DNA of 64,000 nucleotides from Candidatus Cloacimonadales bacterium (GTDB lineage: Bacteria; Cloacimonadota; Cloacimonadia; Cloacimonadales; JAFGVF01), in contig OY782781.1 of assembly GCA_963678315.1 (NCBI GenBank), forward strand, positions 2,176,001 to 2,240,000, read 5' to 3'. Position numbers and translations under genes: made by a program. The stretch's first letter is position 1; each line of letters starts with the position of its first letter. The notes beneath the pieces were generated by a model, which saw only the letters and a program-made list of their open reading frames with translations, made no database searches and was not told the origin of the DNA. Below, piece by piece: positions 1 through 64,000 of this stretch.

Positions 1-196
1 TTCAATTTCATCCACAAATATTTCTTAGTTATACATCTTCTCATGCATAAGCCATAAACTCTTCACCCACTATTTCAACTATTTTTTTGATATTTTAACT
101 TATTCTGTGTTAACTCTTTGCAACTCGGTTTGCCTTCTGTTAAATTTCTGTTTTACATTGCATCATAAATATAAAATAATGATGTAAGGATTTTAA

Positions 197-622
197 ATGA
201 GAATAGATATACATACAGTTTTAAGAGTCTTAAACCTACCTGAAGATGAAAAGATAGCACAACTTTTAGAAGAACACTCTGAGAGTGCTGTAGGCTGGTT
301 TAGAAAAGTAGCTGAATCCTCAGTACTTGAATCTCTTACAGACTATAAGATGTCTTATTCTTTTTTCTTATTATCTCAAGTATTAGACTTTCTAAACCTT
401 AAAACTCTTGGTTCTGGTATTATTAAGACTACGGGTATTGATGCACAAGTAACTGAACTTCTTACTGGTAGTGAGATTAGAGCTTATAAAAAGGATTTAG
501 AGATTCGTTCTTTAGAGACTATTTATGATTATCTTACTCCTCTTGGTATTAAGCGTTTAGATGAACTTAAGTTTGGAAGCAAAGCAGTTAAACACCATAG
601 AACTAGGGCAACTGTAATATGA
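197..622 (+). CDS. Phage hypothetical protein (possible head-tail connector)
   Basis: 141-aa ORF with AAGGA RBS. First of four coupled ORFs ending in a portal gene; its 3' end is duplicated at ~16045-16160. Confidence 0.5.
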   Translation: MRIDIHTVLRVLNLPEDEKIAQLLEEHSESAVGWFRKVAESSVLESLTDYKMSYSFFLLSQVLDFLNLKTLGSGIIKTTGIDAQVTELLTGSEIRAYKKDLEIRSLETIYDYLTPLGIKRLDELKFGSKAVKHHRTRATVI

Positions 623-1083
623 GTGTAAATAGTGAAATATTAAAAGCTATTTATACTTCAATAGAGAGTAAACTACACCTCATAGGTAGTGTTATTGAGG
701 GCAAAGCTAGAAGACTTATACTAGAGAAAGGTATTAAAGATAAAGGTGATTTCTATCAAAACACAAGCTATGCTGTAAGCTTTAACAGCTCTTCTATTGA
801 CCTGGTTGTAGGATCTAATGTACCTCATGAGCAATATGTTCTAGGTGGTAAAGTTCCCTCCTGGACTCCAATCCAGCCACTTAAAGATTGGGTTGCTCGT
901 AAAGGCTTAGACTGGGTTGATAAGAAGACAGGTGAACAACTTACTATTGAGAACATTGCCTATATGATTAGAGGAAAGATAAAACGTGAGGGTGTGCCTG
1001 AACGTAATGTCTTTGCAGAGGTTATCCAAAACCAAGAGAAGTGGATTTTTAGTCAGTTAGATTCTATTGAGGTAATACTATGA
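619..1083 (+). CDS. Phage virion morphogenesis / HK97 gp10-like tail-completion protein
   Basis: VVGSNVPHEQYVLGG and KIKREGVPERNVF resemble gp10-like/neck proteins; ATGA overlap with both neighbours. Confidence 0.55.
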   Translation: MSVNSEILKAIYTSIESKLHLIGSVIEGKARRLILEKGIKDKGDFYQNTSYAVSFNSSSIDLVVGSNVPHEQYVLGGKVPSWTPIQPLKDWVARKGLDWVDKKTGEQLTIENIAYMIRGKIKREGVPERNVFAEVIQNQEKWIFSQLDSIEVIL

Positions 1084-1454
1084 CCTTTCAAGATAAACGA
1101 ATCGCTATTGTTAAAGCATTAATTGACACTGGTATTTCCTCTCGTAACATCGCTTTTTCTAAAGACACTATTCCTAGTTCTTTTCCATCTGCTATTGTAG
1201 TATTAGAAGGAGAAAAAGGCTGTAATAAATCTTCTAAGCGATACTTAGCATTTGAATATGACATCCAAGTATTTCTAATTACTGATGTTAACAATTCAGA
1301 TGATCCAGATATAGATATATTAAAACTATCAGATAGATTTAAATCTAATTACAGAACAGCTGTTGGGAGTGATATACCTAAGATTGAATTCTACCCAGCA
1401 AGAGCTGATGCAGGGCGTAAAGTACGCATAGCCAAGGTTTATACGGTGATTTAG
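1080..1454 (+). CDS. Phage protein, possible tail terminator
   Basis: 124 aa; follows the gp10-like gene; FPSAIVV..YDIQVFLI pattern typical of tail-terminator-like folds (inference). Confidence 0.45.
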   Translation: MTFQDKRIAIVKALIDTGISSRNIAFSKDTIPSSFPSAIVVLEGEKGCNKSSKRYLAFEYDIQVFLITDVNNSDDPDIDILKLSDRFKSNYRTAVGSDIPKIEFYPARADAGRKVRIAKVYTVI

Positions 1455-2165
1455 ATGAGAGTTCAAAAGATTGGTGGATTCAATATTGGGATAGTTAGCA
1501 GTGAAGATTTGCTTAATAAGAACTACTCGCCTGAGCCTGTTAACTTAAATTCTTATAAGTGGGAAGGTAGTAAAAGGCTATCGAAATCTTATGAGAAAAA
1601 GAGAATGATAACAGCTCCCTACTCTATGGGTAACTTGCTTAAACTCATTGAAAAAGATGAGTACCATTCAGGTTGTATTGCTTCTAAGGTAAACACCTGT
1701 CTGATGCAGATAGAAGTTAAGAATAGTAGTTTAAAGAGTTGGTTTAGTGATGCTCAATATCCAGGTAATGATGACATACTTTTAACTCTTGGAGAACTGC
1801 TTAAATACTATCTAGCATGTGGTAATGGCTTTATCATCAAGATGAGAAGTGCTTCAGGAGATTGGGTTGGCTTAGAAAGACTACTACCAACAGAAGTACA
1901 ACTAATAGAAAACTATGATGAGTTTGGATTCTTCAAGCCTGATTTCCTTCATGTTAAAAATGGAACGAAGAGATTCTTTCCTGGAGATGATGTAATTCAC
2001 TTTAAGAACCCAACTCATAGATCAAATGCTTGGGGTGTCTCTTGCCTACCTGTGGCTGTTAATATTGAGATTCTAGAACAGATTAAAAGTGTGTGTTTAA
2101 AACTTATCATTTTGTTGAATCTCTTTAGCAATGCCTTTTTTTTTCAATTCATCATAACTACCTAA
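1455..2165 (+). pseudogene. Phage portal protein, 3'-truncated (portal-like sequence ends ~2088)
   Basis: YLACGNGFIIKMR, LERLLPTEV and DVIHFKNPTHRSNAWGVS are portal motifs. Only ~210 aa remain; the last ~25 codons are antisense read-through into the convergent sigma gene. Confidence 0.75.
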
Positions 2166-3056
2166 TCTTTCGTTATAGGAACCGTTGAAGCTATCTAAGT
2201 CTTTTTGCTTAATTTCTGTCTTTAGTTTGCTTTTATCAATTTGTACAACTCCTTGAGGCCAGATAGGAAATTCGACTACTTGTATATTGTTTGAACTTGT
2301 TATAATGAATTCTATAAAAAAAAAGCTGTGCTTATTACCTTGATTAATAAAAACAACTAAAAGACAATAGCTTTGTTCATCAATATACTGTAATTTACAT
2401 GACTTCATTTCTTTAAATTTAATCTTTGAGAAGTCATTAATTTTAGCATTTTTTAAATATCGTTTCATAGAAGATAAATCATTATTATTAAGTGAGTTCT
2501 TTAGTTTATGTATGAAGTTATTAATCTTAAGTGTAAGGTTAGTATAGGGTAATAACTTAAAAAATAGGGTCTTATTATCAATCAGATGATAAAGCTCAAT
2601 TTCATTAGTATACTTATATATTATTTCTCTGACTTTACTCTCTTTAAGTTTAAATCTCTGGGCAATTTTAGCTTTTGATTCTTTCTCTATATAGAAATAC
2701 TCTAATATTCTTCTTTCTCTATCTTTATGTGCAAGAAAAAGATATTTACTAAAATCAATCTCAAAATCTATAATTTCACTACTATTTTCTTGATTTTTAT
2801 TTGAAAAAAAATCAAGTTTATCTTCTTCTACATGAACGGCTAATAATCTTTTTTGCTTAGTAAAATAATCATTACATAAGTTAGTAACTACCTTTCTAAT
2901 CCATCCTTTAGGATTAGCAATCTCTATTACTCTTGAAATCTTTACAAGCTTAACCAGACAATCACTTGCAAAATCCTCAGCTAATTCATAATCATTAACT
3001 ATTTTATAAGCAGTTACCTTTGCAGATTCAAAATACTCTTTAAAACTATTAACCAT
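2097..3056 (-). CDS. ECF-type sigma-70 factor with a long C-terminal extension
   Basis: Region 2-like AEDFASDCLVK…PKGWIRKVVTNLCNDYF; region 4 HTH-like RERRILEYFYIEKESKAKIAQRFKLKESKVREIIYK; GAGG RBS. Confidence 0.75.
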   Translation of the reverse strand: MVNSFKEYFESAKVTAYKIVNDYELAEDFASDCLVKLVKISRVIEIANPKGWIRKVVTNLCNDYFTKQKRLLAVHVEEDKLDFFSNKNQENSSEIIDFEIDFSKYLFLAHKDRERRILEYFYIEKESKAKIAQRFKLKESKVREIIYKYTNEIELYHLIDNKTLFFKLLPYTNLTLKINNFIHKLKNSLNNNDLSSMKRYLKNAKINDFSKIKFKEMKSCKLQYIDEQSYCLLVVFINQGNKHSFFFIEFIITSSNNIQVVEFPIWPQGVVQIDKSKLKTEIKQKDLDSFNGSYNERLGSYDELKKKGIAKEIQQNDKF

Positions 3057-3148
3057 CGCTAGCCTCTCGTAAAATTTTATGTATCAATCAAATAGAGCAA
3101 ACTAATAAAAATATTGTTTTTTTTAGAGTCTATGTAACAGGAGGAGAT

Positions 3149-3346
3149 ATGAAAAAAATAATCTCATTACTGTTAGTGTTAAGTTTTGTCGTGTTGGTAT
3201 TTGCCAGTCAAGTTAATTATGAACTATATCCAGAAATTACATGGATAGAGGTCGGATCTCAAAATTACGAAGTTATTTATGATGACCCAAATGATGATTA
3301 TATTGCTATAGTTATTAATGGAGAAATATTTATAGTTAAAAAGTAA
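3149..3346 (+). CDS. Small secreted protein (65 aa)
   Basis: AGGAGGAG RBS and signal peptide MKKIISLLLVLSFVVLVFA; divergent from the sigma factor. Confidence 0.7.
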   Translation: MKKIISLLLVLSFVVLVFASQVNYELYPEITWIEVGSQNYEVIYDDPNDDYIAIVINGEIFIVKK

Positions 3347-3598
3347 ATGTTGCAGTTATAGTAATCCTTGTATATTAAGGATTTAGTTAGTTACAACAAA
3401 ACTAGGAGCTAAACAAAAAACAAAAAAAGGAGTAATAAAAAAATGCACAAAAGGAATATTTTAATATTGTTTAGTAGTCTGTTTTATCTTCTATCATAGG
3501 GCATTGTTATCAATTAGATGGTATAATGCAATAATAACTTTACAAATTTAGAAGATCTTAAATTACTTTAATAAATAATGAAGAATAAGGAGTATAGT

Positions 3599-4333
3599 AT
3601 GAAATTAAGATTAATATTATTGATGTTATTTTATGTTTTAGGTACTAATCTATTTTGCGATAATAATGAATCAATACTCAAAAGTGGTAACAAAAAAAAA
3701 CAGATTGCAGGTTATATTCAATTATTGTCTCAAATACGGTTTGGTAATGACCTAAAACTTGGAGATCGAGTAGTTTATTGTTATAAAGCAGAAGGTAATA
3801 ATGATAGTGTTCACTCTTTAGAAATAATGTCAAAAGATGATAACAACATGGTTATATTGGAAGAGTTTGATGGCAATAGCGTCTATGTTAGAATGAACAG
3901 CAACACTAAAGAGGTCTTAGCTATTTGGGGAACTGATGAATTTGGTCAAGATCAAGTTTTAAATGTTTTATCAAAAAATGAGTTAACCATCTTCGAAGAT
4001 GAAATTAGTGAAATGTTTAATGTTGCTGATTCCATTTTGCAAATTAATGAAAGTTTTTATTTTGATGCTAACACTGAAATCAAACAAGTCGATCAAAACT
4101 CTAGAGTAAATACAATTGATGTAAAAATGGATATTACCAAAACAAAGATTCCTGAAGAGATATCCCAAGAAGTAATAAAGGAAAACAGGTTAGTTTTATC
4201 AAGTGATGTTCCTAAAATGCTACCTTTAATCCCTGTTGCTCTAAGTAATTATAACAAAAGGGGTCTTCTCAAACAATACGATTATGGATTTGTTGAGAAT
4301 AACATATTGGAATTGAGGAGCTATCGAAAATGA
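3599..4333 (+). CDS. Secreted hypothetical protein
   Basis: AAGGAG RBS precedes ATG 3599 (ORF track starts at 3578); signal peptide MKLRLILLMLFYVLGTNLFC. Confidence 0.65.
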   Translation: MKLRLILLMLFYVLGTNLFCDNNESILKSGNKKKQIAGYIQLLSQIRFGNDLKLGDRVVYCYKAEGNNDSVHSLEIMSKDDNNMVILEEFDGNSVYVRMNSNTKEVLAIWGTDEFGQDQVLNVLSKNELTIFEDEISEMFNVADSILQINESFYFDANTEIKQVDQNSRVNTIDVKMDITKTKIPEEISQEVIKENRLVLSSDVPKMLPLIPVALSNYNKRGLLKQYDYGFVENNILELRSYRK

Positions 4334-5412
4334 AAAGCTTTAAAATTATAATAATCGCCTTGTTTATTATTATCATTATATTACTTGCTGGATGTGATTT
4401 TAAATTATATAATGACCCCGAAGTTGATGAGGGTGCTTGGAGAGAGGATTTCATTGCTATAATGAACATTGATGGTTCTGATGTTGAACTTATACAATCA
4501 CAACATCAGAATTACTTTGCAGGTGCAAGAAGACCTTATTTTGTGAAAGACTTAGCTGGAAACAGTGAAGAAGAGGTTATTCTCTTAGACTTTCAAGATA
4601 AAATAGATATCATGTCGCTTGATGGAGAAAATAGAAGAACTATTATTGATTCATTGGGTGGTGTACAATATTTTAATCAAGATAGAACAAAAATGATTCT
4701 TCTTCATAATGGTAAGGTTTATCTATCAAGTGTAGATGGATCTAAAGTTGAAAAAATTTCACTTAGTTCTATTACTCGTGGTTATAATCCATCATTTGCT
4801 AAAGATGAAGAGACAATTTTATACAATTATATTGTGAGAAATGATACAACTACTACTGAGTTAGGTTTAGTTGAATATAATATTTATACAAACAACTCTC
4901 AAGTTATTTTGAACACAGTAGTACAAGAAGATCTTCTATTTAATCCAGCATATCAATATCCGAGTAGAATCAATGAAAATGTAATTGTTTATCGGTACGA
5001 TTATAACAAGTTTGAAAATGAGGAAGTGATCAGTAGTCATGATTTTAGAGAACATGACTTGGTGACAAATGAAATAGATATTTTGATTGAGGGGTATATA
5101 AATCTCAAGTACTCAAATTTGAATGAGTTTGTAACATTTGAGCGTGGAAATGATAGGAATATATATTTGTTAAACATAGAGACACAATCAACTATATCTT
5201 TTGAAACAAGTCTTTATGATATTGAAGATGCAAGTTTCAGCTCTGATGATCGTTATCTGATGCTAAATGAAACTATCTATGATACACATTTAGATTCTAC
5301 TTTTATTTTAGAAGACAGTGACTTTTTTGGTAAATATCATAATATTTCTAAAACTAGCATGAATTCAGATAACACAAAAATTGTGGGAATTGTAGGTTTC
5401 TTACATTACTAA
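4330..5412 (+). CDS. Lipoprotein with TolB-like beta-propeller
   Basis: Lipobox LLAGC; IMNIDGSD, LSSVDGS, NPSFAKD and ASFSSDD propeller-type motifs. Confidence 0.7.
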   Translation: MKSFKIIIIALFIIIIILLAGCDFKLYNDPEVDEGAWREDFIAIMNIDGSDVELIQSQHQNYFAGARRPYFVKDLAGNSEEEVILLDFQDKIDIMSLDGENRRTIIDSLGGVQYFNQDRTKMILLHNGKVYLSSVDGSKVEKISLSSITRGYNPSFAKDEETILYNYIVRNDTTTTELGLVEYNIYTNNSQVILNTVVQEDLLFNPAYQYPSRINENVIVYRYDYNKFENEEVISSHDFREHDLVTNEIDILIEGYINLKYSNLNEFVTFERGNDRNIYLLNIETQSTISFETSLYDIEDASFSSDDRYLMLNETIYDTHLDSTFILEDSDFFGKYHNISKTSMNSDNTKIVGIVGFLHY

Positions 5413-5425
5413 ACAGGAGGGGAAA

Positions 5426-8400
5426 ATGAAAAATAAGATTTTAATTATAATAATAATACTAACATTTATATATAATATTGCAGCTTTTACTACTGAATAT
5501 CCAGTAGTTGATCCTTTAAGTGCAGAATGGCAAGAAGCAGGATTGGATGGGGATGTACCTGTTCATCAAGAAGATGTTACTATATCTATATCAGAAATAG
5601 AAAATTTCGATTTGAGTGGTATATTAAATGTAGGGCAGGCAGACGAGATATACCCTTCTCCAACTAACATTGTTAGACTGTTGTTACCTCCAGGAGAATT
5701 CAATCTTACGCAACCAATTGAACTTCAATCTTACATAATTCTAAAAGGTAATCATCAATTTAGGAGAGATGAGGATAGAGCCCAAAGAACTACTTTAAAT
5801 TTTAATCTTGGGGATAATAAAAATTGCATTAATGTTGGTAGTAATACAGAAACTATGGAGAAAGTTGGTATTGAAGATTTATGGATTGTTAGGCAAGACA
5901 ATAGTGACTCTGCAAATACTAATACTGGTAATAATATACATTTTTCACATACTAATAATTGTTGGGTAATAGGTGTTGAAAGCACAACTCCCGTTACAAG
6001 TCACATAAGAATGATAGAATCAAATCATAATTATGTCGCCGGATGTTACTTTGATAATGCTCATAGACATGGAGATGGAGGACAAGGTTACGGAGCTTTT
6101 ATCGAGTATAATAGTCACCATATTCTTGTCGAAAACAATATCTTTAGAAGACTACGACATTCTATGGTAGTTCAGAATGGTGCACATCACAATGTTTTTG
6201 GATATAATACTGTAAAAAAATCCGAAAATACTTCAATTGAAGATTGGGGTCCAGATGGAGTAGCACCATGGATGGAGAACTTTGCTAAATGGATTATGAG
6301 CAGTATTGTACCTGGAGACTATACCGGTGATTTGATATGCCACGGAGAATCTTCTCAACATTATGGAGGACCTTATGAGGGACCTTATGAAAACTTATTT
6401 GAAGGTAATGTCTGTAATTCAATACAAATAGATTCATTCTGGGGCCAGAACAAAAAACATAACACTTTTTTTAGAAACAAATCCAGTAAATATGGTATTG
6501 CTATTTATCCAAAATTGAAGGGATCTTTTGATATACAAGATGAATCAGAAAAACAAACAGAGCAGATAACTATTAACAATTATTGTAAATCGAGACAACA
6601 TTGGACAGACGCTGGACCTCTGTATATGGCAGGAGGAGGGGCTACTGCTCTAGGGGCTACACTTTTATCTTTCATTCCAGAGGTTGGTCCCATCTTAGCG
6701 TTTGATTTCATTCTTTATGGCCTTAAAACAACAATAGATTATGCAAATTTTGGATATAAGTTAACTAATGGAAGGGGATTTGATGTAAAGCCTATTGAAA
6801 AAAATAATATAGTTAAAAGAATGAATTTTTGGGGTAACTATTATACAAGAACATGGACAGATGATGATTATGGTTCAGATTCTAAAGCTTGGGATGATGA
6901 ATCATATTATCGAACAGATATACCTGACTTTTGGGCTACAAGTTTAGAAAGTAGTTGGCCTTATCATCCTAAAAATTCCGATTCAATACCTTCAGAATTT
7001 AGATACAATGCCTTTGATAAAAAGACAGTATCAAGATATGATGATCCGAGCTATCTTCAAACATATTATATTACTGAAGATACTGAAATCCCATATGATT
7101 TGGTTGATGACTTAAGTTCACAAACTGGCAATCTTCATGTCCCAGAGAATACATTGTTAATAATAGACTCGAGCTCTTCAACTGATGGAATAACTCTAAG
7201 TTTTGAACGAAATAGTTTAATGGGAATAAGTGGGGCTGTTATGGTTAGAGGAACAAGTGATAAGCCTGTTACTTTTACTAATCTTCAACCAACTACTAAT
7301 GATAATGATAGATGGTATGGAATATATATAGGAAAAGAAGCTAGAGCAACATTTGATGATTCTTCATTTGAATGGGCAGTTTTTGAAAATGCAAAAGGTT
7401 CTAGCGGTTCCTCTGGTGGAGCTTTTAATTTTGATAATAATTTTTCAAATTTAGACTACACTGTAACTTTCGATAATTGTATCTTTAGGAATAATTTATC
7501 TCCAAGTGTTCCTGAATCAACAAATATTAATAATGGTGATGGTGGTGCTATCTTTATTAAAAACCGTAATGACGATGATATGATACATACTGTCTTTAAT
7601 AATTGTAGTTTCCTTAATAATAATTCAGCATTTGATGGTGGTGCTATATACGCTGACGGTGCTCCTCCAATAATTATGAATTGCTATTTTGAAGACAATC
7701 AAGCTAGAAGAGGTGGTGCTATATCTATCCTTGGGAATGATGATAACAGGGACATTGTAATAGCTGGATCTGTTTTTAATAACAACAGTGCTAATGATAA
7801 CTATGGTGCTGTATATATAGAACAGAGCAAAACCCATGATTCTTCAAGTTATAATACTTTCATCCAAAATAATACATTTGTAAATAATACTGCACTTTCG
7901 GGTTTTGGTGGCGGAATATCAATGAAAAATGTAAGCAAATCTGTTTATTTTATTAACAATATCTTTAGAGATAATTATGCTACTAATAGTTCTGCAGTCT
8001 ATGGTGTTGGACATTCAATATTATATTTATTACATGATAATTTAGTTAATAATCATGAGGTAGTTTTTGAATCAAATTCGATAGAAGGGTTTAATTTAAT
8101 AGATAATCCTTCTAATGACTATATCTCATATGCAAGTTATAATGATAATTATGTATATTCTTCTATGAATCTAAACTACACTGCCAACAATAATATTTAC
8201 AGTAATCCTTTAATATACGATAATATTAAAATTGATACTTTTTCACCATGCTTTAATAGTGGTTTCTTACCTTCTGAGAATGAAGATGCAACTGTTTTTT
8301 GTTCATTACCACATGATATTGCTGGAATGAATAGAATAGCTGGAGGATCAATTGATATCGGAGCTTTTGAGTTTAATGAAGTTTATATTGATATAGATAC

Positions 8401-9877
8401 TGAGGAGATAGTATTGGGTAATATAAATCCTGATTCTCCTAGAGAATTTAAATTCAGAATTATAAACACAAGTGATAACACAACGATATCAAATATTACT
8501 ATTGATGTATCTGAAGATTTAGGTGATGTACTAGTATTTGACAATCATCTAAATGAGCTTACTCCAAACTCCAGTATGACTATCATTGGTAATTTTTATC
8601 CTACTAGCATGTATAAAACTTATAATGGATTTATCAGTATTAAATCAGATAATATCATGAATACCGATATCTCAATTCCATTCAATGCTAATACTCATAT
8701 ACATTCTGCTTGGAACTGGGTTTCTTTCCCAACCGTAAGTGGAAGTATGAATAATAATCAACTGTTTGAGACAATTGATCCATATGGGATTAGTATTATG
8801 TATAAAAATGATTATGCAACATTAGATAGTAATGGATGGAGTGTAAATGGGCTTGATACAATCTATAGTTCAGCTTTCTACAAAATTAATATGGTAGATT
8901 ATTCAAAGCAATATGATATTCCATATAATATGGAAAACACACAGACTTCAATTAATTTATATCCAGGTGTAGATAACTGGGTAGGGTATTGGTTGGATGA
9001 AAGTAAGAACATGAAAGATGCATTTGGAGATAATTTTGATAAAGTAACATCTATGAAATCTGAGAAATGGAGTTATGCTCCAATTCCTATCAATCCCAGA
9101 AAAGATCTCAATATTACTACACCACCTAGTTGGATAACTCACACATTGCACAAGGGGAGAGGTTATATTGTAAGAGTAAATGAAACTATACAAGGGTTTA
9201 GTTGGGAAAATTCAGGAACACAATACTTAATGAAGGGGGCAACACCTAAATTAGAACATTATAATTTCAAGACTACAGATGATTATATGGTGATGGACAT
9301 AATCAATATTGATGATAATATAACAGAAATTGGTGCATTCCAAGAAGATGTTTGTGTTGGGGCTACTGCTGTTGCTGATAATCAAGCACAACTATTATTA
9401 TACCCAAGTGCCGCTAAGAGTAATAATCTAGACTTGAGAATCGAGTATATAAGTGAGAATAAGAGTAATACAGTTGATAATATTTATGTATATGACTTTA
9501 AGAGAAATGATTTTGATGCTTCATATAACTTAACCCTCGAAAAATCATATTACTTGGTCTCTTTTAATGACCCATATTCTGATAATAATGTAACTACTCC
9601 AAAATTAAGGTTATATGGTAATTATCCAAACCCATTTAACCCTGAGACAAATATAACATTTGATATACAATGTGATTCAAAGGTAAAACTTGAGATCTAT
9701 AATATCAAAGGTCAGAAGGTAAAAACACTTATTGATAGTAGATTGTCTGCTGGTAATCACAGTGCAATTTGGAATGGGACAAACTCAAGTAACAAGTCTG
9801 TGGCTTCTGGTGTTTACTTCTACAAACTTAAATCGGATGGTAAGGAGTTAACCAAGAAGATGATTCTTCTAAAATAG
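5426..9877 (+). CDS. Large secreted right-handed beta-helix protein (pectate-lyase-like and Pmp-like GGAI repeats) with FlgD-Ig C-terminal domain
   Basis: Signal peptide; LLPPGEF, ENNIFRRLRHS, FLNNNSAFDGGAIY and IDIGAFE motifs; C-terminal NYPNPFNPETNI…ASGVYFYKL…KKMILLK. Confidence 0.8.
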   Translation: MKNKILIIIIILTFIYNIAAFTTEYPVVDPLSAEWQEAGLDGDVPVHQEDVTISISEIENFDLSGILNVGQADEIYPSPTNIVRLLLPPGEFNLTQPIELQSYIILKGNHQFRRDEDRAQRTTLNFNLGDNKNCINVGSNTETMEKVGIEDLWIVRQDNSDSANTNTGNNIHFSHTNNCWVIGVESTTPVTSHIRMIESNHNYVAGCYFDNAHRHGDGGQGYGAFIEYNSHHILVENNIFRRLRHSMVVQNGAHHNVFGYNTVKKSENTSIEDWGPDGVAPWMENFAKWIMSSIVPGDYTGDLICHGESSQHYGGPYEGPYENLFEGNVCNSIQIDSFWGQNKKHNTFFRNKSSKYGIAIYPKLKGSFDIQDESEKQTEQITINNYCKSRQHWTDAGPLYMAGGGATALGATLLSFIPEVGPILAFDFILYGLKTTIDYANFGYKLTNGRGFDVKPIEKNNIVKRMNFWGNYYTRTWTDDDYGSDSKAWDDESYYRTDIPDFWATSLESSWPYHPKNSDSIPSEFRYNAFDKKTVSRYDDPSYLQTYYITEDTEIPYDLVDDLSSQTGNLHVPENTLLIIDSSSSTDGITLSFERNSLMGISGAVMVRGTSDKPVTFTNLQPTTNDNDRWYGIYIGKEARATFDDSSFEWAVFENAKGSSGSSGGAFNFDNNFSNLDYTVTFDNCIFRNNLSPSVPESTNINNGDGGAIFIKNRNDDDMIHTVFNNCSFLNNNSAFDGGAIYADGAPPIIMNCYFEDNQARRGGAISILGNDDNRDIVIAGSVFNNNSANDNYGAVYIEQSKTHDSSSYNTFIQNNTFVNNTALSGFGGGISMKNVSKSVYFINNIFRDNYATNSSAVYGVGHSILYLLHDNLVNNHEVVFESNSIEGFNLIDNPSNDYISYASYNDNYVYSSMNLNYTANNNIYSNPLIYDNIKIDTFSPCFNSGFLPSENEDATVFCSLPHDIAGMNRIAGGSIDIGAFEFNEVYIDIDTEEIVLGNINPDSPREFKFRIINTSDNTTISNITIDVSEDLGDVLVFDNHLNELTPNSSMTIIGNFYPTSMYKTYNGFISIKSDNIMNTDISIPFNANTHIHSAWNWVSFPTVSGSMNNNQLFETIDPYGISIMYKNDYATLDSNGWSVNGLDTIYSSAFYKINMVDYSKQYDIPYNMENTQTSINLYPGVDNWVGYWLDESKNMKDAFGDNFDKVTSMKSEKWSYAPIPINPRKDLNITTPPSWITHTLHKGRGYIVRVNETIQGFSWENSGTQYLMKGATPKLEHYNFKTTDDYMVMDIINIDDNITEIGAFQEDVCVGATAVADNQAQLLLYPSAAKSNNLDLRIEYISENKSNTVDNIYVYDFKRNDFDASYNLTLEKSYYLVSFNDPYSDNNVTTPKLRLYGNYPNPFNPETNITFDIQCDSKVKLEIYNIKGQKVKTLIDSRLSAGNHSAIWNGTNSSNKSVASGVYFYKLKSDGKELTKKMILLK

Positions 9878-9954
9878 TGTCATATGATCTCATGAGCTAT
9901 AGAGTCCTGTTATAAAGGGTTTTATAAGGAATGATCAAAATGATAAAGATACTT

Positions 9955-9985
9955 AAAGGCACAGCATTAGTTGTGCCTTTTATAT
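9955..9985 (+). terminator. Rho-independent terminator of cargo operon 1
   Basis: AAAGGCACAGC-ATTA-GTTGTGCCTTT followed by a T-rich tail. Confidence 0.7.
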
Positions 9986-10249
9986 TATAATACTATATTG
10001 GTGATTGTCCCATATCTATTTTTTCTTCAACAGCGATGTATTATCCTTGGAGTTTTATTGGCTCTTGTTTAAGCCTACGAGAAGCATACTGTCTCTAATG
10101 ATGATCAATAAAGCATTTATTGAACTTATTAATTATAAACAATAACTTTAATTACTTATATTACAGGGCTATAATACTTTAACTATTCATATAAAAACTG
10201 TTCCTACACTTAAGTTGAAGTTGAACTTGAACCGTTTTATTTGTTGAAA

Positions 10250-10730
10250 TGTCATTCCCTATAACATTCATCCTAAAGGATTTTACAACTCTGGTGGTGA
10301 AACTACAGAGTAGTTAAAAGTATTAAAAGCTACTCTTATGCTCCATAATTTAACTATCATTTCAGTGTCTGAAGGAACTATCAAATTAGTCAATAAAGCA
10401 GACTCTAACACAAATCTAATTGTGGTTGAAAAGGCTGATGTGATAGAGTTTAAACGTAAAAGAATAAATCGTACAGTACCTGATACTTCCATCCTAGATT
10501 GTTTAATTGGTGATTTGAAACTCTTGAAAAACATTTTATCAGATTCTTACATTGAACTTTTAAGTCAGATTTGGGAGCTAACATCCACTATCGACAATCT
10601 TGAGAAGTACACTATCTCACTGTTTGATAGAATACAAATTGAAGATAAACAATACAAGGTTACTGAGATTCAACGAGATACAAAAGAAAATGAATACAAA
10701 TTAAAAGCATGGGAGTTACCTAATGTTTAA
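10250..10730 (+). pseudogene. 3' remnant of a phage tail gene
   Basis: ORF 10338-10730 has no RBS. The frame continues upstream (PYNIHPKGFYNSGGETTE*LKVLKATLM) across a TAG at 10311. C-terminus DRIQIEDKQYKVTEIQRD…YKLKAW resembles tail proteins. Confidence 0.55.
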
Positions 10731-11172
10731 GTTTGATGGTTTTAGAATCATCTCAATAACTGATGGTATAGTAGATGGTTATGTAGTTCCAGATGCAACA
10801 GTTGAGTATCAGCCTGAAATCAAATACAGGATAGAAAAGAAGAATGCTTTTGATCCAACTATCATTATTAAAAGAGATCCTTATCATGATGACCAGATTG
10901 AATGCGAAGCTATACTATTACCAACTGAATACAACACTCTATGTAGTCATTTAACAACTGCTGATCAACTATTTATAGAGTTTGATACAGCAAGCCAAAC
11001 TTTACAATTTCCAGTTACAGTCGATAAACTACCAAAACTTGAAGATGAAACCAGATCATTTAAAAGCCAAGTTAAATTCACACTTAGTTCAATCTATACC
11101 TCTCTTGAATTCATAGACTTTGATAATGTCTTTGGCTATGGAAATGACTGGGGTGAGAACTGGGGATTTTAG
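10723..11172 (+). CDS. Phage tail-region protein
   Basis: 149 aa, overlaps the previous ORF, ends GYGNDWGENWGF; lies within the tail-like cluster. Confidence 0.5.
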   Translation: MFKFDGFRIISITDGIVDGYVVPDATVEYQPEIKYRIEKKNAFDPTIIIKRDPYHDDQIECEAILLPTEYNTLCSHLTTADQLFIEFDTASQTLQFPVTVDKLPKLEDETRSFKSQVKFTLSSIYTSLEFIDFDNVFGYGNDWGENWGF

Positions 11173-11181
11173 GAGAAAAAT

Positions 11182-12006
11182 ATGTCAGAAACAAATAACT
11201 ATAATTTATATAAACCTGCCTCTGGTGAATCAGGATGGGCTCAGGCACTTAATAGCAACTTTGATATCATAGATACTCAAATTAAATCAGCTCATGATAG
11301 TATTTCAAACCATACTAGTTCAGGAAGTAACAAGCACACAGCATCACAGATTAGCACAGCTGATGGCTCTAATGTTGAATCTAAACTATCAACACTATTT
11401 TCAAGTAAAGCAGACACGAGTCACACTCATGATTATGCAAATTCAAATCATGCTCATAGTACAGATAGTGTTAAGAATAACCAGGGAACTTCACTTACAT
11501 CTATCTTAGGGCAGTTAGATTCAAAGGTAGGAAGTATTGAAAATACGCTAAAGTTTCTATCACCAAACCTTGATAAAGTAACAGTATCAGCATTCATAAC
11601 TAATCAAGCTAGTGGTATTAGAATCATGTGTAGCCTTGTGCCATTAATAAACGTACATAATTGGAATATACGTGTTATAAAAGCAGGTAGAACCTTAGCT
11701 GAAGCAACTAGTGCTAGTTCTTATATTTTTATACATAAGGATTCATTAGAGGGCATATCTGATGGTGAAACTGTTGAAGTAGTTGTTACTGCCTTATCAG
11801 GTCAAAGCAGTCAGACAGCAGTTTATAGCCACAAGTTTATGCATATTAATACACATATAGAAGAACGCTTAGACAGTGTAGAACATCAACTTACTATCGG
11901 AAATATCATAGATGCATTTGCTCAAGATGCTGATGCCTTGCAAGCACTTGCCAATGTTCTTCATTCATCAAACACCTTAGCACAGAAAGTAGCAGAGTTA
12001 AGATAA
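11182..12006 (+). CDS. Phage tail fibre-like protein
   Basis: N-terminal YNLYKPASGESGWAQALNSNFDIID and KADTSHTHDYANSNHAH His-repeat motifs typical of tail fibres; AGGAG RBS. Confidence 0.65.
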   Translation: MSETNNYNLYKPASGESGWAQALNSNFDIIDTQIKSAHDSISNHTSSGSNKHTASQISTADGSNVESKLSTLFSSKADTSHTHDYANSNHAHSTDSVKNNQGTSLTSILGQLDSKVGSIENTLKFLSPNLDKVTVSAFITNQASGIRIMCSLVPLINVHNWNIRVIKAGRTLAEATSASSYIFIHKDSLEGISDGETVEVVVTALSGQSSQTAVYSHKFMHINTHIEERLDSVEHQLTIGNIIDAFAQDADALQALANVLHSSNTLAQKVAELR

Positions 12007-12248
12007 TGAATTCAATTAGAGAAAACACCCTTTTTGATTTAATTAACAGAAAGACAAAACCAACCATCTCAACAGATAAGAATATAGCCTTTATAAAGCC
12101 TGTCTATTCAACTGTTGATGAGAAAGAAGATTTAGGAATCCAGGACCAGAACCTTATTCTTTCAGGAGAAGAGTTTCCAAGCTCTGCGAGAGATGGTCAA
12201 ATATTCATAAAGAACGGAAAAACATATATTTATAAGGAGAACCAATGA
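12006..12248 (+). CDS. Small phage tail-associated protein
   Basis: 80 aa, translationally coupled; ends FPSSARDGQIFIKNGKTYIYK, similar to the end of the 12408 ORF. Confidence 0.55.
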   Translation: MNSIRENTLFDLINRKTKPTISTDKNIAFIKPVYSTVDEKEDLGIQDQNLILSGEEFPSSARDGQIFIKNGKTYIYKENQ

Positions 12249-12406
12249 CTTTTAAAGAGTTACTTCAAACACAGAAATTAGAGCTTACCCAGGAACATGA
12301 AAAGCTAAGAAGAGTTATCAACGATTCAAATCAAAGACTTCTTAAAACTGAAGGAGCCCTACTTATGATACAACACCTTGAAAAGCAAACATTAGAAGAG
12401 AAATAG
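12245..12406 (+). CDS. Small coiled-coil protein (53 aa, absent from the ORF track)
   Basis: AAGGAG RBS, ATGA overlap with the previous gene; MTFKELLQTQKLELTQEHEKLRRVINDSNQRLLKTEGALLMIQHLEKQTLEEK* fills the gap between neighbours. Confidence 0.7.
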   Translation: MTFKELLQTQKLELTQEHEKLRRVINDSNQRLLKTEGALLMIQHLEKQTLEEK

Positions 12407-12407
12407 T

Positions 12408-12980
12408 ATGAGTGGTGTATGGAGAGAAATACTTGATTCAGCCAAGCTTGGAGTTGCAGGAGGTATAGCTCAATTAGATGGTTCGGGATTGCTTAAAGAT
12501 ACTCAAGTTCCATCTATCCCCTCAACTAAGATTACAGGATTGATTCCAGCCAATAGCATACCTAATATTGATGCATCTAAAATCATATCAGGAGTTCTTG
12601 GAACTAGTAGAATACCAAGTCTAGACGCATCAAAGATAACTTCAGGATCATTCTTATCAAGCAGAATACCGACACTAGAGCAAAGCAAAATTAATGGTTT
12701 ATCTACAGCTCTTAATAGTAAAGTTAACACTTCAAGAAAGATAAATGGCAAAGCATTAACAGCAGATATATCGATAGATAAAGGAGATGTAGGGTTAACT
12801 AATGCAGAGAATAAATCCTCTGCTACCATAAGATCTGAAATATCACTGACTAACATAATTGATACAGGAATCGATACTTCCTCAATTATAAAGCAAGTTA
12901 CTCAACTACCTGCAAGTGGAAATGATGGTCAGATGGTTAAGCTTAATGGCTCGATTTACGTGTGGAAGGATACAGTTTAA
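12408..12980 (+). CDS. Phage tail fibre-repeat protein
   Basis: GVAGGIAQLDGSG, repeated IPxLDASKIxSG units, RKINGKALTADISIDKGDVGL and NKSSATIRSE fibre motifs. Confidence 0.7.
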   Translation: MSGVWREILDSAKLGVAGGIAQLDGSGLLKDTQVPSIPSTKITGLIPANSIPNIDASKIISGVLGTSRIPSLDASKITSGSFLSSRIPTLEQSKINGLSTALNSKVNTSRKINGKALTADISIDKGDVGLTNAENKSSATIRSEISLTNIIDTGIDTSSIIKQVTQLPASGNDGQMVKLNGSIYVWKDTV

Positions 12981-13636
12981 TGTGGGAAAAGATAGTTCAA
13001 AATAGAGAGCCTAAAGATATTTATAGTGATGAATTACAGTCTTATGATTATACTTTAGGAGAGGCTGTTCCTTCAAATCCTGATTTTATTCATACTAATG
13101 GAGGATTAGTTTTAACTATAAAAGTGCCTGTCTTGTTAGTAAATTGGGAAACTGTCTTCCAGGATAAAGAGAATCCTCTCTTTCAGATATACAAGTATCT
13201 ACCCAAAGAGATAGATAAAAGTGAGCTTTACCATGAAGAGTTGGTTAAAGATGCTGTTGCTGGACCTAATGAAATAGACTGTAACATCTATTTAACTCCA
13301 GGAAGATATTATTTTAAGTTGTCAAACTGTAAAGTGGCATCATGCCCTACTACCTCATTTATACCTGAGAATAGTTTTATTATGCTTAATGATTGTCATG
13401 ATAAGAGTGATATTCCTAACTGGATTCAATACCCGATTAGTACTATTTGGCTAGCTTTTTATGGCTTAGAGTTTAGGATTAGAAAAGCTGATTTATACTT
13501 AGGATTTGAACCTTCAAAGCTACCAGACCACCTACTACTAGAGGGTGCTTTTTATCATTCTATTGATCAAGATGGAGCTATTAGGACCTACATATATCAC
13601 GATAAGCAACAGTTTATTGAAGGTCAGAAAATTTAG
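12980..13636 (+). CDS. Phage hypothetical protein (last gene of the tail module)
   Basis: TAATG coupling gives ATG at 12980 after an AAGGA RBS (ORF track starts at GTG 12962). Confidence 0.55.
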   Translation: MWEKIVQNREPKDIYSDELQSYDYTLGEAVPSNPDFIHTNGGLVLTIKVPVLLVNWETVFQDKENPLFQIYKYLPKEIDKSELYHEELVKDAVAGPNEIDCNIYLTPGRYYFKLSNCKVASCPTTSFIPENSFIMLNDCHDKSDIPNWIQYPISTIWLAFYGLEFRIRKADLYLGFEPSKLPDHLLLEGAFYHSIDQDGAIRTYIYHDKQQFIEGQKI

Positions 13637-13637
13637 C

Positions 13638-13676
13638 AAAAAAAAATAAGCCCATCGTTTAAAGCTGATGGGCTTT
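13638..13676. terminator. Bidirectional intrinsic terminator
   Basis: A-run, then AAGCCCATC…GATGGGCTT, between convergent genes. Confidence 0.7.
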
Positions 13677-13681
13677 ATAAT

Positions 13682-14050
13682 TTACCAAGTTCTAACCTTA
13701 TAAGTAACATCATTATATTCAAATTGCTCTAAATCAATCTTAGCAAGTTTAGCTATCTTATCAAACAACTGACCTAGTTCATCACGTTCACCAGTTTCAA
13801 TTAAGGTCTGTCCAGTCATCCCATCAAGATAATTAAAATCTATTACAGCTTTTTCAATAAGTTTAATTTTAAGATCTTGTTTAGCTCTTAAGCCAGCCTT
13901 AGCTAAGTTACTAATTAAGGTATCCATAATTTCAACTGCTCCATCACAGTTGGCTTTGCTGTATTGAGTCATGCCATCATTAAAATATCCTCTCCAAGTT
14001 TTAAAAGGGTAGCTTGTCTTTACCTGTTCTAATCTCTCTTTATAAGTCAT
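13682..14050 (-). CDS. Conserved hypothetical protein (122 aa), island right-end marker, copy 1
   Basis: AAGGAG RBS before ATG 14050; ~76% identical (hand count) to 29114-29482; IETGERDEL motif. Confidence 0.8.
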   Translation of the reverse strand: MTYKERLEQVKTSYPFKTWRGYFNDGMTQYSKANCDGAVEIMDTLISNLAKAGLRAKQDLKIKLIEKAVIDFNYLDGMTGQTLIETGERDELGQLFDKIAKLAKIDLEQFEYNDVTYKVRTW

Positions 14051-14186
14051 CGTTAACTCCTTTAACTTCATTAATTTATATCTCTATATTAATGGTTTAA
14101 TGAAAGAAGTCAAGTCAAATAGACACTATTTTTAATATTTAACTACATATTATACAACAAGTTAGAGCTTATTTAAGTATAAAAAG

Positions 14187-14493
14187 TGACAGTACTTTTT
14201 CCTTAATCAAAAAATGGAAATGACGCTGTCACAAATTGAAGTAGCATATAATAGTCTAACTAACTAATAGCTATAAAGTTAAAGCTAAATTGATATAGTT
14301 ATACAGAACTGACAGAGTTTTTTCCTTAATCGTTATTTCAAAACAGAAAATGGAAACTATGCTGTCATTTGCAATTTTGGTTAGTAAAGTATGTTAAATG
14401 TTTAATATGTGGGGTTTTAACTGGCATAGAAGTCTATTCATATTGTTGAACTAAGGAAATCACGCTGGCACAACAAGGAAAAAACGCCTGTCA
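14187..14493. repeat. Array of six TGACAG-N5-TTTCC sites (two inverted pairs and one direct pair)
   Basis: Sites at 14187(+), 14216(-), 14310(+), 14352(-), 14455(-) and 14477(-). Confidence 0.85.
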
Positions 14494-14592
14494 CTTTATA
14501 GTATCCTACTGGGTTCATAATTATATCCTTTATAATTTAATTTGATTTATCATCAGCTATTATTATTTCGGATTTAAGTAAAATTGCAAGTA

Positions 14593-15159
14593 TTATTTGG
14601 ATTTATATTCTCTGAAAAGCAAAGAATAAACAGATTCATCCAGATAGCCCTTTCCTTCTACAAAAACATATTCTCTCAATGTACCTTCGTAAGTAAAAGC
14701 AAACTTCTCTGCAATCTTTACTGAAGCAAGATTCCTAGGATCACATCTTAGTTCTAATCTATTTATATTAAGAACATTGAAAGCATATTCTATTATTAAG
14801 CTTGTGAACTCTTTAGCATAACCTTTACCCCACTCTTCTTTGATTAAATCAGCTCCCAGTTCAATTGAGTTTGAACCTTTATTCCAATAGTGAAGTGCAA
14901 CCGTCCCTATTAGCTTATTAGGTTTATTTTTTAAGAATACCCCCCATCTAAAAGCATTACTTTCTTGATAGCTAGCATTCCATCTATTGATAAGATTATC
15001 AGCTTCTGCAATAATCTTTATAGCATTCCTTTGCATATACTTCATTGCTTCAATATCGGAATATATTGAAAATATAGAATGGCTATCTTCTAAAGTTATT
15101 CTTTTCAAAAGCAGTCTATTACTTTCTAATATGGGGAAATTAGTTAATTTTTGATTCAT
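14593..15159 (-). CDS. GNAT acetyltransferase, RimJ/RimL family
   Basis: LESNRLLLKR, ELGADL..EEWGKGYA and NLASVKIAEKFAFTYEGTLRE motifs. Confidence 0.9.
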   Translation of the reverse strand: MNQKLTNFPILESNRLLLKRITLEDSHSIFSIYSDIEAMKYMQRNAIKIIAEADNLINRWNASYQESNAFRWGVFLKNKPNKLIGTVALHYWNKGSNSIELGADLIKEEWGKGYAKEFTSLIIEYAFNVLNINRLELRCDPRNLASVKIAEKFAFTYEGTLREYVFVEGKGYLDESVYSLLFREYKSK

Positions 15160-15181
15160 ATTTATACCTTTTTCTGAATAT

Positions 15182-15207
15182 AAAAAAGCCGACTGTTAAA
15201 GTCGGCT
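15182..15207 (-). terminator. Terminator of the tRNA operon
   Basis: Minus strand AGCCGAC-TTTAACA-GTCGGCT followed by TTTTT, just after the last tRNA. Confidence 0.8.
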
Positions 15208-15212
15208 AAATA

Positions 15213-15287
15213 TGGAGCGGGAAATGGGGTTCGAACCCACGACCCCAACGTTGGCAACGTTGTGCTCTACCACTGAGCTACTCCCGC
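15213..15287 (-). tRNA. tRNA-Gly(GCC)
   Basis: Reverse complement GCGGGAGTAGCTCAGTGGTAGAGC…TTGCCAA…GTTCGAACCC…TCCA. Confidence 0.97.
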
Positions 15288-15301
15288 TTCTTAAAAATGT
15301 A

Positions 15302-15388
15302 TGGTACCAGAGGCCGGACTTGAACCGGCACGGTATTGCTACCGAGGGATTTTAAGTCCCTTGTGTCTACCATTTCCACCACTCCGGC
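15302..15388 (-). tRNA. tRNA-Leu(TAA)
   Basis: Reverse complement GCCGGAGTGGTGGAAATGGTAGACAC…CTTAAAA…long variable arm…GTTCAAGTCC…ACCA. Confidence 0.97.
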
Positions 15389-15449
15389 AAAGAGACTAAA
15401 TCGGAAATATGACAAGTTTAAAACTATAAAGTCAAATAATGTAAAGATA

Positions 15450-15524
15450 TGGAGCGGGAAATGGGGTTCGAACCCACGACCCCAACGTTGGCAACGTTGT
15501 GCTCTACCACTGAGCTACTCCCGC
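15450..15524 (-). tRNA. tRNA-Gly(GCC)
   Basis: Identical to 15213-15287. Confidence 0.97.
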
Positions 15525-15538
15525 TTCTTAGAAATGTA

Positions 15539-15625
15539 TGGTACCAGAGGCCGGACTTGAACCGGCACGGTATTGCTACCGAGGGATTTTAAGTCCCTTG
15601 TGTCTACCATTTCCACCACTCCGGC
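15539..15625 (-). tRNA. tRNA-Leu(TAA)
   Basis: Identical to 15302-15388. Confidence 0.97.
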
Positions 15626-15644
15626 AAAAATTCAAAACAAATAA

Positions 15645-15718
15645 TGGAGGCGACACCCAGATTCGAACTGGGGATGGAGATTTTGCAGACCTCTGCCTTA
15701 CCACTTGGCGATGTCGCC
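15645..15718 (-). tRNA. tRNA-Cys(GCA)
   Basis: Reverse complement GGCGACATCGCCAAGTGGTAAGGC…CTGCAAA…GTTCGAATCT…TCCA. Confidence 0.97.
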
Positions 15719-15775
15719 ATTATTTATTATCTTCACATTATCACACTATATACTTTTATCACATGGTTTAATAAA

Positions 15776-15850
15776 TGGAGCGGGAAATGGGGTTCGAACC
15801 CACGACCCCAACGTTGGCAACGTTGTGCTCTACCACTGAGCTACTCCCGC
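15776..15850 (-). tRNA. tRNA-Gly(GCC)
   Basis: Identical to the other two Gly copies; first gene of the operon. Confidence 0.97.
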
Positions 15851-15867
15851 TCAACCATGTGAGAGGA

Positions 15868-15896
15868 TAAATAATATAGGGCTGTTATCCTGTCAA
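15868..15896 (-). promoter_or_regulatory. Putative sigma-70 promoter of the tRNA operon
   Basis: Perfect TTGACA at 15896-15891 followed by an AT-rich TATATTATTTAT -10 region. Confidence 0.55.
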
Positions 15897-16044
15897 TACC
15901 TTTTTTATAGTATTTTATGTTTGGATACTGGAATAATAATCCCATATATTCTATTTGCAATAAATTAGGCTTATTTAAAAACTTTTAAAATATTTAATTA
16001 AATATTAACAATAGTGGTATTTTACCACTTGTGCATAATGATAA

Positions 16045-16160
16045 ATTCGTTAGTGACTATTTATGAATATCACACACCTCATAGTATCAAGCGTTTAGAT
16101 GAACTTAAATTTGGTTCGACTTCGGTTAAACACTATAAAACCAGGGCAACTGTAATATGA
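16045..16160 (+). pseudogene. 3' remnant of the 197-622 phage gene
   Basis: AAGCGTTTAGATGAACTTAA…AGGGCAACTGTAATATGA matches 551-622. Confidence 0.75.
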
Positions 16161-16621
16161 GGGTAGATACTGAAATATTAAAAGCTATCTACTCTGCAAT
16201 AGAGAGTAAACTACACCTTATCGGTAGTGTTATTGAAGGTAAGACCAGAAGGCTTATCCTAGAGAAGAACATCAAAGACAAGGGTGATTTCTATCAAAAC
16301 ACAAGCTATGCTGTAAGCTTTAACAGCTCTTCTATTGACCTTGTAGTAGGATCTAATGTGCCACATGAACAATATGTTCTGGGTGGTAAAGTACCTTCAT
16401 GGACTCCAATCCAACCACTTAAAGATTGGGTTGCTCGTAAAGGTTTAGACTGGGTAGATAAGAAAACAGGTGAACAACTTACAATTGAAAATATTGCCTA
16501 TATGATAAGAGCTAAAATAAAACGTGAGGGTGTTCCTGAACGTAATGTCTTTGCTGAGGTTATCCAAAACCAAGAAAAGTGGATTTTTAGTCAGTTAGAT
16601 TCTATTGAGGTGGTTCTATGA
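16157..16621 (+). CDS. HK97 gp10-like phage protein, copy 2
   Basis: About 9 substitutions in 154 aa relative to 619-1083. Confidence 0.6.
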   Translation: MRVDTEILKAIYSAIESKLHLIGSVIEGKTRRLILEKNIKDKGDFYQNTSYAVSFNSSSIDLVVGSNVPHEQYVLGGKVPSWTPIQPLKDWVARKGLDWVDKKTGEQLTIENIAYMIRAKIKREGVPERNVFAEVIQNQEKWIFSQLDSIEVVL

Positions 16622-16827
16622 CTTTTCAAGACAAACGAATCGCTATTGTAAGAGCACTTGTTGACACAGGTATTTCCATCAAACATATCGCTTTTTCTAA
16701 AGATACTATTCCAAACTCTTTTCCTTCAGCTATTGTAGTTTTAGAAGGTGAAAAAGGGAAAAACAAATCTTCCAAAAGATATTTAGCATTTGAACATGAC
16801 ATCCAAATCATTAAAAGAGTTATTTAG
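16618..16827 (+). pseudogene. Truncated copy of the 1080-1454 phage gene
   Basis: Homology stops at GACATCCAA (16806), after ~63 codons. Confidence 0.8.
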
Positions 16828-16893
16828 TCAAAATTAAGCAACATCTATCCTTTCTAACTATTCGAGGTTAAATATTATGTAAATCAAATTTTA

Positions 16894-18472
16894 CAAGCAT
16901 ACCCCCAAAAAACCTTATAGCCAAAGAGCTAACTAATAGTGAATAAGTATTCTAGAGATATAGTTTGTCAGGTAAAAATTAGATTTACGGCATGTATTTC
17001 AAAAATCAACTTTATGATTAAATTTTAATTTAACTTCCCAGAAAAGGCTAATATTAAGCCATTTTTCGAGGGGATATAAGTAATTGATAAATAATAAAAT
17101 AAATTAAAATATTTATTGAAAAAGAAGAGCTCCTTAAATAAATTGAATTTACTACAAAACAAAAAATAGGGAGCTCTCTAAATATGAAATTAGTAAAAAA
17201 TAGTGTTGTAAAATTGCAAGGGAAATTTTCCAAAAAAGTAAAAAAGTATGCACAAGGATTAAGTCTGCCTGAATATAAAGCATTGAAAGACATAACTAAA
17301 GGCATTATTTCTTCAGGTTCAATAATAGTAAGGCAGATAGCTACTTCTTTACATGAAAGCATTAGTTTAGACAAAGTGTGTGAAAGATTATATAGAAACC
17401 TTAAGAAAGAAAAGCTTGGAAATATAGTTAGTGATAATATATTAAAATCAAACTGTTCAAAAGCTACGAAAGATACCTATTTTATTGTTGATGACTCGGA
17501 TATTGTTAAGCCAAGATCTAATAAATTAGAAGGTCTATCAGTAGTTAGAGATGGATCTACGGGGAAACGTGTTAAAGGTTATCATTTATTCAACATCACT
17601 TCATTAACAGATAATGGTAAATATCATTCGATATTACCTATATGTAGTAAGTTATATAGCAACAAGATAGAGGAAGACACTTCAAAAAACATGCTTGAAG
17701 ATAAAATTATAGATATTACCATTCACAGCAATAACAAAGGAACTTTTGTTTTTGATAGAGGCTATGATAGTCGCAAACTAATAAATTTACTCACCCAAAA
17801 CGAAAACAACTATATACTTCGAAGTACAGGTAGAAGAGATCTCATTGTTGATGATAAAGAAATTGATTTTGTATCGGTGGTTAAGCAAGTTAAACTAAAA
17901 CATAAAGTTATAACTTCTGATAAAACAGTTTTAAGATGTGGAGTAAAAAAAGTTAAGATAAGAACCAATCCTCACAAAAGAAAATACCCAGACACAGTTG
18001 AGGCAAATCTTGTTATTGCAAGATATGGTAAAAAAGGGGGACTATTTTATTTCTTGTGCAATTTTAACGATGATAGTTTAACTGATTATGAGGTTATATT
18101 GAAAACTCTACGAGGATATAGAAAAAGGTGGAAAATTGAAGAGTTTCATAGACATATAAAACAAGAATTTAACTGGGAAAGTGTTCAATTAATGTCTTAT
18201 ATAGGACTAAAAAACATTAATACTATTTTGATGGTTGAGGTAGATATTGTTTATTCTTCGATAAGGTATATTGATGATCTTTTGTACCAATATCCGGAGT
18301 TTGGTAGTCTAAAAAATATAAAGCATACCTATGTGTATTAAAAACTTAGTAGAATAATAAAAAATATATTTAGTAATTCTAAATTAAAGAAAATGGTACC
18401 TCATAAAGGTGAATATCATGATAAGTTACAACTACGAATCAATTTTACTTAAAAAAAATGGGGGTATGCTAA
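16894..18472 (+). mobile_element. IS4-superfamily insertion sequence (~1.58 kb)
   Basis: Terminal inverted repeats AGCATACCCCCA (16896-16907) and TGGGGGTATGCT (18459-18470); flanking 13-bp direct repeat AAATCAAATTTTA at 16881-16893 and 18473-18485. Confidence 0.9.
17184..18341 (+). CDS. DDE transposase (IS4-like), probably shortened by a premature stop
   Basis: FIVDDSD, VFDRGYD and YRKRWKIEEFHRHIKQ (YREK-type) motifs; the frame stays open for 36 more codons to 18452. Confidence 0.88.
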   Translation: MKLVKNSVVKLQGKFSKKVKKYAQGLSLPEYKALKDITKGIISSGSIIVRQIATSLHESISLDKVCERLYRNLKKEKLGNIVSDNILKSNCSKATKDTYFIVDDSDIVKPRSNKLEGLSVVRDGSTGKRVKGYHLFNITSLTDNGKYHSILPICSKLYSNKIEEDTSKNMLEDKIIDITIHSNNKGTFVFDRGYDSRKLINLLTQNENNYILRSTGRRDLIVDDKEIDFVSVVKQVKLKHKVITSDKTVLRCGVKKVKIRTNPHKRKYPDTVEANLVIARYGKKGGLFYFLCNFNDDSLTDYEVILKTLRGYRKRWKIEEFHRHIKQEFNWESVQLMSYIGLKNINTILMVEVDIVYSSIRYIDDLLYQYPEFGSLKNIKHTYVY

Positions 18473-18488
18473 AAATCAAATTTTAATC

Positions 18489-18518
18489 TTGACAGTTACA
18501 ATAATATGTCTTTAGCTT
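18489..18518 (+). promoter_or_regulatory. Putative sigma-70 promoter of cargo operon 2
   Basis: TTGACA at 18489 with TAGCTT 18 bp downstream; lies immediately beyond the IS target duplication. Confidence 0.4.
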
Positions 18519-18588
18519 GTTTCAGTAATGGAAGTATCAAATTAAAGTACCCTCTAATTGTAAAACTTTCATTTTAAAGGTAGTTATT

Positions 18589-19620
18589 ATGGTTAAAGTT
18601 TTGGTTTATAGTTTTAAAATAATTTTTGTACTCTGCTTTAGTTTATTCACTTATACAACTTTACATAGTGAATCACAACTCTTATTATTACCAGAGTTAG
18701 ATTATTTTCAGTTAGAACAAGATATCTTTGTATCCTTGAATATAGATAACATTGATGACTTATATGGCATATCATGTGATATTGTCTTTGATCCAACATC
18801 AGCTTCTTTTGATCAAATTGATGAAGGAAACTTTCTAAATATTAATGGAAACAGTACAGTAATGCAATATGATACATTTTCTAATAATAGGATTATATTT
18901 GCTTTATCATTAATTGGTCAGGTTCCAGGTGTTTGTTGTGCAGGTAGTTCAACTGTGGCAGTTTTTAAATTCAACCCTCTTTTGTATTCTATTTCTTGTA
19001 TCAGCTTAGAAAATATAATTTTATTAGACTCCAATTTAGAAGAAATAGAATGTATTAGTTCCAATTGTTTAATAAATATTGGGGGGATACCTTCAATTAT
19101 AGATATCCCAAATATAGAGATACCTCTTTATGAGCAGCATACCATTTATCTAACTGAGTTCGTTTTTGACCCAAACACGTCATTCGAGGAATTATCAATT
19201 ACAACCAGCTTTCCACAGCAATTAAATGTATTCACTAATGAAACAGATTTAACCATTCAGAGTTTAAATGAAACAGGTAATTTTAATATAACTCTGACAG
19301 TCAGTGATAATAATTTCTTAGTAGAAAAAAATATATGCGTATTAGTAAATCCAATTACGGCTATTTTTGATGAAGATGACGTATATACTTTTGATAGCAT
19401 AGATATTTTCCCAAATCCAACAAGGGACAATATAGAAATAAATTCAAATAATAAAAGTAAACTTACATACAACATTTATAATATAAAAGGACAAAAATTA
19501 ATATTTGATAAAGTTGGCAATTCGAGAAGCATTTCATTATCTAAATATCCAACAGGTATATATTTTATCAAATTCAATAATGAAAAAAGTACTATAAAAA
19601 AAATAATTAAGTTACATTAG
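18589..19620 (+). CDS. Secreted cohesin-domain protein with T9SS type A-like C-terminal domain
   Basis: VSLNIDNIDDLYGISCDIVFDP…TVAVFKF cohesin pattern; C-terminal IFPNPTRD…IYNIKGQ…GIYFIK…KKIIKL. Confidence 0.7.
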   Translation: MVKVLVYSFKIIFVLCFSLFTYTTLHSESQLLLLPELDYFQLEQDIFVSLNIDNIDDLYGISCDIVFDPTSASFDQIDEGNFLNINGNSTVMQYDTFSNNRIIFALSLIGQVPGVCCAGSSTVAVFKFNPLLYSISCISLENIILLDSNLEEIECISSNCLINIGGIPSIIDIPNIEIPLYEQHTIYLTEFVFDPNTSFEELSITTSFPQQLNVFTNETDLTIQSLNETGNFNITLTVSDNNFLVEKNICVLVNPITAIFDEDDVYTFDSIDIFPNPTRDNIEINSNNKSKLTYNIYNIKGQKLIFDKVGNSRSISLSKYPTGIYFIKFNNEKSTIKKIIKLH

Positions 19621-19628
19621 GAGTATTT

Positions 19629-22600
19629 ATGAAAAAGGTTATTTTCTCACTTTTCTTAGTTTCAATTTTCAGTTTTATGTTTGGTTATACTGAAGTAAGT
19701 GGTAATATCTCAGAAGATACAACATGGAATGATGCTGTATATTCTGTTACTAATAATATTCATGTTCAAAATAATGCAACACTTACCATTGCTGCAGGAA
19801 CAATTATTAAATTCCATTACAGGAAAAATATCCAGGTCAGTGGAAATCTAGTTCTACAAAGTACTTCAACTTCAAAAATTATATTCACATCAATAAAGGA
19901 TGATACTTATGGTGGTGATACAAACAATGACGGTTCATCATCTACACCTAATGATGCTGATTGGGGATACTTTAAATTTACAACAGCAGATGAAATTAAT
20001 TTTCACGATGTAATTGTTAAATATGGAGGATATAACAGTTATTGTTTTTACGTTCAAGATTCAGTAGTGGAATTTAATTCATGTCATATAGAGGACTGTC
20101 ACCAAGTAGGCATACTTGCAAACTGCAACATAACAGTAAACAACACAACAATAAAAGGATGTAGTATTGGAATAAAAACGGATCAATCTAATAATGAATT
20201 CAAATATCCAATCATTAGTAACTGTACTTTTGAAGAAAACACCTATCCTGTTGTTCAATATAATGGTTCTTTCCCTGTTTACTACAATAATACATTTACT
20301 AACAATAGTTATCAAGGCATTGGGGTTCAAGGCACAATATCCAATTCAGAACTAACTGCTGAATGTACATGGTCTATGGAACATGGACTGCCATATATTT
20401 TATCAGACCATCTAACTATAAATGATAATATAACACTATCAATACCTGCTGGGTTTATTTTGAAAGCTACTATAAATTCTTCTGGCTATGGATATTATAG
20501 AAGATGCATTAATGTTAATGGTAATTTATTGGTAAATGGAACAGAAAACAATCCTGTATATTTCACGTCACTTAATGATGATAGCATTGGAGGTGACACT
20601 AATAGCGATTCTGATAATTCGATTCCCAATAAGGGGGACTGGGGATATATCAAATTTAATTCTTCAGCACAATCTAGTTTAGAACATTGTTATTTTAGGT
20701 TTGGAGGAAGAAAAAGACGATATAATAATTATTCAAGTAGTTATGACCAAAATTACTTATTATGGATCGATAATGCTAATATTGAGCTTAATAATGTAGT
20801 AGTTCAATCTGCTTATGATATAGGCATATCGACTAATAGTAATACTCAGTTAAACAACACTACTCTTAAACACTGTAATAAAGCAATTACAACCAACCAA
20901 CTTAATAATGAGTTTAAATATCCTATAATTAGCAACTGCTCCTTTGAAGAAAACACCTATCCTATAATTCAATACAACGGTTCTTTTCCTATCTATTCAA
21001 ATAATACTTTCACAAATAATAGTTATCAAGGCATCGGTGTTCAAGGTACAATATCCAATTCAGAGCTAACTGCTGAGTGTACATGGTCGTTGGAACATGG
21101 GTTACCGTATATTTTAACAGGAAATTTAACTATAAATGATAATATTAACATGATGTTTTCTCCTGGGTTAGTTTTAAAAGGTCAGAATCAGTATAATATA
21201 ACAGTTAATGGAAATTTAACAGCTAATGGACTAGAAAATAACCCAATCTATGTGACATCAATAAAAAATGATCTTGTAAATGGTGATACTAACAGTGATT
21301 TAGACAACTCCACTCCAGCTAAAGGAGATTGGGGTTATATCAAATTTTCTTCAACTTCTCAATCTAGCATAGCAAATTGTTTCTTAAGTTATGGAGGATA
21401 TAATAGTTATAACTTGTATGTTGATAATGCAGATTTATCTATTGATAACATTTCAATTGAAAATGCACAAAATATTGGTCTCTTGACAAACTGTAGTATT
21501 ACGATATCTAATAGTAATTTTAAAAACTGTACTATTGGAATAAAAACGGATCAATCTAATAATGAATTCAAATATCCAATCATTAGTAACTGTACTTTTG
21601 AAGAAAACACCTATCCTGTTGTTCAATATAATGGTTCTTTCCCTGTTTACTACAATAATACATTTACTAACAATAGTTATCAAGGCATTGGGGTTCAAGG
21701 CACAATATCCAATTCAGAACTAACTGCTGAATGTACATGGTCTATGGAACATGGACTGCCATATATTTTATCAGACCATCTAACTATAAATGATAATATA
21801 ACACTATCAATACCTGCTGGGTTTATTTTGAAAGCTACTATAAATTCTTCTGGCTATGGATATTATAGAAGATGCATTAATGTTAATGGTAATTTATTGG
21901 TAAATGGAACAGAAAACAATCCTGTATATTTCACGTCACTTAATGATGATAGCATTGGAGGTGACACTAATAGCGATTCTGATAATTCGATTCCCAATAA
22001 GGGGGACTGGGGATATATCAAATTTAATTCTTCAGCACAATCTAGTTTAGAACATTGTTATTTTAGGTTTGGAGGAAGAAAAAGACGATATAATAATTAT
22101 TCAAGTAGTTATGACCAAAATTACTTATTATGGATCGATAATGCTAATATTGAGCTTAATAATGTAGTAGTTCAATCTGCTTATGATATAGGCATATCGA
22201 CTAATAGTAATACTCAGTTAAACAACACTACTCTTAAACACTGTAATAAAGCAATTACAACCAACCAACTTAATAATGAGTTTAAATATCCTATAATTAG
22301 CAACTGCTCCTTTGAAGAAAACACCTATCCTATAATTCAATACAACGGTTCTTTTCCTATCTATTCAAATAATACTTTCACAAATAATAGTTATCAAGGC
22401 ATCGGTGTTCAAGGTACAATATCCAATTCAGAGCTAACTGCTGAGTGTACATGGTCGTTGGAACATGGGTTACCGTATATTTTAACAGGAAATTTAACTA
22501 TAAATGATAATATTAACATGATGTTTTCTCCTGGGTTAGTTTTAAAAGGTCAGAATCAGTATAATATAACAGTTAATGGAAATTTAACAGCTAATGGACT

Positions 22601-25600
22601 AGAAAATAACCCAATCTATGTGACATCAATAAAAAATGATCTTGTAAATGGTGATACTAACAGTGATTTAGACAACTCCACTCCAGCTAAAGGAGATTGG
22701 GGTTATATCAAATTTTCTTCAACTTCTCAATCTAGCATAGCAAATTGTTTCTTAAGTTATGGAGGATATAATAGTTATAACTTGTATGTTGATAATGCAG
22801 ATTTATCTATTGATAACATTTCAATTGAAAATGCACAAAATATTGGTCTCTTGACAAACTGTAGTATTACGATATCTAATAGTAATTTTAAAAACTGTAC
22901 TATTGGAATAAAAACGGATCAATCTAATAATGAATTCAAATATCCAATCATTAGTAACTGTACTTTTGAAGAAAACACCTATCCTGTTGTTCAATATAAT
23001 GGTTCTTTCCCTGTTTACTACAATAATACATTTACTAACAATAGTTATCAAGGCATTGGGGTTCAAGGCACAATATCCAATTCAGAACTAACTGCTGAAT
23101 GTACATGGTCTATGGAACATGGACTGCCATATATTTTATCAGACCATCTAACTATAAATGATAATATAACACTATCAATACCTGCTGGGTTTATTTTGAA
23201 AGCTACTATAAATTCTTCTGGCTATGGATATTATAGAAGATGCATTAATGTTAATGGTAATTTATTGGTAAATGGAACAGAAAACAATCCTGTATATTTC
23301 ACGTCACTTAATGATGATAGCATTGGAGGTGACACTAATAGCGATTCTGATAATTCGATTCCCAATAAGGGGGACTGGGGATATATCAAATTTAATTCTT
23401 CAGCACAATCTAGTTTAGAACATTGTTATTTTAGGTTTGGAGGAAGAAAAAGACGATATAATAATTATTCAAGTAGTTATGACCAAAATTACTTATTATG
23501 GATCGATAATGCTAATATTGAGCTTAATAATGTAGTAGTTCAATCTGCTTATGATATAGGCATATCGACTAATAGTAATACTCAGTTAAACAACACTACT
23601 CTTAAACACTGTAATAAAGCAATTACAACCAACCAACTTAATAATGAGTTTAAATATCCTATAATTAGCAACTGCTCCTTTGAAGAAAACACCTATCCTA
23701 TAATTCAATACAACGGTTCTTTTCCTATCTATTCAAATAATACTTTCACAAATAATAGTTATCAAGGCATCGGTGTTCAAGGTACAATATCCAATTCAGA
23801 GCTAACTGCTGAGTGTACATGGTCGTTGGAACATGGGTTACCGTATATTTTAACAGGAAATTTAACTATAAATGATAATATTAACATGATGTTTTCTCCT
23901 GGGTTAGTTTTAAAAGGTCAGAATCAGTATAATATAACAGTTAATGGAAATTTAACAGCTAATGGACTAGAAAATAACCCAATCTATGTGACATCAATAA
24001 AAAATGATCTTGTAAATGGTGATACTAACAGTGATTTAGACAACTCCACTCCAGCTAAAGGAGATTGGGGTTATATCAAATTTTCTTCAACTTCTCAATC
24101 TAGCATAGCAAATTGTTTCTTAAGTTATGGAGGATATAATAGTTATAACTTGTATGTTGATAATGCAGATTTATCTATTGATAACATTTCAATTGAAAAT
24201 GCACAAAATATTGGTCTCTTGACAAACTGTAGTATTACGATATCTAATAGTAATTTTAAAAACTGTACTATTGGAATAAAAACGGATCAATCTAATAATG
24301 AATTCAAATATCCAATCATTAGTAACTGTACTTTTGAAGAAAACACCTATCCTGTTGTTCAATATAATGGTTCTTTCCCTGTTTACTACAATAATACATT
24401 TACTAACAATAGTTATCAAGGCATTGGGGTTCAAGGCACAATATCCAATTCAGAACTAACTGCTGAATGTACATGGTCTATGGAACATGGACTGCCATAT
24501 ATTTTATCAGACCATCTAACTATAAATGATAATATAACACTATCAATACCTGCTGGGTTTATTTTGAAAGCTACTATAAATTCTTCTGGCTATGGATATT
24601 ATAGAAGATGCATTAATGTTAATGGTAATTTATTGGTAAATGGAACAGAAAACAATCCTGTATATTTCACGTCACTTAATGATGATAGCATTGGAGGTGA
24701 CACTAATAGCGATTCTGATAATTCGATTCCCAATAAGGGGGACTGGGGATATATCAAATTTAATTCTTCAGCACAATCTAGTTTAGAACATTGTTATTTT
24801 AGGTTTGGAGGAAGAAAAAGACGATATAATAATTATTCAAGTAGTTATGACCAAAATTACTTATTATGGATCGATAATGCTAATATTGAGCTTAATAATG
24901 TAGTAGTTCAATCTGCTTATGATACAGGAATCTATATTTATGGAGATGAAATATGCAATATTACAAATTCAACATTTCAAGAATGTAATACAGGAGTATA
25001 TATAAATGACTGTTCTGCATTAATAACTGATTGTTTGTTTACTTTCTGTAACACTGGTATATACTTTAATAAAGACACAATGTCTATAGTCTCAAATAGT
25101 AACTTTTCATTCTGTTCTGATCAAGCAATATACTTAAATGGAAATGGAGAAAATCCAACTCCATTAGTTACTGACTGTAATTTTATAAATAATCAAAACT
25201 TTAATGTAAAACTGAACTCTTATCAGGATCCTACTAGAACTCTGAATTTTGAAGATAACTGGTGGGGCACCAACAATGCAAGCTTAATTGAAGAGAAAAT
25301 CTATGATTTTAGTGATAATGAAAGTTGTGCAAGTGTTGATTACTCTCCTTATTTAACCCAAATTAACCAGGATATCTCTAATATTGCAGATTTCAATGGC
25401 AGTGGAAGAGTTGACGGGTTTGATTTAGCAATTCTTGGAAATACATTTGGAACTTCTTCTTCAGACGAAAATTATAATCTTGCAGTAGATTTAAATACAA
25501 GTGGAAGAATTGATGGATTTGATTTAGCCATCTTTGCAACTCACTTTGGTGAAATAGGACCTAATGATAGAGCATTGGATGATATTGAGAATAGTAACAC

Positions 25601-26312
25601 TAATTTAGTATCAAAATTGGAATTATCACATGATTATTCAAACTTAGAGATAGGAGATATCATTGAAATTCCGATCACTCTTAGAAATGATTATTCATGC
25701 TTAGGTATAGCATTTGATTTAGACTTTAATCCTGATATCTTTGAAGTAATTGATTTCTATTTTATGGATACAATGATATCTAACCAAAATATTAACTTCT
25801 ATAGTATAAATAATCAAGTTGGTAAAGTAATTATTGGTACCTCTACAAAATATCTTAATATTGATTACCTAAGAGGTTTAACCAATATAGCAACAGTTTC
25901 GTTTAAAGTTATTAGTCAATTTAGTAATGAAACAATTTTAGTTGATAATCAAAACTTGATAGAATATGGTGGGGCAACTTTTATAGAATTAGATGCGAAT
26001 GAGGTTGATCTTACTTCAGATGTTAATGAAGTTAGTTTTGTTGAAAGTCTTTCAAATTATCCGAATCCTTTTAACCCTACTACAACGATTTCATTTACAC
26101 TACCGAAATCAGAGGAAGTAGAAATCACTATATATAACATTAAAGGTCAGAGAGTAAAGGAACTTATAAAGGGACAGTTGAAAGCTGGTATAAATAACGT
26201 TATATGGGATGGGAAAAATGAAAACGGTCTGATGTCATCAAGTGGAGTATATTTATATAGAATAAAAACAGATAGTAATAATATTGTTAGAAAAATGTCA
26301 TTAATGAAATAG
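19629..26312 (+). CDS. Giant secreted beta-helix repeat protein with dockerin-like, cohesin-like and FlgD-Ig domains
   Basis: Signal peptide; FTSxxDDxxGGDTNxD…GDWGYIKF repeats; paired ADFNGSGRVDGFDLAIL / VDLNTSGRIDGFDLAIF; FDLDFNPDIFEV cohesin-like region; NYPNPFNP C-terminus. Confidence 0.8.
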   Translation: MKKVIFSLFLVSIFSFMFGYTEVSGNISEDTTWNDAVYSVTNNIHVQNNATLTIAAGTIIKFHYRKNIQVSGNLVLQSTSTSKIIFTSIKDDTYGGDTNNDGSSSTPNDADWGYFKFTTADEINFHDVIVKYGGYNSYCFYVQDSVVEFNSCHIEDCHQVGILANCNITVNNTTIKGCSIGIKTDQSNNEFKYPIISNCTFEENTYPVVQYNGSFPVYYNNTFTNNSYQGIGVQGTISNSELTAECTWSMEHGLPYILSDHLTINDNITLSIPAGFILKATINSSGYGYYRRCINVNGNLLVNGTENNPVYFTSLNDDSIGGDTNSDSDNSIPNKGDWGYIKFNSSAQSSLEHCYFRFGGRKRRYNNYSSSYDQNYLLWIDNANIELNNVVVQSAYDIGISTNSNTQLNNTTLKHCNKAITTNQLNNEFKYPIISNCSFEENTYPIIQYNGSFPIYSNNTFTNNSYQGIGVQGTISNSELTAECTWSLEHGLPYILTGNLTINDNINMMFSPGLVLKGQNQYNITVNGNLTANGLENNPIYVTSIKNDLVNGDTNSDLDNSTPAKGDWGYIKFSSTSQSSIANCFLSYGGYNSYNLYVDNADLSIDNISIENAQNIGLLTNCSITISNSNFKNCTIGIKTDQSNNEFKYPIISNCTFEENTYPVVQYNGSFPVYYNNTFTNNSYQGIGVQGTISNSELTAECTWSMEHGLPYILSDHLTINDNITLSIPAGFILKATINSSGYGYYRRCINVNGNLLVNGTENNPVYFTSLNDDSIGGDTNSDSDNSIPNKGDWGYIKFNSSAQSSLEHCYFRFGGRKRRYNNYSSSYDQNYLLWIDNANIELNNVVVQSAYDIGISTNSNTQLNNTTLKHCNKAITTNQLNNEFKYPIISNCSFEENTYPIIQYNGSFPIYSNNTFTNNSYQGIGVQGTISNSELTAECTWSLEHGLPYILTGNLTINDNINMMFSPGLVLKGQNQYNITVNGNLTANGLENNPIYVTSIKNDLVNGDTNSDLDNSTPAKGDWGYIKFSSTSQSSIANCFLSYGGYNSYNLYVDNADLSIDNISIENAQNIGLLTNCSITISNSNFKNCTIGIKTDQSNNEFKYPIISNCTFEENTYPVVQYNGSFPVYYNNTFTNNSYQGIGVQGTISNSELTAECTWSMEHGLPYILSDHLTINDNITLSIPAGFILKATINSSGYGYYRRCINVNGNLLVNGTENNPVYFTSLNDDSIGGDTNSDSDNSIPNKGDWGYIKFNSSAQSSLEHCYFRFGGRKRRYNNYSSSYDQNYLLWIDNANIELNNVVVQSAYDIGISTNSNTQLNNTTLKHCNKAITTNQLNNEFKYPIISNCSFEENTYPIIQYNGSFPIYSNNTFTNNSYQGIGVQGTISNSELTAECTWSLEHGLPYILTGNLTINDNINMMFSPGLVLKGQNQYNITVNGNLTANGLENNPIYVTSIKNDLVNGDTNSDLDNSTPAKGDWGYIKFSSTSQSSIANCFLSYGGYNSYNLYVDNADLSIDNISIENAQNIGLLTNCSITISNSNFKNCTIGIKTDQSNNEFKYPIISNCTFEENTYPVVQYNGSFPVYYNNTFTNNSYQGIGVQGTISNSELTAECTWSMEHGLPYILSDHLTINDNITLSIPAGFILKATINSSGYGYYRRCINVNGNLLVNGTENNPVYFTSLNDDSIGGDTNSDSDNSIPNKGDWGYIKFNSSAQSSLEHCYFRFGGRKRRYNNYSSSYDQNYLLWIDNANIELNNVVVQSAYDTGIYIYGDEICNITNSTFQECNTGVYINDCSALITDCLFTFCNTGIYFNKDTMSIVSNSNFSFCSDQAIYLNGNGENPTPLVTDCNFINNQNFNVKLNSYQDPTRTLNFEDNWWGTNNASLIEEKIYDFSDNESCASVDYSPYLTQINQDISNIADFNGSGRVDGFDLAILGNTFGTSSSDENYNLAVDLNTSGRIDGFDLAIFATHFGEIGPNDRALDDIENSNTNLVSKLELSHDYSNLEIGDIIEIPITLRNDYSCLGIAFDLDFNPDIFEVIDFYFMDTMISNQNINFYSINNQVGKVIIGTSTKYLNIDYLRGLTNIATVSFKVISQFSNETILVDNQNLIEYGGATFIELDANEVDLTSDVNEVSFVESLSNYPNPFNPTTTISFTLPKSEEVEITIYNIKGQRVKELIKGQLKAGINNVIWDGKNENGLMSSSGVYLYRIKTDSNNIVRKMSLMK
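20165..24924 (+). repeat. Intragenic tandem repeat, 1368-bp unit x ~3.5
   Basis: TATTGGAATAAAAACGGATCAATC recurs at 20165, 21533, 22901 and 24269; units look identical in spot checks. Confidence 0.95.
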
Positions 26313-26322
26313 GAGTAGAACA

Positions 26323-29067
26323 ATGAAGAAATTCTTAATAATATTAATTGTTTTATTACATCTCTCTATTATTAACGCGGAGGATGTCATTTTTGAAACA
26401 GACTTTTCTGATAGTGAAGGTTATTCCGTCGACTATAGATATGGGAACTATAATTATAGTTGGGGAAGAGTATTATCTGGCGGTATTGTAAATAATAGAG
26501 AAAACTATCCTCCAGATATTAACTACGAAGATGGAAATGATATTTTATATTCAGCAAGTCAAAAATATAATAATGATATCAATCCAATTCTTGAATATGA
26601 TGATGTTTCTAGGAACATCATTAGATTAGGTGAAAAAGAATATTTAGGAGGAAGTACTTATAAACATTCAATTCCCTTACTTGGGTATGAAGAGTATAAA
26701 TTAAGGTTTGATTATTGTATTCCTTCAATTGGTTATAGAGATAGATTGATAGTAGCTATTGATACAACAGCTAGTGAATTTAGCTTAAATTTCAATGACA
26801 ATTCTCAAATTTCGGAAAGTGATTTTTTAGAAAGCCTGATTATTCTAGATGAATATGAGGATGCTACTAATGGATTTTTCAGTGGTTTTAGATGGGAGTC
26901 AATAGACATTGACTTAACTGAATACAAAGGTTCAACTATATCTCTAATTTTCTATTTCAAAGCCGAGTTTAGAGTTAATGACTTATTTTTCGGAAGTCAA
27001 ATAGGTCCATTTATTGATAATGTATCTGTAACTGGTAATGGTAAATTGCTTGAATCCAATAAGCATGAAATTTCATTTGGTAATTTTTACAATGGAGAGA
27101 TATCAGAAGAAGAGCATTTTTGGTTAAGAAATAACACTTCTGATTATGGAACAATTACTGAAGTTCAAATACCTGATGGTTTTGAAGTTAAATTTAGTTT
27201 TTTGAATGAATGGAATGAACAACTAATAAACTCTTTCATTAATCATAATTCTGTTGAATACACTTTCGATGTACGATTCAATTCTAATTTTATAGGTAAT
27301 GAAAGTGGCATTATAGAAGGTGATTTAATTATACAAACAGATTTAGAAAACTCATTGCCTGTTATAATTCACTTATCAGCTCAATGTGGAGAGCCTCCAA
27401 CTGGTTTACTTTCAATAATAGGACCAATCGAAAATCCAGATTTGAATCATGAATTTGAAGTTGACATCATTGTCAATACTGGGAATATTTCAAACCTATT
27501 TGGAGTAGCTTGTGACCTCATATATAATCCATTAGACATAATTCCAGTAAGTATTTCACATGGTGATGGTTTAACCGAGAACGGTCAGAACCAGGTATCA
27601 TTCCAAGACTACATTGACTATGATGAAAACACAATAATAATTGGAAGTACTTGTTTGCAAGGTAGCTATGTTTTACCACCACAAAACAGTAATGAACATA
27701 TTGCAACCATACGATTTAGGACACTCAGTTATGGACAGACAAATTTAGTTTTAAATAATACAGGTCTGATAAATCAATTTGGTGAAAGTTCATTAGGTTG
27801 CGATACCGAAGATCTTGCAATAAATGTTACACCCTCTGAATTGATTGCAAGCCTATCATTTAATAATAATCAAATAAATACTTCTATAAACAATGACTTT
27901 GAAGTAGATTTAATGATTGATAATGTAGAGAATTTATTTGCGTTTGCTTGCGATGTAGAATATGATTCTGATAAAATTTCAATAAATGAAATAATCTATA
28001 ATGATGCTTTAGGGGAAACATCACAATTTTTAATGAGTAATAATAATGATGGTTTAGTCACTATTGGAATAACAAGGTTAAACAATAGTTCTCAAGGTGT
28101 AGATATTAACGATATATCTTCAATATTTACTATTAATGCAACTGCCAATTCACCAGGTGATTGTGACTTACTTGTAACAAATATTGGATTATTAGCTCCA
28201 GATGCTGTAACTTCTTATAATTATGCAAATAATGCTACATGCAATGTATCAATATCAAATTTTGAGCTTATTCTAAATATTCCTGAAACATTTAGTGTAG
28301 ATGAGGATGAATCATTGAATATAAATATGCAACCATATTTCTCATATAATGCAGAGTATAATGAGTTTTTTATTTTTGAATTTGAAGGAAATGATAATAT
28401 AGAGATAGATTATATTGATTGGATTGTGACAATAGAACCTTATGAGAATTGGAATGGTACACAAAGTGTAGAAATGATAATCAAAGAAAACAACAATTCG
28501 GTTATAACCAGTACTAATTTTGAGATTGAAGTTAATTCTATAAACGATTCACCACAAATCGCTTTAGATTTACCAGATATTTCAGTTAATCAAGGTCAAT
28601 TGGAGTTTGATATAAATCTTGATGAGATTTTTATTGATATCGATCATAATGATGAGTTATACTATTCCGTTGAAGGTTACACAAACATATTTGCATTTGT
28701 AAATCAAAGCATGCTATTTTTAAGATGTTCTCCATATTGGTCTGGAACCGAAACGATTACAATTAATGCGAGTGATGGTATAGAGACAGTTTCTTCTTCA
28801 TTCATCGTAACAGTTGAGCCAATTGTTATTAGTCTAGAAGTTCCAGAGGTATCCATATTTGTGGAAAATAATCTAATACATATAGAATGGCAAGCAGTTA
28901 ATGGGGCAAGTTCTTATAAAGTTTTTTCCACAACTAATCCTATGGGTTTAGATTTTAATGATGTTACAAGTGAAGGGACATTTCAATTATACAGTAACAC
29001 CATTAGATGGCAATGTCAAGAAAACACTAACTATAAATTCTATAAAGTTAAAGCATCTACAGATTAA
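26323..29067 (+). CDS. Secreted protein with two cohesin-like domains, cadherin/Ig-like repeats and a C-terminal beta-sandwich
   Basis: FEVDIIVN…NLFGVACDLIYNP and FEVDLMIDNVENLFAFACDVEYDS cohesin patterns; DED…NWNGT…VNSINDSP cadherin-like repeats; IEWQAVNGASSYKVF…KFYKVKA C-terminus. Confidence 0.72.
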   Translation: MKKFLIILIVLLHLSIINAEDVIFETDFSDSEGYSVDYRYGNYNYSWGRVLSGGIVNNRENYPPDINYEDGNDILYSASQKYNNDINPILEYDDVSRNIIRLGEKEYLGGSTYKHSIPLLGYEEYKLRFDYCIPSIGYRDRLIVAIDTTASEFSLNFNDNSQISESDFLESLIILDEYEDATNGFFSGFRWESIDIDLTEYKGSTISLIFYFKAEFRVNDLFFGSQIGPFIDNVSVTGNGKLLESNKHEISFGNFYNGEISEEEHFWLRNNTSDYGTITEVQIPDGFEVKFSFLNEWNEQLINSFINHNSVEYTFDVRFNSNFIGNESGIIEGDLIIQTDLENSLPVIIHLSAQCGEPPTGLLSIIGPIENPDLNHEFEVDIIVNTGNISNLFGVACDLIYNPLDIIPVSISHGDGLTENGQNQVSFQDYIDYDENTIIIGSTCLQGSYVLPPQNSNEHIATIRFRTLSYGQTNLVLNNTGLINQFGESSLGCDTEDLAINVTPSELIASLSFNNNQINTSINNDFEVDLMIDNVENLFAFACDVEYDSDKISINEIIYNDALGETSQFLMSNNNDGLVTIGITRLNNSSQGVDINDISSIFTINATANSPGDCDLLVTNIGLLAPDAVTSYNYANNATCNVSISNFELILNIPETFSVDEDESLNINMQPYFSYNAEYNEFFIFEFEGNDNIEIDYIDWIVTIEPYENWNGTQSVEMIIKENNNSVITSTNFEIEVNSINDSPQIALDLPDISVNQGQLEFDINLDEIFIDIDHNDELYYSVEGYTNIFAFVNQSMLFLRCSPYWSGTETITINASDGIETVSSSFIVTVEPIVISLEVPEVSIFVENNLIHIEWQAVNGASSYKVFSTTNPMGLDFNDVTSEGTFQLYSNTIRWQCQENTNYKFYKVKASTD

Positions 29068-29079
29068 TTAATTATTAAT

Positions 29080-29112
29080 GAGATATATCTCTTTTCTTTG
29101 AGGTATATCTCT
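29080..29112. terminator. Hairpin between convergent genes
   Basis: GAGATATATCTC-TTTTCTTT-GAGGTATATCTC. Confidence 0.5.
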
Positions 29113-29113
29113 C

Positions 29114-29482
29114 TTACCAAGTTCTTACCTTATAAGTAATATCATTATATTCAAATTGTTCTAAATCAATCTTAGCTTTTAAAGCTACTTTTTCAAACAA
29201 CTGACCTAGTTCATCACGTTCACCTGTTTCAATAAAAGTATAGCCTGTCATTTGATCTAATGCATTAAACTCAATAACTGCCTTTTCAATTAGAACTATC
29301 TTAATCTCAGCTTTAGCTCTTAAGCCAGCTTTTGCTAAATCTTCAAGTAAAGTATCCATAATTTGAACAGCACAGTCACAGTTAATTTTACAGTATTGTG
29401 TTAAACCATCTTTATAATAACCTCTCCACACTTCAAATGGGTAGCCTGCTTTTAACTGTTCTAATCTTTCTTTATAAGTCAT
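29114..29482 (-). CDS. Conserved hypothetical protein (122 aa), island right-end marker, copy 2
   Basis: AAGGAG RBS before ATG 29482; paralogue of 13682-14050, including its upstream region. Confidence 0.8.
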   Translation of the reverse strand: MTYKERLEQLKAGYPFEVWRGYYKDGLTQYCKINCDCAVQIMDTLLEDLAKAGLRAKAEIKIVLIEKAVIEFNALDQMTGYTFIETGERDELGQLFEKVALKAKIDLEQFEYNDITYKVRTW

Positions 29483-29619
29483 CGTTAACTCCTTTTTCTT
29501 CATTAATTTATGTCTCTACAATATAACTTTAATGAAAGAAGTCAAGTCAAATAGACATTATTTTACACAGTTAAATAGTTATTATTTAATGAGTTAGTGC
29601 TATATTAAATTAATTACAT

Positions 29620-29932
29620 GGAAATAGTGAAGTCACTTTTTCCACCTAACAGAAGAGGAAATAAAGTTGTCAAAAATTATCCAGCAATATCTTATGTATG
29701 TGTTTATATATTAGTACTTTATAAAATGGAAATAATGGTGACATCAAAAGGACAGCTATTTTTCCTTAATATAGATGCTTTAGAGGAATGTGGAAATATC
29801 TTTGTCAATTTAGATTTTTTCACTTATATCATCATAAGTGTTTAATGTGTGGTGCTTTAAGCATCATAATAGTCTAATATTATCTTTAAAAATGGAAGTT
29901 ACGCTGTCGCTACAAGGAAAAAACCTATGTCA
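29620..29932. repeat. Second array of TGACA-N6-TTTCC-like sites
   Basis: Sites at 29628(+), 29657(-), 29750(+), 29792(-), 29894(-) and 29916(-), plus extra degenerate sites at 29620(-) and 29728(-). Confidence 0.8.
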
Positions 29933-30033
29933 ATTTATATTAATGTTCATATAAAATAATATCTCAGCTCTATAATCCAGAAAGTTGTTATCAGGTCTCT
30001 CAAGAGAAATAATACATGTTATTAATTATATAT

Positions 30034-30062
30034 TTGACAACCTTGTAACTTAAGTTTAATCT
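30034..30062 (+). promoter_or_regulatory. Putative sigma-70 promoter
   Basis: TTGACA-17 bp-TAATCT upstream of a GGAGGAG RBS. Confidence 0.55.
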
Positions 30063-30099
30063 TGTTATTGTTACTAAATTAATATTTCTTGGAGGAGTT

Positions 30100-31560
30100 A
30101 TGTTAAGAAAATCAGCTTTTATTATTTTGTTTTTGATTATTGCTTTAAATCTTACTGCGGTAAATAATTATTCGAAGATCTTACCTGAAATCGACGATAA
30201 CGGTAATTTGTCTGTTACTTTGGCTTATTGTGAATATATGTCTGATTTAGGTTATAGGGATGCTAAACTAGACAAAATAAATCTTACTTTTGATGGTCTA
30301 ACAATAGGCATCACTAGCGCAGAGAACTGTTATTCATTAGCAGGTTATTATTACAGTCCCTACAACTATCAATCTTACGGGACAAGATCTTTTGTTCATG
30401 ATGAAAATGGTAATATGCTGCTTCTAATAAAAAGATATTATGATGAGCCTGAATGTCATTATGATTTTATATATAGAACTAGTGGAAGTAATTTAAATGA
30501 AATATTAGCAGGTAATATTTTCTTCCCAGCTGAATTAGTTACTTCTCCTCGAAATTACATCCATAACATTATTAAGGATAGTGAAGATATTATCTATATT
30601 TCCTATGAGCACGAATATTGGGGACCAGCTATTGACCAACTTATATATCAATCAGCTAATGATGGTAAGACATGGACTCCTCTAGTTGATTTTGATAATC
30701 AAGATTTAACTAACATGATATTGAAAGATGTTCATCCAGATAATAATGATATAATGTTCTTTGCTAAAGATGATGGTTTTCTTTATAAATCAGAGGACCA
30801 TGGCTTAACAACTACACTAGTTGATAGCACTTCTGGAATGGAATGGTATGAACATCTTGCTTTAAATGGGAATCATGATTTTATCTTCTGTGGAAGCGGT
30901 TTGATATACGCGAATTGTTACTCTTTTGAAGAGAACTGTTGGAAGATAATGAAGTCAGTTGATGATGGCTTTTCTTGGAATGTTCTTAATAACTATAATG
31001 GATATGGCTTAAATTGCATTGATAATGATGCTCAGAATCCAGGAGTATTATATGCTTGCGATAATTATAAAATTGTAAAAAGTATTGATTATGGTGAGAC
31101 CTTTACAACAATATTAGAAAGTAATCAAACTGGTGGTCCGATAAAAGGTATCTATCAAATAGACGGCTCAGATTATTTTGTTTTTCTAACAGTATATGGC
31201 TTACATGCAGGTAATTCTTATGGAGACTTCTATCCGCTGGGATATTATGTTGATAATAGTGATACAGAAGCTCCAATAGCAAATTCAACTATCACTGCTT
31301 CTTGTTATCCAAATCCATTTAATCCTGAAACTACAATTGAATATACTCTCCCAGAAAATGGCCTTACTTCTATTGAAGTATTTAACATTAAAGGGCAATT
31401 AGTTAAAACACTCAAAAAAGATTATATGTCTGCAGGTAGTCATACTGTTGTTTGGCATGGTAAGAATAGTAACAATAAACAATGCGCTTCGGGTTTGTAC
31501 TTTTACGTTGTGAAACAAGGAAATAATACTATGTCTAAATCAATGATTCTTATGAAATAG
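30100..31560 (+). CDS. Secreted BNR/Asp-box beta-propeller protein with FlgD-Ig C-terminal domain
   Basis: SANDGKTW, SEDHGLTT, SVDDGFSW and SIDYGETF Asp-boxes; CYPNPFNPETTI C-terminus. Confidence 0.8.
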   Translation: MLRKSAFIILFLIIALNLTAVNNYSKILPEIDDNGNLSVTLAYCEYMSDLGYRDAKLDKINLTFDGLTIGITSAENCYSLAGYYYSPYNYQSYGTRSFVHDENGNMLLLIKRYYDEPECHYDFIYRTSGSNLNEILAGNIFFPAELVTSPRNYIHNIIKDSEDIIYISYEHEYWGPAIDQLIYQSANDGKTWTPLVDFDNQDLTNMILKDVHPDNNDIMFFAKDDGFLYKSEDHGLTTTLVDSTSGMEWYEHLALNGNHDFIFCGSGLIYANCYSFEENCWKIMKSVDDGFSWNVLNNYNGYGLNCIDNDAQNPGVLYACDNYKIVKSIDYGETFTTILESNQTGGPIKGIYQIDGSDYFVFLTVYGLHAGNSYGDFYPLGYYVDNSDTEAPIANSTITASCYPNPFNPETTIEYTLPENGLTSIEVFNIKGQLVKTLKKDYMSAGSHTVVWHGKNSNNKQCASGLYFYVVKQGNNTMSKSMILMK

Positions 31561-31614
31561 TATATGAAGCAATCTAATACATTAGAACTTCTAGAATAGA
31601 AATTTCCTACACGG

Positions 31615-31664
31615 TTACTTGCCCCCTTGAAAAATTAGCTTTTTTTCAAAGAGGCAAGTAAGGG
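31615..31664. repeat. Long palindrome (REP-like element or bidirectional terminator), copy 1
   Basis: TTACTTGCCCCCTTGAAAAA…TTTTTCAAAGAGGCAAGTAA; related to 56732-56773. Confidence 0.65.
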
Positions 31665-31753
31665 TGAAGTATTATTACTTTAATAAAGTGTAGTTATCTT
31701 TGTTATGAAATAGTAGTATTAACTAATTAACAAAGAATATATTGTTGAATATT

Positions 31754-33277
31754 TTAGTGTCTAAAGTGTCTCATTCCTGTCATAATCATAGCAATATTAT
31801 GTTCATTGCATGCTTGAATAACTTCTGGGTCTCCTTTAGAACCACCAGGTTGAATAACAGCAGTTACACCATATTTTACAAGTTCATCAATAGAATCTCT
31901 AAATGGGAAGAAACCATCAGAAGCACAAATGCAACCATTGAGTTCTAGCCTAAACTTCTTAGCTTTACTTATTGCAATTTCTGTTGAATCAATGCGACTA
32001 GTCTGCCCTATTCCTAAACCTATAGTTCTATCATTCGTGGTAAATGCTACAGCATTAGATTTAAGAGATGCTACTGCATTCCAGCCAAATTTTAGTGCTT
32101 GAAGTTCTTTTTCAGATGGTTGACGTTCTGTTACAACTTTCCAGTTTTCAGGAATATCTGTATTTATATCAGCATCTTGAACTAAATAGCCATTTACACA
32201 AGTAGTAATAATTTTATGATTTTTTAGCTGAGATATTTTATCTTGATTGAATTGAATAAGTCTTCTATTCTTCTTCTTTCTTAAGAAATCGAGAACACCT
32301 TCTTCATAAGCAGGAGCTAAAATAATCTCTGTAAATACAGAATTGATTTTCTTAGCAGTAGCTAAATCTAGAGGTCTGTTAACAATAACAATTCCACCGA
32401 AAGGAGAAAGAGTATCAGTTGCAAAAGCCTTATCATAAGCTAAATTTAATTGAGCATCACTGCCTATTCCGCATGGGTTAGTATGTTTGAAGATAGCAAC
32501 AGTAGGGGCTTCAGTAAACTTCATAATTGTCTTAATTGCTGAATCTACATCAATTAGATTATTGTATGATAACTTTTTACCATGGATTACTTCAAAGATT
32601 TCATCTTCTTGGTAGAATGAAGCATTTTGATGAGGGTTCTCTCCATATCTAAGAGTATCTTTTAAAGGAAGAGAAACATTAAGAGTATCAACATTATTAT
32701 TGTGTTTCATGAAATATTGTGAAATAGCAGTATCATAATCTGCAGTATGTGCAAATGCTTTTTGAGCTAAAGAACTTCTATATTCAGGAGTAATTTCATT
32801 ATTTTTAATTCTATCAATAACATCTTGATAGTCATTAAAATCTGTAATAATAAGTACTGAGTTGAAGTTTTTTGCTGAAGATCGAATAAGAGTAGGACCA
32901 CCAATATCGATATTCTCGATAATATCAGCGTGGGAAGCTTCAGGATTTGCAACTGTTTGTTTAAAAGGATATAAGTTAACAGCGACTATATCTATCAGAC
33001 CTATACCAAGCTCTTTTGCTTGTTCTAGATGTGATTCAACCATACGATTAGCCAAAATACCACCGTGGATTTTAGGATGAAGAGTTTTAACCCTTCCATT
33101 CATTATTTCTGGAAATTCAGTTACATGGCTAACCTTAATTACTGAAATGTTGTTTTCTTGAAGATGTTTAGCTGTGCCACCACTAGACACGATTTCATAC
33201 CCTAAATCAATTAATTGCTTTGCAAAGTCGATAACATTCGTTTTGTCAGAAAGACTAATCAATGCTCTCTTGGTCAT
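31754..33277 (-). CDS. purH: Bifunctional AICAR transformylase / IMP cyclohydrolase
   Basis: RALISLSDK, GRVKTLHP, IDIGGPT, LRYGENPHQ and MTGMRHFRH; start set at ATG 33277 after GGAG. Confidence 0.97.
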   Translation of the reverse strand: MTKRALISLSDKTNVIDFAKQLIDLGYEIVSSGGTAKHLQENNISVIKVSHVTEFPEIMNGRVKTLHPKIHGGILANRMVESHLEQAKELGIGLIDIVAVNLYPFKQTVANPEASHADIIENIDIGGPTLIRSSAKNFNSVLIITDFNDYQDVIDRIKNNEITPEYRSSLAQKAFAHTADYDTAISQYFMKHNNNVDTLNVSLPLKDTLRYGENPHQNASFYQEDEIFEVIHGKKLSYNNLIDVDSAIKTIMKFTEAPTVAIFKHTNPCGIGSDAQLNLAYDKAFATDTLSPFGGIVIVNRPLDLATAKKINSVFTEIILAPAYEEGVLDFLRKKKNRRLIQFNQDKISQLKNHKIITTCVNGYLVQDADINTDIPENWKVVTERQPSEKELQALKFGWNAVASLKSNAVAFTTNDRTIGLGIGQTSRIDSTEIAISKAKKFRLELNGCICASDGFFPFRDSIDELVKYGVTAVIQPGGSKGDPEVIQACNEHNIAMIMTGMRHFRH

Positions 33278-33374
33278 TCTTAACTCCATAATTTTTATTA
33301 TCTTCCGATATTGACGATTTAACAAAAGCACTAATTGAGTCAAGACGATTTTTTATAATTCATCTTCAAGAAAT

Positions 33375-33406
33375 AAAAAAGCACATAACTAATGATAATT
33401 ATGTGC
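33375..33406 (-). terminator. Intrinsic terminator
   Basis: Minus strand GCACATAA…TTATGTGC followed by TTTTTT, downstream of the ABC permease. Confidence 0.7.
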
Positions 33407-33434
33407 AAAATTTATATTAACGTTGTTAACAATC

Positions 33435-34661
33435 TTATTCAGTTCTCAAAGCTTTGACTGGATCTAAAGAACAAGCTTTCCATGATGGTATTATACCAAA
33501 AATAAAACCAACTCCGGAAGACATAACTAGAGCAATTAAAATTAGTTTAGATGTAATTGCAACATTAGCACCAAGATAATTTCCAACATAGTTAACCAAA
33601 GAAGTACCAATTAGAATACCAACTAGGCCACCAAGAGTTGTAACAATAATAGTCTGAATTAAGAACTGTAGAAAAATATCCATTCTAGATCCACCAATTG
33701 ACATTCTTACACCTATCTCACGTGTCCTCTCTTTTATTGTTGCCAGCATGATATTCATTATAACAATACCACCGACAATTAAAGATATTCCAGATATAAA
33801 ATAGAAAATAATAGTGAACTTACTAGACTCTCGTTCCATTACTTCTCTTTGTTCTAGATTAGATTCAGCTCTCCAGACAGGTTTGTTAGAGAATTCTTTA
33901 TTAATCAGGTTAACTAGTCTATCTTGAACATATTTAGTGTAATCTATACTTTTAGTTTGTAGTTCAAATGACCTAACTCTATCAAGACTTGGCTTGAGAT
34001 TAAGAATTGTAGTTACTGGAACAAGGATATTCCTATTCTCCCATTCGAGCCAGTTACCCTGACCCATATTGCCTTTACCTTCGAATACTTGTCGCTCTAA
34101 TATTCCAATTATAGTAAACTTGTTACCATCAATATCAATAAACTTACCTATAGGGTCAACACTACCAAAGAGTTCTTGTCGAACTATAGTCCCAATAAGG
34201 GCAACTTTCTTATTATGAGCTAAGTCAAAGGATGAAATTGTTCTACCAGTGCTTACTGGCCATTCTTTAATCTTAAAATAATCTAAGTCAACTCCTTGAA
34301 CTCTACCATTAAATTGGGCTGAATTATATTTAGTACTTGTGTGTGTAAAGATTTCAATGTTTAAAGTTTCAATGCCTTCAACTTTAGATACTAACCTCTT
34401 TACCTCTTCATACTCTAAAGATTTTCTTCTACTTGTTGGTTTATCAAATTCCCAGTTTCTATTGAAGTTGACCTTTGTAAAACCTCCATTCTCTTCAAGC
34501 CACTCTAATGTTTGTTTGGTGGTTCCTTGAACTAAAGACATCACTATAATGATTGATGCTGTTCCTAATACTACCCCTAGTACGGTAACAAATGTTCTAA
34601 TTTTCTTAGACCAAAAGTCTTGAAGGGATTGGTTTAAGACTTCTTTAAAGGAGATTGCCAT
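33435..34661 (-). CDS. ABC transporter permease, MacB/FtsX family
   Basis: VGGIVIMNIMLATIKERTREIGVR and LDPVKALRTE; start probably MAISFKEV. Confidence 0.9.
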   Translation of the reverse strand: MAISFKEVLNQSLQDFWSKKIRTFVTVLGVVLGTASIIIVMSLVQGTTKQTLEWLEENGGFTKVNFNRNWEFDKPTSRRKSLEYEEVKRLVSKVEGIETLNIEIFTHTSTKYNSAQFNGRVQGVDLDYFKIKEWPVSTGRTISSFDLAHNKKVALIGTIVRQELFGSVDPIGKFIDIDGNKFTIIGILERQVFEGKGNMGQGNWLEWENRNILVPVTTILNLKPSLDRVRSFELQTKSIDYTKYVQDRLVNLINKEFSNKPVWRAESNLEQREVMERESSKFTIIFYFISGISLIVGGIVIMNIMLATIKERTREIGVRMSIGGSRMDIFLQFLIQTIIVTTLGGLVGILIGTSLVNYVGNYLGANVAITSKLILIALVMSSGVGFIFGIIPSWKACSLDPVKALRTE

Positions 34662-35325
34662 CGTGTATCTTCCCGTCAACAATAGTTATAGTTCTATCAG
34701 CTTTTTTGGCTATTGAATTATCATGAGTAACTACTATTACTGTATTTCCTTTTGCGTGAAGATCAGAAAATATAGACATAATATCAGAACCCGAAGTGCT
34801 ATCAAGATTACCAGTTGGTTCATCAGCTAAAATAATTGAAGGATTATTAACAATAGCTCTTGCTATAGCAACTCTTTGTCGCTGACCACCTGAAAGTTCT
34901 GACGGCTTATGTTTTAATCTATCTCCTAGTCCAACCGAAGAGAGAACTTCTATCGCTTTCTTTTCACGTTCTTTCTTAGATACTCCTGCATATAAAAGAG
35001 GTAGTTCAACATTCTTCAATATATTTATATGAGGAAGTAAATTAAAGGTTTGAAATACAAATCCAATCTTACTGTTTCTAATTTTAGCTAACTTGCTTTT
35101 TCTTAGCTTTTCAACATTCTCCGTATCTAAGACGTATTCTCCACTTGTTGGGGAATCTAAACATCCCAGAATATGCATTAATGTTGATTTACCAGATCCT
35201 GATGGACCAATAATAGCTACAAACTCACCCTTCTTGATTGATACATCAACACCTTGTAAAGCATTTACTTCTACCTTACCCATTTTATAAGTTTTCTTTA
35301 ATGATTCAGTTTTTATAATTTCCAT
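34645..35325 (-). CDS. ABC transporter ATP-binding protein (MacB/LolD-like)
   Basis: GPSGSGKST, LSGGQRQR and ILADEPTG motifs. Confidence 0.95.
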   Translation of the reverse strand: MEIIKTESLKKTYKMGKVEVNALQGVDVSIKKGEFVAIIGPSGSGKSTLMHILGCLDSPTSGEYVLDTENVEKLRKSKLAKIRNSKIGFVFQTFNLLPHINILKNVELPLLYAGVSKKEREKKAIEVLSSVGLGDRLKHKPSELSGGQRQRVAIARAIVNNPSIILADEPTGNLDSTSGSDIMSIFSDLHAKGNTVIVVTHDNSIAKKADRTITIVDGKIHDGNLL

Positions 35326-35342
35326 AAAATCACACCCTATGA

Positions 35343-37079
35343 TTAATTTTCTTCTTGTTTCTGTTCTAAAATATGCAACCTAACACCTGGAGCAAAGGAA
35401 GAGTTGGGATACTTAGTTAAAAAATTTCTTGCTAGAGTTTTAACTTCTTCCCTATCTCGACTTGAATTATTTACTATTTGCAGTTCAGCATAGTCTCTAC
35501 AGAATTCATCTTGGAAGTTATTACTATATAAGACTAGTGCTCTGTCAAGTAACATGTTATTTTTATTCATCTCAGCATTCATGATAATAAAGATTTCATT
35601 TGAAGAAGCTTCATAAAGAGATTGATACAAAGAATCGGCTTTAGTTATATTCTTGAGTGCTTTATATCTGTAGGCATCTTGGAAAAGTTTATTATTCTGA
35701 GGAGTTAATTCTTTTGTATAGAACTTAATTGTTAATGCTTCTAATGTTTCTTGTGAGGAAGGAAATGAGATGACGAGTTCTGTTAATAACGAATCTGTTT
35801 CGGCAGATGAATTAAGAAACTCATATAAAAAGGAGTTAAATAGAATTTGACTGTCTACATCATATCTTTCTAAGAAAGAAAGTTCTTTATGTGCTTCCTT
35901 ATGATTATCATGTAAGATATGGTATTTAGAGATAAGTATACTAACTTCCTTTTTACTGTTTGAAGAATTAGCATGCCTATCAGCAAGCTTCAATTTATCT
36001 AAATACACTGTATTTATTCCATTTTTAGATTTTTCAATGTTAGCTTTAGTTATATAAGCTTGAAAGAGATAGGAATCTTTGTTTCTGACTTTGCCACTAA
36101 AGTTAATTACGTCTGTTGCTAAAGAATCAGACTTGACTAATTGCTTATTTACAAGATATAAATCAGCTAATTTTAGCATGTAGCTCAATTTATTGTTATT
36201 GTCAGTTACTTTTGATATAGCAAGATTATATAGCTGACCAGATAAATCATAGTTTCTATCTCTCTTAAGCTGTTCCGCTTTTACATAAATATCTTTGTGG
36301 GAATATTTGGACATGAGACTTAAAACTTTATCGTTTTTGTTACCATTTATAAGTGCTTCTAAGTAAACGTTAAACACTTTCTTGTTATTGTTATCTATAA
36401 TAATTGAATCAATATCATCACCGAAATACTTAATAACATCCTCAATTATAGCAGAATCATGTATGATCATGTTTTTAATTCTCATATTGACTATTCCAAT
36501 ATATCTGGACTCTTTTTCAATAACTTTAAAATAGTATAATAAAGCTTGAGAGTAGTCTTTAATATAATAATAAGAATCTGCTATGTTTAAATTGAACTTA
36601 CCAGGAAATTTGTTATTAGCGATTTTATAAAGTTCTATAGATTCAACATAAGCACGATACCTGGTGAATAACTTAGTAATATCATTAAAATTTGATAGAT
36701 TCGAGTATGACTGAAGATAATCAAGTGCTTGAGAAAGTGCTAATTCACTCTGAGAATTCATTAATTTGAGATTAATTCTGTGTTTGCCACTTAGAGAATC
36801 TGGAAGTATCTTATCCTTATCAGCCAATATTTGGGTTAGAGCTTTAGAATCATTACTTCTAATATACTGCTGAATAAGCCCCTCAATCAAATCAATATCA
36901 TTTGGATATGTAACAAGAGCTTCTTTATATTGGATTTTAGCTCTTTCGTACTGTCTGGACTTAATCAATTTATCAATGTTATTCTTTATAATTTCCTTTT
37001 CATCATATTGGCCAAAACATAATGAAAACAGTACAAGAAACATAATTATCAATACTATTTTTGAATTATTCATTATCAT
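35343..37079 (-). CDS. Secreted tetratricopeptide-repeat protein
   Basis: Signal peptide; helical TPR-like segments; C-terminal FLTKYPNSSFAPGVR. Confidence 0.7.
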   Translation of the reverse strand: MIMNNSKIVLIIMFLVLFSLCFGQYDEKEIIKNNIDKLIKSRQYERAKIQYKEALVTYPNDIDLIEGLIQQYIRSNDSKALTQILADKDKILPDSLSGKHRINLKLMNSQSELALSQALDYLQSYSNLSNFNDITKLFTRYRAYVESIELYKIANNKFPGKFNLNIADSYYYIKDYSQALLYYFKVIEKESRYIGIVNMRIKNMIIHDSAIIEDVIKYFGDDIDSIIIDNNNKKVFNVYLEALINGNKNDKVLSLMSKYSHKDIYVKAEQLKRDRNYDLSGQLYNLAISKVTDNNNKLSYMLKLADLYLVNKQLVKSDSLATDVINFSGKVRNKDSYLFQAYITKANIEKSKNGINTVYLDKLKLADRHANSSNSKKEVSILISKYHILHDNHKEAHKELSFLERYDVDSQILFNSFLYEFLNSSAETDSLLTELVISFPSSQETLEALTIKFYTKELTPQNNKLFQDAYRYKALKNITKADSLYQSLYEASSNEIFIIMNAEMNKNNMLLDRALVLYSNNFQDEFCRDYAELQIVNNSSRDREEVKTLARNFLTKYPNSSFAPGVRLHILEQKQEEN

Positions 37080-40000
37080 TCTCTGCGTTTAAACGTTTGA
37101 TATATTCAAGGATAATACGTTGGTATTCCTTAGGGTAATCCTTATAAGCTTCTTCTAAGAAAGCATTTTTCTCAATCTCTTTGAATCTTAATTCAATATC
37201 TTCAGGAGTTTCCCAATACTTATCATCTCCCTCTTCAGCTTTTCGCTTTTTACTCTTATCTCGTTTATTAATAGATTTAGTTGCTTCAAGCATTCTTGAT
37301 AATATATTTTCCTGTTGCTTAACCAGCTTTTCATCTAATCTGTTATACCTGAGATTGCGTGAAACTTCATTAAGTTCATCTATTAACTTCCTAATTGTTC
37401 TAGCCTGCTTTTGAGCATTAGGATTCGTTTTTAACATTCGTTCTAAATTGTCAGCTAACTGCTTTTCATCAGCAGCAAGTTTACCAAGTTGCTGTCTCAT
37501 TTCAGAAGGTATTTTCTTTTGCCCTTGACCAAGTTGTTTAAGAAGTTCTTGAGTCATCATATTCATAGCCATTTGTTGGTCACTCATTTGTTGCATTTGC
37601 TGCATAAAACTTTGCATACCAGAACCACCTGATTGCTGATTACCGTTTTCTTGCATTAAATCAAATATCATATTATGAAGACCGCTTTGAATTGTAACTA
37701 AATCTTTACTTACATTATATTTAACATTATTGTTTACATCAATAAATATATCTCGGAAAGCAGTGTTAGTGTCATTATAATCCATAATGAACTTTGGAGA
37801 GATTGCCATTAGTGCATTTGGAGTAGCTAACAACTTGTTTATAGTTAAGTTCAGCATTTCATGTTCAGCAATAATTCTTTCTATCACAACAAAAGGATCC
37901 TTGTCGAGTACAGTTGTTATATCCTTGTTTTCCTGAGCATAATAAATAAGCTCTGAAATAGCTTTCTGTTTAGCTTTGCTTAATTCTTGAGCTTGCATAG
38001 AGCCCATCATTGATTGCATTTGCATCAATGACTGTGTCATCTCTTGCATCTTAGAAATCATTTCTTGCTGAGAAGATACTGTTTGCTGACCTTTTTGATT
38101 CTGCATCTGGTCTGCAATATCCTGCATCTGTTGTTTCATAGAATCCATATCAGCTTTATCTTTCATTTCATTAAAAGAATCTTGTATTTTCTTATCTTCT
38201 TCAGAGTTTAACATATCTTGAAATTTATCTGCTTCTTTCATTATTTCTTCAAGTTGCTTTTTAATCTCTTCTTGTCTTTGAGACAATTTAGGACTATTCC
38301 CCTCTTTGGATTGACTTTGTTTCTTAAGCTCTGATTGCATCTTTTCAAGTTCTTTAGACATTTCAGTTAGCTTATTAAGAGACTGTTCTTTTTTTAATTG
38401 CTCTAGCATTTTTAAAGTTTGTTCTATCTTTTTGCTGAATTCTTCCATTGAGAACTTCATTTCATCAAGAGCTTTCTTCATATCTTGGGATGACATCTTG
38501 TCCATTTTATTCTTCATCATCTCCATTGCAAGGTTCAACTCCTCTGAGTTTATTTCTTGCATTAGCTCTTTTATCTTTTCCATCTTAGCAAGCGTTTCTT
38601 GAGTCATAACCTCATTCTTCTGAGCTTCATCAATCATCTTTTGTATAGCTTCTGCACTTTCGTCAATGTTTTCATTCATCTTTTCTTGCTGTGATATAAT
38701 GTCTTTAAGTTCTTTTTTATCTTGCCAATCAAGTTCATCCTTCTTCATTACTTCTCTACGTTTCTTCTCGAATTCTTGTTGAAGCTTCTTAGACTTATTG
38801 AGGTTTTGTGTTAATGCTTCATTTTGCTTTTGCTCTTGTTCTTGAAGCTCATTGAATATCTCGTCTAAGCTTGGAAGTTTAAGAACAATCTTTTCACTTT
38901 CCACATAGTGTTCTTTTTTGTAATGGTCAGTAACAGAAGCCCACAAGGTAACTTGATCATTAGGGAATAAGTTGTAGCTAGACAGATCAAGAATCATACT
39001 GTAGTTATAGATTTTATTATCGATCTTTCTCATTAACAGAGAATCTAATTTAATCGTATTATTTACATTATAGTGCAATGTCAAATTATATAATCCGTAA
39101 TCATCACTAACCTTTACTGTCAGAGGGATAAACTGATTCTTATCAATCTTTCTATCTTCAGGATAATTAGTTATCTCAATTTCAGGTTTTAAATCAGGTA
39201 TGACAATTATAGATTTATCTGGACTAGTGTATTTATTACCATGCACATCTTCGATATTTAAGTGATATCTTTTGTTAGTCGTTAGCTTATGCTTAAACAC
39301 TAGGGTATTATCATTTAGTTTTTCACCTAGAAGTGAAGAACCATCAGTAAAGACCATTAGTCCAGTTTTTAAACTTGAATTTGTCTCAATGATCATCTTT
39401 ACTGAAGAATTATGAATACCACTTATGTCTCCGTAAGAAGTTGTATCTGTTTCAGACTCTATTCCAGTATAATCAGGATAATCATAGATAACTTTAATTG
39501 AATTCACTGCAAGTTTTTCAAATACATCAACTTTGTAATATTGAGTTTGATATTTTTCATGTTCAACTTTATATTGGAAAGGTTGGTCAATGTCTTGAAA
39601 AAGGTATTCATCGCTTTCTAATCTGAAAGATTTAATTTTATCCGTAACTTTATAGAATATCTTATAAGAGAAGTTATTATCATAGTTGTTAATCTTTATA
39701 AGTAAATCTGAACCAGAAACAAGAATCGTATCTTTTGGTACAACATCTATGGAGTAGTCTATCGCAACTTTAGGCATTGACTGTAGATAAAAGCTTGACC
39801 ATGTGTCCCGGAAGTTACCTGCAAAAGTGAAGAATAAAAGACTATTACCAAGCATAAATAAGATAATAAAGATTAAGTAATTCTTACTAGTTACAGCAGG
39901 ATAAATTAACTTAGTAGATTGTGTTTTCTTATTAGTTCTTTGAATTATTCGTTCAAGAAAAGCACTATCACTTGGACTAGTAGATTGTTCAAGTTCAATA

Positions 40001-40320
40001 GCATTTTGATATGTATCATTGTTATCTTCATTAATCTTATCGATTCTCTTTGCAGCTTGATGTAAATTAAGGAATTTATTCTTTGTAGAGAAGATTAAAT
40101 AAATAACAATCATAGCAGCTGAAACTCGTAACGTTAAAGCAGTGTAGAATAACTCAAGTTTGTAGCCATCAACTAAATTATACACTACATTGTATATCTG
40201 GAATAATGCAATTACTAGTAGAACAATGCTGATTATTAAACGACCAGCTATAATTAAGTTATATTTGTCTTTAAAACTATTTAGTAGTTCTTTGTAATCT
40301 TTAAACTCTTTTTGCGACAT
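37066..40320 (-). CDS. Large membrane-anchored coiled-coil protein (DUF4175-like)
   Basis: N-terminal TM helices, SDDYGL Ig-like region, Q/M-rich coiled coil and YPKEYQRIILEYIKRL terminus. Confidence 0.7.
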   Translation of the reverse strand: MSQKEFKDYKELLNSFKDKYNLIIAGRLIISIVLLVIALFQIYNVVYNLVDGYKLELFYTALTLRVSAAMIVIYLIFSTKNKFLNLHQAAKRIDKINEDNNDTYQNAIELEQSTSPSDSAFLERIIQRTNKKTQSTKLIYPAVTSKNYLIFIILFMLGNSLLFFTFAGNFRDTWSSFYLQSMPKVAIDYSIDVVPKDTILVSGSDLLIKINNYDNNFSYKIFYKVTDKIKSFRLESDEYLFQDIDQPFQYKVEHEKYQTQYYKVDVFEKLAVNSIKVIYDYPDYTGIESETDTTSYGDISGIHNSSVKMIIETNSSLKTGLMVFTDGSSLLGEKLNDNTLVFKHKLTTNKRYHLNIEDVHGNKYTSPDKSIIVIPDLKPEIEITNYPEDRKIDKNQFIPLTVKVSDDYGLYNLTLHYNVNNTIKLDSLLMRKIDNKIYNYSMILDLSSYNLFPNDQVTLWASVTDHYKKEHYVESEKIVLKLPSLDEIFNELQEQEQKQNEALTQNLNKSKKLQQEFEKKRREVMKKDELDWQDKKELKDIISQQEKMNENIDESAEAIQKMIDEAQKNEVMTQETLAKMEKIKELMQEINSEELNLAMEMMKNKMDKMSSQDMKKALDEMKFSMEEFSKKIEQTLKMLEQLKKEQSLNKLTEMSKELEKMQSELKKQSQSKEGNSPKLSQRQEEIKKQLEEIMKEADKFQDMLNSEEDKKIQDSFNEMKDKADMDSMKQQMQDIADQMQNQKGQQTVSSQQEMISKMQEMTQSLMQMQSMMGSMQAQELSKAKQKAISELIYYAQENKDITTVLDKDPFVVIERIIAEHEMLNLTINKLLATPNALMAISPKFIMDYNDTNTAFRDIFIDVNNNVKYNVSKDLVTIQSGLHNMIFDLMQENGNQQSGGSGMQSFMQQMQQMSDQQMAMNMMTQELLKQLGQGQKKIPSEMRQQLGKLAADEKQLADNLERMLKTNPNAQKQARTIRKLIDELNEVSRNLRYNRLDEKLVKQQENILSRMLEATKSINKRDKSKKRKAEEGDDKYWETPEDIELRFKEIEKNAFLEEAYKDYPKEYQRIILEYIKRLNAENDNE

Positions 40321-41338
40321 TTAACTTCCTAATATAGAATAAAATAAAAAATACTAATGGAATAATATAGTAATAAAGCAAATTACTTACTTCCGGTAAT
40401 AGAAGAAGTGTACCCATACTTAGAATAATTAAAGCTCCAATTATTTTAAATGTTACAGCCATGACTTCCAAAGTCTTTTGTGATTTAATAAAACTTGTGG
40501 ATACAGTTTTAGTAAAATGAGCCATTAAGTTAAGAGTAACTAAAGTTGTTGCCATACCCATTGCCATTGCTATGACCATGAATAATCCAATTCCAAACAT
40601 GTCCATCTGCATTGCATATACTGCAATAACAACTGTACCTGGGCATGGAACTAATCCAATTGCAAGAGCAGTTAAGTAGAGGTTGCCTTTTTTATCTTGT
40701 GTATGTTGATGGGTTTTACCAAAAAATACACTGAACAACATATAGAATCCAAGTATAATGAATATTCCATAAGCAATATTTAACCCTATCATTGAGTACT
40801 TAGTTGAACCTGTAAGTATGCTTACGCTAAGGAGTTTTAGAATACCTACTAAAGTTAAGCCTGAAAGTGAATGTAGAAAAGCAAAGAATAGACTTGATCC
40901 TATTATAGATAGAAAATTAACCCTAGAAGCTACTACTTGTCCTACCATGAATATTTTACCATGACCTGGACCTAATGAATGAATAATACCATATAGAAAA
41001 GCGATCCCAAGTGCAATAAAGATATAGTTTTTAGAATCATTATCTTTTATCTTTCTAATTGTTCTGGATAATTTAGTCCTAATTTCATGCTGCATTTCTG
41101 TATTCTTTTCATAAAATGATTTATCTTCCACCTTAGAACTTGTTGCTTCTACCCTTCTTATATTTTTCTTAGTTCTAGTGATAGTTTCAATAGAATCGAC
41201 TTTTGTTTGAACTTTTTGTTCTCTTGCAATAGCTTTCTCTCTATCTTCACTACTTCTTTTCTTATCTGATCTAAATTGAGCGTTTAAGCAAACAGCCAAA
41301 AGCACTAGCACTACTATAAATATTATTTTCTTATTCAT
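40301..41338 (-). CDS. Nickel/cobalt transporter (RcnA/NicO family)
   Basis: YGIIHSLGPGHGK and GLVPCPG signature motifs. Confidence 0.85.
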   Translation of the reverse strand: MNKKIIFIVVLVLLAVCLNAQFRSDKKRSSEDREKAIAREQKVQTKVDSIETITRTKKNIRRVEATSSKVEDKSFYEKNTEMQHEIRTKLSRTIRKIKDNDSKNYIFIALGIAFLYGIIHSLGPGHGKIFMVGQVVASRVNFLSIIGSSLFFAFLHSLSGLTLVGILKLLSVSILTGSTKYSMIGLNIAYGIFIILGFYMLFSVFFGKTHQHTQDKKGNLYLTALAIGLVPCPGTVVIAVYAMQMDMFGIGLFMVIAMAMGMATTLVTLNLMAHFTKTVSTSFIKSQKTLEVMAVTFKIIGALIILSMGTLLLLPEVSNLLYYYIIPLVFFILFYIRKLNVAKRV

Positions 41339-41341
41339 AAT

Positions 41342-41929
41342 TTATTTACTTGAAAAGTTAACGCTAATTTCTAAAGGACTAAATTGGCCATAGTAGAATG
41401 TCTTATCTTTATTTTCATAATAAGAGAACTCATAATTGACTTTATCAGATTCTGTAAAAAAGATTCCTTTTGATGTATTCAAAAAGAACTTAGTATAAAA
41501 CTCTTTGTCATATACTGAAACTTTCACATTTTGTTCTTGTTTTAGTTTATCTACTGGAACATAAATATCAAACTCATAGTAAACGCATATATCTTCAATT
41601 CCAACAAAGAAATTCTTTACTTCTGGAATCAAATAATTTTCATCATTTAATGCAATATCTGTGTAGAAATTATAGTCCTTTAAACCATCAACAACATAAG
41701 ATTCAATATCTTTTATCTCGCTTGAACTAAATTTGTAATCATCATTCAAATCATAATCTTCTACAATTATCTTACTTGTCATATCGTCAAATACCCACTT
41801 TTGGGATACAACTACATAGCCTGTTTGATTAAAATCAAAGGTTAAGTCAACTCCTGCAAACAAATGCGGATGAGCAAAGGCTTGGAATATTGTTGCCATT
41901 GTAATTAAAATTAGATATATCTTTTTCAT
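41342..41929 (-). CDS. DUF1007-family periplasmic protein
   Basis: Signal peptide followed by AHPHLF, WVFDDMTS and VYDKEFY; typical partner of NicO-type transporters. Confidence 0.8.
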   Translation of the reverse strand: MKKIYLILITMATIFQAFAHPHLFAGVDLTFDFNQTGYVVVSQKWVFDDMTSKIIVEDYDLNDDYKFSSSEIKDIESYVVDGLKDYNFYTDIALNDENYLIPEVKNFFVGIEDICVYYEFDIYVPVDKLKQEQNVKVSVYDKEFYTKFFLNTSKGIFFTESDKVNYEFSYYENKDKTFYYGQFSPLEISVNFSSK

Positions 41930-41991
41930 TTTACCTCTCAGAGTTATACTTTCCTATTCTGCATAATGGTCAAGATAATTAATAGTTACAC

Positions 41992-42019
41992 AAAAAAAGG
42001 GATTGCAAAAGCAATCCCC
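41992..42019 (-). terminator. gdhA terminator
   Basis: Minus strand GGGATTGC-TTTT-GCAATCCC followed by T7. Confidence 0.85.
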
Positions 42020-42046
42020 TATTCTATAATTAATATAATTTATATA

Positions 42047-43387
42047 TTAAACAAGACCTTGTTGAAGCATAGCTTCAGCAACTTTTAAGAAACCAGCAAT
42101 GTTTGCACCTTTAACGTAATCGATGTAACCATCAGCTTGTTTTCCGTATTTAACACATGCAGCATGAATGTCTGACATGATTCTTTGTAATTTTTCATCA
42201 ACTTCTTCTGAAGTCCAGTTGTAACGTAAGCTATTTTGTGACATTTCAAGACCTGAAACAGCAACACCACCAGCGTTAACAGCTTTACCAGGACCGAAAC
42301 CAACTTTAGCAGCATGGAATGCTTCAACAGCTTCTGGAGTACAAGGCATGTTTGCACCTTCAGCTACAACCATTACACCATTAGCAATAAGAGTTTTAGC
42401 ATCTTCTAGACCAAGTTCGTTTTGAGTAGCACATGGCATAGCAACGTCTACTTTTTGTTCCCAAGGTTTTTTACCAGCAAAGAATTTTGCATTAGGGAAA
42501 GCTTCTACGTAATCAGCAACTCTATCATTGTTAGATGCACGTAAGTCTAATAAGCAATTCCATTTTTCTTCTGTGTTGATACCTTCTTCATCATAAACGT
42601 AACCATCAGGACCAGAAATAGTAACAACTTTTCCGCCTAATTCAGTAACTTTTTGACAAGCACCCCAAGCAACATTACCGAAACCAGAAACAGCAACTGT
42701 TTTGCCTTCGTATGATGTATTTAAGTCAGCTAACATACCTTTAGCATAATAAGTAGCACCGAAACCAGTAGCTTCAGGACGGATTAAAGAACCACCCCAT
42801 GTAGCACCTTTACCAGTTAAAACACCAGTAAATTCGTTACGGATTTTCTTATACATACCGAACATGTAACCGATTTCTCTTCCACCAACACCGATATCAC
42901 CAGCAGGAACGTCTGTGTTAGGACCGATATGTCTTGATAATTCCATCATGAATGCTTGGCAGAATCTCATGATTTCAGCATCTGATCTACCTCTAGCGTC
43001 GAAGTCAGATCCACCTTTACCACCACCCATAGGAAGAGTAGTTAAACTATTTTTAAAAATTTGTTCGAAACCTAAGAACTTAAGGATTGATAGGTTTACT
43101 GAAGGATGGAATCTCAATCCACCTTTGTATGGTCCAATTGCGCTGTTGAATTCAACACGGTAACCTTTATTAACGTGAACTTCATTGTTGTCATCTGTCC
43201 ATGGTACACGGAACATGATAACTCTTTCAGGTTCAACAAGTCTGTCTAATATTTTTGCTTCTACTAATTTTGGGTCGTTTTGGTAAACATCCCATATAGT
43301 TTCAACAACTTCTTTCACAGCTTGGATAAATTCAGGTTGTCCAGGGTTTTTAGCTTCTACTTGAGCTATAAATTCTTGTGCGGTCAT
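42047..43387 (-). CDS. gdhA: NADP-specific glutamate dehydrogenase
   Basis: GPYKGGLRFHPSV, MGGGKGGSDF, VPAGDIGVG and RPEATG; start MTAQEF after GGAGG. Confidence 0.97.
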   Translation of the reverse strand: MTAQEFIAQVEAKNPGQPEFIQAVKEVVETIWDVYQNDPKLVEAKILDRLVEPERVIMFRVPWTDDNNEVHVNKGYRVEFNSAIGPYKGGLRFHPSVNLSILKFLGFEQIFKNSLTTLPMGGGKGGSDFDARGRSDAEIMRFCQAFMMELSRHIGPNTDVPAGDIGVGGREIGYMFGMYKKIRNEFTGVLTGKGATWGGSLIRPEATGFGATYYAKGMLADLNTSYEGKTVAVSGFGNVAWGACQKVTELGGKVVTISGPDGYVYDEEGINTEEKWNCLLDLRASNNDRVADYVEAFPNAKFFAGKKPWEQKVDVAMPCATQNELGLEDAKTLIANGVMVVAEGANMPCTPEAVEAFHAAKVGFGPGKAVNAGGVAVSGLEMSQNSLRYNWTSEEVDEKLQRIMSDIHAACVKYGKQADGYIDYVKGANIAGFLKVAEAMLQQGLV

Positions 43388-43595
43388 AAGAACCTCCATA
43401 ATTTTTTTTAAATATGCACTTTATTTACGAGATGATATTTTCTTGTCAAGTTTAAAACAACTTTTTATCATTATTTTCTCTAATCATCTAAACATCAATA
43501 AAATACAAAGACAAGTTATTTTTCAATATTTCCATTTTAACTAAAATTTAGTACATAAGGAGCAATTAATCGATATATATTTATCTAAAAATTAC

Positions 43596-44393
43596 TTACT
43601 TTTGGCATGTTTTACAATAATATGTTGATCTTCCTGCTATTTTGATTCTTTCAACTGGATGCTTTAGTGGACATTTTTCCTTTCCATACACTTGCAAGAA
43701 ATTCTGGAAGCTCCCAGTTTTATTATCAACTCTTCTAAAATCAGATATTGTAGTTCCATTGCATTCTATAGCTTCTGTTAGTACCTGTTTTGTTTCATTA
43801 ACTATTTTTTTTAAAAGTGAAGGTTTAACTTTACTTGCTGGAATTAGTGGATTGATTCCACATCTATAAAGTATTTCACAAGCATATATATTTCCAATAC
43901 CAGCAATCCTACGTTGATCTAAAAGATAACTTTTTATCGGAATATTTATTTTAGAAACACTATTCTTTATATAATCATAATTGAACTTATCGCTTAATGG
44001 TTCAGGACCAAGTTTGATAAAATACTGGTCTAAGTCTTTACTTTTTATGTAGGTAATTTTCCCAAAAGTCCGAATATCATCAAATATTAAGATGTCCTTA
44101 CTCTCAAAAAAGAATCTTGCCCTTTCATGAGATAATTGTGTAATATTCTCTTTTTGATAGATAAGTTTACCGGTCATTCTCAAATGAACAATTATTGAAT
44201 AACCATTAATTAGATTTATTAAGATATACTTACCTCTGCGACTAACATCTTTAACCAGGTCAAAGACCATTTCATCATCTAGTAAATTTACATGCGTAGT
44301 TGGGTAGTAAAATTCAACATTAATTAAATTTTTATTTGTTATTGAAGCTTTCAAGTCCTGAACAACAGTTTCTACTTCTGGTAATTCTGGCAC
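43596..44393 (-). CDS. mutM: Formamidopyrimidine-DNA glycosylase
   Basis: PELPEVET, RRGKY, HLRMTG, GIGNIYACE and RSTYYCKTCQ. Confidence 0.96.
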   Translation of the reverse strand: MPELPEVETVVQDLKASITNKNLINVEFYYPTTHVNLLDDEMVFDLVKDVSRRGKYILINLINGYSIIVHLRMTGKLIYQKENITQLSHERARFFFESKDILIFDDIRTFGKITYIKSKDLDQYFIKLGPEPLSDKFNYDYIKNSVSKINIPIKSYLLDQRRIAGIGNIYACEILYRCGINPLIPASKVKPSLLKKIVNETKQVLTEAIECNGTTISDFRRVDNKTGSFQNFLQVYGKEKCPLKHPVERIKIAGRSTYYCKTCQK

Positions 44394-44396
44394 AAT

Positions 44397-46874
44397 TTAC
44401 TCCTCAATCGGGTCATTAGGTATTATAATCTCTAATCTAGTAATTTTAAAAGCACCTGTTTCTTCTCTAGAAATATCAAAAACTTCTTCCATGATTGTGA
44501 ATATATTTGATCCAACCATTCTTTTCTTTATACGCATTGCATTACCTACAAGTCTAATATATTTGATACTATCTTTTAAATCTATTTCTTTGATCTTGCC
44601 TTTCTTTTCTTTCACATAAATCCAAGAATCATTTTTTTCATACTCTTTAATACCATTAAGAATTTTATCAATGGAATGTTCAGGTGGAATTATTTCGAGA
44701 ATCTCTTCACTGATACTATCTAAATTTCTTTTATCAGAATGCTTAAGCTTTAAGACTTTTAGAATTTTCATCTCATCATAATTAACGAAATTTAAAGCAT
44801 TATAGACATCATCTACAGAATAATCAGTATTAGATTGGATTTCAAAGAATTCGTTTAAACCTTCTAAACCTAGTGATAATGGTGGACACAACTTCACTTT
44901 AGGATGGTGATTAAAGCCTTGAGTATACATAATAGAAAGTGAACTCTTACGTACTATACGATAAATCATTCTCATTAGGTCTAAATGTCCAACATATCGC
45001 AAAACTCCTGTTTTTTGATAATAAACTCTAAAGTATTTTCTTTCAACTTCTGTATCAGGGGCTTGCGCTTTGTTGTCTAACAAATTATCGAATGTTGTTT
45101 TTTCAAGAGTATTTGTAGCAAAATCTAAAGTATGATTTTCATTGCAGATACCACAATTTGTACAGTATTCTAAACAACCTTTTGTTGTAGATTCTTCAAT
45201 AGATTTTTCATATTCAGATAATAGAAAATCTTTTTTAACACCTATATCAATGTAATCCCAAGGAAGAACTTCATCTAAACCTCTCTTTCTCAAATATTCA
45301 TTGATATTAATTCCAAGCTCATCTGCTGTTTTTTCCCATATTGAATAATCAAAATATTCTCTCCAACCATCAAAAAAAGCGCCGTTCTCATAAGCTCTGA
45401 TTAAGAAACTAGATAGTTTTCTATCACCTCGAGCAAAAATAGCTTCTAGAACTGAGCTCTCAATTTCATGATATTTGATTTTTACAAACTTATATTTTGA
45501 TAATGTATGTTTAATCTTTAATGCCCTATCCAATAATACCTTTCTATCGAGCATTTCATTCCATTGGAAAGGAGTAAAAGGTTTCTGTACAAAAGGTGAA
45601 ACTGTAACATTAATTCTTAATTTCTTACCTGATATTTTTATAATATCCTCAACCAATTTTATAATAGCGTCAATATCGTCCTCTGTTTCACTAGGTAAGC
45701 CTATCATAAAATAGAGTTTGACTAATTGCCAATTAAACCTTAATGCTGTTTCAATGCCTTCAAAAATTTCTTGCTCAGAAATGTTTTTATTGATTACATC
45801 TCTCATGCGTTGAGAACCTGCTTCTGGAGCAATCGTTAAACCTGTTTTCCCGAGTTTTTCTACTAACTTAATTAAATCATCATCTAAGGTGTCTACTCTC
45901 AATGATGGCAAAGAAGCTTTTGTATCTGTTGGACCAAGTTTATTATAGATTTCTTTCAATAGGGGTCTTACACAAGAATAATCAGAAGAAGATAAAGATG
46001 ATAAGTTTATTTCTTGCCAACCATGTTTTTTGATTTCAGTTAGAATATCTTGTAAAATTATAGCAGGACTTTTCTCTCTAACTGGTCTATAAAAATATCC
46101 AGCATGACAAAACCTACATCCTCTTGAGCAACCTCTCATTATTTCAGCAACATATCTATCATGGGTAGCTTGTTGCCAAGGAATTAATTGGTTCTTATGT
46201 GTTTTTTCACTTTTGGAGAAATCCCAATATTTGCGTATTTCTACTTTTTCTTGCTTTACACTTGGTACAAACCAACCTTTTATCATTGCAAGTTCTTTAA
46301 GAATGTAATTTTTATCCGCTTGCCTGTTATCTCTGAGTAAATCTTTCAGCTCGATTATAGCATCTTCTCCCTCACCAATTAAAATTGCATCAAAAATATC
46401 TGCTAATGGTTCAGGATTAGTTATGCTTGGTCCTCCTCCAATAATAAGAGGGAAGTCTTTTCTATCTTTTGCATAATATGGTATGTTAGCAATATCCAAC
46501 ATGTAAATTATGTTTGAGAAATTCAATTCTGTTTGCATTGTGAATCCAATAACATCAAATTCTTTAATATCTACTTTTGTCTCAACCCCAAACAAAGACT
46601 TGTTGTTTTTCTTCATTAACTCGCCCATATCTGGCCAAGGAGCATAAACTCTATCTGCTATAGAATCCTCACACTCATTAATTAGCGAATATAGTATTTT
46701 TAATCCAAGATGTGAAAACCCTACTTCATAAACATCTGGAAATGCGAAGCAAAAGTTAATATTATCATTGTTAAACTCATTATTAAAAGAGTTTAGTTCT
46801 AGCCCAATGTATCTTGATGGTTTAGTAACTTCTGATAATAGTTCACTAACATCAACTTTATCTATTTTATTCAT
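44397..46874 (-). CDS. B12-binding radical SAM protein (TIGR03960-like) fused to a DUF2344-like domain
   Basis: KPSRYIG, FPDVYEVG, RGCSRGCRFC and TIAPEAGS; C-terminal RYVGHLDL…YTQGFNHHPK. Confidence 0.88.
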   Translation of the reverse strand: MNKIDKVDVSELLSEVTKPSRYIGLELNSFNNEFNNDNINFCFAFPDVYEVGFSHLGLKILYSLINECEDSIADRVYAPWPDMGELMKKNNKSLFGVETKVDIKEFDVIGFTMQTELNFSNIIYMLDIANIPYYAKDRKDFPLIIGGGPSITNPEPLADIFDAILIGEGEDAIIELKDLLRDNRQADKNYILKELAMIKGWFVPSVKQEKVEIRKYWDFSKSEKTHKNQLIPWQQATHDRYVAEIMRGCSRGCRFCHAGYFYRPVREKSPAIILQDILTEIKKHGWQEINLSSLSSSDYSCVRPLLKEIYNKLGPTDTKASLPSLRVDTLDDDLIKLVEKLGKTGLTIAPEAGSQRMRDVINKNISEQEIFEGIETALRFNWQLVKLYFMIGLPSETEDDIDAIIKLVEDIIKISGKKLRINVTVSPFVQKPFTPFQWNEMLDRKVLLDRALKIKHTLSKYKFVKIKYHEIESSVLEAIFARGDRKLSSFLIRAYENGAFFDGWREYFDYSIWEKTADELGININEYLRKRGLDEVLPWDYIDIGVKKDFLLSEYEKSIEESTTKGCLEYCTNCGICNENHTLDFATNTLEKTTFDNLLDNKAQAPDTEVERKYFRVYYQKTGVLRYVGHLDLMRMIYRIVRKSSLSIMYTQGFNHHPKVKLCPPLSLGLEGLNEFFEIQSNTDYSVDDVYNALNFVNYDEMKILKVLKLKHSDKRNLDSISEEILEIIPPEHSIDKILNGIKEYEKNDSWIYVKEKKGKIKEIDLKDSIKYIRLVGNAMRIKKRMVGSNIFTIMEEVFDISREETGAFKITRLEIIIPNDPIEE

Positions 46875-47315
46875 ATTATATCCTTATTTCATTCTAAATT
46901 CAACTCTTGAATAAAGTATGTAATAGTCAAGATTTGTTTTAAAACGAGAAGATAGTTTTACATTAACAATAAAAATGGAGACTTTTTTAAGTAAATTAAT
47001 TTTCTCAAGAGCATGCATTGTATACCATTTATATCTAAACCCTTAAGAGTCTCCTGCATCAAATAGCAAATTAATGCAGGAGGCTAGTATGGTTATCAAT
47101 ATAACAAAGTCCTAAAATCATGATAAGAGATATTTTATGATAGTCCTTAAAGCGCTAGATTAATAACAAATAGTAAGATAATTAACAGGTTTCATGAACT
47201 AATATCTATATTCTTTAACACCTATTTAGCTGCTTGAGACAACAATATAATTAACATTAAATATCATTTCGAATTATTAGTTATTTGCAATAAATATGTA
47301 AGAAGCTAAAGCTTC

Positions 47316-47344
47316 TTGACAGCAAAGTAGCTAAATTATAATGT
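47316..47344 (+). promoter_or_regulatory. Putative sigma-70 promoter of the kinase-uvrC-uvrB operon
   Basis: TTGACA at 47316 and TATAATGT at 47337-47344; AGGAG RBS downstream. Confidence 0.6.
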
Positions 47345-47371
47345 AGAGTATGGATTCTTTTAGGAGAGAAT

Positions 47372-50300
47372 ATGATATTAGATTCAAGGTATGAAGTACT
47401 AGAAGATTTAGGTTCTGGAATATGGGCAACAGTATATAAAGTAAGAGATTTAAGAACAGATAATATATATGCATTGAAGCTATTTGATCAATTAAATGCA
47501 GATGAATTTTACTCGAAACTCCCTGCCAGTGATATGCATCATATTACACAAATCAGGCACCCGAACTTAGCTGATGTTGTAGATTTTGGTAATATTGGTG
47601 ATAATATTTATTGTATTGATGAATTTTATGATGGACATGTTTTAACAAGGTTTCCAATTTCAAGAGACAATATAAACGAATTATATGATATTATTGTTCA
47701 GATTTGCTATGCCCTACATGCTTTACATGAACACAATATCATACACAAAGACATAAAACCACATAATATTCTGTTTAAGTTTACAGGTTCAGGACCTCAA
47801 ATTAAGGTTCTTGACTATGGTTTTTCAAAAGTAGATTTAACAAAAGAAACCCAACAGTTAACAAGTTCTTTGCCTTTTGTAGCTCCTGAATTGTTTGGTG
47901 GTGCAGATCCAATTCCTCAAACCGACTTTTATTCACTTGGAGTAACATTATACAGGCTTACAACTGGTGCTTTCCCTTTTTCAATTAAGCAGATAAAATC
48001 TATTATTGAAGGCAATAAAGATTATGTTCTTCCTAAACTCCCAAGACAGATAAACAGTGATATCCCTGAATTATTAGAAAAATTCATTATTAAGTTACTC
48101 GAGAAGGACCCTCATGATAGATTCAAAAATGTTCCAGAGATAATTGAGTATATTAACAAAATACAAGTTAGAAAATACCCTTTCTCCTACCAATGGTCTA
48201 CTGTTAACTTCTTAAAATTTAATAGTTACTTTGTTAATAAAGAAGTTAGTGAAAAGCTTTATGAATACACAGATATGCTCAAGAATGAAGATGGCAAGTT
48301 AATTACTTTAATGGGTGGACAAGGAGTAGGCAAAAGAGCAATTCTTACTCTCTTTAAATATAAAATACTTACAGGTAAGTACTTCATTTTTGACTATGAA
48401 TGTTCCCACAAACATAATGATCCATTCTATGCATTAACAAAGGAATTTCATCACTCATTAAAATATAACAGAGAAAATTCTGTCTTTGATGAGGATTTAA
48501 CAAAAATATCAAGTAAGTTTAAGAAATTTTTGTTTGAATCAGAAGAATCTGCTAAGCTAACTTCCTTCTCAAAAGAAGATATGCTGGAAGATTTTGAATC
48601 AATTAGAAGTTATTTAAAGCACCTCTCACAAGAACGACCTCTAGTGTTTATCATCAGACAAGCAGAATTGTTAAACGACAACACTATAGATTTTATAAAT
48701 TATTGTATAGACACAATTACAACTTCAAATACTCTCATCATTCTTTCATTTAACAATTATATGCAAGTTAAAAAGTTAAATGAGTCAGTAATGGTTAAGG
48801 TTCCATTTTTAAACTTAGAACAAACTAAACAACATATATTTGAGCTTCTTAAGACAGACGTCCCTAGTGAGTTTATCAATAGAATTTATGAAAGAACTGC
48901 TGGAAATCCTCAGTTCATCCAAGAATTTTTAATTGAGTTAACAAAGAATGGAGTTATCTGGGATGCCAATGGATTTCATTTTGACTATGATATATCTGAT
49001 ATCAGTTTACCAAATGATGTCCTTCACTCAATTTATGCTAGGATGAGTCACCTGACAGATGTTAATTATAAGTTCCTTATGGATTTATCTGTTATTAAAA
49101 CACCACTTTCAAAGAATTTAATATCTAAATTTTTAAATATAGAAGGAACTGTCCTATTTAATTTTATTTCTGATAGCTTAAATAATGAAATTCTTTCAAA
49201 GAAAGGTGAATTCTTCTATTTTACATTCCCTGAGTCACAAAGGAGATTTCTTACTGAATGCAATGAGAATCAACTAGCTAATCTATCAAAAAGAATAATT
49301 GCATATTTTGATAATCAAGAAATAACAATTAAGGAAATTTGCCAAGGTGTTATAGAAAACTCTCTAATTGCCAATGACTATTATGCATATCGTAACTATA
49401 CACTCAAGCTTTATGAAATAAATATTAAGAATAATGACCAGATTAGTGCATTTGCTAATTTAATCGAAATAATAAAAACAGACCTCTCTGATAATATCGA
49501 TTTAGAAGAAAAGTTTTTGATTCAAGATCTTAGAAAATTTACTGATAAAATAGACTTACTTTGTAATCAAGACCAAGTTGATGAGCTTATTCAACTAGTT
49601 AGTAATTATGATGATATGTTTTACAAATATTTAGCTATTATTAAATTATTGATCATTAAAGAAGACTTAGTATCTGCGGATAAATATTATAATTTAGCTA
49701 AGAAATATGTTATAACTGCAGTTCAAAAGTATGAGCTCATGATTGCAGAGATAAAACTTCTAAACTTCTATGGAGAATTTAAGAAAATAAACGATATTCT
49801 TGCAGAAGTCAATATTGATAATTTGACAGATAAGTATAAATTACTGCTAGGTGATAGATTAGCCGTTAATTTGTTTAACAATGGCAAAGTTACTGATGCG
49901 ATTGACCTTGTTGAGAAGATTCTGAATAATATACCTATCTTGTTTGATGATACACTAATCTTGATATTAGCTAATATTCATATAAACCTAGGTACATACT
50001 ATGCTTCAATAAAAATGCTTACTGAAGCAGAGAAGCATTATACTAAAAGTATTACAATATACGAAAAGTATAATATAGAAAAACTTCTTGTGCTGATTTA
50101 TAACAACATTGGAGATATTTATTTAAGACAAGGAATTACTCAAAAAGCCTATGAATATCTGCAAAAGGCTTACATACTACTTCCAAGAAACTTTTCCACT
50201 AGAATCGCTGAACTTACTTATATTAACCTTGCTGAAGTTAAGATTAAGTTCGGAAGTTTCATCGATGCTCTTGAATTTTTAGATAAAGCAGAACAAGTTA

Positions 50301-52849
50301 ATAGTGAAAGTACTACTTCAACTACAAGCCCTAGTATTGCTACTAACAGAGCTTTAGCTATGAGTAAGACTTCATCTTTTAAAGATTATGTTAGTTTCGT
50401 TTACAAGTATGAAGCTAGCTTAGAAAAGCTAAAATTCAAAAAATTAACTGCTCTTGTGAAAACTTACTTTTACTTCTTGTATGAGCTTAGTGATTCTAAG
50501 AAACTTGAAGAACTTTTGAATCAGAATAGCCATATTAAATATTCTAAACAGAAAGAAGAAGAATTTTATTATAATGTTTTAAATTTAATTGCAGTTACAA
50601 AACATAACTATGAAGTTGCTTATAGAAATATTGAATATGCAAAAGAATATGCAAAGAGTACTCGTAATAAATATGCTTTTACTATCTTTAAAATTAGAGA
50701 AGCTGAATGCTTAATATTCTTGAATAAGCCAAAAGCAGCTCAAGAAATTCTTAATGAAATAGAACAAATTTGTTTGAAATATGAATATATGTACTGGCAT
50801 ACTGTACTAAAATACCAAGAATGTAGGATCATGCTACTAAATCCTGATGTTCACTTGCGTGTAATCCTTAGACACTTATTCGCAGTAAAAAACACCTCTA
50901 CCAATAGATCTTATGTAATTTTAGAGATTAAGGTTCTAGCTCTTATTCTCCAAGTGCTGGTCCATATAGGTCAGTTTAAAAGATTCGCTTATTATCTGCA
51001 AATATACAAGAAAAGAATTGAGAACATTACTGATTTTGATAATATTGATTTCTATAAAAGTTTCTTAGTAAAATATAAATACTTCAGTGAAAATCCACAT
51101 GATTTTAAATTTAGTTCTATTGCTATCAGAAATCAGGTAACTAACAAGAAAATAAATCTAAGAATAGCTGAGTTACTTCAGATCAAAGATATCAATAAGA
51201 TAGTATTCTCATTTGGTAAACTTATTGAATCTATTGCTGCACCAAGTTCTTATTTGATTGCAACCTATAATGAAGATCATAACTATTTAGAAGAATTTGC
51301 TACAAGCAATTTTGAGTTTACTCAAATTAATGAGGAACCATACAAAAAAGGTATTGAGAAAAGTTTTAAGCAAGATCAAATTATTAATATAAAGCATCTC
51401 AATAAGGCAATTGCATTTGTACCATTGAAGATTATAAATAATCGGGTTGGTATTGTTATTATAGAAGATCAAGCTAATCTCCCTTACGTAAGCAAAGAAA
51501 TTAAGCTTCTAAGGTTACTTAAACTTCAACTTTCTACAATTATGATGAGAGCTATAGATTTTATAGATAATCATAGAAAAATGACTCTTATGCAAAGACT
51601 TATGTCTGTTACTCATAAGTTGATAGGCACTCATGACTTTAATCAATTATCACAAGAAATTGTATTCGAGGGTATCAGTTTTTTAAATGCTTCTAGAGGT
51701 TTCTTTATTTTAATTGACGAAGGTGAGAACTATAGATTCTTAAAAGCTATGGATAGTGACAACAATCTTATAAAACAATATACATCTTTCGATATGACAG
51801 CTTTATCTAAAGTCCAGCAATTAAGGCAACCATTATACTCTGCTACTCTTAACCAGAATAGAAGATTCGATTCAACAAATTTAGGTGATTTTAAGCAATA
51901 TCTATACTATTGTGCACCTATTATAATTGAGAATAAGGTGTTTGCTATTGTTTACTTTGATAATTTCTTAGATACCTCTAAAAAGCTCTATATTAACAGA
52001 GATATTATGAAGCTTTTCTTGTTCCAAGTAACAGTTAGTGTTAGAAATGCTGTTGAATATGATACATTATTCAAGAAGAATGTGGAGCTTGTCGAGCTTG
52101 ACTATATGAAGAATGACTTTATTAATATTGTATCTCATGAGTTAAACACCCCACTTTCAAAGATTAAGAGTAATATGAGAAAGCTTAAAAGTAAGCTCAA
52201 AAAAGTTAATATTACTAACGAACAATCATTTTTAGATATCGAAAATACTCTTGATAAACTAACTAAGACTTCAAATGATATTGTTACACTAAACAGATAT
52301 AACATAGCTAATAGTTTACCTTTGAATCCAATTGAACTTGACGAACTTGTTGAGTTGATTGTTCAAGAAGCTTCAATTATTGCTGATAAGAGACATATAG
52401 CTCTTTCCTATCAAATTGAGAAGAATTTACCTCATGTCATGGCTGATTGGCAATCAATAGAAATAATGCTTAATCAAATTATCATGAATGCAATTAGATT
52501 CACTAATGACTTCGGTGAAATACTTGTTGGAGTAAGAACTTCTTCATTCCAAAAAGAAAGAATAGATAACAACTCTACTGTTGTTCTTTTTGTTAAAGAT
52601 AATGGAATAGGAATACCAGAGAAAGAATTAGAAAATGTATTTAAAATGTTCTATGAATTAACTGAGATCTACGCTCATAAATCTGGAACATTCGAATATA
52701 AATCTTCTGGCTTAGGTATAGGTCTAGCTACCTGTAAGCGTATTGTCGACTTGAATAATGGAAAGATTTGGATAAATAGCAAAGAACATGAAGGAACAAC
52801 CGTATTTGTATCACTTCCTATAATTAATAATACTGATGATCAAAATTAA
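47372..52849 (+). CDS. Hybrid Ser/Thr kinase - STAND/AAA-like - TPR - GAF - histidine kinase
   Basis: LGSGIWATVY, HKDIKPHN, DYG, APE; GGQGVGKR; TAGNPQFIQE; TPR helices; two GAF-like regions; SHELNTPL, NAIRFT, DNGIGIP and GLGIGL. Confidence 0.88.
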   Translation: MILDSRYEVLEDLGSGIWATVYKVRDLRTDNIYALKLFDQLNADEFYSKLPASDMHHITQIRHPNLADVVDFGNIGDNIYCIDEFYDGHVLTRFPISRDNINELYDIIVQICYALHALHEHNIIHKDIKPHNILFKFTGSGPQIKVLDYGFSKVDLTKETQQLTSSLPFVAPELFGGADPIPQTDFYSLGVTLYRLTTGAFPFSIKQIKSIIEGNKDYVLPKLPRQINSDIPELLEKFIIKLLEKDPHDRFKNVPEIIEYINKIQVRKYPFSYQWSTVNFLKFNSYFVNKEVSEKLYEYTDMLKNEDGKLITLMGGQGVGKRAILTLFKYKILTGKYFIFDYECSHKHNDPFYALTKEFHHSLKYNRENSVFDEDLTKISSKFKKFLFESEESAKLTSFSKEDMLEDFESIRSYLKHLSQERPLVFIIRQAELLNDNTIDFINYCIDTITTSNTLIILSFNNYMQVKKLNESVMVKVPFLNLEQTKQHIFELLKTDVPSEFINRIYERTAGNPQFIQEFLIELTKNGVIWDANGFHFDYDISDISLPNDVLHSIYARMSHLTDVNYKFLMDLSVIKTPLSKNLISKFLNIEGTVLFNFISDSLNNEILSKKGEFFYFTFPESQRRFLTECNENQLANLSKRIIAYFDNQEITIKEICQGVIENSLIANDYYAYRNYTLKLYEINIKNNDQISAFANLIEIIKTDLSDNIDLEEKFLIQDLRKFTDKIDLLCNQDQVDELIQLVSNYDDMFYKYLAIIKLLIIKEDLVSADKYYNLAKKYVITAVQKYELMIAEIKLLNFYGEFKKINDILAEVNIDNLTDKYKLLLGDRLAVNLFNNGKVTDAIDLVEKILNNIPILFDDTLILILANIHINLGTYYASIKMLTEAEKHYTKSITIYEKYNIEKLLVLIYNNIGDIYLRQGITQKAYEYLQKAYILLPRNFSTRIAELTYINLAEVKIKFGSFIDALEFLDKAEQVNSESTTSTTSPSIATNRALAMSKTSSFKDYVSFVYKYEASLEKLKFKKLTALVKTYFYFLYELSDSKKLEELLNQNSHIKYSKQKEEEFYYNVLNLIAVTKHNYEVAYRNIEYAKEYAKSTRNKYAFTIFKIREAECLIFLNKPKAAQEILNEIEQICLKYEYMYWHTVLKYQECRIMLLNPDVHLRVILRHLFAVKNTSTNRSYVILEIKVLALILQVLVHIGQFKRFAYYLQIYKKRIENITDFDNIDFYKSFLVKYKYFSENPHDFKFSSIAIRNQVTNKKINLRIAELLQIKDINKIVFSFGKLIESIAAPSSYLIATYNEDHNYLEEFATSNFEFTQINEEPYKKGIEKSFKQDQIINIKHLNKAIAFVPLKIINNRVGIVIIEDQANLPYVSKEIKLLRLLKLQLSTIMMRAIDFIDNHRKMTLMQRLMSVTHKLIGTHDFNQLSQEIVFEGISFLNASRGFFILIDEGENYRFLKAMDSDNNLIKQYTSFDMTALSKVQQLRQPLYSATLNQNRRFDSTNLGDFKQYLYYCAPIIIENKVFAIVYFDNFLDTSKKLYINRDIMKLFLFQVTVSVRNAVEYDTLFKKNVELVELDYMKNDFINIVSHELNTPLSKIKSNMRKLKSKLKKVNITNEQSFLDIENTLDKLTKTSNDIVTLNRYNIANSLPLNPIELDELVELIVQEASIIADKRHIALSYQIEKNLPHVMADWQSIEIMLNQIIMNAIRFTNDFGEILVGVRTSSFQKERIDNNSTVVLFVKDNGIGIPEKELENVFKMFYELTEIYAHKSGTFEYKSSGLGIGLATCKRIVDLNNGKIWINSKEHEGTTVFVSLPIINNTDDQN

Positions 52850-54650
52850 TCCTAATTTAGAGCTAAAGCTAAGTAATCTACCAACCAATCCAGGAGTTTA
52901 TTTATGGAAAGATAAAACTGGAAAGGTCATATATGTTGGTAAGGCTAAAAATCTTAAAAACAGAGTTAAGTCTTATCTTCAATCAAAGAATAAAGATAGG
53001 AAGACCCGTCAACTTCAGAAACACATCTTTGACATTGATTATATTATAGTCTCTTCTGAGACAAATGCCCTTATTTTAGAGGCAACCATGATTAGGAAAT
53101 ATTCTCCTAAATATAATGTCATGCTTAAAGATGATAAACGCTATCCTTTCATCAAAGTTACAAATGATCCTTACCCTAAAGTATTAAAAACTAGAGAGCT
53201 TAAGAAAGATGGTTCCTCTTATTACGGGCCTTATTCTAAGTTTCCAGACATTAGGAGAATATTAAGGCTTCTAGAATGGATATTTCCTTTAAGAAATTGT
53301 AATAGGAAGATTCCTTTAGATGAAATTCTTTATAAGAAAGCTTGTATTAACTTTCAGCTAAAGAAATGTTTAGCTCCATGCATTGGGAATATATCTAATG
53401 ATGAATATATGAAAATAGTTAAGAATGTTAAAGACTTTCTATATGGTAAGCATACCCAAGTAATTGAACTTTTAAAACAAGAAATGCTAGATGCTTCTGA
53501 AAAGTTAGAATTCGAGAAGGCGGCTGAATTAAGAGATAAAATTGATGCTCTGGAGAAGTTCTCTGACAAACAAAATATGTTCTTTACAGATCTAAAGAAT
53601 CGAGATATAATAAGCATCTACAAAGAAGAGAGCATTGCAGCAGTAGTTGTTCTTAAGATGGTTGAAGGTAGAATCAATAATAAGGAGCTTTATCCTCTTA
53701 AGAACATAGATGATGAGTCAGAAGCTGATTTGTTATCTTACTTTATTAAAGATTACTATTCCCAGAGAGATAATCTTCCTTCAGATATTATTGTGCAACC
53801 TGAACCAGCTGATTTTGAAGCGATTAATACTTGGTTGAATAACAAACTTAAAGTTCCTCAAAAGGGTGAAAAGAATAAACTTTCAGTTATAGCAAGAAAG
53901 AATGCTTTCAGTTATGTAGAAGATAAAAAGCTTCAACATATTAGAAGTAAAAACAGAACCATTCTTCCTGTTCAAGAGCTTAAAGATTATCTAGATCTAC
54001 CAAAACTTCCGAGAAAGATGGTTTGCATGGATATTTCTACTATACAAGGTGAAGATACAGTTTCTTCAGCTGTTTACTTTGAGAATGGTAAGCCTCTAAA
54101 AAAGAAATACCGTCATTATATCATTAAGACTGTTCAAGGACAAGATGACTTTGCTTCAATGGCTGAAACAATGACTCGTTTCCTAGATAATTGCCGAAAA
54201 GACCCAGACATGACTCCTGACATGATTGTTATTGACGGAGGTAAGGGACAATTGAACTCGGCAGGTAAAATAATCCAAAATTACCTAGACTTGAATATAA
54301 CTTTAATCTCTCTTGCTAAGAGGGTCGAGGAAGTATTTATTTTAGGACATGAACAATCAATAATTCTACCTAAAACATCTACAGCCTTAAAACTGATAAC
54401 ACACATTAGAGATGAATCTCACAGATTTGCAATAACTTTCCACAGGAAAAGGCGTTCTTCACGAACTCTAATAAGTAAATTAGATAGTATTCCTGGAATC
54501 TCTGAAAAGCTTAAATTTGCATTACTAAACAGATTTGGTTCAGTTGCAAACATATCAACAGCTTCATTAGAACAAATAACAGAGATTAAAGGGATAGGCT
54601 TAAAAAGTGCTGAAACTATATTAAACTTCTTGAACAATAAGGATTTATAA
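52836..54650 (+). CDS. uvrC: Excinuclease ABC subunit C
   Basis: PGVYLWKD…IYVGKAKNLKNRVKSY, IDGGKGQL and RDESHRFAI. Confidence 0.97.
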   Translation: MIKINPNLELKLSNLPTNPGVYLWKDKTGKVIYVGKAKNLKNRVKSYLQSKNKDRKTRQLQKHIFDIDYIIVSSETNALILEATMIRKYSPKYNVMLKDDKRYPFIKVTNDPYPKVLKTRELKKDGSSYYGPYSKFPDIRRILRLLEWIFPLRNCNRKIPLDEILYKKACINFQLKKCLAPCIGNISNDEYMKIVKNVKDFLYGKHTQVIELLKQEMLDASEKLEFEKAAELRDKIDALEKFSDKQNMFFTDLKNRDIISIYKEESIAAVVVLKMVEGRINNKELYPLKNIDDESEADLLSYFIKDYYSQRDNLPSDIIVQPEPADFEAINTWLNNKLKVPQKGEKNKLSVIARKNAFSYVEDKKLQHIRSKNRTILPVQELKDYLDLPKLPRKMVCMDISTIQGEDTVSSAVYFENGKPLKKKYRHYIIKTVQGQDDFASMAETMTRFLDNCRKDPDMTPDMIVIDGGKGQLNSAGKIIQNYLDLNITLISLAKRVEEVFILGHEQSIILPKTSTALKLITHIRDESHRFAITFHRKRRSSRTLISKLDSIPGISEKLKFALLNRFGSVANISTASLEQITEIKGIGLKSAETILNFLNNKDL

Positions 54651-56651
54651 ATGGATTTTAAACTTGTTTCTAAATACCAACCTCAAGGTGATCAACCACA
54701 AGCTATTGAACAACTTGTCAATGGTGTTAATAGAGGGGAACAATACCAAGTTTTATTAGGCGTTACTGGTTCTGGTAAAACTTTTACAATTGCTAACACA
54801 ATAGCTAAATTGAATAAACCAACTCTTGTACTTTCACATAATAAGACTCTTGCAGCACAGCTATATGGGGAACTAAAGCAGTTTTTCCCACATAACTCAG
54901 TTGAGTATTTTATTTCATACTACGATTACTATCAACCAGAAGCTTATATTCCAGGAAGAGATATTTTTATAGAAAAGGATTCAAGTATTAATGACCAGAT
55001 TGATAAGTTGCGTTTAAAAGCAACCATGTCGCTTATGGAGCGTTCTGATACGATAGTTGTTGCTTCTGTATCATGTATCTATGGTCTTGGTGTTCCTGAA
55101 GATTATAGAAAGGCAATGGTTAGAATATCTGTAGGTGATGAGATTGATCGTGATGAATTTCTTTTAAAACTAGTAAAAGCCCATTATGGAAGAAATGATA
55201 TAGCTTTTCAACGTGGAACCTTTCGTGTAAAAGGAGATACTGTAGATGTCTTCCCTGCTTATTTGGATAACTGCATTAGAATTGAGTTTTTTGGAGATGA
55301 AATCACTTCAATAACTAAACTAAATCCTATAAATAACAAGATAATATCAAAGCATGATGTTTATGCAGTTTATCCAGCTAATCACTTTGTTATGACAGAT
55401 GAACGACTACAAGGGGCAATGACTTCAATAAAAGAAGAATTAGATATTCAGCATAAGTTCTTCTTAGAAAATGAAAGATATGTTGAAGCCCAACGGATAA
55501 AACAAAGAACAGAATTTGATTTGGAAATGATTTCTGAGCTTGGTCATTGTTCAGGTATTGAGAATTACTCACGCCACATGACTGGAGCTCAAGCTGGCAT
55601 GCCCCCATTCACTCTTCTTGATTATTTTCCTGATGATTATTTGCTTGTTATAGATGAATCTCATGTTACCATACCGCAAACTCGGGCCATGTATGCAGGT
55701 GATTTTTCAAGAAAGAAGAATCTTGTCGAATATGGTTTTAGATTGCCTTCAGCTTATGACAACAGACCTTTAAAATTTGAAGAGTTCGAGAAACATCACA
55801 AGAATGTAATATTTCTCTCCGCTACTCCTGCTGATTATGAACTTGATAAAACATATGGTGAGGTTGTAGAACAGGTTATTCGTCCTACTGGACTTATTGA
55901 CCCTCAAATATATATTAAACCTGTTGATACACAAGTAGATGATTTACTTGAACAAATCAGAATTCATAAAGCTAAGAAACAAAGAGTACTAGTCACTACA
56001 TTAACAAAAAAGATGACTGAAGACCTTTCCACTTATCTTAAAAATGCTGGAATAAAATCAGATTATCTTCACAGTAATTTAAATTCTATTGAAAGAACCA
56101 AGGTAATTAGACAACTTAGATTGGGTGAAATTGATGTATTGGTAGGTGTTAACTTACTCAGAGAAGGTATTGATATGCCAGAAGTTGCTTTAGTAGCAAT
56201 TCTAGATGCAGATAAGGTTGGTTTCTTGAGATCAGCTCGCTCATTAATACAAACAGCAGGAAGAGCTGCGCGTAATGCTGAAGGTAAAGTAATTTTTTAT
56301 GCAGATAATATAACAGATGCTATTAAGAGAACTGTAGATGAAACTAATCGTAGAAGAGAAAAGCAAATTGCCTTTAATGAAGCAAACAATATAACACCGC
56401 AGACAATTTATAAGTCTGTTGAAGATATTATGGAATCTACTGCAGTTGCTGAAGGTTACCAAGGCTACTCTACTAAGAAAAAGAATAAAAAACGTTCTGC
56501 TAAAGAGGACTTCATGGAGTATCTTGATTTGGATAGTAAAGACAAAATTATTGACTTACTAAAGAAAGAAATGCGTGAGGCAGCTGGAGAGTTAGATTTT
56601 GAAAAAGCCGCTACTCTTCGTGATAGAATTGTTGAATTAGAGAATAGTTAG
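54651..56651 (+). CDS. uvrB: Excinuclease ABC subunit B
   Basis: [29 protein letters not shown] and GRAARN. Confidence 0.98.
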
Positions 56652-56731
56652 AATTTACATATTTCATTATTACAAGTTGATTAATCCCAATGTATTAATT
56701 TATACTTGTTTTCCTCTTCTTCCTTAAGGGT

Positions 56732-56773
56732 CACCTTGAAAAAAAGCCGATTTTTCAAGGTGGCAAGTAAGGG
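56732..56773. repeat. Long palindrome (REP-like element or bidirectional terminator), copy 2
   Basis: CACCTTGAAAAA-AAGCCGA-TTTTTCAAGGTG then GCAAGTAAGGG, sharing the core of 31615-31664. Confidence 0.65.
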
Positions 56774-57077
56774 ACAAGTAAAATTGTAGATTAAACCCAA
56801 ATAATACACTAGGACTTGAAAAATAGCACTATATTATTTGGCAATAATAACTTCCATAATCTCAACTAGAATATATATTATTCAAGCTTCGATTCTGTAA
56901 GCTATTTTGCTGAAAGACCGTGTCCGGCTTAGACGGAATCTGCACTATTTTCGTCAAACCTAATGCATCATCTGGGTTAAATTCTAAAAGTCTTTACTAA
57001 TTTGAAGAATATTTTTTATACAATAGGAATGTTATAAGTAAGTTGTTGATAGCTGAACTTATAATTTTCCCATAAAG

Positions 57078-57578
57078 TTACTTCATAGTATCACTTATTG
57101 TTGCAGACATTGAAGCTGGAAAGCTAACAACTAATACACGTTTTATGGATAATATTAAATCTTCTTGCCAAGGACATTGATTGATTAAAGTAAGCAAGAA
57201 AGCCACAATAAGTAAAGAAATAAAATATATTGATAAAACTCTTTTAAAATAGGAGAAAACATGATTTTTAAACATATACTTATAGAAGTTTAAATAAACA
57301 TAGAACCCTATGAAAACGAAAGAAGTTATACTCATAAATATTATATTTGGAAGAGGAAGTGTAGCTCCAAGATTCCATGCCTCTTCAGTAAATGCAACAG
57401 GTACAGCTAGAACTGATGCTCCGATGATTACCTGCATTAAATCTCTTGGTCTAAACTCAACCATGATAGGAGTTATATTATAATTAAGAAGTTCTCCATC
57501 TGAATCATATACAGGAGTAACTCTATTTAAATATCCATTGATTCTCTCTACTTTAGATACACCTATTCGTTCTTTCAT
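57078..57578 (-). CDS. DUF2391-family integral membrane protein
   Basis: RDLMQVIIGASVLAVPVAFTEEAW and SFPASMSATISD. Confidence 0.75.
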   Translation of the reverse strand: MKERIGVSKVERINGYLNRVTPVYDSDGELLNYNITPIMVEFRPRDLMQVIIGASVLAVPVAFTEEAWNLGATLPLPNIIFMSITSFVFIGFYVYLNFYKYMFKNHVFSYFKRVLSIYFISLLIVAFLLTLINQCPWQEDLILSIKRVLVVSFPASMSATISDTMK

Positions 57579-57624
57579 AAATACCTCAAAATAAATAGCT
57601 AGAAGTTATATCATATAATATAAT

Positions 57625-58299
57625 TTAATTTTCGGATTTGTATTTGATAGGGTCTGTTAATCCAGCCTCTTCGAAAGCCTTTAATCTTAAGTAGCATGAA
57701 TCACAGCTTCCACAAGCCTCATTATTATCACGATAGCAACTCCAAGAATATTCAAAGGGAGCTTTTAGCTTAGCACCTAATTTTATAATTTCTGCTTTAC
57801 TTTTATGGATTATCGGGGTCATAATCTCAATTTTAGTTTCATCTTTAGTTCCAAGATCTATTGCCTTATTTAATGCATGATAAAAGCTTTCACGGCAATC
57901 AGGATAACCCGAACTATCTTCTTCCACAGCCCCAATATATATTCTATTAGCACCAATAACTTCAGCCCATGATGTTGCTATTACTATAAGATTCCCATTT
58001 CTGAAGGGAACATAAGTATTTGGAACTGAATTATCTGTTTCATCATGATCACTAATTGCCATAGATTTATCAATCAAACTAGTGCCCCCAATTGCTTTTA
58101 AATAATTCATATCGACATTAAGAACACCTGCCGGTTTATAATATTTAACTAAATTATCAAAACACTCTTTTTCCTTACTTTCAGTAAGTTGCCCATAGGA
58201 CGCATGCATGAAGTATATTTCATCATTATCTTGTTTAGCTAAGGCTGTTGTAACTAAACTATCCATTCCACCACTTAATAATATAATTGCTTTATTCAT
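57625..58299 (-). CDS. queC: 7-cyano-7-deazaguanine synthase
   Basis: LLSGGMDS, TYVPFRN, GYPDCR and WSCY…CGSCDSCYLR. Confidence 0.96.
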   Translation of the reverse strand: MNKAIILLSGGMDSLVTTALAKQDNDEIYFMHASYGQLTESKEKECFDNLVKYYKPAGVLNVDMNYLKAIGGTSLIDKSMAISDHDETDNSVPNTYVPFRNGNLIVIATSWAEVIGANRIYIGAVEEDSSGYPDCRESFYHALNKAIDLGTKDETKIEIMTPIIHKSKAEIIKLGAKLKAPFEYSWSCYRDNNEACGSCDSCYLRLKAFEEAGLTDPIKYKSEN

Positions 58300-59237
58300 T
58301 AATCTTCCCACATTTTAAAATCAAATGAACTTTCAAGTTTATCTTCTAAAGAATCTTCCATTTTTGGAAAAAAGTCAATTCCAGTTCTTTCTTCAACAGT
58401 ATCTATGCTACAACAATAATATTCAATTTTCCCTTTGTTAAGTCCGTTAGAAAATATAAAAGCTATAGCTTTTTTATCTTCACCATAAGGATCTAAAACA
58501 ATCTTGTAGTAATATTTTGGTACTGAGACTTGAGATTTACCAATCTTGTTCCTAATACCATCTTTTAATATAGGACCAGTTACAACAATTAGTTCTTCAT
58601 TTGCTATCGCCCAATCTCTTACATTTGTTTCTAAATCTTTCCAAATCTTTCTATTCAAATCAGGAGCTTGTGGAGACATATTGCTCATATAGAAGCTCTC
58701 ATTCATGGCTTGCAGAGACCATCTATTATCTGCAGCGGGGCAAAGGTGTCCCCTATCATAACCAGAATTTTTATAATCATATTGATTAGCTGAAGATATT
58801 GTTTTAGAAGGATCCTTCTTAAAGTTGTTCTTTCTTTTTACGTCCTTAGCCTTAGCTTCTTCTGAAGTTAGTTCATAACAGACCCAATCAGCTTGCTCGT
58901 GCTCTTCATTATAAGCTAATGAATAAGCAAGATGTTCCACTAGGATATTGTCTTTTTTCAAAGTTGGATAAAAAAAGTCTAGATCATTGTACTTATCGTC
59001 ATCAGAGTTGACAGAATCAGATATTTGATGAACTTGATTTATAGCCTCATTTGAAACATTATTTAAAAATTCCTTTACTTTTTCATTGTTGTGCCAATAG
59101 AAAATAGAAATTGCAATTAAAGCACTAAAAAGAGCAGCTATATTGAGTTTTTTACCCAGAGACATTTTCTTTGAAGATTTTTGAGAAGTCTTTTTCTTTG
59201 CTTTAGTAGCTTTATTTGTTTTTTTTGTACTAGCCAT
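58299..59237 (-). CDS. Membrane-anchored DNA/RNA non-specific endonuclease (NucA/EndoG family)
   Basis: YNEEHEQADWV, SGYDRGHLCP, ESFYMSNMSPQ and LNRKIWKDLE; Lys-rich N-terminus plus one TM helix. Confidence 0.92.
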   Translation of the reverse strand: MASTKKTNKATKAKKKTSQKSSKKMSLGKKLNIAALFSALIAISIFYWHNNEKVKEFLNNVSNEAINQVHQISDSVNSDDDKYNDLDFFYPTLKKDNILVEHLAYSLAYNEEHEQADWVCYELTSEEAKAKDVKRKNNFKKDPSKTISSANQYDYKNSGYDRGHLCPAADNRWSLQAMNESFYMSNMSPQAPDLNRKIWKDLETNVRDWAIANEELIVVTGPILKDGIRNKIGKSQVSVPKYYYKIVLDPYGEDKKAIAFIFSNGLNKGKIEYYCCSIDTVEERTGIDFFPKMEDSLEDKLESSFDFKMWED

Positions 59238-59239
59238 AA

Positions 59240-60508
59240 TTAATCCATATAATATACTGCTTCTATAGGGTTTACTTTAGAAGCTTTTATTGCTGGGTAT
59301 AAACCAGATATAACACCGATAACAAAAGCAAAAGCAAGTCCAATAAGAACACCTTGTAAAGGTAATCCCAAAGACATTTTCATACCTTTACCAATTAATG
59401 TAACAATTAGTTTAGCTAAGCCTATTCCTATACCGGCTCCAAGAGATGTTAAAACAACAGCCTCAGAAATTAGTAACATAAATATATCAAAATTTGTTGC
59501 TCCAATACTTTTTCTAATACCAATTTCATTCATTCTTTCCGAAATTGAAATAAGCAATGTAGAGAATAAGCCAATTCCTCCAACAAGTAAAGAAACAGTA
59601 GCAATAGCCATCAAAATAGTGTTCCATTTTTTTATTTGGTCATTGAACTGCTGAGTAAACTGAAGTATGTCTTTAGATATATCAGTAAATTGAAAAGATT
59701 CAACCATACTATGAGATGCTAAAAGTAGTTGTCTTGCTGTATTCATGTTCAGATTGTAATCATTTTCATTTTTTGACTGAATATAGATACTATTTACACT
59801 ATTGTTTTCTGTATAATTTTGGGCACCTGTAGAAAGAGGTATATAGATAGATTTCATATCCCATCTTTTTTGCCAAGAAGACCAATCAAAGCTACTTTGA
59901 GATTCATCAGTTTCTGCACCAAGAATACCCACAATAATATATCGATTATCACCTAAAGTTAACTTTTCACCAATAATCGGCATTTGACTAGACATGTTCT
60001 CTTTCCAGAAAGTCTCACCAATGAGACAAACATTAGAAGCTTTTTTGTGCTCAATCCTATTAAACATTCTACCCTTAATAATACCATATTCTTTAAAATC
60101 GAAGTAATCATTGTTGGTAGCTTTTATACTTGTCCAGCGAGCCATCTTACTTTGTCGATCAAATTGAGTAGTTTCTACCATCCCATACATATATTTGAAA
60201 TCTAATTCTGAACGCAACATTCTATAATCATCAAGATTTATTGGTGTAGCCTCGCGGACTTCAGTTCGTCTACGTCTTCTCCATCTGCCTTGTGACTCTT
60301 CATCTTGCTTAGGAATTATTTCAAAAGAATTATTCCATCCCATTTTACCAATATTCTCATCCATAGACTTCTTTACACCATCTACAGCAGAAAACATTGA
60401 CACTACAGCCATCACACCTATAATAATGCCCAACAAAGTCAGAAGTGTCCTAATTTTATGTGATAAAATAATTGCTAAACTACTTCTGACGTTATCTATA
60501 AGATACAT
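59240..60508 (-). CDS. ABC transporter permease, MacB/FtsX family
   Basis: RTLLTLLGIIIGV, ERMNEIGIRKSIGA and YPAIKASKVNPIEA; start probably MYLIDNV. Confidence 0.88.
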   Translation of the reverse strand: MYLIDNVRSSLAIILSHKIRTLLTLLGIIIGVMAVVSMFSAVDGVKKSMDENIGKMGWNNSFEIIPKQDEESQGRWRRRRRTEVREATPINLDDYRMLRSELDFKYMYGMVETTQFDRQSKMARWTSIKATNNDYFDFKEYGIIKGRMFNRIEHKKASNVCLIGETFWKENMSSQMPIIGEKLTLGDNRYIIVGILGAETDESQSSFDWSSWQKRWDMKSIYIPLSTGAQNYTENNSVNSIYIQSKNENDYNLNMNTARQLLLASHSMVESFQFTDISKDILQFTQQFNDQIKKWNTILMAIATVSLLVGGIGLFSTLLISISERMNEIGIRKSIGATNFDIFMLLISEAVVLTSLGAGIGIGLAKLIVTLIGKGMKMSLGLPLQGVLIGLAFAFVIGVISGLYPAIKASKVNPIEAVYYMD

Positions 60509-62727
60509 TAATGTATTTCCTCTCCACATTTTGGGCAAACTAAATGTTTACCTTTTGCTTTAGTATACTTTTCTTCTACATAATAATTACCACAGCTTGG
60601 ACACTCTGTTGCTACAGGTTTATTCCATGATACAAACTTACATTCAGGATAATTTGTACAACTATAGAATGTCTTACCTCTTTTTGAACGTTTCATAGTA
60701 ATCATTCCATCTTCACATTCTGGGCATTTAACACCTGTATCGAGAGGTTTAGTAAATTTACATTCTGGATAATTAGAACAAGCAATAAACTTGCCATATC
60801 GTCCATTCTTTAAAACTAAACCAGAACCACATTCAGGGCACTTTTCATCGAGAGTCTTCTCTTTTTCTACAACTATTTTACCTTCTTCATCACGATGGAA
60901 ATTCTTAATTGATTTACACTCAGGATAGTTTGAACAACCAAGGAACTCTCCTTGTCTTCCCCACCTGATAATGTAATGTCCTTCTTCACATTCTTCACAT
61001 TTGATATCAGTATGTTCTAGGAATTTCTCTTTTTCTTCTTTAATATTAACAGATTCTATCAGTTTAATGAGCTCATTGTAGTACTTTTCTAGAATCTCTT
61101 CCATTCCAACACCACCTGATTCAATTTCATCAAGTTTACGTTCCATATCAGCAGTAAATAGAACATTAAAAGTTGAATCAAACTTACCGCTTAAGAAAGT
61201 GTTTACTTTTGTACCTAAGTCAGTAGGATGAAGTAATCTTTCAATTAATGATACATATTTTCTGTCTGTGATAGTTGAAATGATTGCTGAGTAAGTTGAA
61301 GGTCTTCCTATTTCTTTAGCTTCAAGTTCTTTAATTAACGAAGCTTCAGAGTATCTTGAAGGTGCTTGTGTAAATTTTTGTTGTGGTGAAATATCGTTTA
61401 TTTCTAATAAATCATTAATTTGATAATTAGGATCAATCAATTCTCCCAACGAAGTTGAAACATATTGATAAGCAAGGGTAAAGCCCTTATCAAGAATAAC
61501 AGAACCTTTTGTGGTAAATTCAGCAATTCCTGCTTCAACCAAGACTTTTACATTCTCAAGTTTCATTGGAATCATTTGAGTAGCAACAAATCTATTCCAG
61601 ATAAGACTATACAACCTAAACTGTTCAGGTGTTAACGAAGCTTTTATTGATTCAGGAGTTTTATAAACATCGGTAGGTCTGATTGCTTCATGAGCATCTT
61701 GTGCTTTAGATTTAGTCTTATAATTACGAACTGTTGGATTAAGCTTTTCAGCTCCAAAACGTTCTTTAATTAAACTTCTACAAGATTCTTTCGCTTCATC
61801 AGCAATTCTTAGAGAGTCAGTTCTCATATAAGTTATCAAACCGCTATGCTCTCCATTAATAGAAATGCCTTCATACAATTCTTGAGCTATTCTCATTGTT
61901 CTTTTAGGACTAAATTTAGATATTCTTGAAGCATCTTGTTGTAATGTAGAAGTTATATAAGGTGCAGGAGGATTAACACTCTTTTTATTTTTAACTATAT
62001 CCAAGAGTTTTGCTTGGGACTTTTGAATCCCTTCAACAATAGCAAGAGCTTCTTTTTCATTAGCAACTTTTTGCTTCTTACCGTTAATTTTGGTGAGTTC
62101 TCCTGAAAAATCAGCTAATTGGTCTTTCCAAAACTTTGCTGAAATCTTCCAATACTCTTCAGGAACAAAAGCATTTATTTCTTCTTCTTTTTCACATATC
62201 AATCTAAGAGCAACAGACTGTACTCTACCAGCACTTAGTTCTTTAGCGATAACTTTCCAAAGAATAGGACTAACCTTATAGCCAACTATTCTATCAAGAA
62301 TTCTCCTCGCTTGTTGAGCATTAACTTTATCCATATCAATATTACCAGGATTTTTAATAGCTTCTCTAATAGCTTTTTTGGTAATTTCATTAAAAGTAAT
62401 TCTATGAACAGGCTTTCCTTTAATCTCTTTCTTTAGCAACTCTTGTAAATGCCATGCAATTGCTTCCCCTTCTCTATCATGGTCACTTGCTAAATATATT
62501 TCAGGTGCATCTTTAGCTTTGCTTTTTAACTCTTTTACTATCTTAGTCTTTGTTCTATCAGTTACATATCTTGCTTCAAAATTCTTTTCTACATTGATAC
62601 CTAAAGTTGTTTTAGGTAAATCTCTAATATGCCCCATTGAAGCAGCAATTGTATATTTATTATCTAAGAATTTACTTATTGTCTTTGCTTTGGCAGGTGA
62701 CTCCACAATAATCAGTTTTTTAGCCAT
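60508..62727 (-). CDS. topA: DNA topoisomerase I
   Basis: IVESPAKAKTI, DHDREGEAI, SAGRVQS, ITYMRTDS and C4 zinc ribbons. Confidence 0.98.
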   Translation of the reverse strand: MAKKLIIVESPAKAKTISKFLDNKYTIAASMGHIRDLPKTTLGINVEKNFEARYVTDRTKTKIVKELKSKAKDAPEIYLASDHDREGEAIAWHLQELLKKEIKGKPVHRITFNEITKKAIREAIKNPGNIDMDKVNAQQARRILDRIVGYKVSPILWKVIAKELSAGRVQSVALRLICEKEEEINAFVPEEYWKISAKFWKDQLADFSGELTKINGKKQKVANEKEALAIVEGIQKSQAKLLDIVKNKKSVNPPAPYITSTLQQDASRISKFSPKRTMRIAQELYEGISINGEHSGLITYMRTDSLRIADEAKESCRSLIKERFGAEKLNPTVRNYKTKSKAQDAHEAIRPTDVYKTPESIKASLTPEQFRLYSLIWNRFVATQMIPMKLENVKVLVEAGIAEFTTKGSVILDKGFTLAYQYVSTSLGELIDPNYQINDLLEINDISPQQKFTQAPSRYSEASLIKELEAKEIGRPSTYSAIISTITDRKYVSLIERLLHPTDLGTKVNTFLSGKFDSTFNVLFTADMERKLDEIESGGVGMEEILEKYYNELIKLIESVNIKEEKEKFLEHTDIKCEECEEGHYIIRWGRQGEFLGCSNYPECKSIKNFHRDEEGKIVVEKEKTLDEKCPECGSGLVLKNGRYGKFIACSNYPECKFTKPLDTGVKCPECEDGMITMKRSKRGKTFYSCTNYPECKFVSWNKPVATECPSCGNYYVEEKYTKAKGKHLVCPKCGEEIH

Positions 62728-62734
62728 TTTTCCT

Positions 62735-63166
62735 CTAGTGTTCGTATTTGAAAATACTATTTATATTTTTTCCATTATCTGTTAAAAGTGTTTCTATAAA
62801 GTCTTTCATTGAAGCTTGATCTACTTCTGCAAAATTAACCATAGTTATAATCTTATCCATTTTTAATTTTGAAACTGGTTGATCTGTATTGAAATAAAGA
62901 TGTAAACATAGTTGAAGTATCTTCTCTAAGCTAACATCATCTATAGAATTTATATTATACATATTCATCAGATACCCATAAGCTTTCACAGTCATTGCTC
63001 TTGATTCAATAATATCAAGTGTTCTATGGTATTTTTTCTTTACATCTTCCTTGGATATATGTTTCTTTACTAAGTCTATGAGTTGATCTTCTGTTAATCC
63101 ATCAAGAAAATCTTCTTCAAATATATGCATCAAACTCTTCTTTAGTACATCCAAACTTTTCTTCAT
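62735..63166 (-). CDS. Hypothetical protein (sits in the smg/DUF494 position upstream of topA)
   Basis: 143-aa ORF packed tightly between secA and topA. Confidence 0.6.
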   Translation of the reverse strand: MKKSLDVLKKSLMHIFEEDFLDGLTEDQLIDLVKKHISKEDVKKKYHRTLDIIESRAMTVKAYGYLMNMYNINSIDDVSLEKILQLCLHLYFNTDQPVSKLKMDKIITMVNFAEVDQASMKDFIETLLTDNGKNINSIFKYEH

Positions 63167-64000
63167 TTATTCCTCATCTAAAACTTTTTTGCCACAACAT
63201 TTCTTGTATTTTTTTCCACTACCACATGGGCAAGGGTCATTTCTACCTATCTTTTCAGCATTCACAATTGGCTTAGTTTTAGCTTGTGAATTAGGCATAT
63301 TCATCTTAGGCATTTGCGGTTTATCTTGAGTTTCTACATTTGCTTGTTTTGAGTTGTTAAAAGAACTCATTTCATTATGCATTGTATTAATTCTATCCAT
63401 AACATCTTCTAAGTTTGCCTGAGTTACAAGAACTCTTGTAAATACTCTTTTAGCAACCTGTTCTTGAATCTCAAATATCATGTTTTGGAAAACATTGAAA
63501 CTCTCTTTTTTATATTCAATAAGAGGATCTTTGTTGCCATAAGCACGTAAGCTAATACCTTCTTGTAAAAGGTCCATCTCTCTTAAGTGTTCTCGCCAAT
63601 TAGTATCAACTGTCTCTAGTAGACTACGTCTTTCTAATTCACGTTGGTTCTCTTCACCAACAATATCTTCTTTATTGTTATAAGCTTTGAGTAGGCGTTC
63701 TTCAAACTCATTTCTGATAACATTTATATCTAAGTTATTTATATCAAAATTATCGATTTTAATTGGCACTCCAAAGTTAACTCGAATCCAAGTTGCTATT
63801 TCATCAACCTCTTCTAATGTTGGATAACTTTCATTTTCAACAATTCTATCAATTACATTATTGATTGAATCTGTAATCATATTAAGAATCTCATTCTTAA
63901 GATCATAACCTTGTAGAACATTATTGCGATATTGATAAATGATTTCACGTTGTGACGTCATTACCTCATCATATTTAATTAATCTTTTTCTTATTTCAAA
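63167..64000 (-). CDS. secA: Preprotein translocase SecA, 3' portion (5' end outside the window)
   Basis: [28 protein letters not shown] and SEC-C motif [19 protein letters not shown]. Confidence 0.97.

Follow-up and report, generated by a model that had tools for sequence, protein, structure and literature searches.

Gene content of the two islands

The window analyzed here is the whole stretch of 64,000 nucleotides, and it contains two islands that lie in the same orientation and 1.5 kb apart. Island 1 (positions 1–14500, plus strand) is the right-hand 14.5 kb of element A, a Mu-like transposable prophage of 33,044 bp at genome coordinates 2157457–2190500. Its remaining 18.5 kb, on the left, extend upstream of the window and encode a CI/S24 repressor, MuA, MuB, DUF3164, TerS, TerL, MuF and a minus-strand accessory block; this block lies between MuF and the lysis/connector genes and is hypervariable. 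The MuA-type DDE transposase (L001:3813-5831, 672 aa) matches PF09299, Mu-transpos_C (E = 5e-18) and phrog_310 (E = 3.4e-85), the adjoining MuB-like AAA+ protein matches phrog_296 (E = 1e-26), and the divergent, leftward CI-type repressor at the left end matches PF00717 and PF07022. All three genes are intact.

Within the window, three conserved genes of the virion module encoding 141, 154 and 124 aa (197–1454, plus strand) precede the portal gene, and have homologues in 80 of 80 IMG/VR loci. They can be termed connector-like by position only; searches of the three proteins against Pfam and NCBIfam returned no match. A preliminary description of this DNA labeled the 154-aa protein gp10-like, for which we find no family support; the protein has just a weak BLAST match to a Neck1-type protein (E = 0.012). 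The portal gene is truncated (1455–2165, plus strand), with residues 1–212 homologous to the 393-aa portal of a third copy of the family, copy C, and homology stopping at ~2087. Between the truncated portal and the retained tail genes lies the cargo (2088–10337), comprising an ECF-type sigma factor that is extended at its C-terminus (2097–3056, minus strand), a small secreted ORF (3150–3344), an 18-codon remnant of another T9SS gene (~3483–3539), genes of 251 aa (3578–4333) and 360 aa (4330–5412), and a 1483-aa beta-helix T9SS protein (5426–9877). This stands in place of the C-terminal part of the portal, the protease-capsid gene, the genes of 182 and 107 aa, a pair of Dam methylases, the tape measure and the greater part of a 464-aa distal-tail gene. 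The retained distal tail genes (10338–13636, plus strand) begin with a 130-aa C-terminal piece of the 464-aa protein, followed by proteins of 149, 274, 80, 190 (tail-fibre-like) and 224 aa. Finally there is an orphan (moron) gene of 122 aa (13682–14050, minus strand), predicted to encode a five-helix bundle, with its own conserved promoter-like upstream region.

Host DNA separates the islands (14593–15850, minus strand), with a GNAT acetyltransferase gene (14593–15159) and six tRNA genes (15213–15850). Island 2 (16023–29939) is what remains of the right end of a sibling, element B, of which the left ~19 kb has been lost. Its left remnant (16023–16809, plus strand) preserves the 154-aa gene in full (16157–16621), preceded by the C-terminal 45 aa of the 141-aa gene and followed by the N-terminal 64 aa of the 124-aa gene, which is broken at 16806. 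An IS4-family insertion sequence (16892–18472, plus strand; transposase 17184–18341), one of three copies in the genome, lies 88 bp to the right of this break. The cargo (18589–29067, plus strand) encodes T9SS proteins of 343 and 2227 aa, the larger being a beta-helix/dockerin protein with tandem repeats of 1368 nt, and a further protein of 914 aa, and is followed by copy B of the 122-aa gene (29114–29482, minus strand). Thus neither element has a complete virion module, with the portal gene cut in A and the 124-aa gene in B. The absence of core phage genes noted in the preliminary description holds for the capsid and tape measure, which are missing from both islands; island 1 nevertheless keeps its distal tail genes.

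Insertion site and ends of element A

Element A splits a VOC/glyoxalase gene, and the 5-bp sequence GTATC is duplicated on its two flanks. On the right, positions 14501–14518 (minus strand) comprise GTATC (14501–14505) and the first six codons of the gene, the remainder of which lies left of the left end of the element. When 33,044 bp and one GTATC are excised in silico, a VOC ORF of 122 aa is restored. Its orthologues are uninterrupted in three other genomes; the healed ORF is 74% and 71% identical to those of G106 and G107 end to end (residues 1–122), and 71% identical to that of G108 over residues 1–119. The termini of the element, TATAAAGTGACA... and ...TGTCACTTTATA, are mutually inverted with GTATC beside each, the latter ending at 14500. 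All this points to insertion of element A into the VOC gene by Mu-type transposition. With its MuA-type transposase, MuB and divergent repressor, inverted repeat-bearing ends and 5-bp duplication, element A belongs with the Mu-like transposable phages. In one respect it fails to resemble Mu; the terminal dinucleotides of Mu are 5'-TG...CA-3', while the duplication-delimited ends here are TA...TA.

The right end of element A (14187–14500, attR-like) contains six copies of the motif GGAAA-N5-6-YTGTCA. Two are oriented TGACAG..TTTCC (14187–14202 and 14310–14325), and four GGAAA..TGTCA (14216–14231, 14352–14367, 14455–14470 and 14477–14493). The right end of element B (29627–29939) also has six (29627–29643, 29657–29672, 29750–29765, 29792–29807, 29894–29909 and 29916–29932), with the terminus TGTCAATTTATA ending at 29939. 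On alignment of the three genomic copies, the position and orientation of all six sites are kept in A, B and C. A loose regular expression for the motif finds 98 places in the 2.99-Mb genome, yet clusters of at least three within 250 bp number just three genome-wide: the left end of A (3 sites), its right end (6) and the right end of island 2 (4). This clustering exceeds chance, while a version of the motif with a single fixed gap shows no genome-wide enrichment (3 matches against 2.92 expected). Both the homology between copies and the target duplication start exactly at the last base of the array. To judge from its sequence, the array is the Mu-type right transposition end of the phage, and its motifs are probably transposase-binding sites. 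The preliminary description had supposed that the retained end might be recognized by the machinery of a helper phage, and a Mu-type end is indeed what a transposition or packaging machinery would recognize.

Three divergent copies in the genome

The islands share their left and right frames, as the preliminary description observed. On the left, 508–1268 and 16046–16806 are 86.6% identical over 762 nt, and the 154-aa proteins (619–1083 and 16157–16621) are 94.2% identical, differing at 9 of 154 residues. On the right, 13682–14503 and 29114–29942 are 73% identical over 842 nt, and the 122-aa proteins are 76–77% identical between copies. The left breakpoints are different, falling after residue 212 of 393 of the portal (~2087) in A and after residue 64 of the 124-aa protein (16806) in B. 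Neither the breakpoints nor the cargo of A are related to those of B, and the replacements are independent.

The family is not confined to these two copies. There are three in this genome together with remnants, and further copies in G104, G119 and G106. Copy C lies 264 kb away, is 34.8 kb in length, and contains the sole capsid gene of this phage family in the genome. It lacks a 5-bp duplication (its flanks are GCTGC and TTTGA) and element B lacks its left end, so the target duplication is established for element A alone. The three copies have diverged with dS of 0.46–1.7 and dN/dS of 0.05–0.25. Thus they have diverged under selection and are not duplicates that arose within the genome, and the frames show purifying selection rather than neutral decay. 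The truncated portal fragment also has a low dN/dS (0.094 at dS 0.84), for which gene conversion from intact phages is an easier explanation than selection acting on a fragment. The cores of A and C are 80–86% identical, whereas their slot-1 accessory blocks are 95–99% identical, which we take as direct evidence in the sequences for recombination between these copies.

Intact relatives and the replaced region

Intact relatives are common in IMG/VR and reveal the parental architecture. Their genes are ordered 141, 154, 124, portal, protease-capsid, 182, 107, Dam, Dam, tape measure, 464, 149, 274, 80 and 190. Of the 38 informative loci, meaning those that extend 6.5 kb or more past the capsid gene, all 38 contain the tape measure. 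From these intact relatives we conclude that head and tail genes have been deleted and T9SS operons put in. The sizes of the elements remain close to that of an intact phage, at 33.0 kb for A and 34.8 kb for C compared with viral contigs of 30–38 kb.

In genomic copies the morphogenesis region has been substituted independently at least six times (A-type, B, C, G104, G106-b and G119), on five occasions with T9SS proteins. Places coding for T9SS tails number 105 in the genome, of which nine fall within the three elements that make up 2.7% of it; this is a 3.1-fold enrichment (binomial p = 0.002), although the nine do not represent nine independent events because two slot-1 pairs are homologous. 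The cassette of 251-, 360- and 1483-aa genes occurs away from Mu genes in G102, G103 and G108, and is therefore host-type DNA; G109 has just a 127-aa piece of the 360-aa gene. Neither the 360-aa gene nor the 122-aa gene was found when searched for in IMG/VR.

Spread of the cargo-bearing form

In G106, a genome of another genus, there is an element (G106-a) colinear with positions 69–10016 at 81% identity, at a different locus and with a nucleotide-identical junction between portal and sigma factor genes. This copy is without the 122-aa gene and array sites 3–6, and thus cannot be regarded as a complete mobile unit. A metagenome contig (L135) has the same junction at 89% identity. Contigs from sequencing runs X2 and X4 cover 1904–11172 with one difference, and sequence from run X5 covers 1923–3494 at 91%. 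From the occurrence of the junction in G106, L135, X2/X4 and X5 we conclude that the cargo-bearing form has spread. The cargo itself is variable past the conserved sigma gene, at ~3413–3497, in L135, X5 and G106-b. In X2 one contig connects base 14500 with 14942, within the GNAT gene, and another reaches 14500–14937 from sequence outside the stretch, which is what an empty VOC site would give; both contigs are short and from a mixed sample, and no link can be drawn between them.

Over the segment between TerL and the 80-aa gene, cargo included, pS is 0.32–0.50, compared with 0.69–0.80 for four of five host genes. This would make the element younger than the split between the hosts, in a comparison where four of the five host genes are saturated and the fifth has dS of 0.61. 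The presence of one junction at different loci, in different hosts and in different samples is consistent with mobility of a defective derivative, although recombination would also account for the pattern, and homologous recombination could by itself have carried the shared junction.

Relationship to known elements

Mu-like phages such as D3112, B3 and BcepMu resemble element A in having a leftward CI-type repressor beside MuA- and MuB-type genes, together with MuF-like, portal and terminase genes. They also share multiple inverted repeats at both ends, which in element A are probable transposase sites, together with the 5-bp duplication and insertion into genes. In Mu the accessory gene mom lies beside the right end, as the 122-aa gene does here. 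Mu carries three MuA sites at each end and makes a 5-bp target duplication (PMC3145075); by contrast there are six right-end sites here, in addition to the different termini. Other differences are the T9SS-bearing host phylum, the hypervariable minus-strand block, and the lack of capsid and tape measure from the copies in the window.

Element A retains both Mu ends around non-phage cargo in place of morphogenesis genes, and in this it resembles the mini-Mu and Mud constructs of the laboratory, which helper Mu packages. The mobility of such constructs depends on MuA and MuB acting on the ends (PMC3145075). Unlike these, element A is natural, full length at 33 kb, and keeps its own A and B genes, terminase and some tail genes, with mobility deduced from its distribution.

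We considered whether element A might be a phage satellite of the PICI, cf-PICI or P4-like kind, and find no support for this. Such satellites are small, bring their own integrase, rely on a helper for particles and encode functions that hijack it; element A is 33 kb in size, has MuA and MuB rather than an integrase, and no hijacking gene was recognized. The cf-PICIs are capsid-forming phage satellites, in which packaging and head-related genes are kept and tails are lacking and borrowed. Element A would be similar were it a shuttle for cargo, but it is without a capsid gene, integrase-type excision, small size or identified helper-interference genes. A further comparison is with the prophages of E. 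coli O157 Sakai, where a pool of defective prophages is reported to recombine and to be mobilized by co-resident prophages (PMC2669165). Several related defective prophages in one genome, recombination between them and spread of cargo are common to both; those of Sakai are lambdoid and carry virulence toxins, whereas here we have Mu-type transposable elements with T9SS proteins and sigma factors.

Probable origin and mobility of the elements

We consider, with a probability of about 0.85, that the two islands are parts of one family of Mu-like transposable prophages in which morphogenesis genes have been replaced by T9SS operons and whose defective forms have spread. Each copy lost its head and tail genes at different points, and operons of host type that encode T9SS-secreted proteins took their place, accompanied in A by the ECF-type sigma factor. 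Element B is a sibling of A that lost its left part, and the 122-aa gene is a moron adjoining the right transposition end. The A-type substitution predates the present insertion of A and has reached other sites and hosts. It would have done so through transposition by the element's own MuA and MuB, with the transposase binding the motif sites, through recombination with related phages via flanking homology, and possibly by packaging with a helper as for laboratory mini-Mu. Such elements are best described as natural defective derivatives, similar to mini-Mu, that spread by transposition, recombination or both.

It might be supposed instead that these are ordinary dead prophages, immobile and decaying in place, the shared junction reflecting descent from a single old prophage with chromosomal rearrangement. 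Every genomic copy is indeed defective, IS and nested insertions are present, and the 251-360-1483 cassette is found without Mu genes elsewhere. We nevertheless think this unlikely, given the perfect ends, perfect duplication and intact repressor, MuA and MuB of A, the recurrence of the junction in two genera, at different loci, and in further samples, the intact VOC site in G106–G108, and the lower pS of the TerL-to-80-aa segment compared with four of the five host genes.

Less probable still is a dedicated, adaptive family of cargo shuttles or satellites that lost head and tail genes by design, and is packaged by helpers to move sigma-controlled surface-protein operons. The repeated substitutions with T9SS proteins, the cargo that varies beyond the sigma gene, the near-constant size, the enrichment of T9SS places, not all of them independent, and the intact TerL, MuF and connector-like genes of A and G106-a (dN/dS 0.05–0.22) would all fit. 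But recombination with intact phages can generate such signals of selection, and T9SS genes are the commonest large accessory genes here. No helper or interference genes are known, and the 122- and 360-aa genes are missing from IMG/VR; A is full size with its own MuA and MuB, unlike known satellites, while damage is plain in B, which lacks a left end, in C, which lacks a target duplication, and in G106-a, which lacks the right terminus.

That the array is instead a regulatory region (operators or promoters) or non-coding RNA of the 122-aa gene is highly improbable. It does lie upstream of that gene, and the 75 nt beside the start codon are highly conserved and promoter-like. However, the independent viral contig L019 has the same two-adjacent-site terminus, with the array, at its right end after the last tail-fibre gene and with no 122-aa gene, the motif recurs inverted at the left end of A 33 kb away, copy homology and target duplication begin at the last base of the array, and no Rfam family matches there. 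Recent segmental duplication within the chromosome, suggested by the proximity and common orientation of the islands, can be dismissed on the synonymous divergence between copies of 0.46–0.79 with dN/dS of 0.05–0.25, the equal distance of copy C from both, and their unrelated breakpoints and cargo.

Returning to the Mu-like family, the preliminary description was right to regard the frames as phage-derived, as they are Mu-like prophage genes. Its phage-derived cassettes that swap cargo are borne out in part; cargo differs between copies, elements have recombined and the junction has spread, but they are not small self-contained islands. Island 1 is 44% of a 33-kb prophage with its own MuA and MuB, and island 2 is a truncated remnant.

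Significance

What had seemed an undescribed system is replaced by a precise element anatomy, of a known, Mu-like kind with a Mu-type end, and its cargo-carrying defective form is an interesting variant. The analysis delimits a family of Mu-like transposable phages in a little-studied lineage that bears T9SS and is rich in uncultured members. For this family it provides the exact ends, a candidate motif for the transposase sites, the architecture of the intact parent and two accessory slots. More speculatively, and with the odds well against it, a Mu-like lineage lacking capsid and tail genes, yet keeping its ends, MuA/MuB, terminase and connector-like genes, might act as a self-transposing, helper-packaged, recombination-prone shuttle, carrying a sigma factor and, in a fixed slot immediately past it (~3413–3497), interchangeable operons for T9SS-secreted surface proteins, which it would move between genera of this bacterial family. 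The findings also indicate that transposable phages can give rise to defective derivatives which persist and spread while carrying a sigma factor and host-type operons for secreted proteins, and this is relevant to the diversification of cell-surface repertoires in these anaerobes. The defined ends with MuA and MuB could also be turned into a tool for genetics in organisms for which no such tool exists at present.

Island 1 is the right part of a Mu-like prophage

Comparison of the genome with itself reveals that island 1 (window 1-14500) and a third copy in the same genome, copy C (genome 2,419,512-2,454,347), share homology that starts 17.3 kb upstream of the window and stops at window 2087. 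Island 1 forms the right 14.5 kb of a 33,044-bp prophage, element A (genome 2157457-2190500). In the 20 kb upstream of the window (L001) its genes lie in the order CI/S24 repressor, transcribed leftward, a 672-aa transposase (PF09299, Mu-transpos_C; phrog_310, E 3e-85), a MuB-like AAA protein (phrog_296), DUF3164, the small and large terminase subunits and a MuF-like protein. After MuF comes an accessory block on the minus strand, with a Mrr-type nuclease, two unknown genes, an S8 peptidase (1540 aa, with a T9SS tail) and a 322-aa T9SS protein. Such a gene set characterizes a Mu-like transposable phage. Within island 1, Pfam identifies a portal fragment (window 1455-2165) and a sigma-70/ECF-type protein (window 2097-3056), and the large island proteins carry T9SS sorting domains and beta-helix domains.

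The left end of A, TATAAAGTGACACCCAACTTTTCC (L001 ~1457), and the right end, GGAAAAAACGCCTGTCACTTTATA (window 14477-14500), constitute an inverted terminal repeat, and GTATC flanks each. Excision of A together with one GTATC in silico restores a 122-aa VOC/glyoxalase open reading frame, aligning over residues 1-122 with uninterrupted orthologues in two of the compared genomes, G106 (74%) and G107 (71%), and over residues 1-119 with that of a third, G108 (71%). Independently, Logan contigs of sequencing run X2 break exactly at base 14500.

The preliminary description held that island 2 (element B, window 16023-29939) has the same frames as island 1, and alignment bears this out. The left frames (window 508-1268 and 16046-16806) are 86.6% identical over 762 nt, with 9 of 154 residues differing between the 154-aa proteins (94.2% identity), and the right frames (window 13682-14503 and 29114-29942) are 73% identical over 842 nt, with the 122-aa orphan proteins 76-77% identical. 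Both have the six-site motif array. In an alignment of three genomic right ends the position and orientation of the sites are kept and the spacers between them are less conserved; four of the sites form two inverted pairs, and the other two are neighbouring direct sites at the extreme end. A loose form of the motif (GGAAA/G-N4-7-TGT/GCA/G, both strands) has 98 matches in the 2.99-Mb genome, with only three clusters of at least three sites within 250 bp: six sites at window 14187-14493, four at 29657-29932 and three 18.5 kb upstream of the window. A single fixed-gap version is not enriched in the window (3 found, 2.92 expected), so the signal lies in the clustering and not in single sites.

An independent viral contig, L019, has at its right end the GGAAA...GTCA site array, with two adjacent terminal sites and the sequence ...GGTGTCACTTTACA, directly after the last tail-fibre gene and with no 122-aa gene between. 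Thus the array represents the phage family's right transposition end, rather than something peculiar to the orphan gene. Readings as a CRISPR-like array, a sigma-54-type promoter or an analogue of the invertible G segment were ruled out by the absence of repeat-spacer regularity, of GG/GC motifs and of a recombinase gene, respectively.

Elements A and B are separated by a tRNA cluster (window 15213-15850) in which a Gly(GCC)-Leu(TAA) unit is duplicated (191-nt repeats, 97% identical) and followed by Cys and a third Gly. Six tRNAs were the only Rfam matches. Metagenome-run depth is very high at this cluster because of its conservation.

The 154-aa and 122-aa proteins

The searches made lend no support to the label 'gp10-like' earlier given to the 154-aa protein: the AlphaFold model is unusable (pLDDT 44.7), a PDB profile search gave chance-level matches only, and no relevant family came up when 12 homologues were scanned with Pfam. 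The model of the 122-aa protein is good (pLDDT 82), a confident five-helix bundle, for which Foldseek returned nothing in the PDB at E ≤ 0.001; the protein has no match in Pfam, PHROGs or NCBIfam. Its gene is rare, occurring in 3 of 232 genomes of the phylum, and its copies are more than the two of the islands: three in this genome, plus those of G104 and G119. Neither a single sequence nor an alignment query found it in IMG/VR by a method sensitive to close or exact matches only. The 75 nt upstream of the gene are conserved and promoter-like. We treat the gene as a moron adjoining the right end.

The intact phage and what each copy lost

An intact parent phage had been sought, and intact relatives are present in IMG/VR. 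This collection contains 135 relatives of copy C's protease-capsid fusion, and 80 loci were kept. All 80 have the 141-, 154- and 124-aa genes, portal and capsid in that order, and each of the 38 loci that extend 6.5 kb or more past the capsid gene has a tape-measure gene. The intact order, as in the viral contig L015, is 141, 154, 124, portal, protease-capsid, 182, 107, Dam, Dam, tape measure, 464, 149, 274, 80 and 190. Judged against this template, core phage genes are indeed missing from the islands.

Island 1 lacks everything from residue 213 of the portal through the 464-aa gene, whose last ~130 residues remain; 8.25 kb of other DNA (window 2088-10337) fills the gap, and the distal tail genes are retained at 10338-13636. 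Copy C retains portal, capsid, the 182- and 107-aa genes and one Dam gene, with two T9SS genes and a sigma-like gene replacing the rest. Its capsid gene is the only one of this phage family in the genome. Island 2 retains no more than the 154-aa gene between fragments of its neighbours, 45 aa from the end of the 141-aa gene and 64 aa of the 124-aa gene, followed by 88 bp, an IS4-family insertion sequence, a three-gene operon with T9SS tails on two of its proteins, the orphan gene and the right end.

The insertion sequence (window 16892-18472) has terminal inverted repeats AGCATACCCCCA / TGGGGGTATGCT and a DDE transposase recognized by Pfam (window 17184-18341). There are three copies in the genome, with transposase proteins 98.7-100% identical and DNA about 99% identical, so that it is probably active. 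A relative 64-67% identical lies in accessory slot 1 of the G106 element. Within the operon, the 2227-aa T9SS protein (window 19629-26312) contains four tandem units of 1368 nt (456 aa) that are near-identical (93-100% at sampled segments), which points to recent repeat expansion.

Copy C has no matching 5-bp flanks. On the left it borders directly on the C-terminal half of another repressor gene (genome 2419142-2419516), and a complete repressor plus a MuA fragment follow its right end (genome 2456478-2457733; regions L002 and L003). These surroundings are nested or adjacent Mu-like debris.

The genome holds a second, distant and apparently complete Mu-like prophage, E (genome 1520500-1551500; L004, L005). 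It has a repressor, a 925-aa MuA, MuB, terminase, a portal-MuF fusion, adaptor, Neck1, protease, capsid, endolysin, Dam and a 969-aa tape measure, with a structural block that is partly inverted. Two of its proteins match those of island 1: the 152-aa protein has 45% identity to the 149-aa one, and the 243-aa protein 42% to the 274-aa one.

A shared junction and exchangeable cargo

A search with the 360-aa cargo gene led to G106, of a different genus in the same family. Its element G106-a is colinear with window 69-10016 (81% identity) and carries MuA, MuB, TerL, MuF, the truncated portal and sigma gene of A, and the 251-, 360- and 1483-aa genes. A and G106-a depart from the intact portal of C at the identical nucleotide. 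G106-a occupies a different locus from A, the VOC gene of G106 being intact elsewhere; with its left end it breaks into the 80-aa tail gene of a further remnant, G106-b. The portal fragment of G106-b is not an A-type junction, since its translation runs ~19 residues further and marks a separate break. The portal junction of A recurs in a metagenome contig (L135; 3.5 kb, 89% identity), in contigs of runs X2 and X4 (one difference over 9,269 nt) and in a contig of run X5 (91% over 1923-3494). An exact-match search with the 37-mer beside the junction gave no match in viral or metagenome contigs, and the 360-aa gene was not found in IMG/VR by a method sensitive to close or exact matches only.

The cargo is not fixed between copies, as those sharing the junction diverge beyond about window 3413-3497. 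Here A retains an 18-codon remnant (window 3483-3539), a signal-peptide start followed by a stop, whose homologue in G106-b begins a complete 326-aa T9SS gene. Cargo has thus turned over downstream of the sigma gene. A 64-aa secreted ORF (window 3150-3344) adjoins the remnant, and 145 nt around it (window 3353-3497) are 93% identical to G106-b.

The 251-360-1483 cassette is present in G102 and G103 with no Mu-type gene within the 10-36 kb examined, and G108 has the 251- and 360-aa genes, likewise with no Mu-type gene in the surroundings examined (10-36 kb across these genomes); G109 has only a 127-aa piece of the 360-aa gene. The cassette is therefore captured host-type DNA.

The preliminary description took the replacements to be independent. 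A count over all genomic copies gives six or more independent replacements of the morphogenesis region (A-type, B, C, G104, G106-b and G119), with T9SS proteins in five of the six and glycosyl-transferase/GH130 genes in that of G119.

The G119 element (L011/L012, G119:C1:82001-122000) is a related element with other cargo in a different family of the order. Between MuF and endolysin it encodes an epimerase, a 997-aa caspase-STAND protein, Pepco, a methyltransferase and an ARMT1-like protein; its GH130/GT1 genes replace the tail module, and an intact glyoxalase gene lies ~1.8 kb past its right side.

The sigma gene belongs to a ~320-aa sigma-70/ECF-type family with a ~170-aa C-terminal extension. 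The members (window 2097-3056; genome 2452182-2453135, 2957795-2958766 and 821790-822479) are 24.9-35% identical, and two of the four lie inside Mu-like elements, adjoining T9SS genes.

Divergence of the copies and recombination between them

Pairwise comparison of A, B and C gives dS of 0.46-1.7, which rules out that they are duplicates of each other, and dN/dS of 0.05-0.25 in every frame gene. Neutral decay of the frames is thus not seen; the copies were functional phages while they diverged, and each arrived on its own.

In the viral contigs the region from MuF to the lysozyme/141-aa genes is a hypervariable block of 4-6.5 kb, mostly on the minus strand. Of 42 proteins scanned from 22 loci, most are restriction-modification, DISARM-type or helicase-nuclease proteins; eight, from four loci, have a T9SS sorting domain, including pairs of an S8 peptidase and a small T9SS protein as in A and C. 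The minus-strand blocks of A (L001:11256-19586; genome 2167256-2175586) and C (genome 2429672-2438660, with an additional 1.67 kb at 2432350-2434019) are 95-99% identical with mosaic patches, whereas the phage core is 80-86% identical. This is direct evidence of recent exchange between co-resident elements via flanking homology.

Relation to known elements

Mu-like transposable prophages are a known kind of element, as are defective derivatives, morons and accessory hotspots. Mu has the termini TG...CA. By sequence, A belongs with the Mu-like phages through its transposase, MuB, repressor, inverted multi-site ends and 5-bp duplication, whereas A and B lack a complete virion module and the termini of A are not TG...CA. 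The 5-bp duplication and several transposase sites per end are described as hallmarks of Mu, which has three sites at each end (PMC3145075); the right end of A has six. Unlike PICI and P4 satellites, A is full-size, has MuA/MuB instead of an integrase, and is without recognized hijacking genes, so the suggestion of a satellite does not hold in the PICI/P4 sense. The observation in the preliminary description is upheld and its interpretation in part: the frames, independent replacements and varied cargo stand, and a satellite or a new kind of system is not supported. Among the papers listed by narrow literature searches, none dealt with transposable phages in this phylum or with natural mini-Mu-like derivatives.

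Spread of the cargo-bearing form

The genes of A and G106-a between TerL and the 80-aa gene, both of these and the cargo included, differ with pS of 0.32-0.50 (dS 0.42-0.84) and have no stop codons. A dN/dS for the sigma gene is invalid, as that of G106 yields two matches in different frames, with 10 stops in the alignment. Of five host orthologues, four are saturated, with pS 0.69-0.80; the fifth has dS 0.61. This suggests that the element was transferred after the hosts diverged, although five host genes are too few for certainty.

The truncated portal fragment has dN/dS of 0.094 at dS 0.84, and a fragment should not be so constrained. The simplest explanation is that intact relatives have repeatedly converted the fragment as far as homology extends. 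Such conversion fits the recombination between A and C, and makes it less safe to infer selection for function on the retained packaging genes.

In a contig of run X2 the right end of a related element is joined at 14942 inside the GNAT gene, with six unmatched letters between, and a contig of X2 and X4 reaches 14500-14937 from sequence outside the searched stretch, as an empty VOC site would. The strain in these runs is ~96-97% similar to the source. These contigs, short and from mixed samples, agree with another, recent insertion in a closely related strain.

In our reading the elements are defective Mu-like prophages still belonging to an active, recombining pool, and the A-type form behaves like a natural mini-Mu. 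It may move by its own MuA/MuB, in the particles of a helper or by recombination only.
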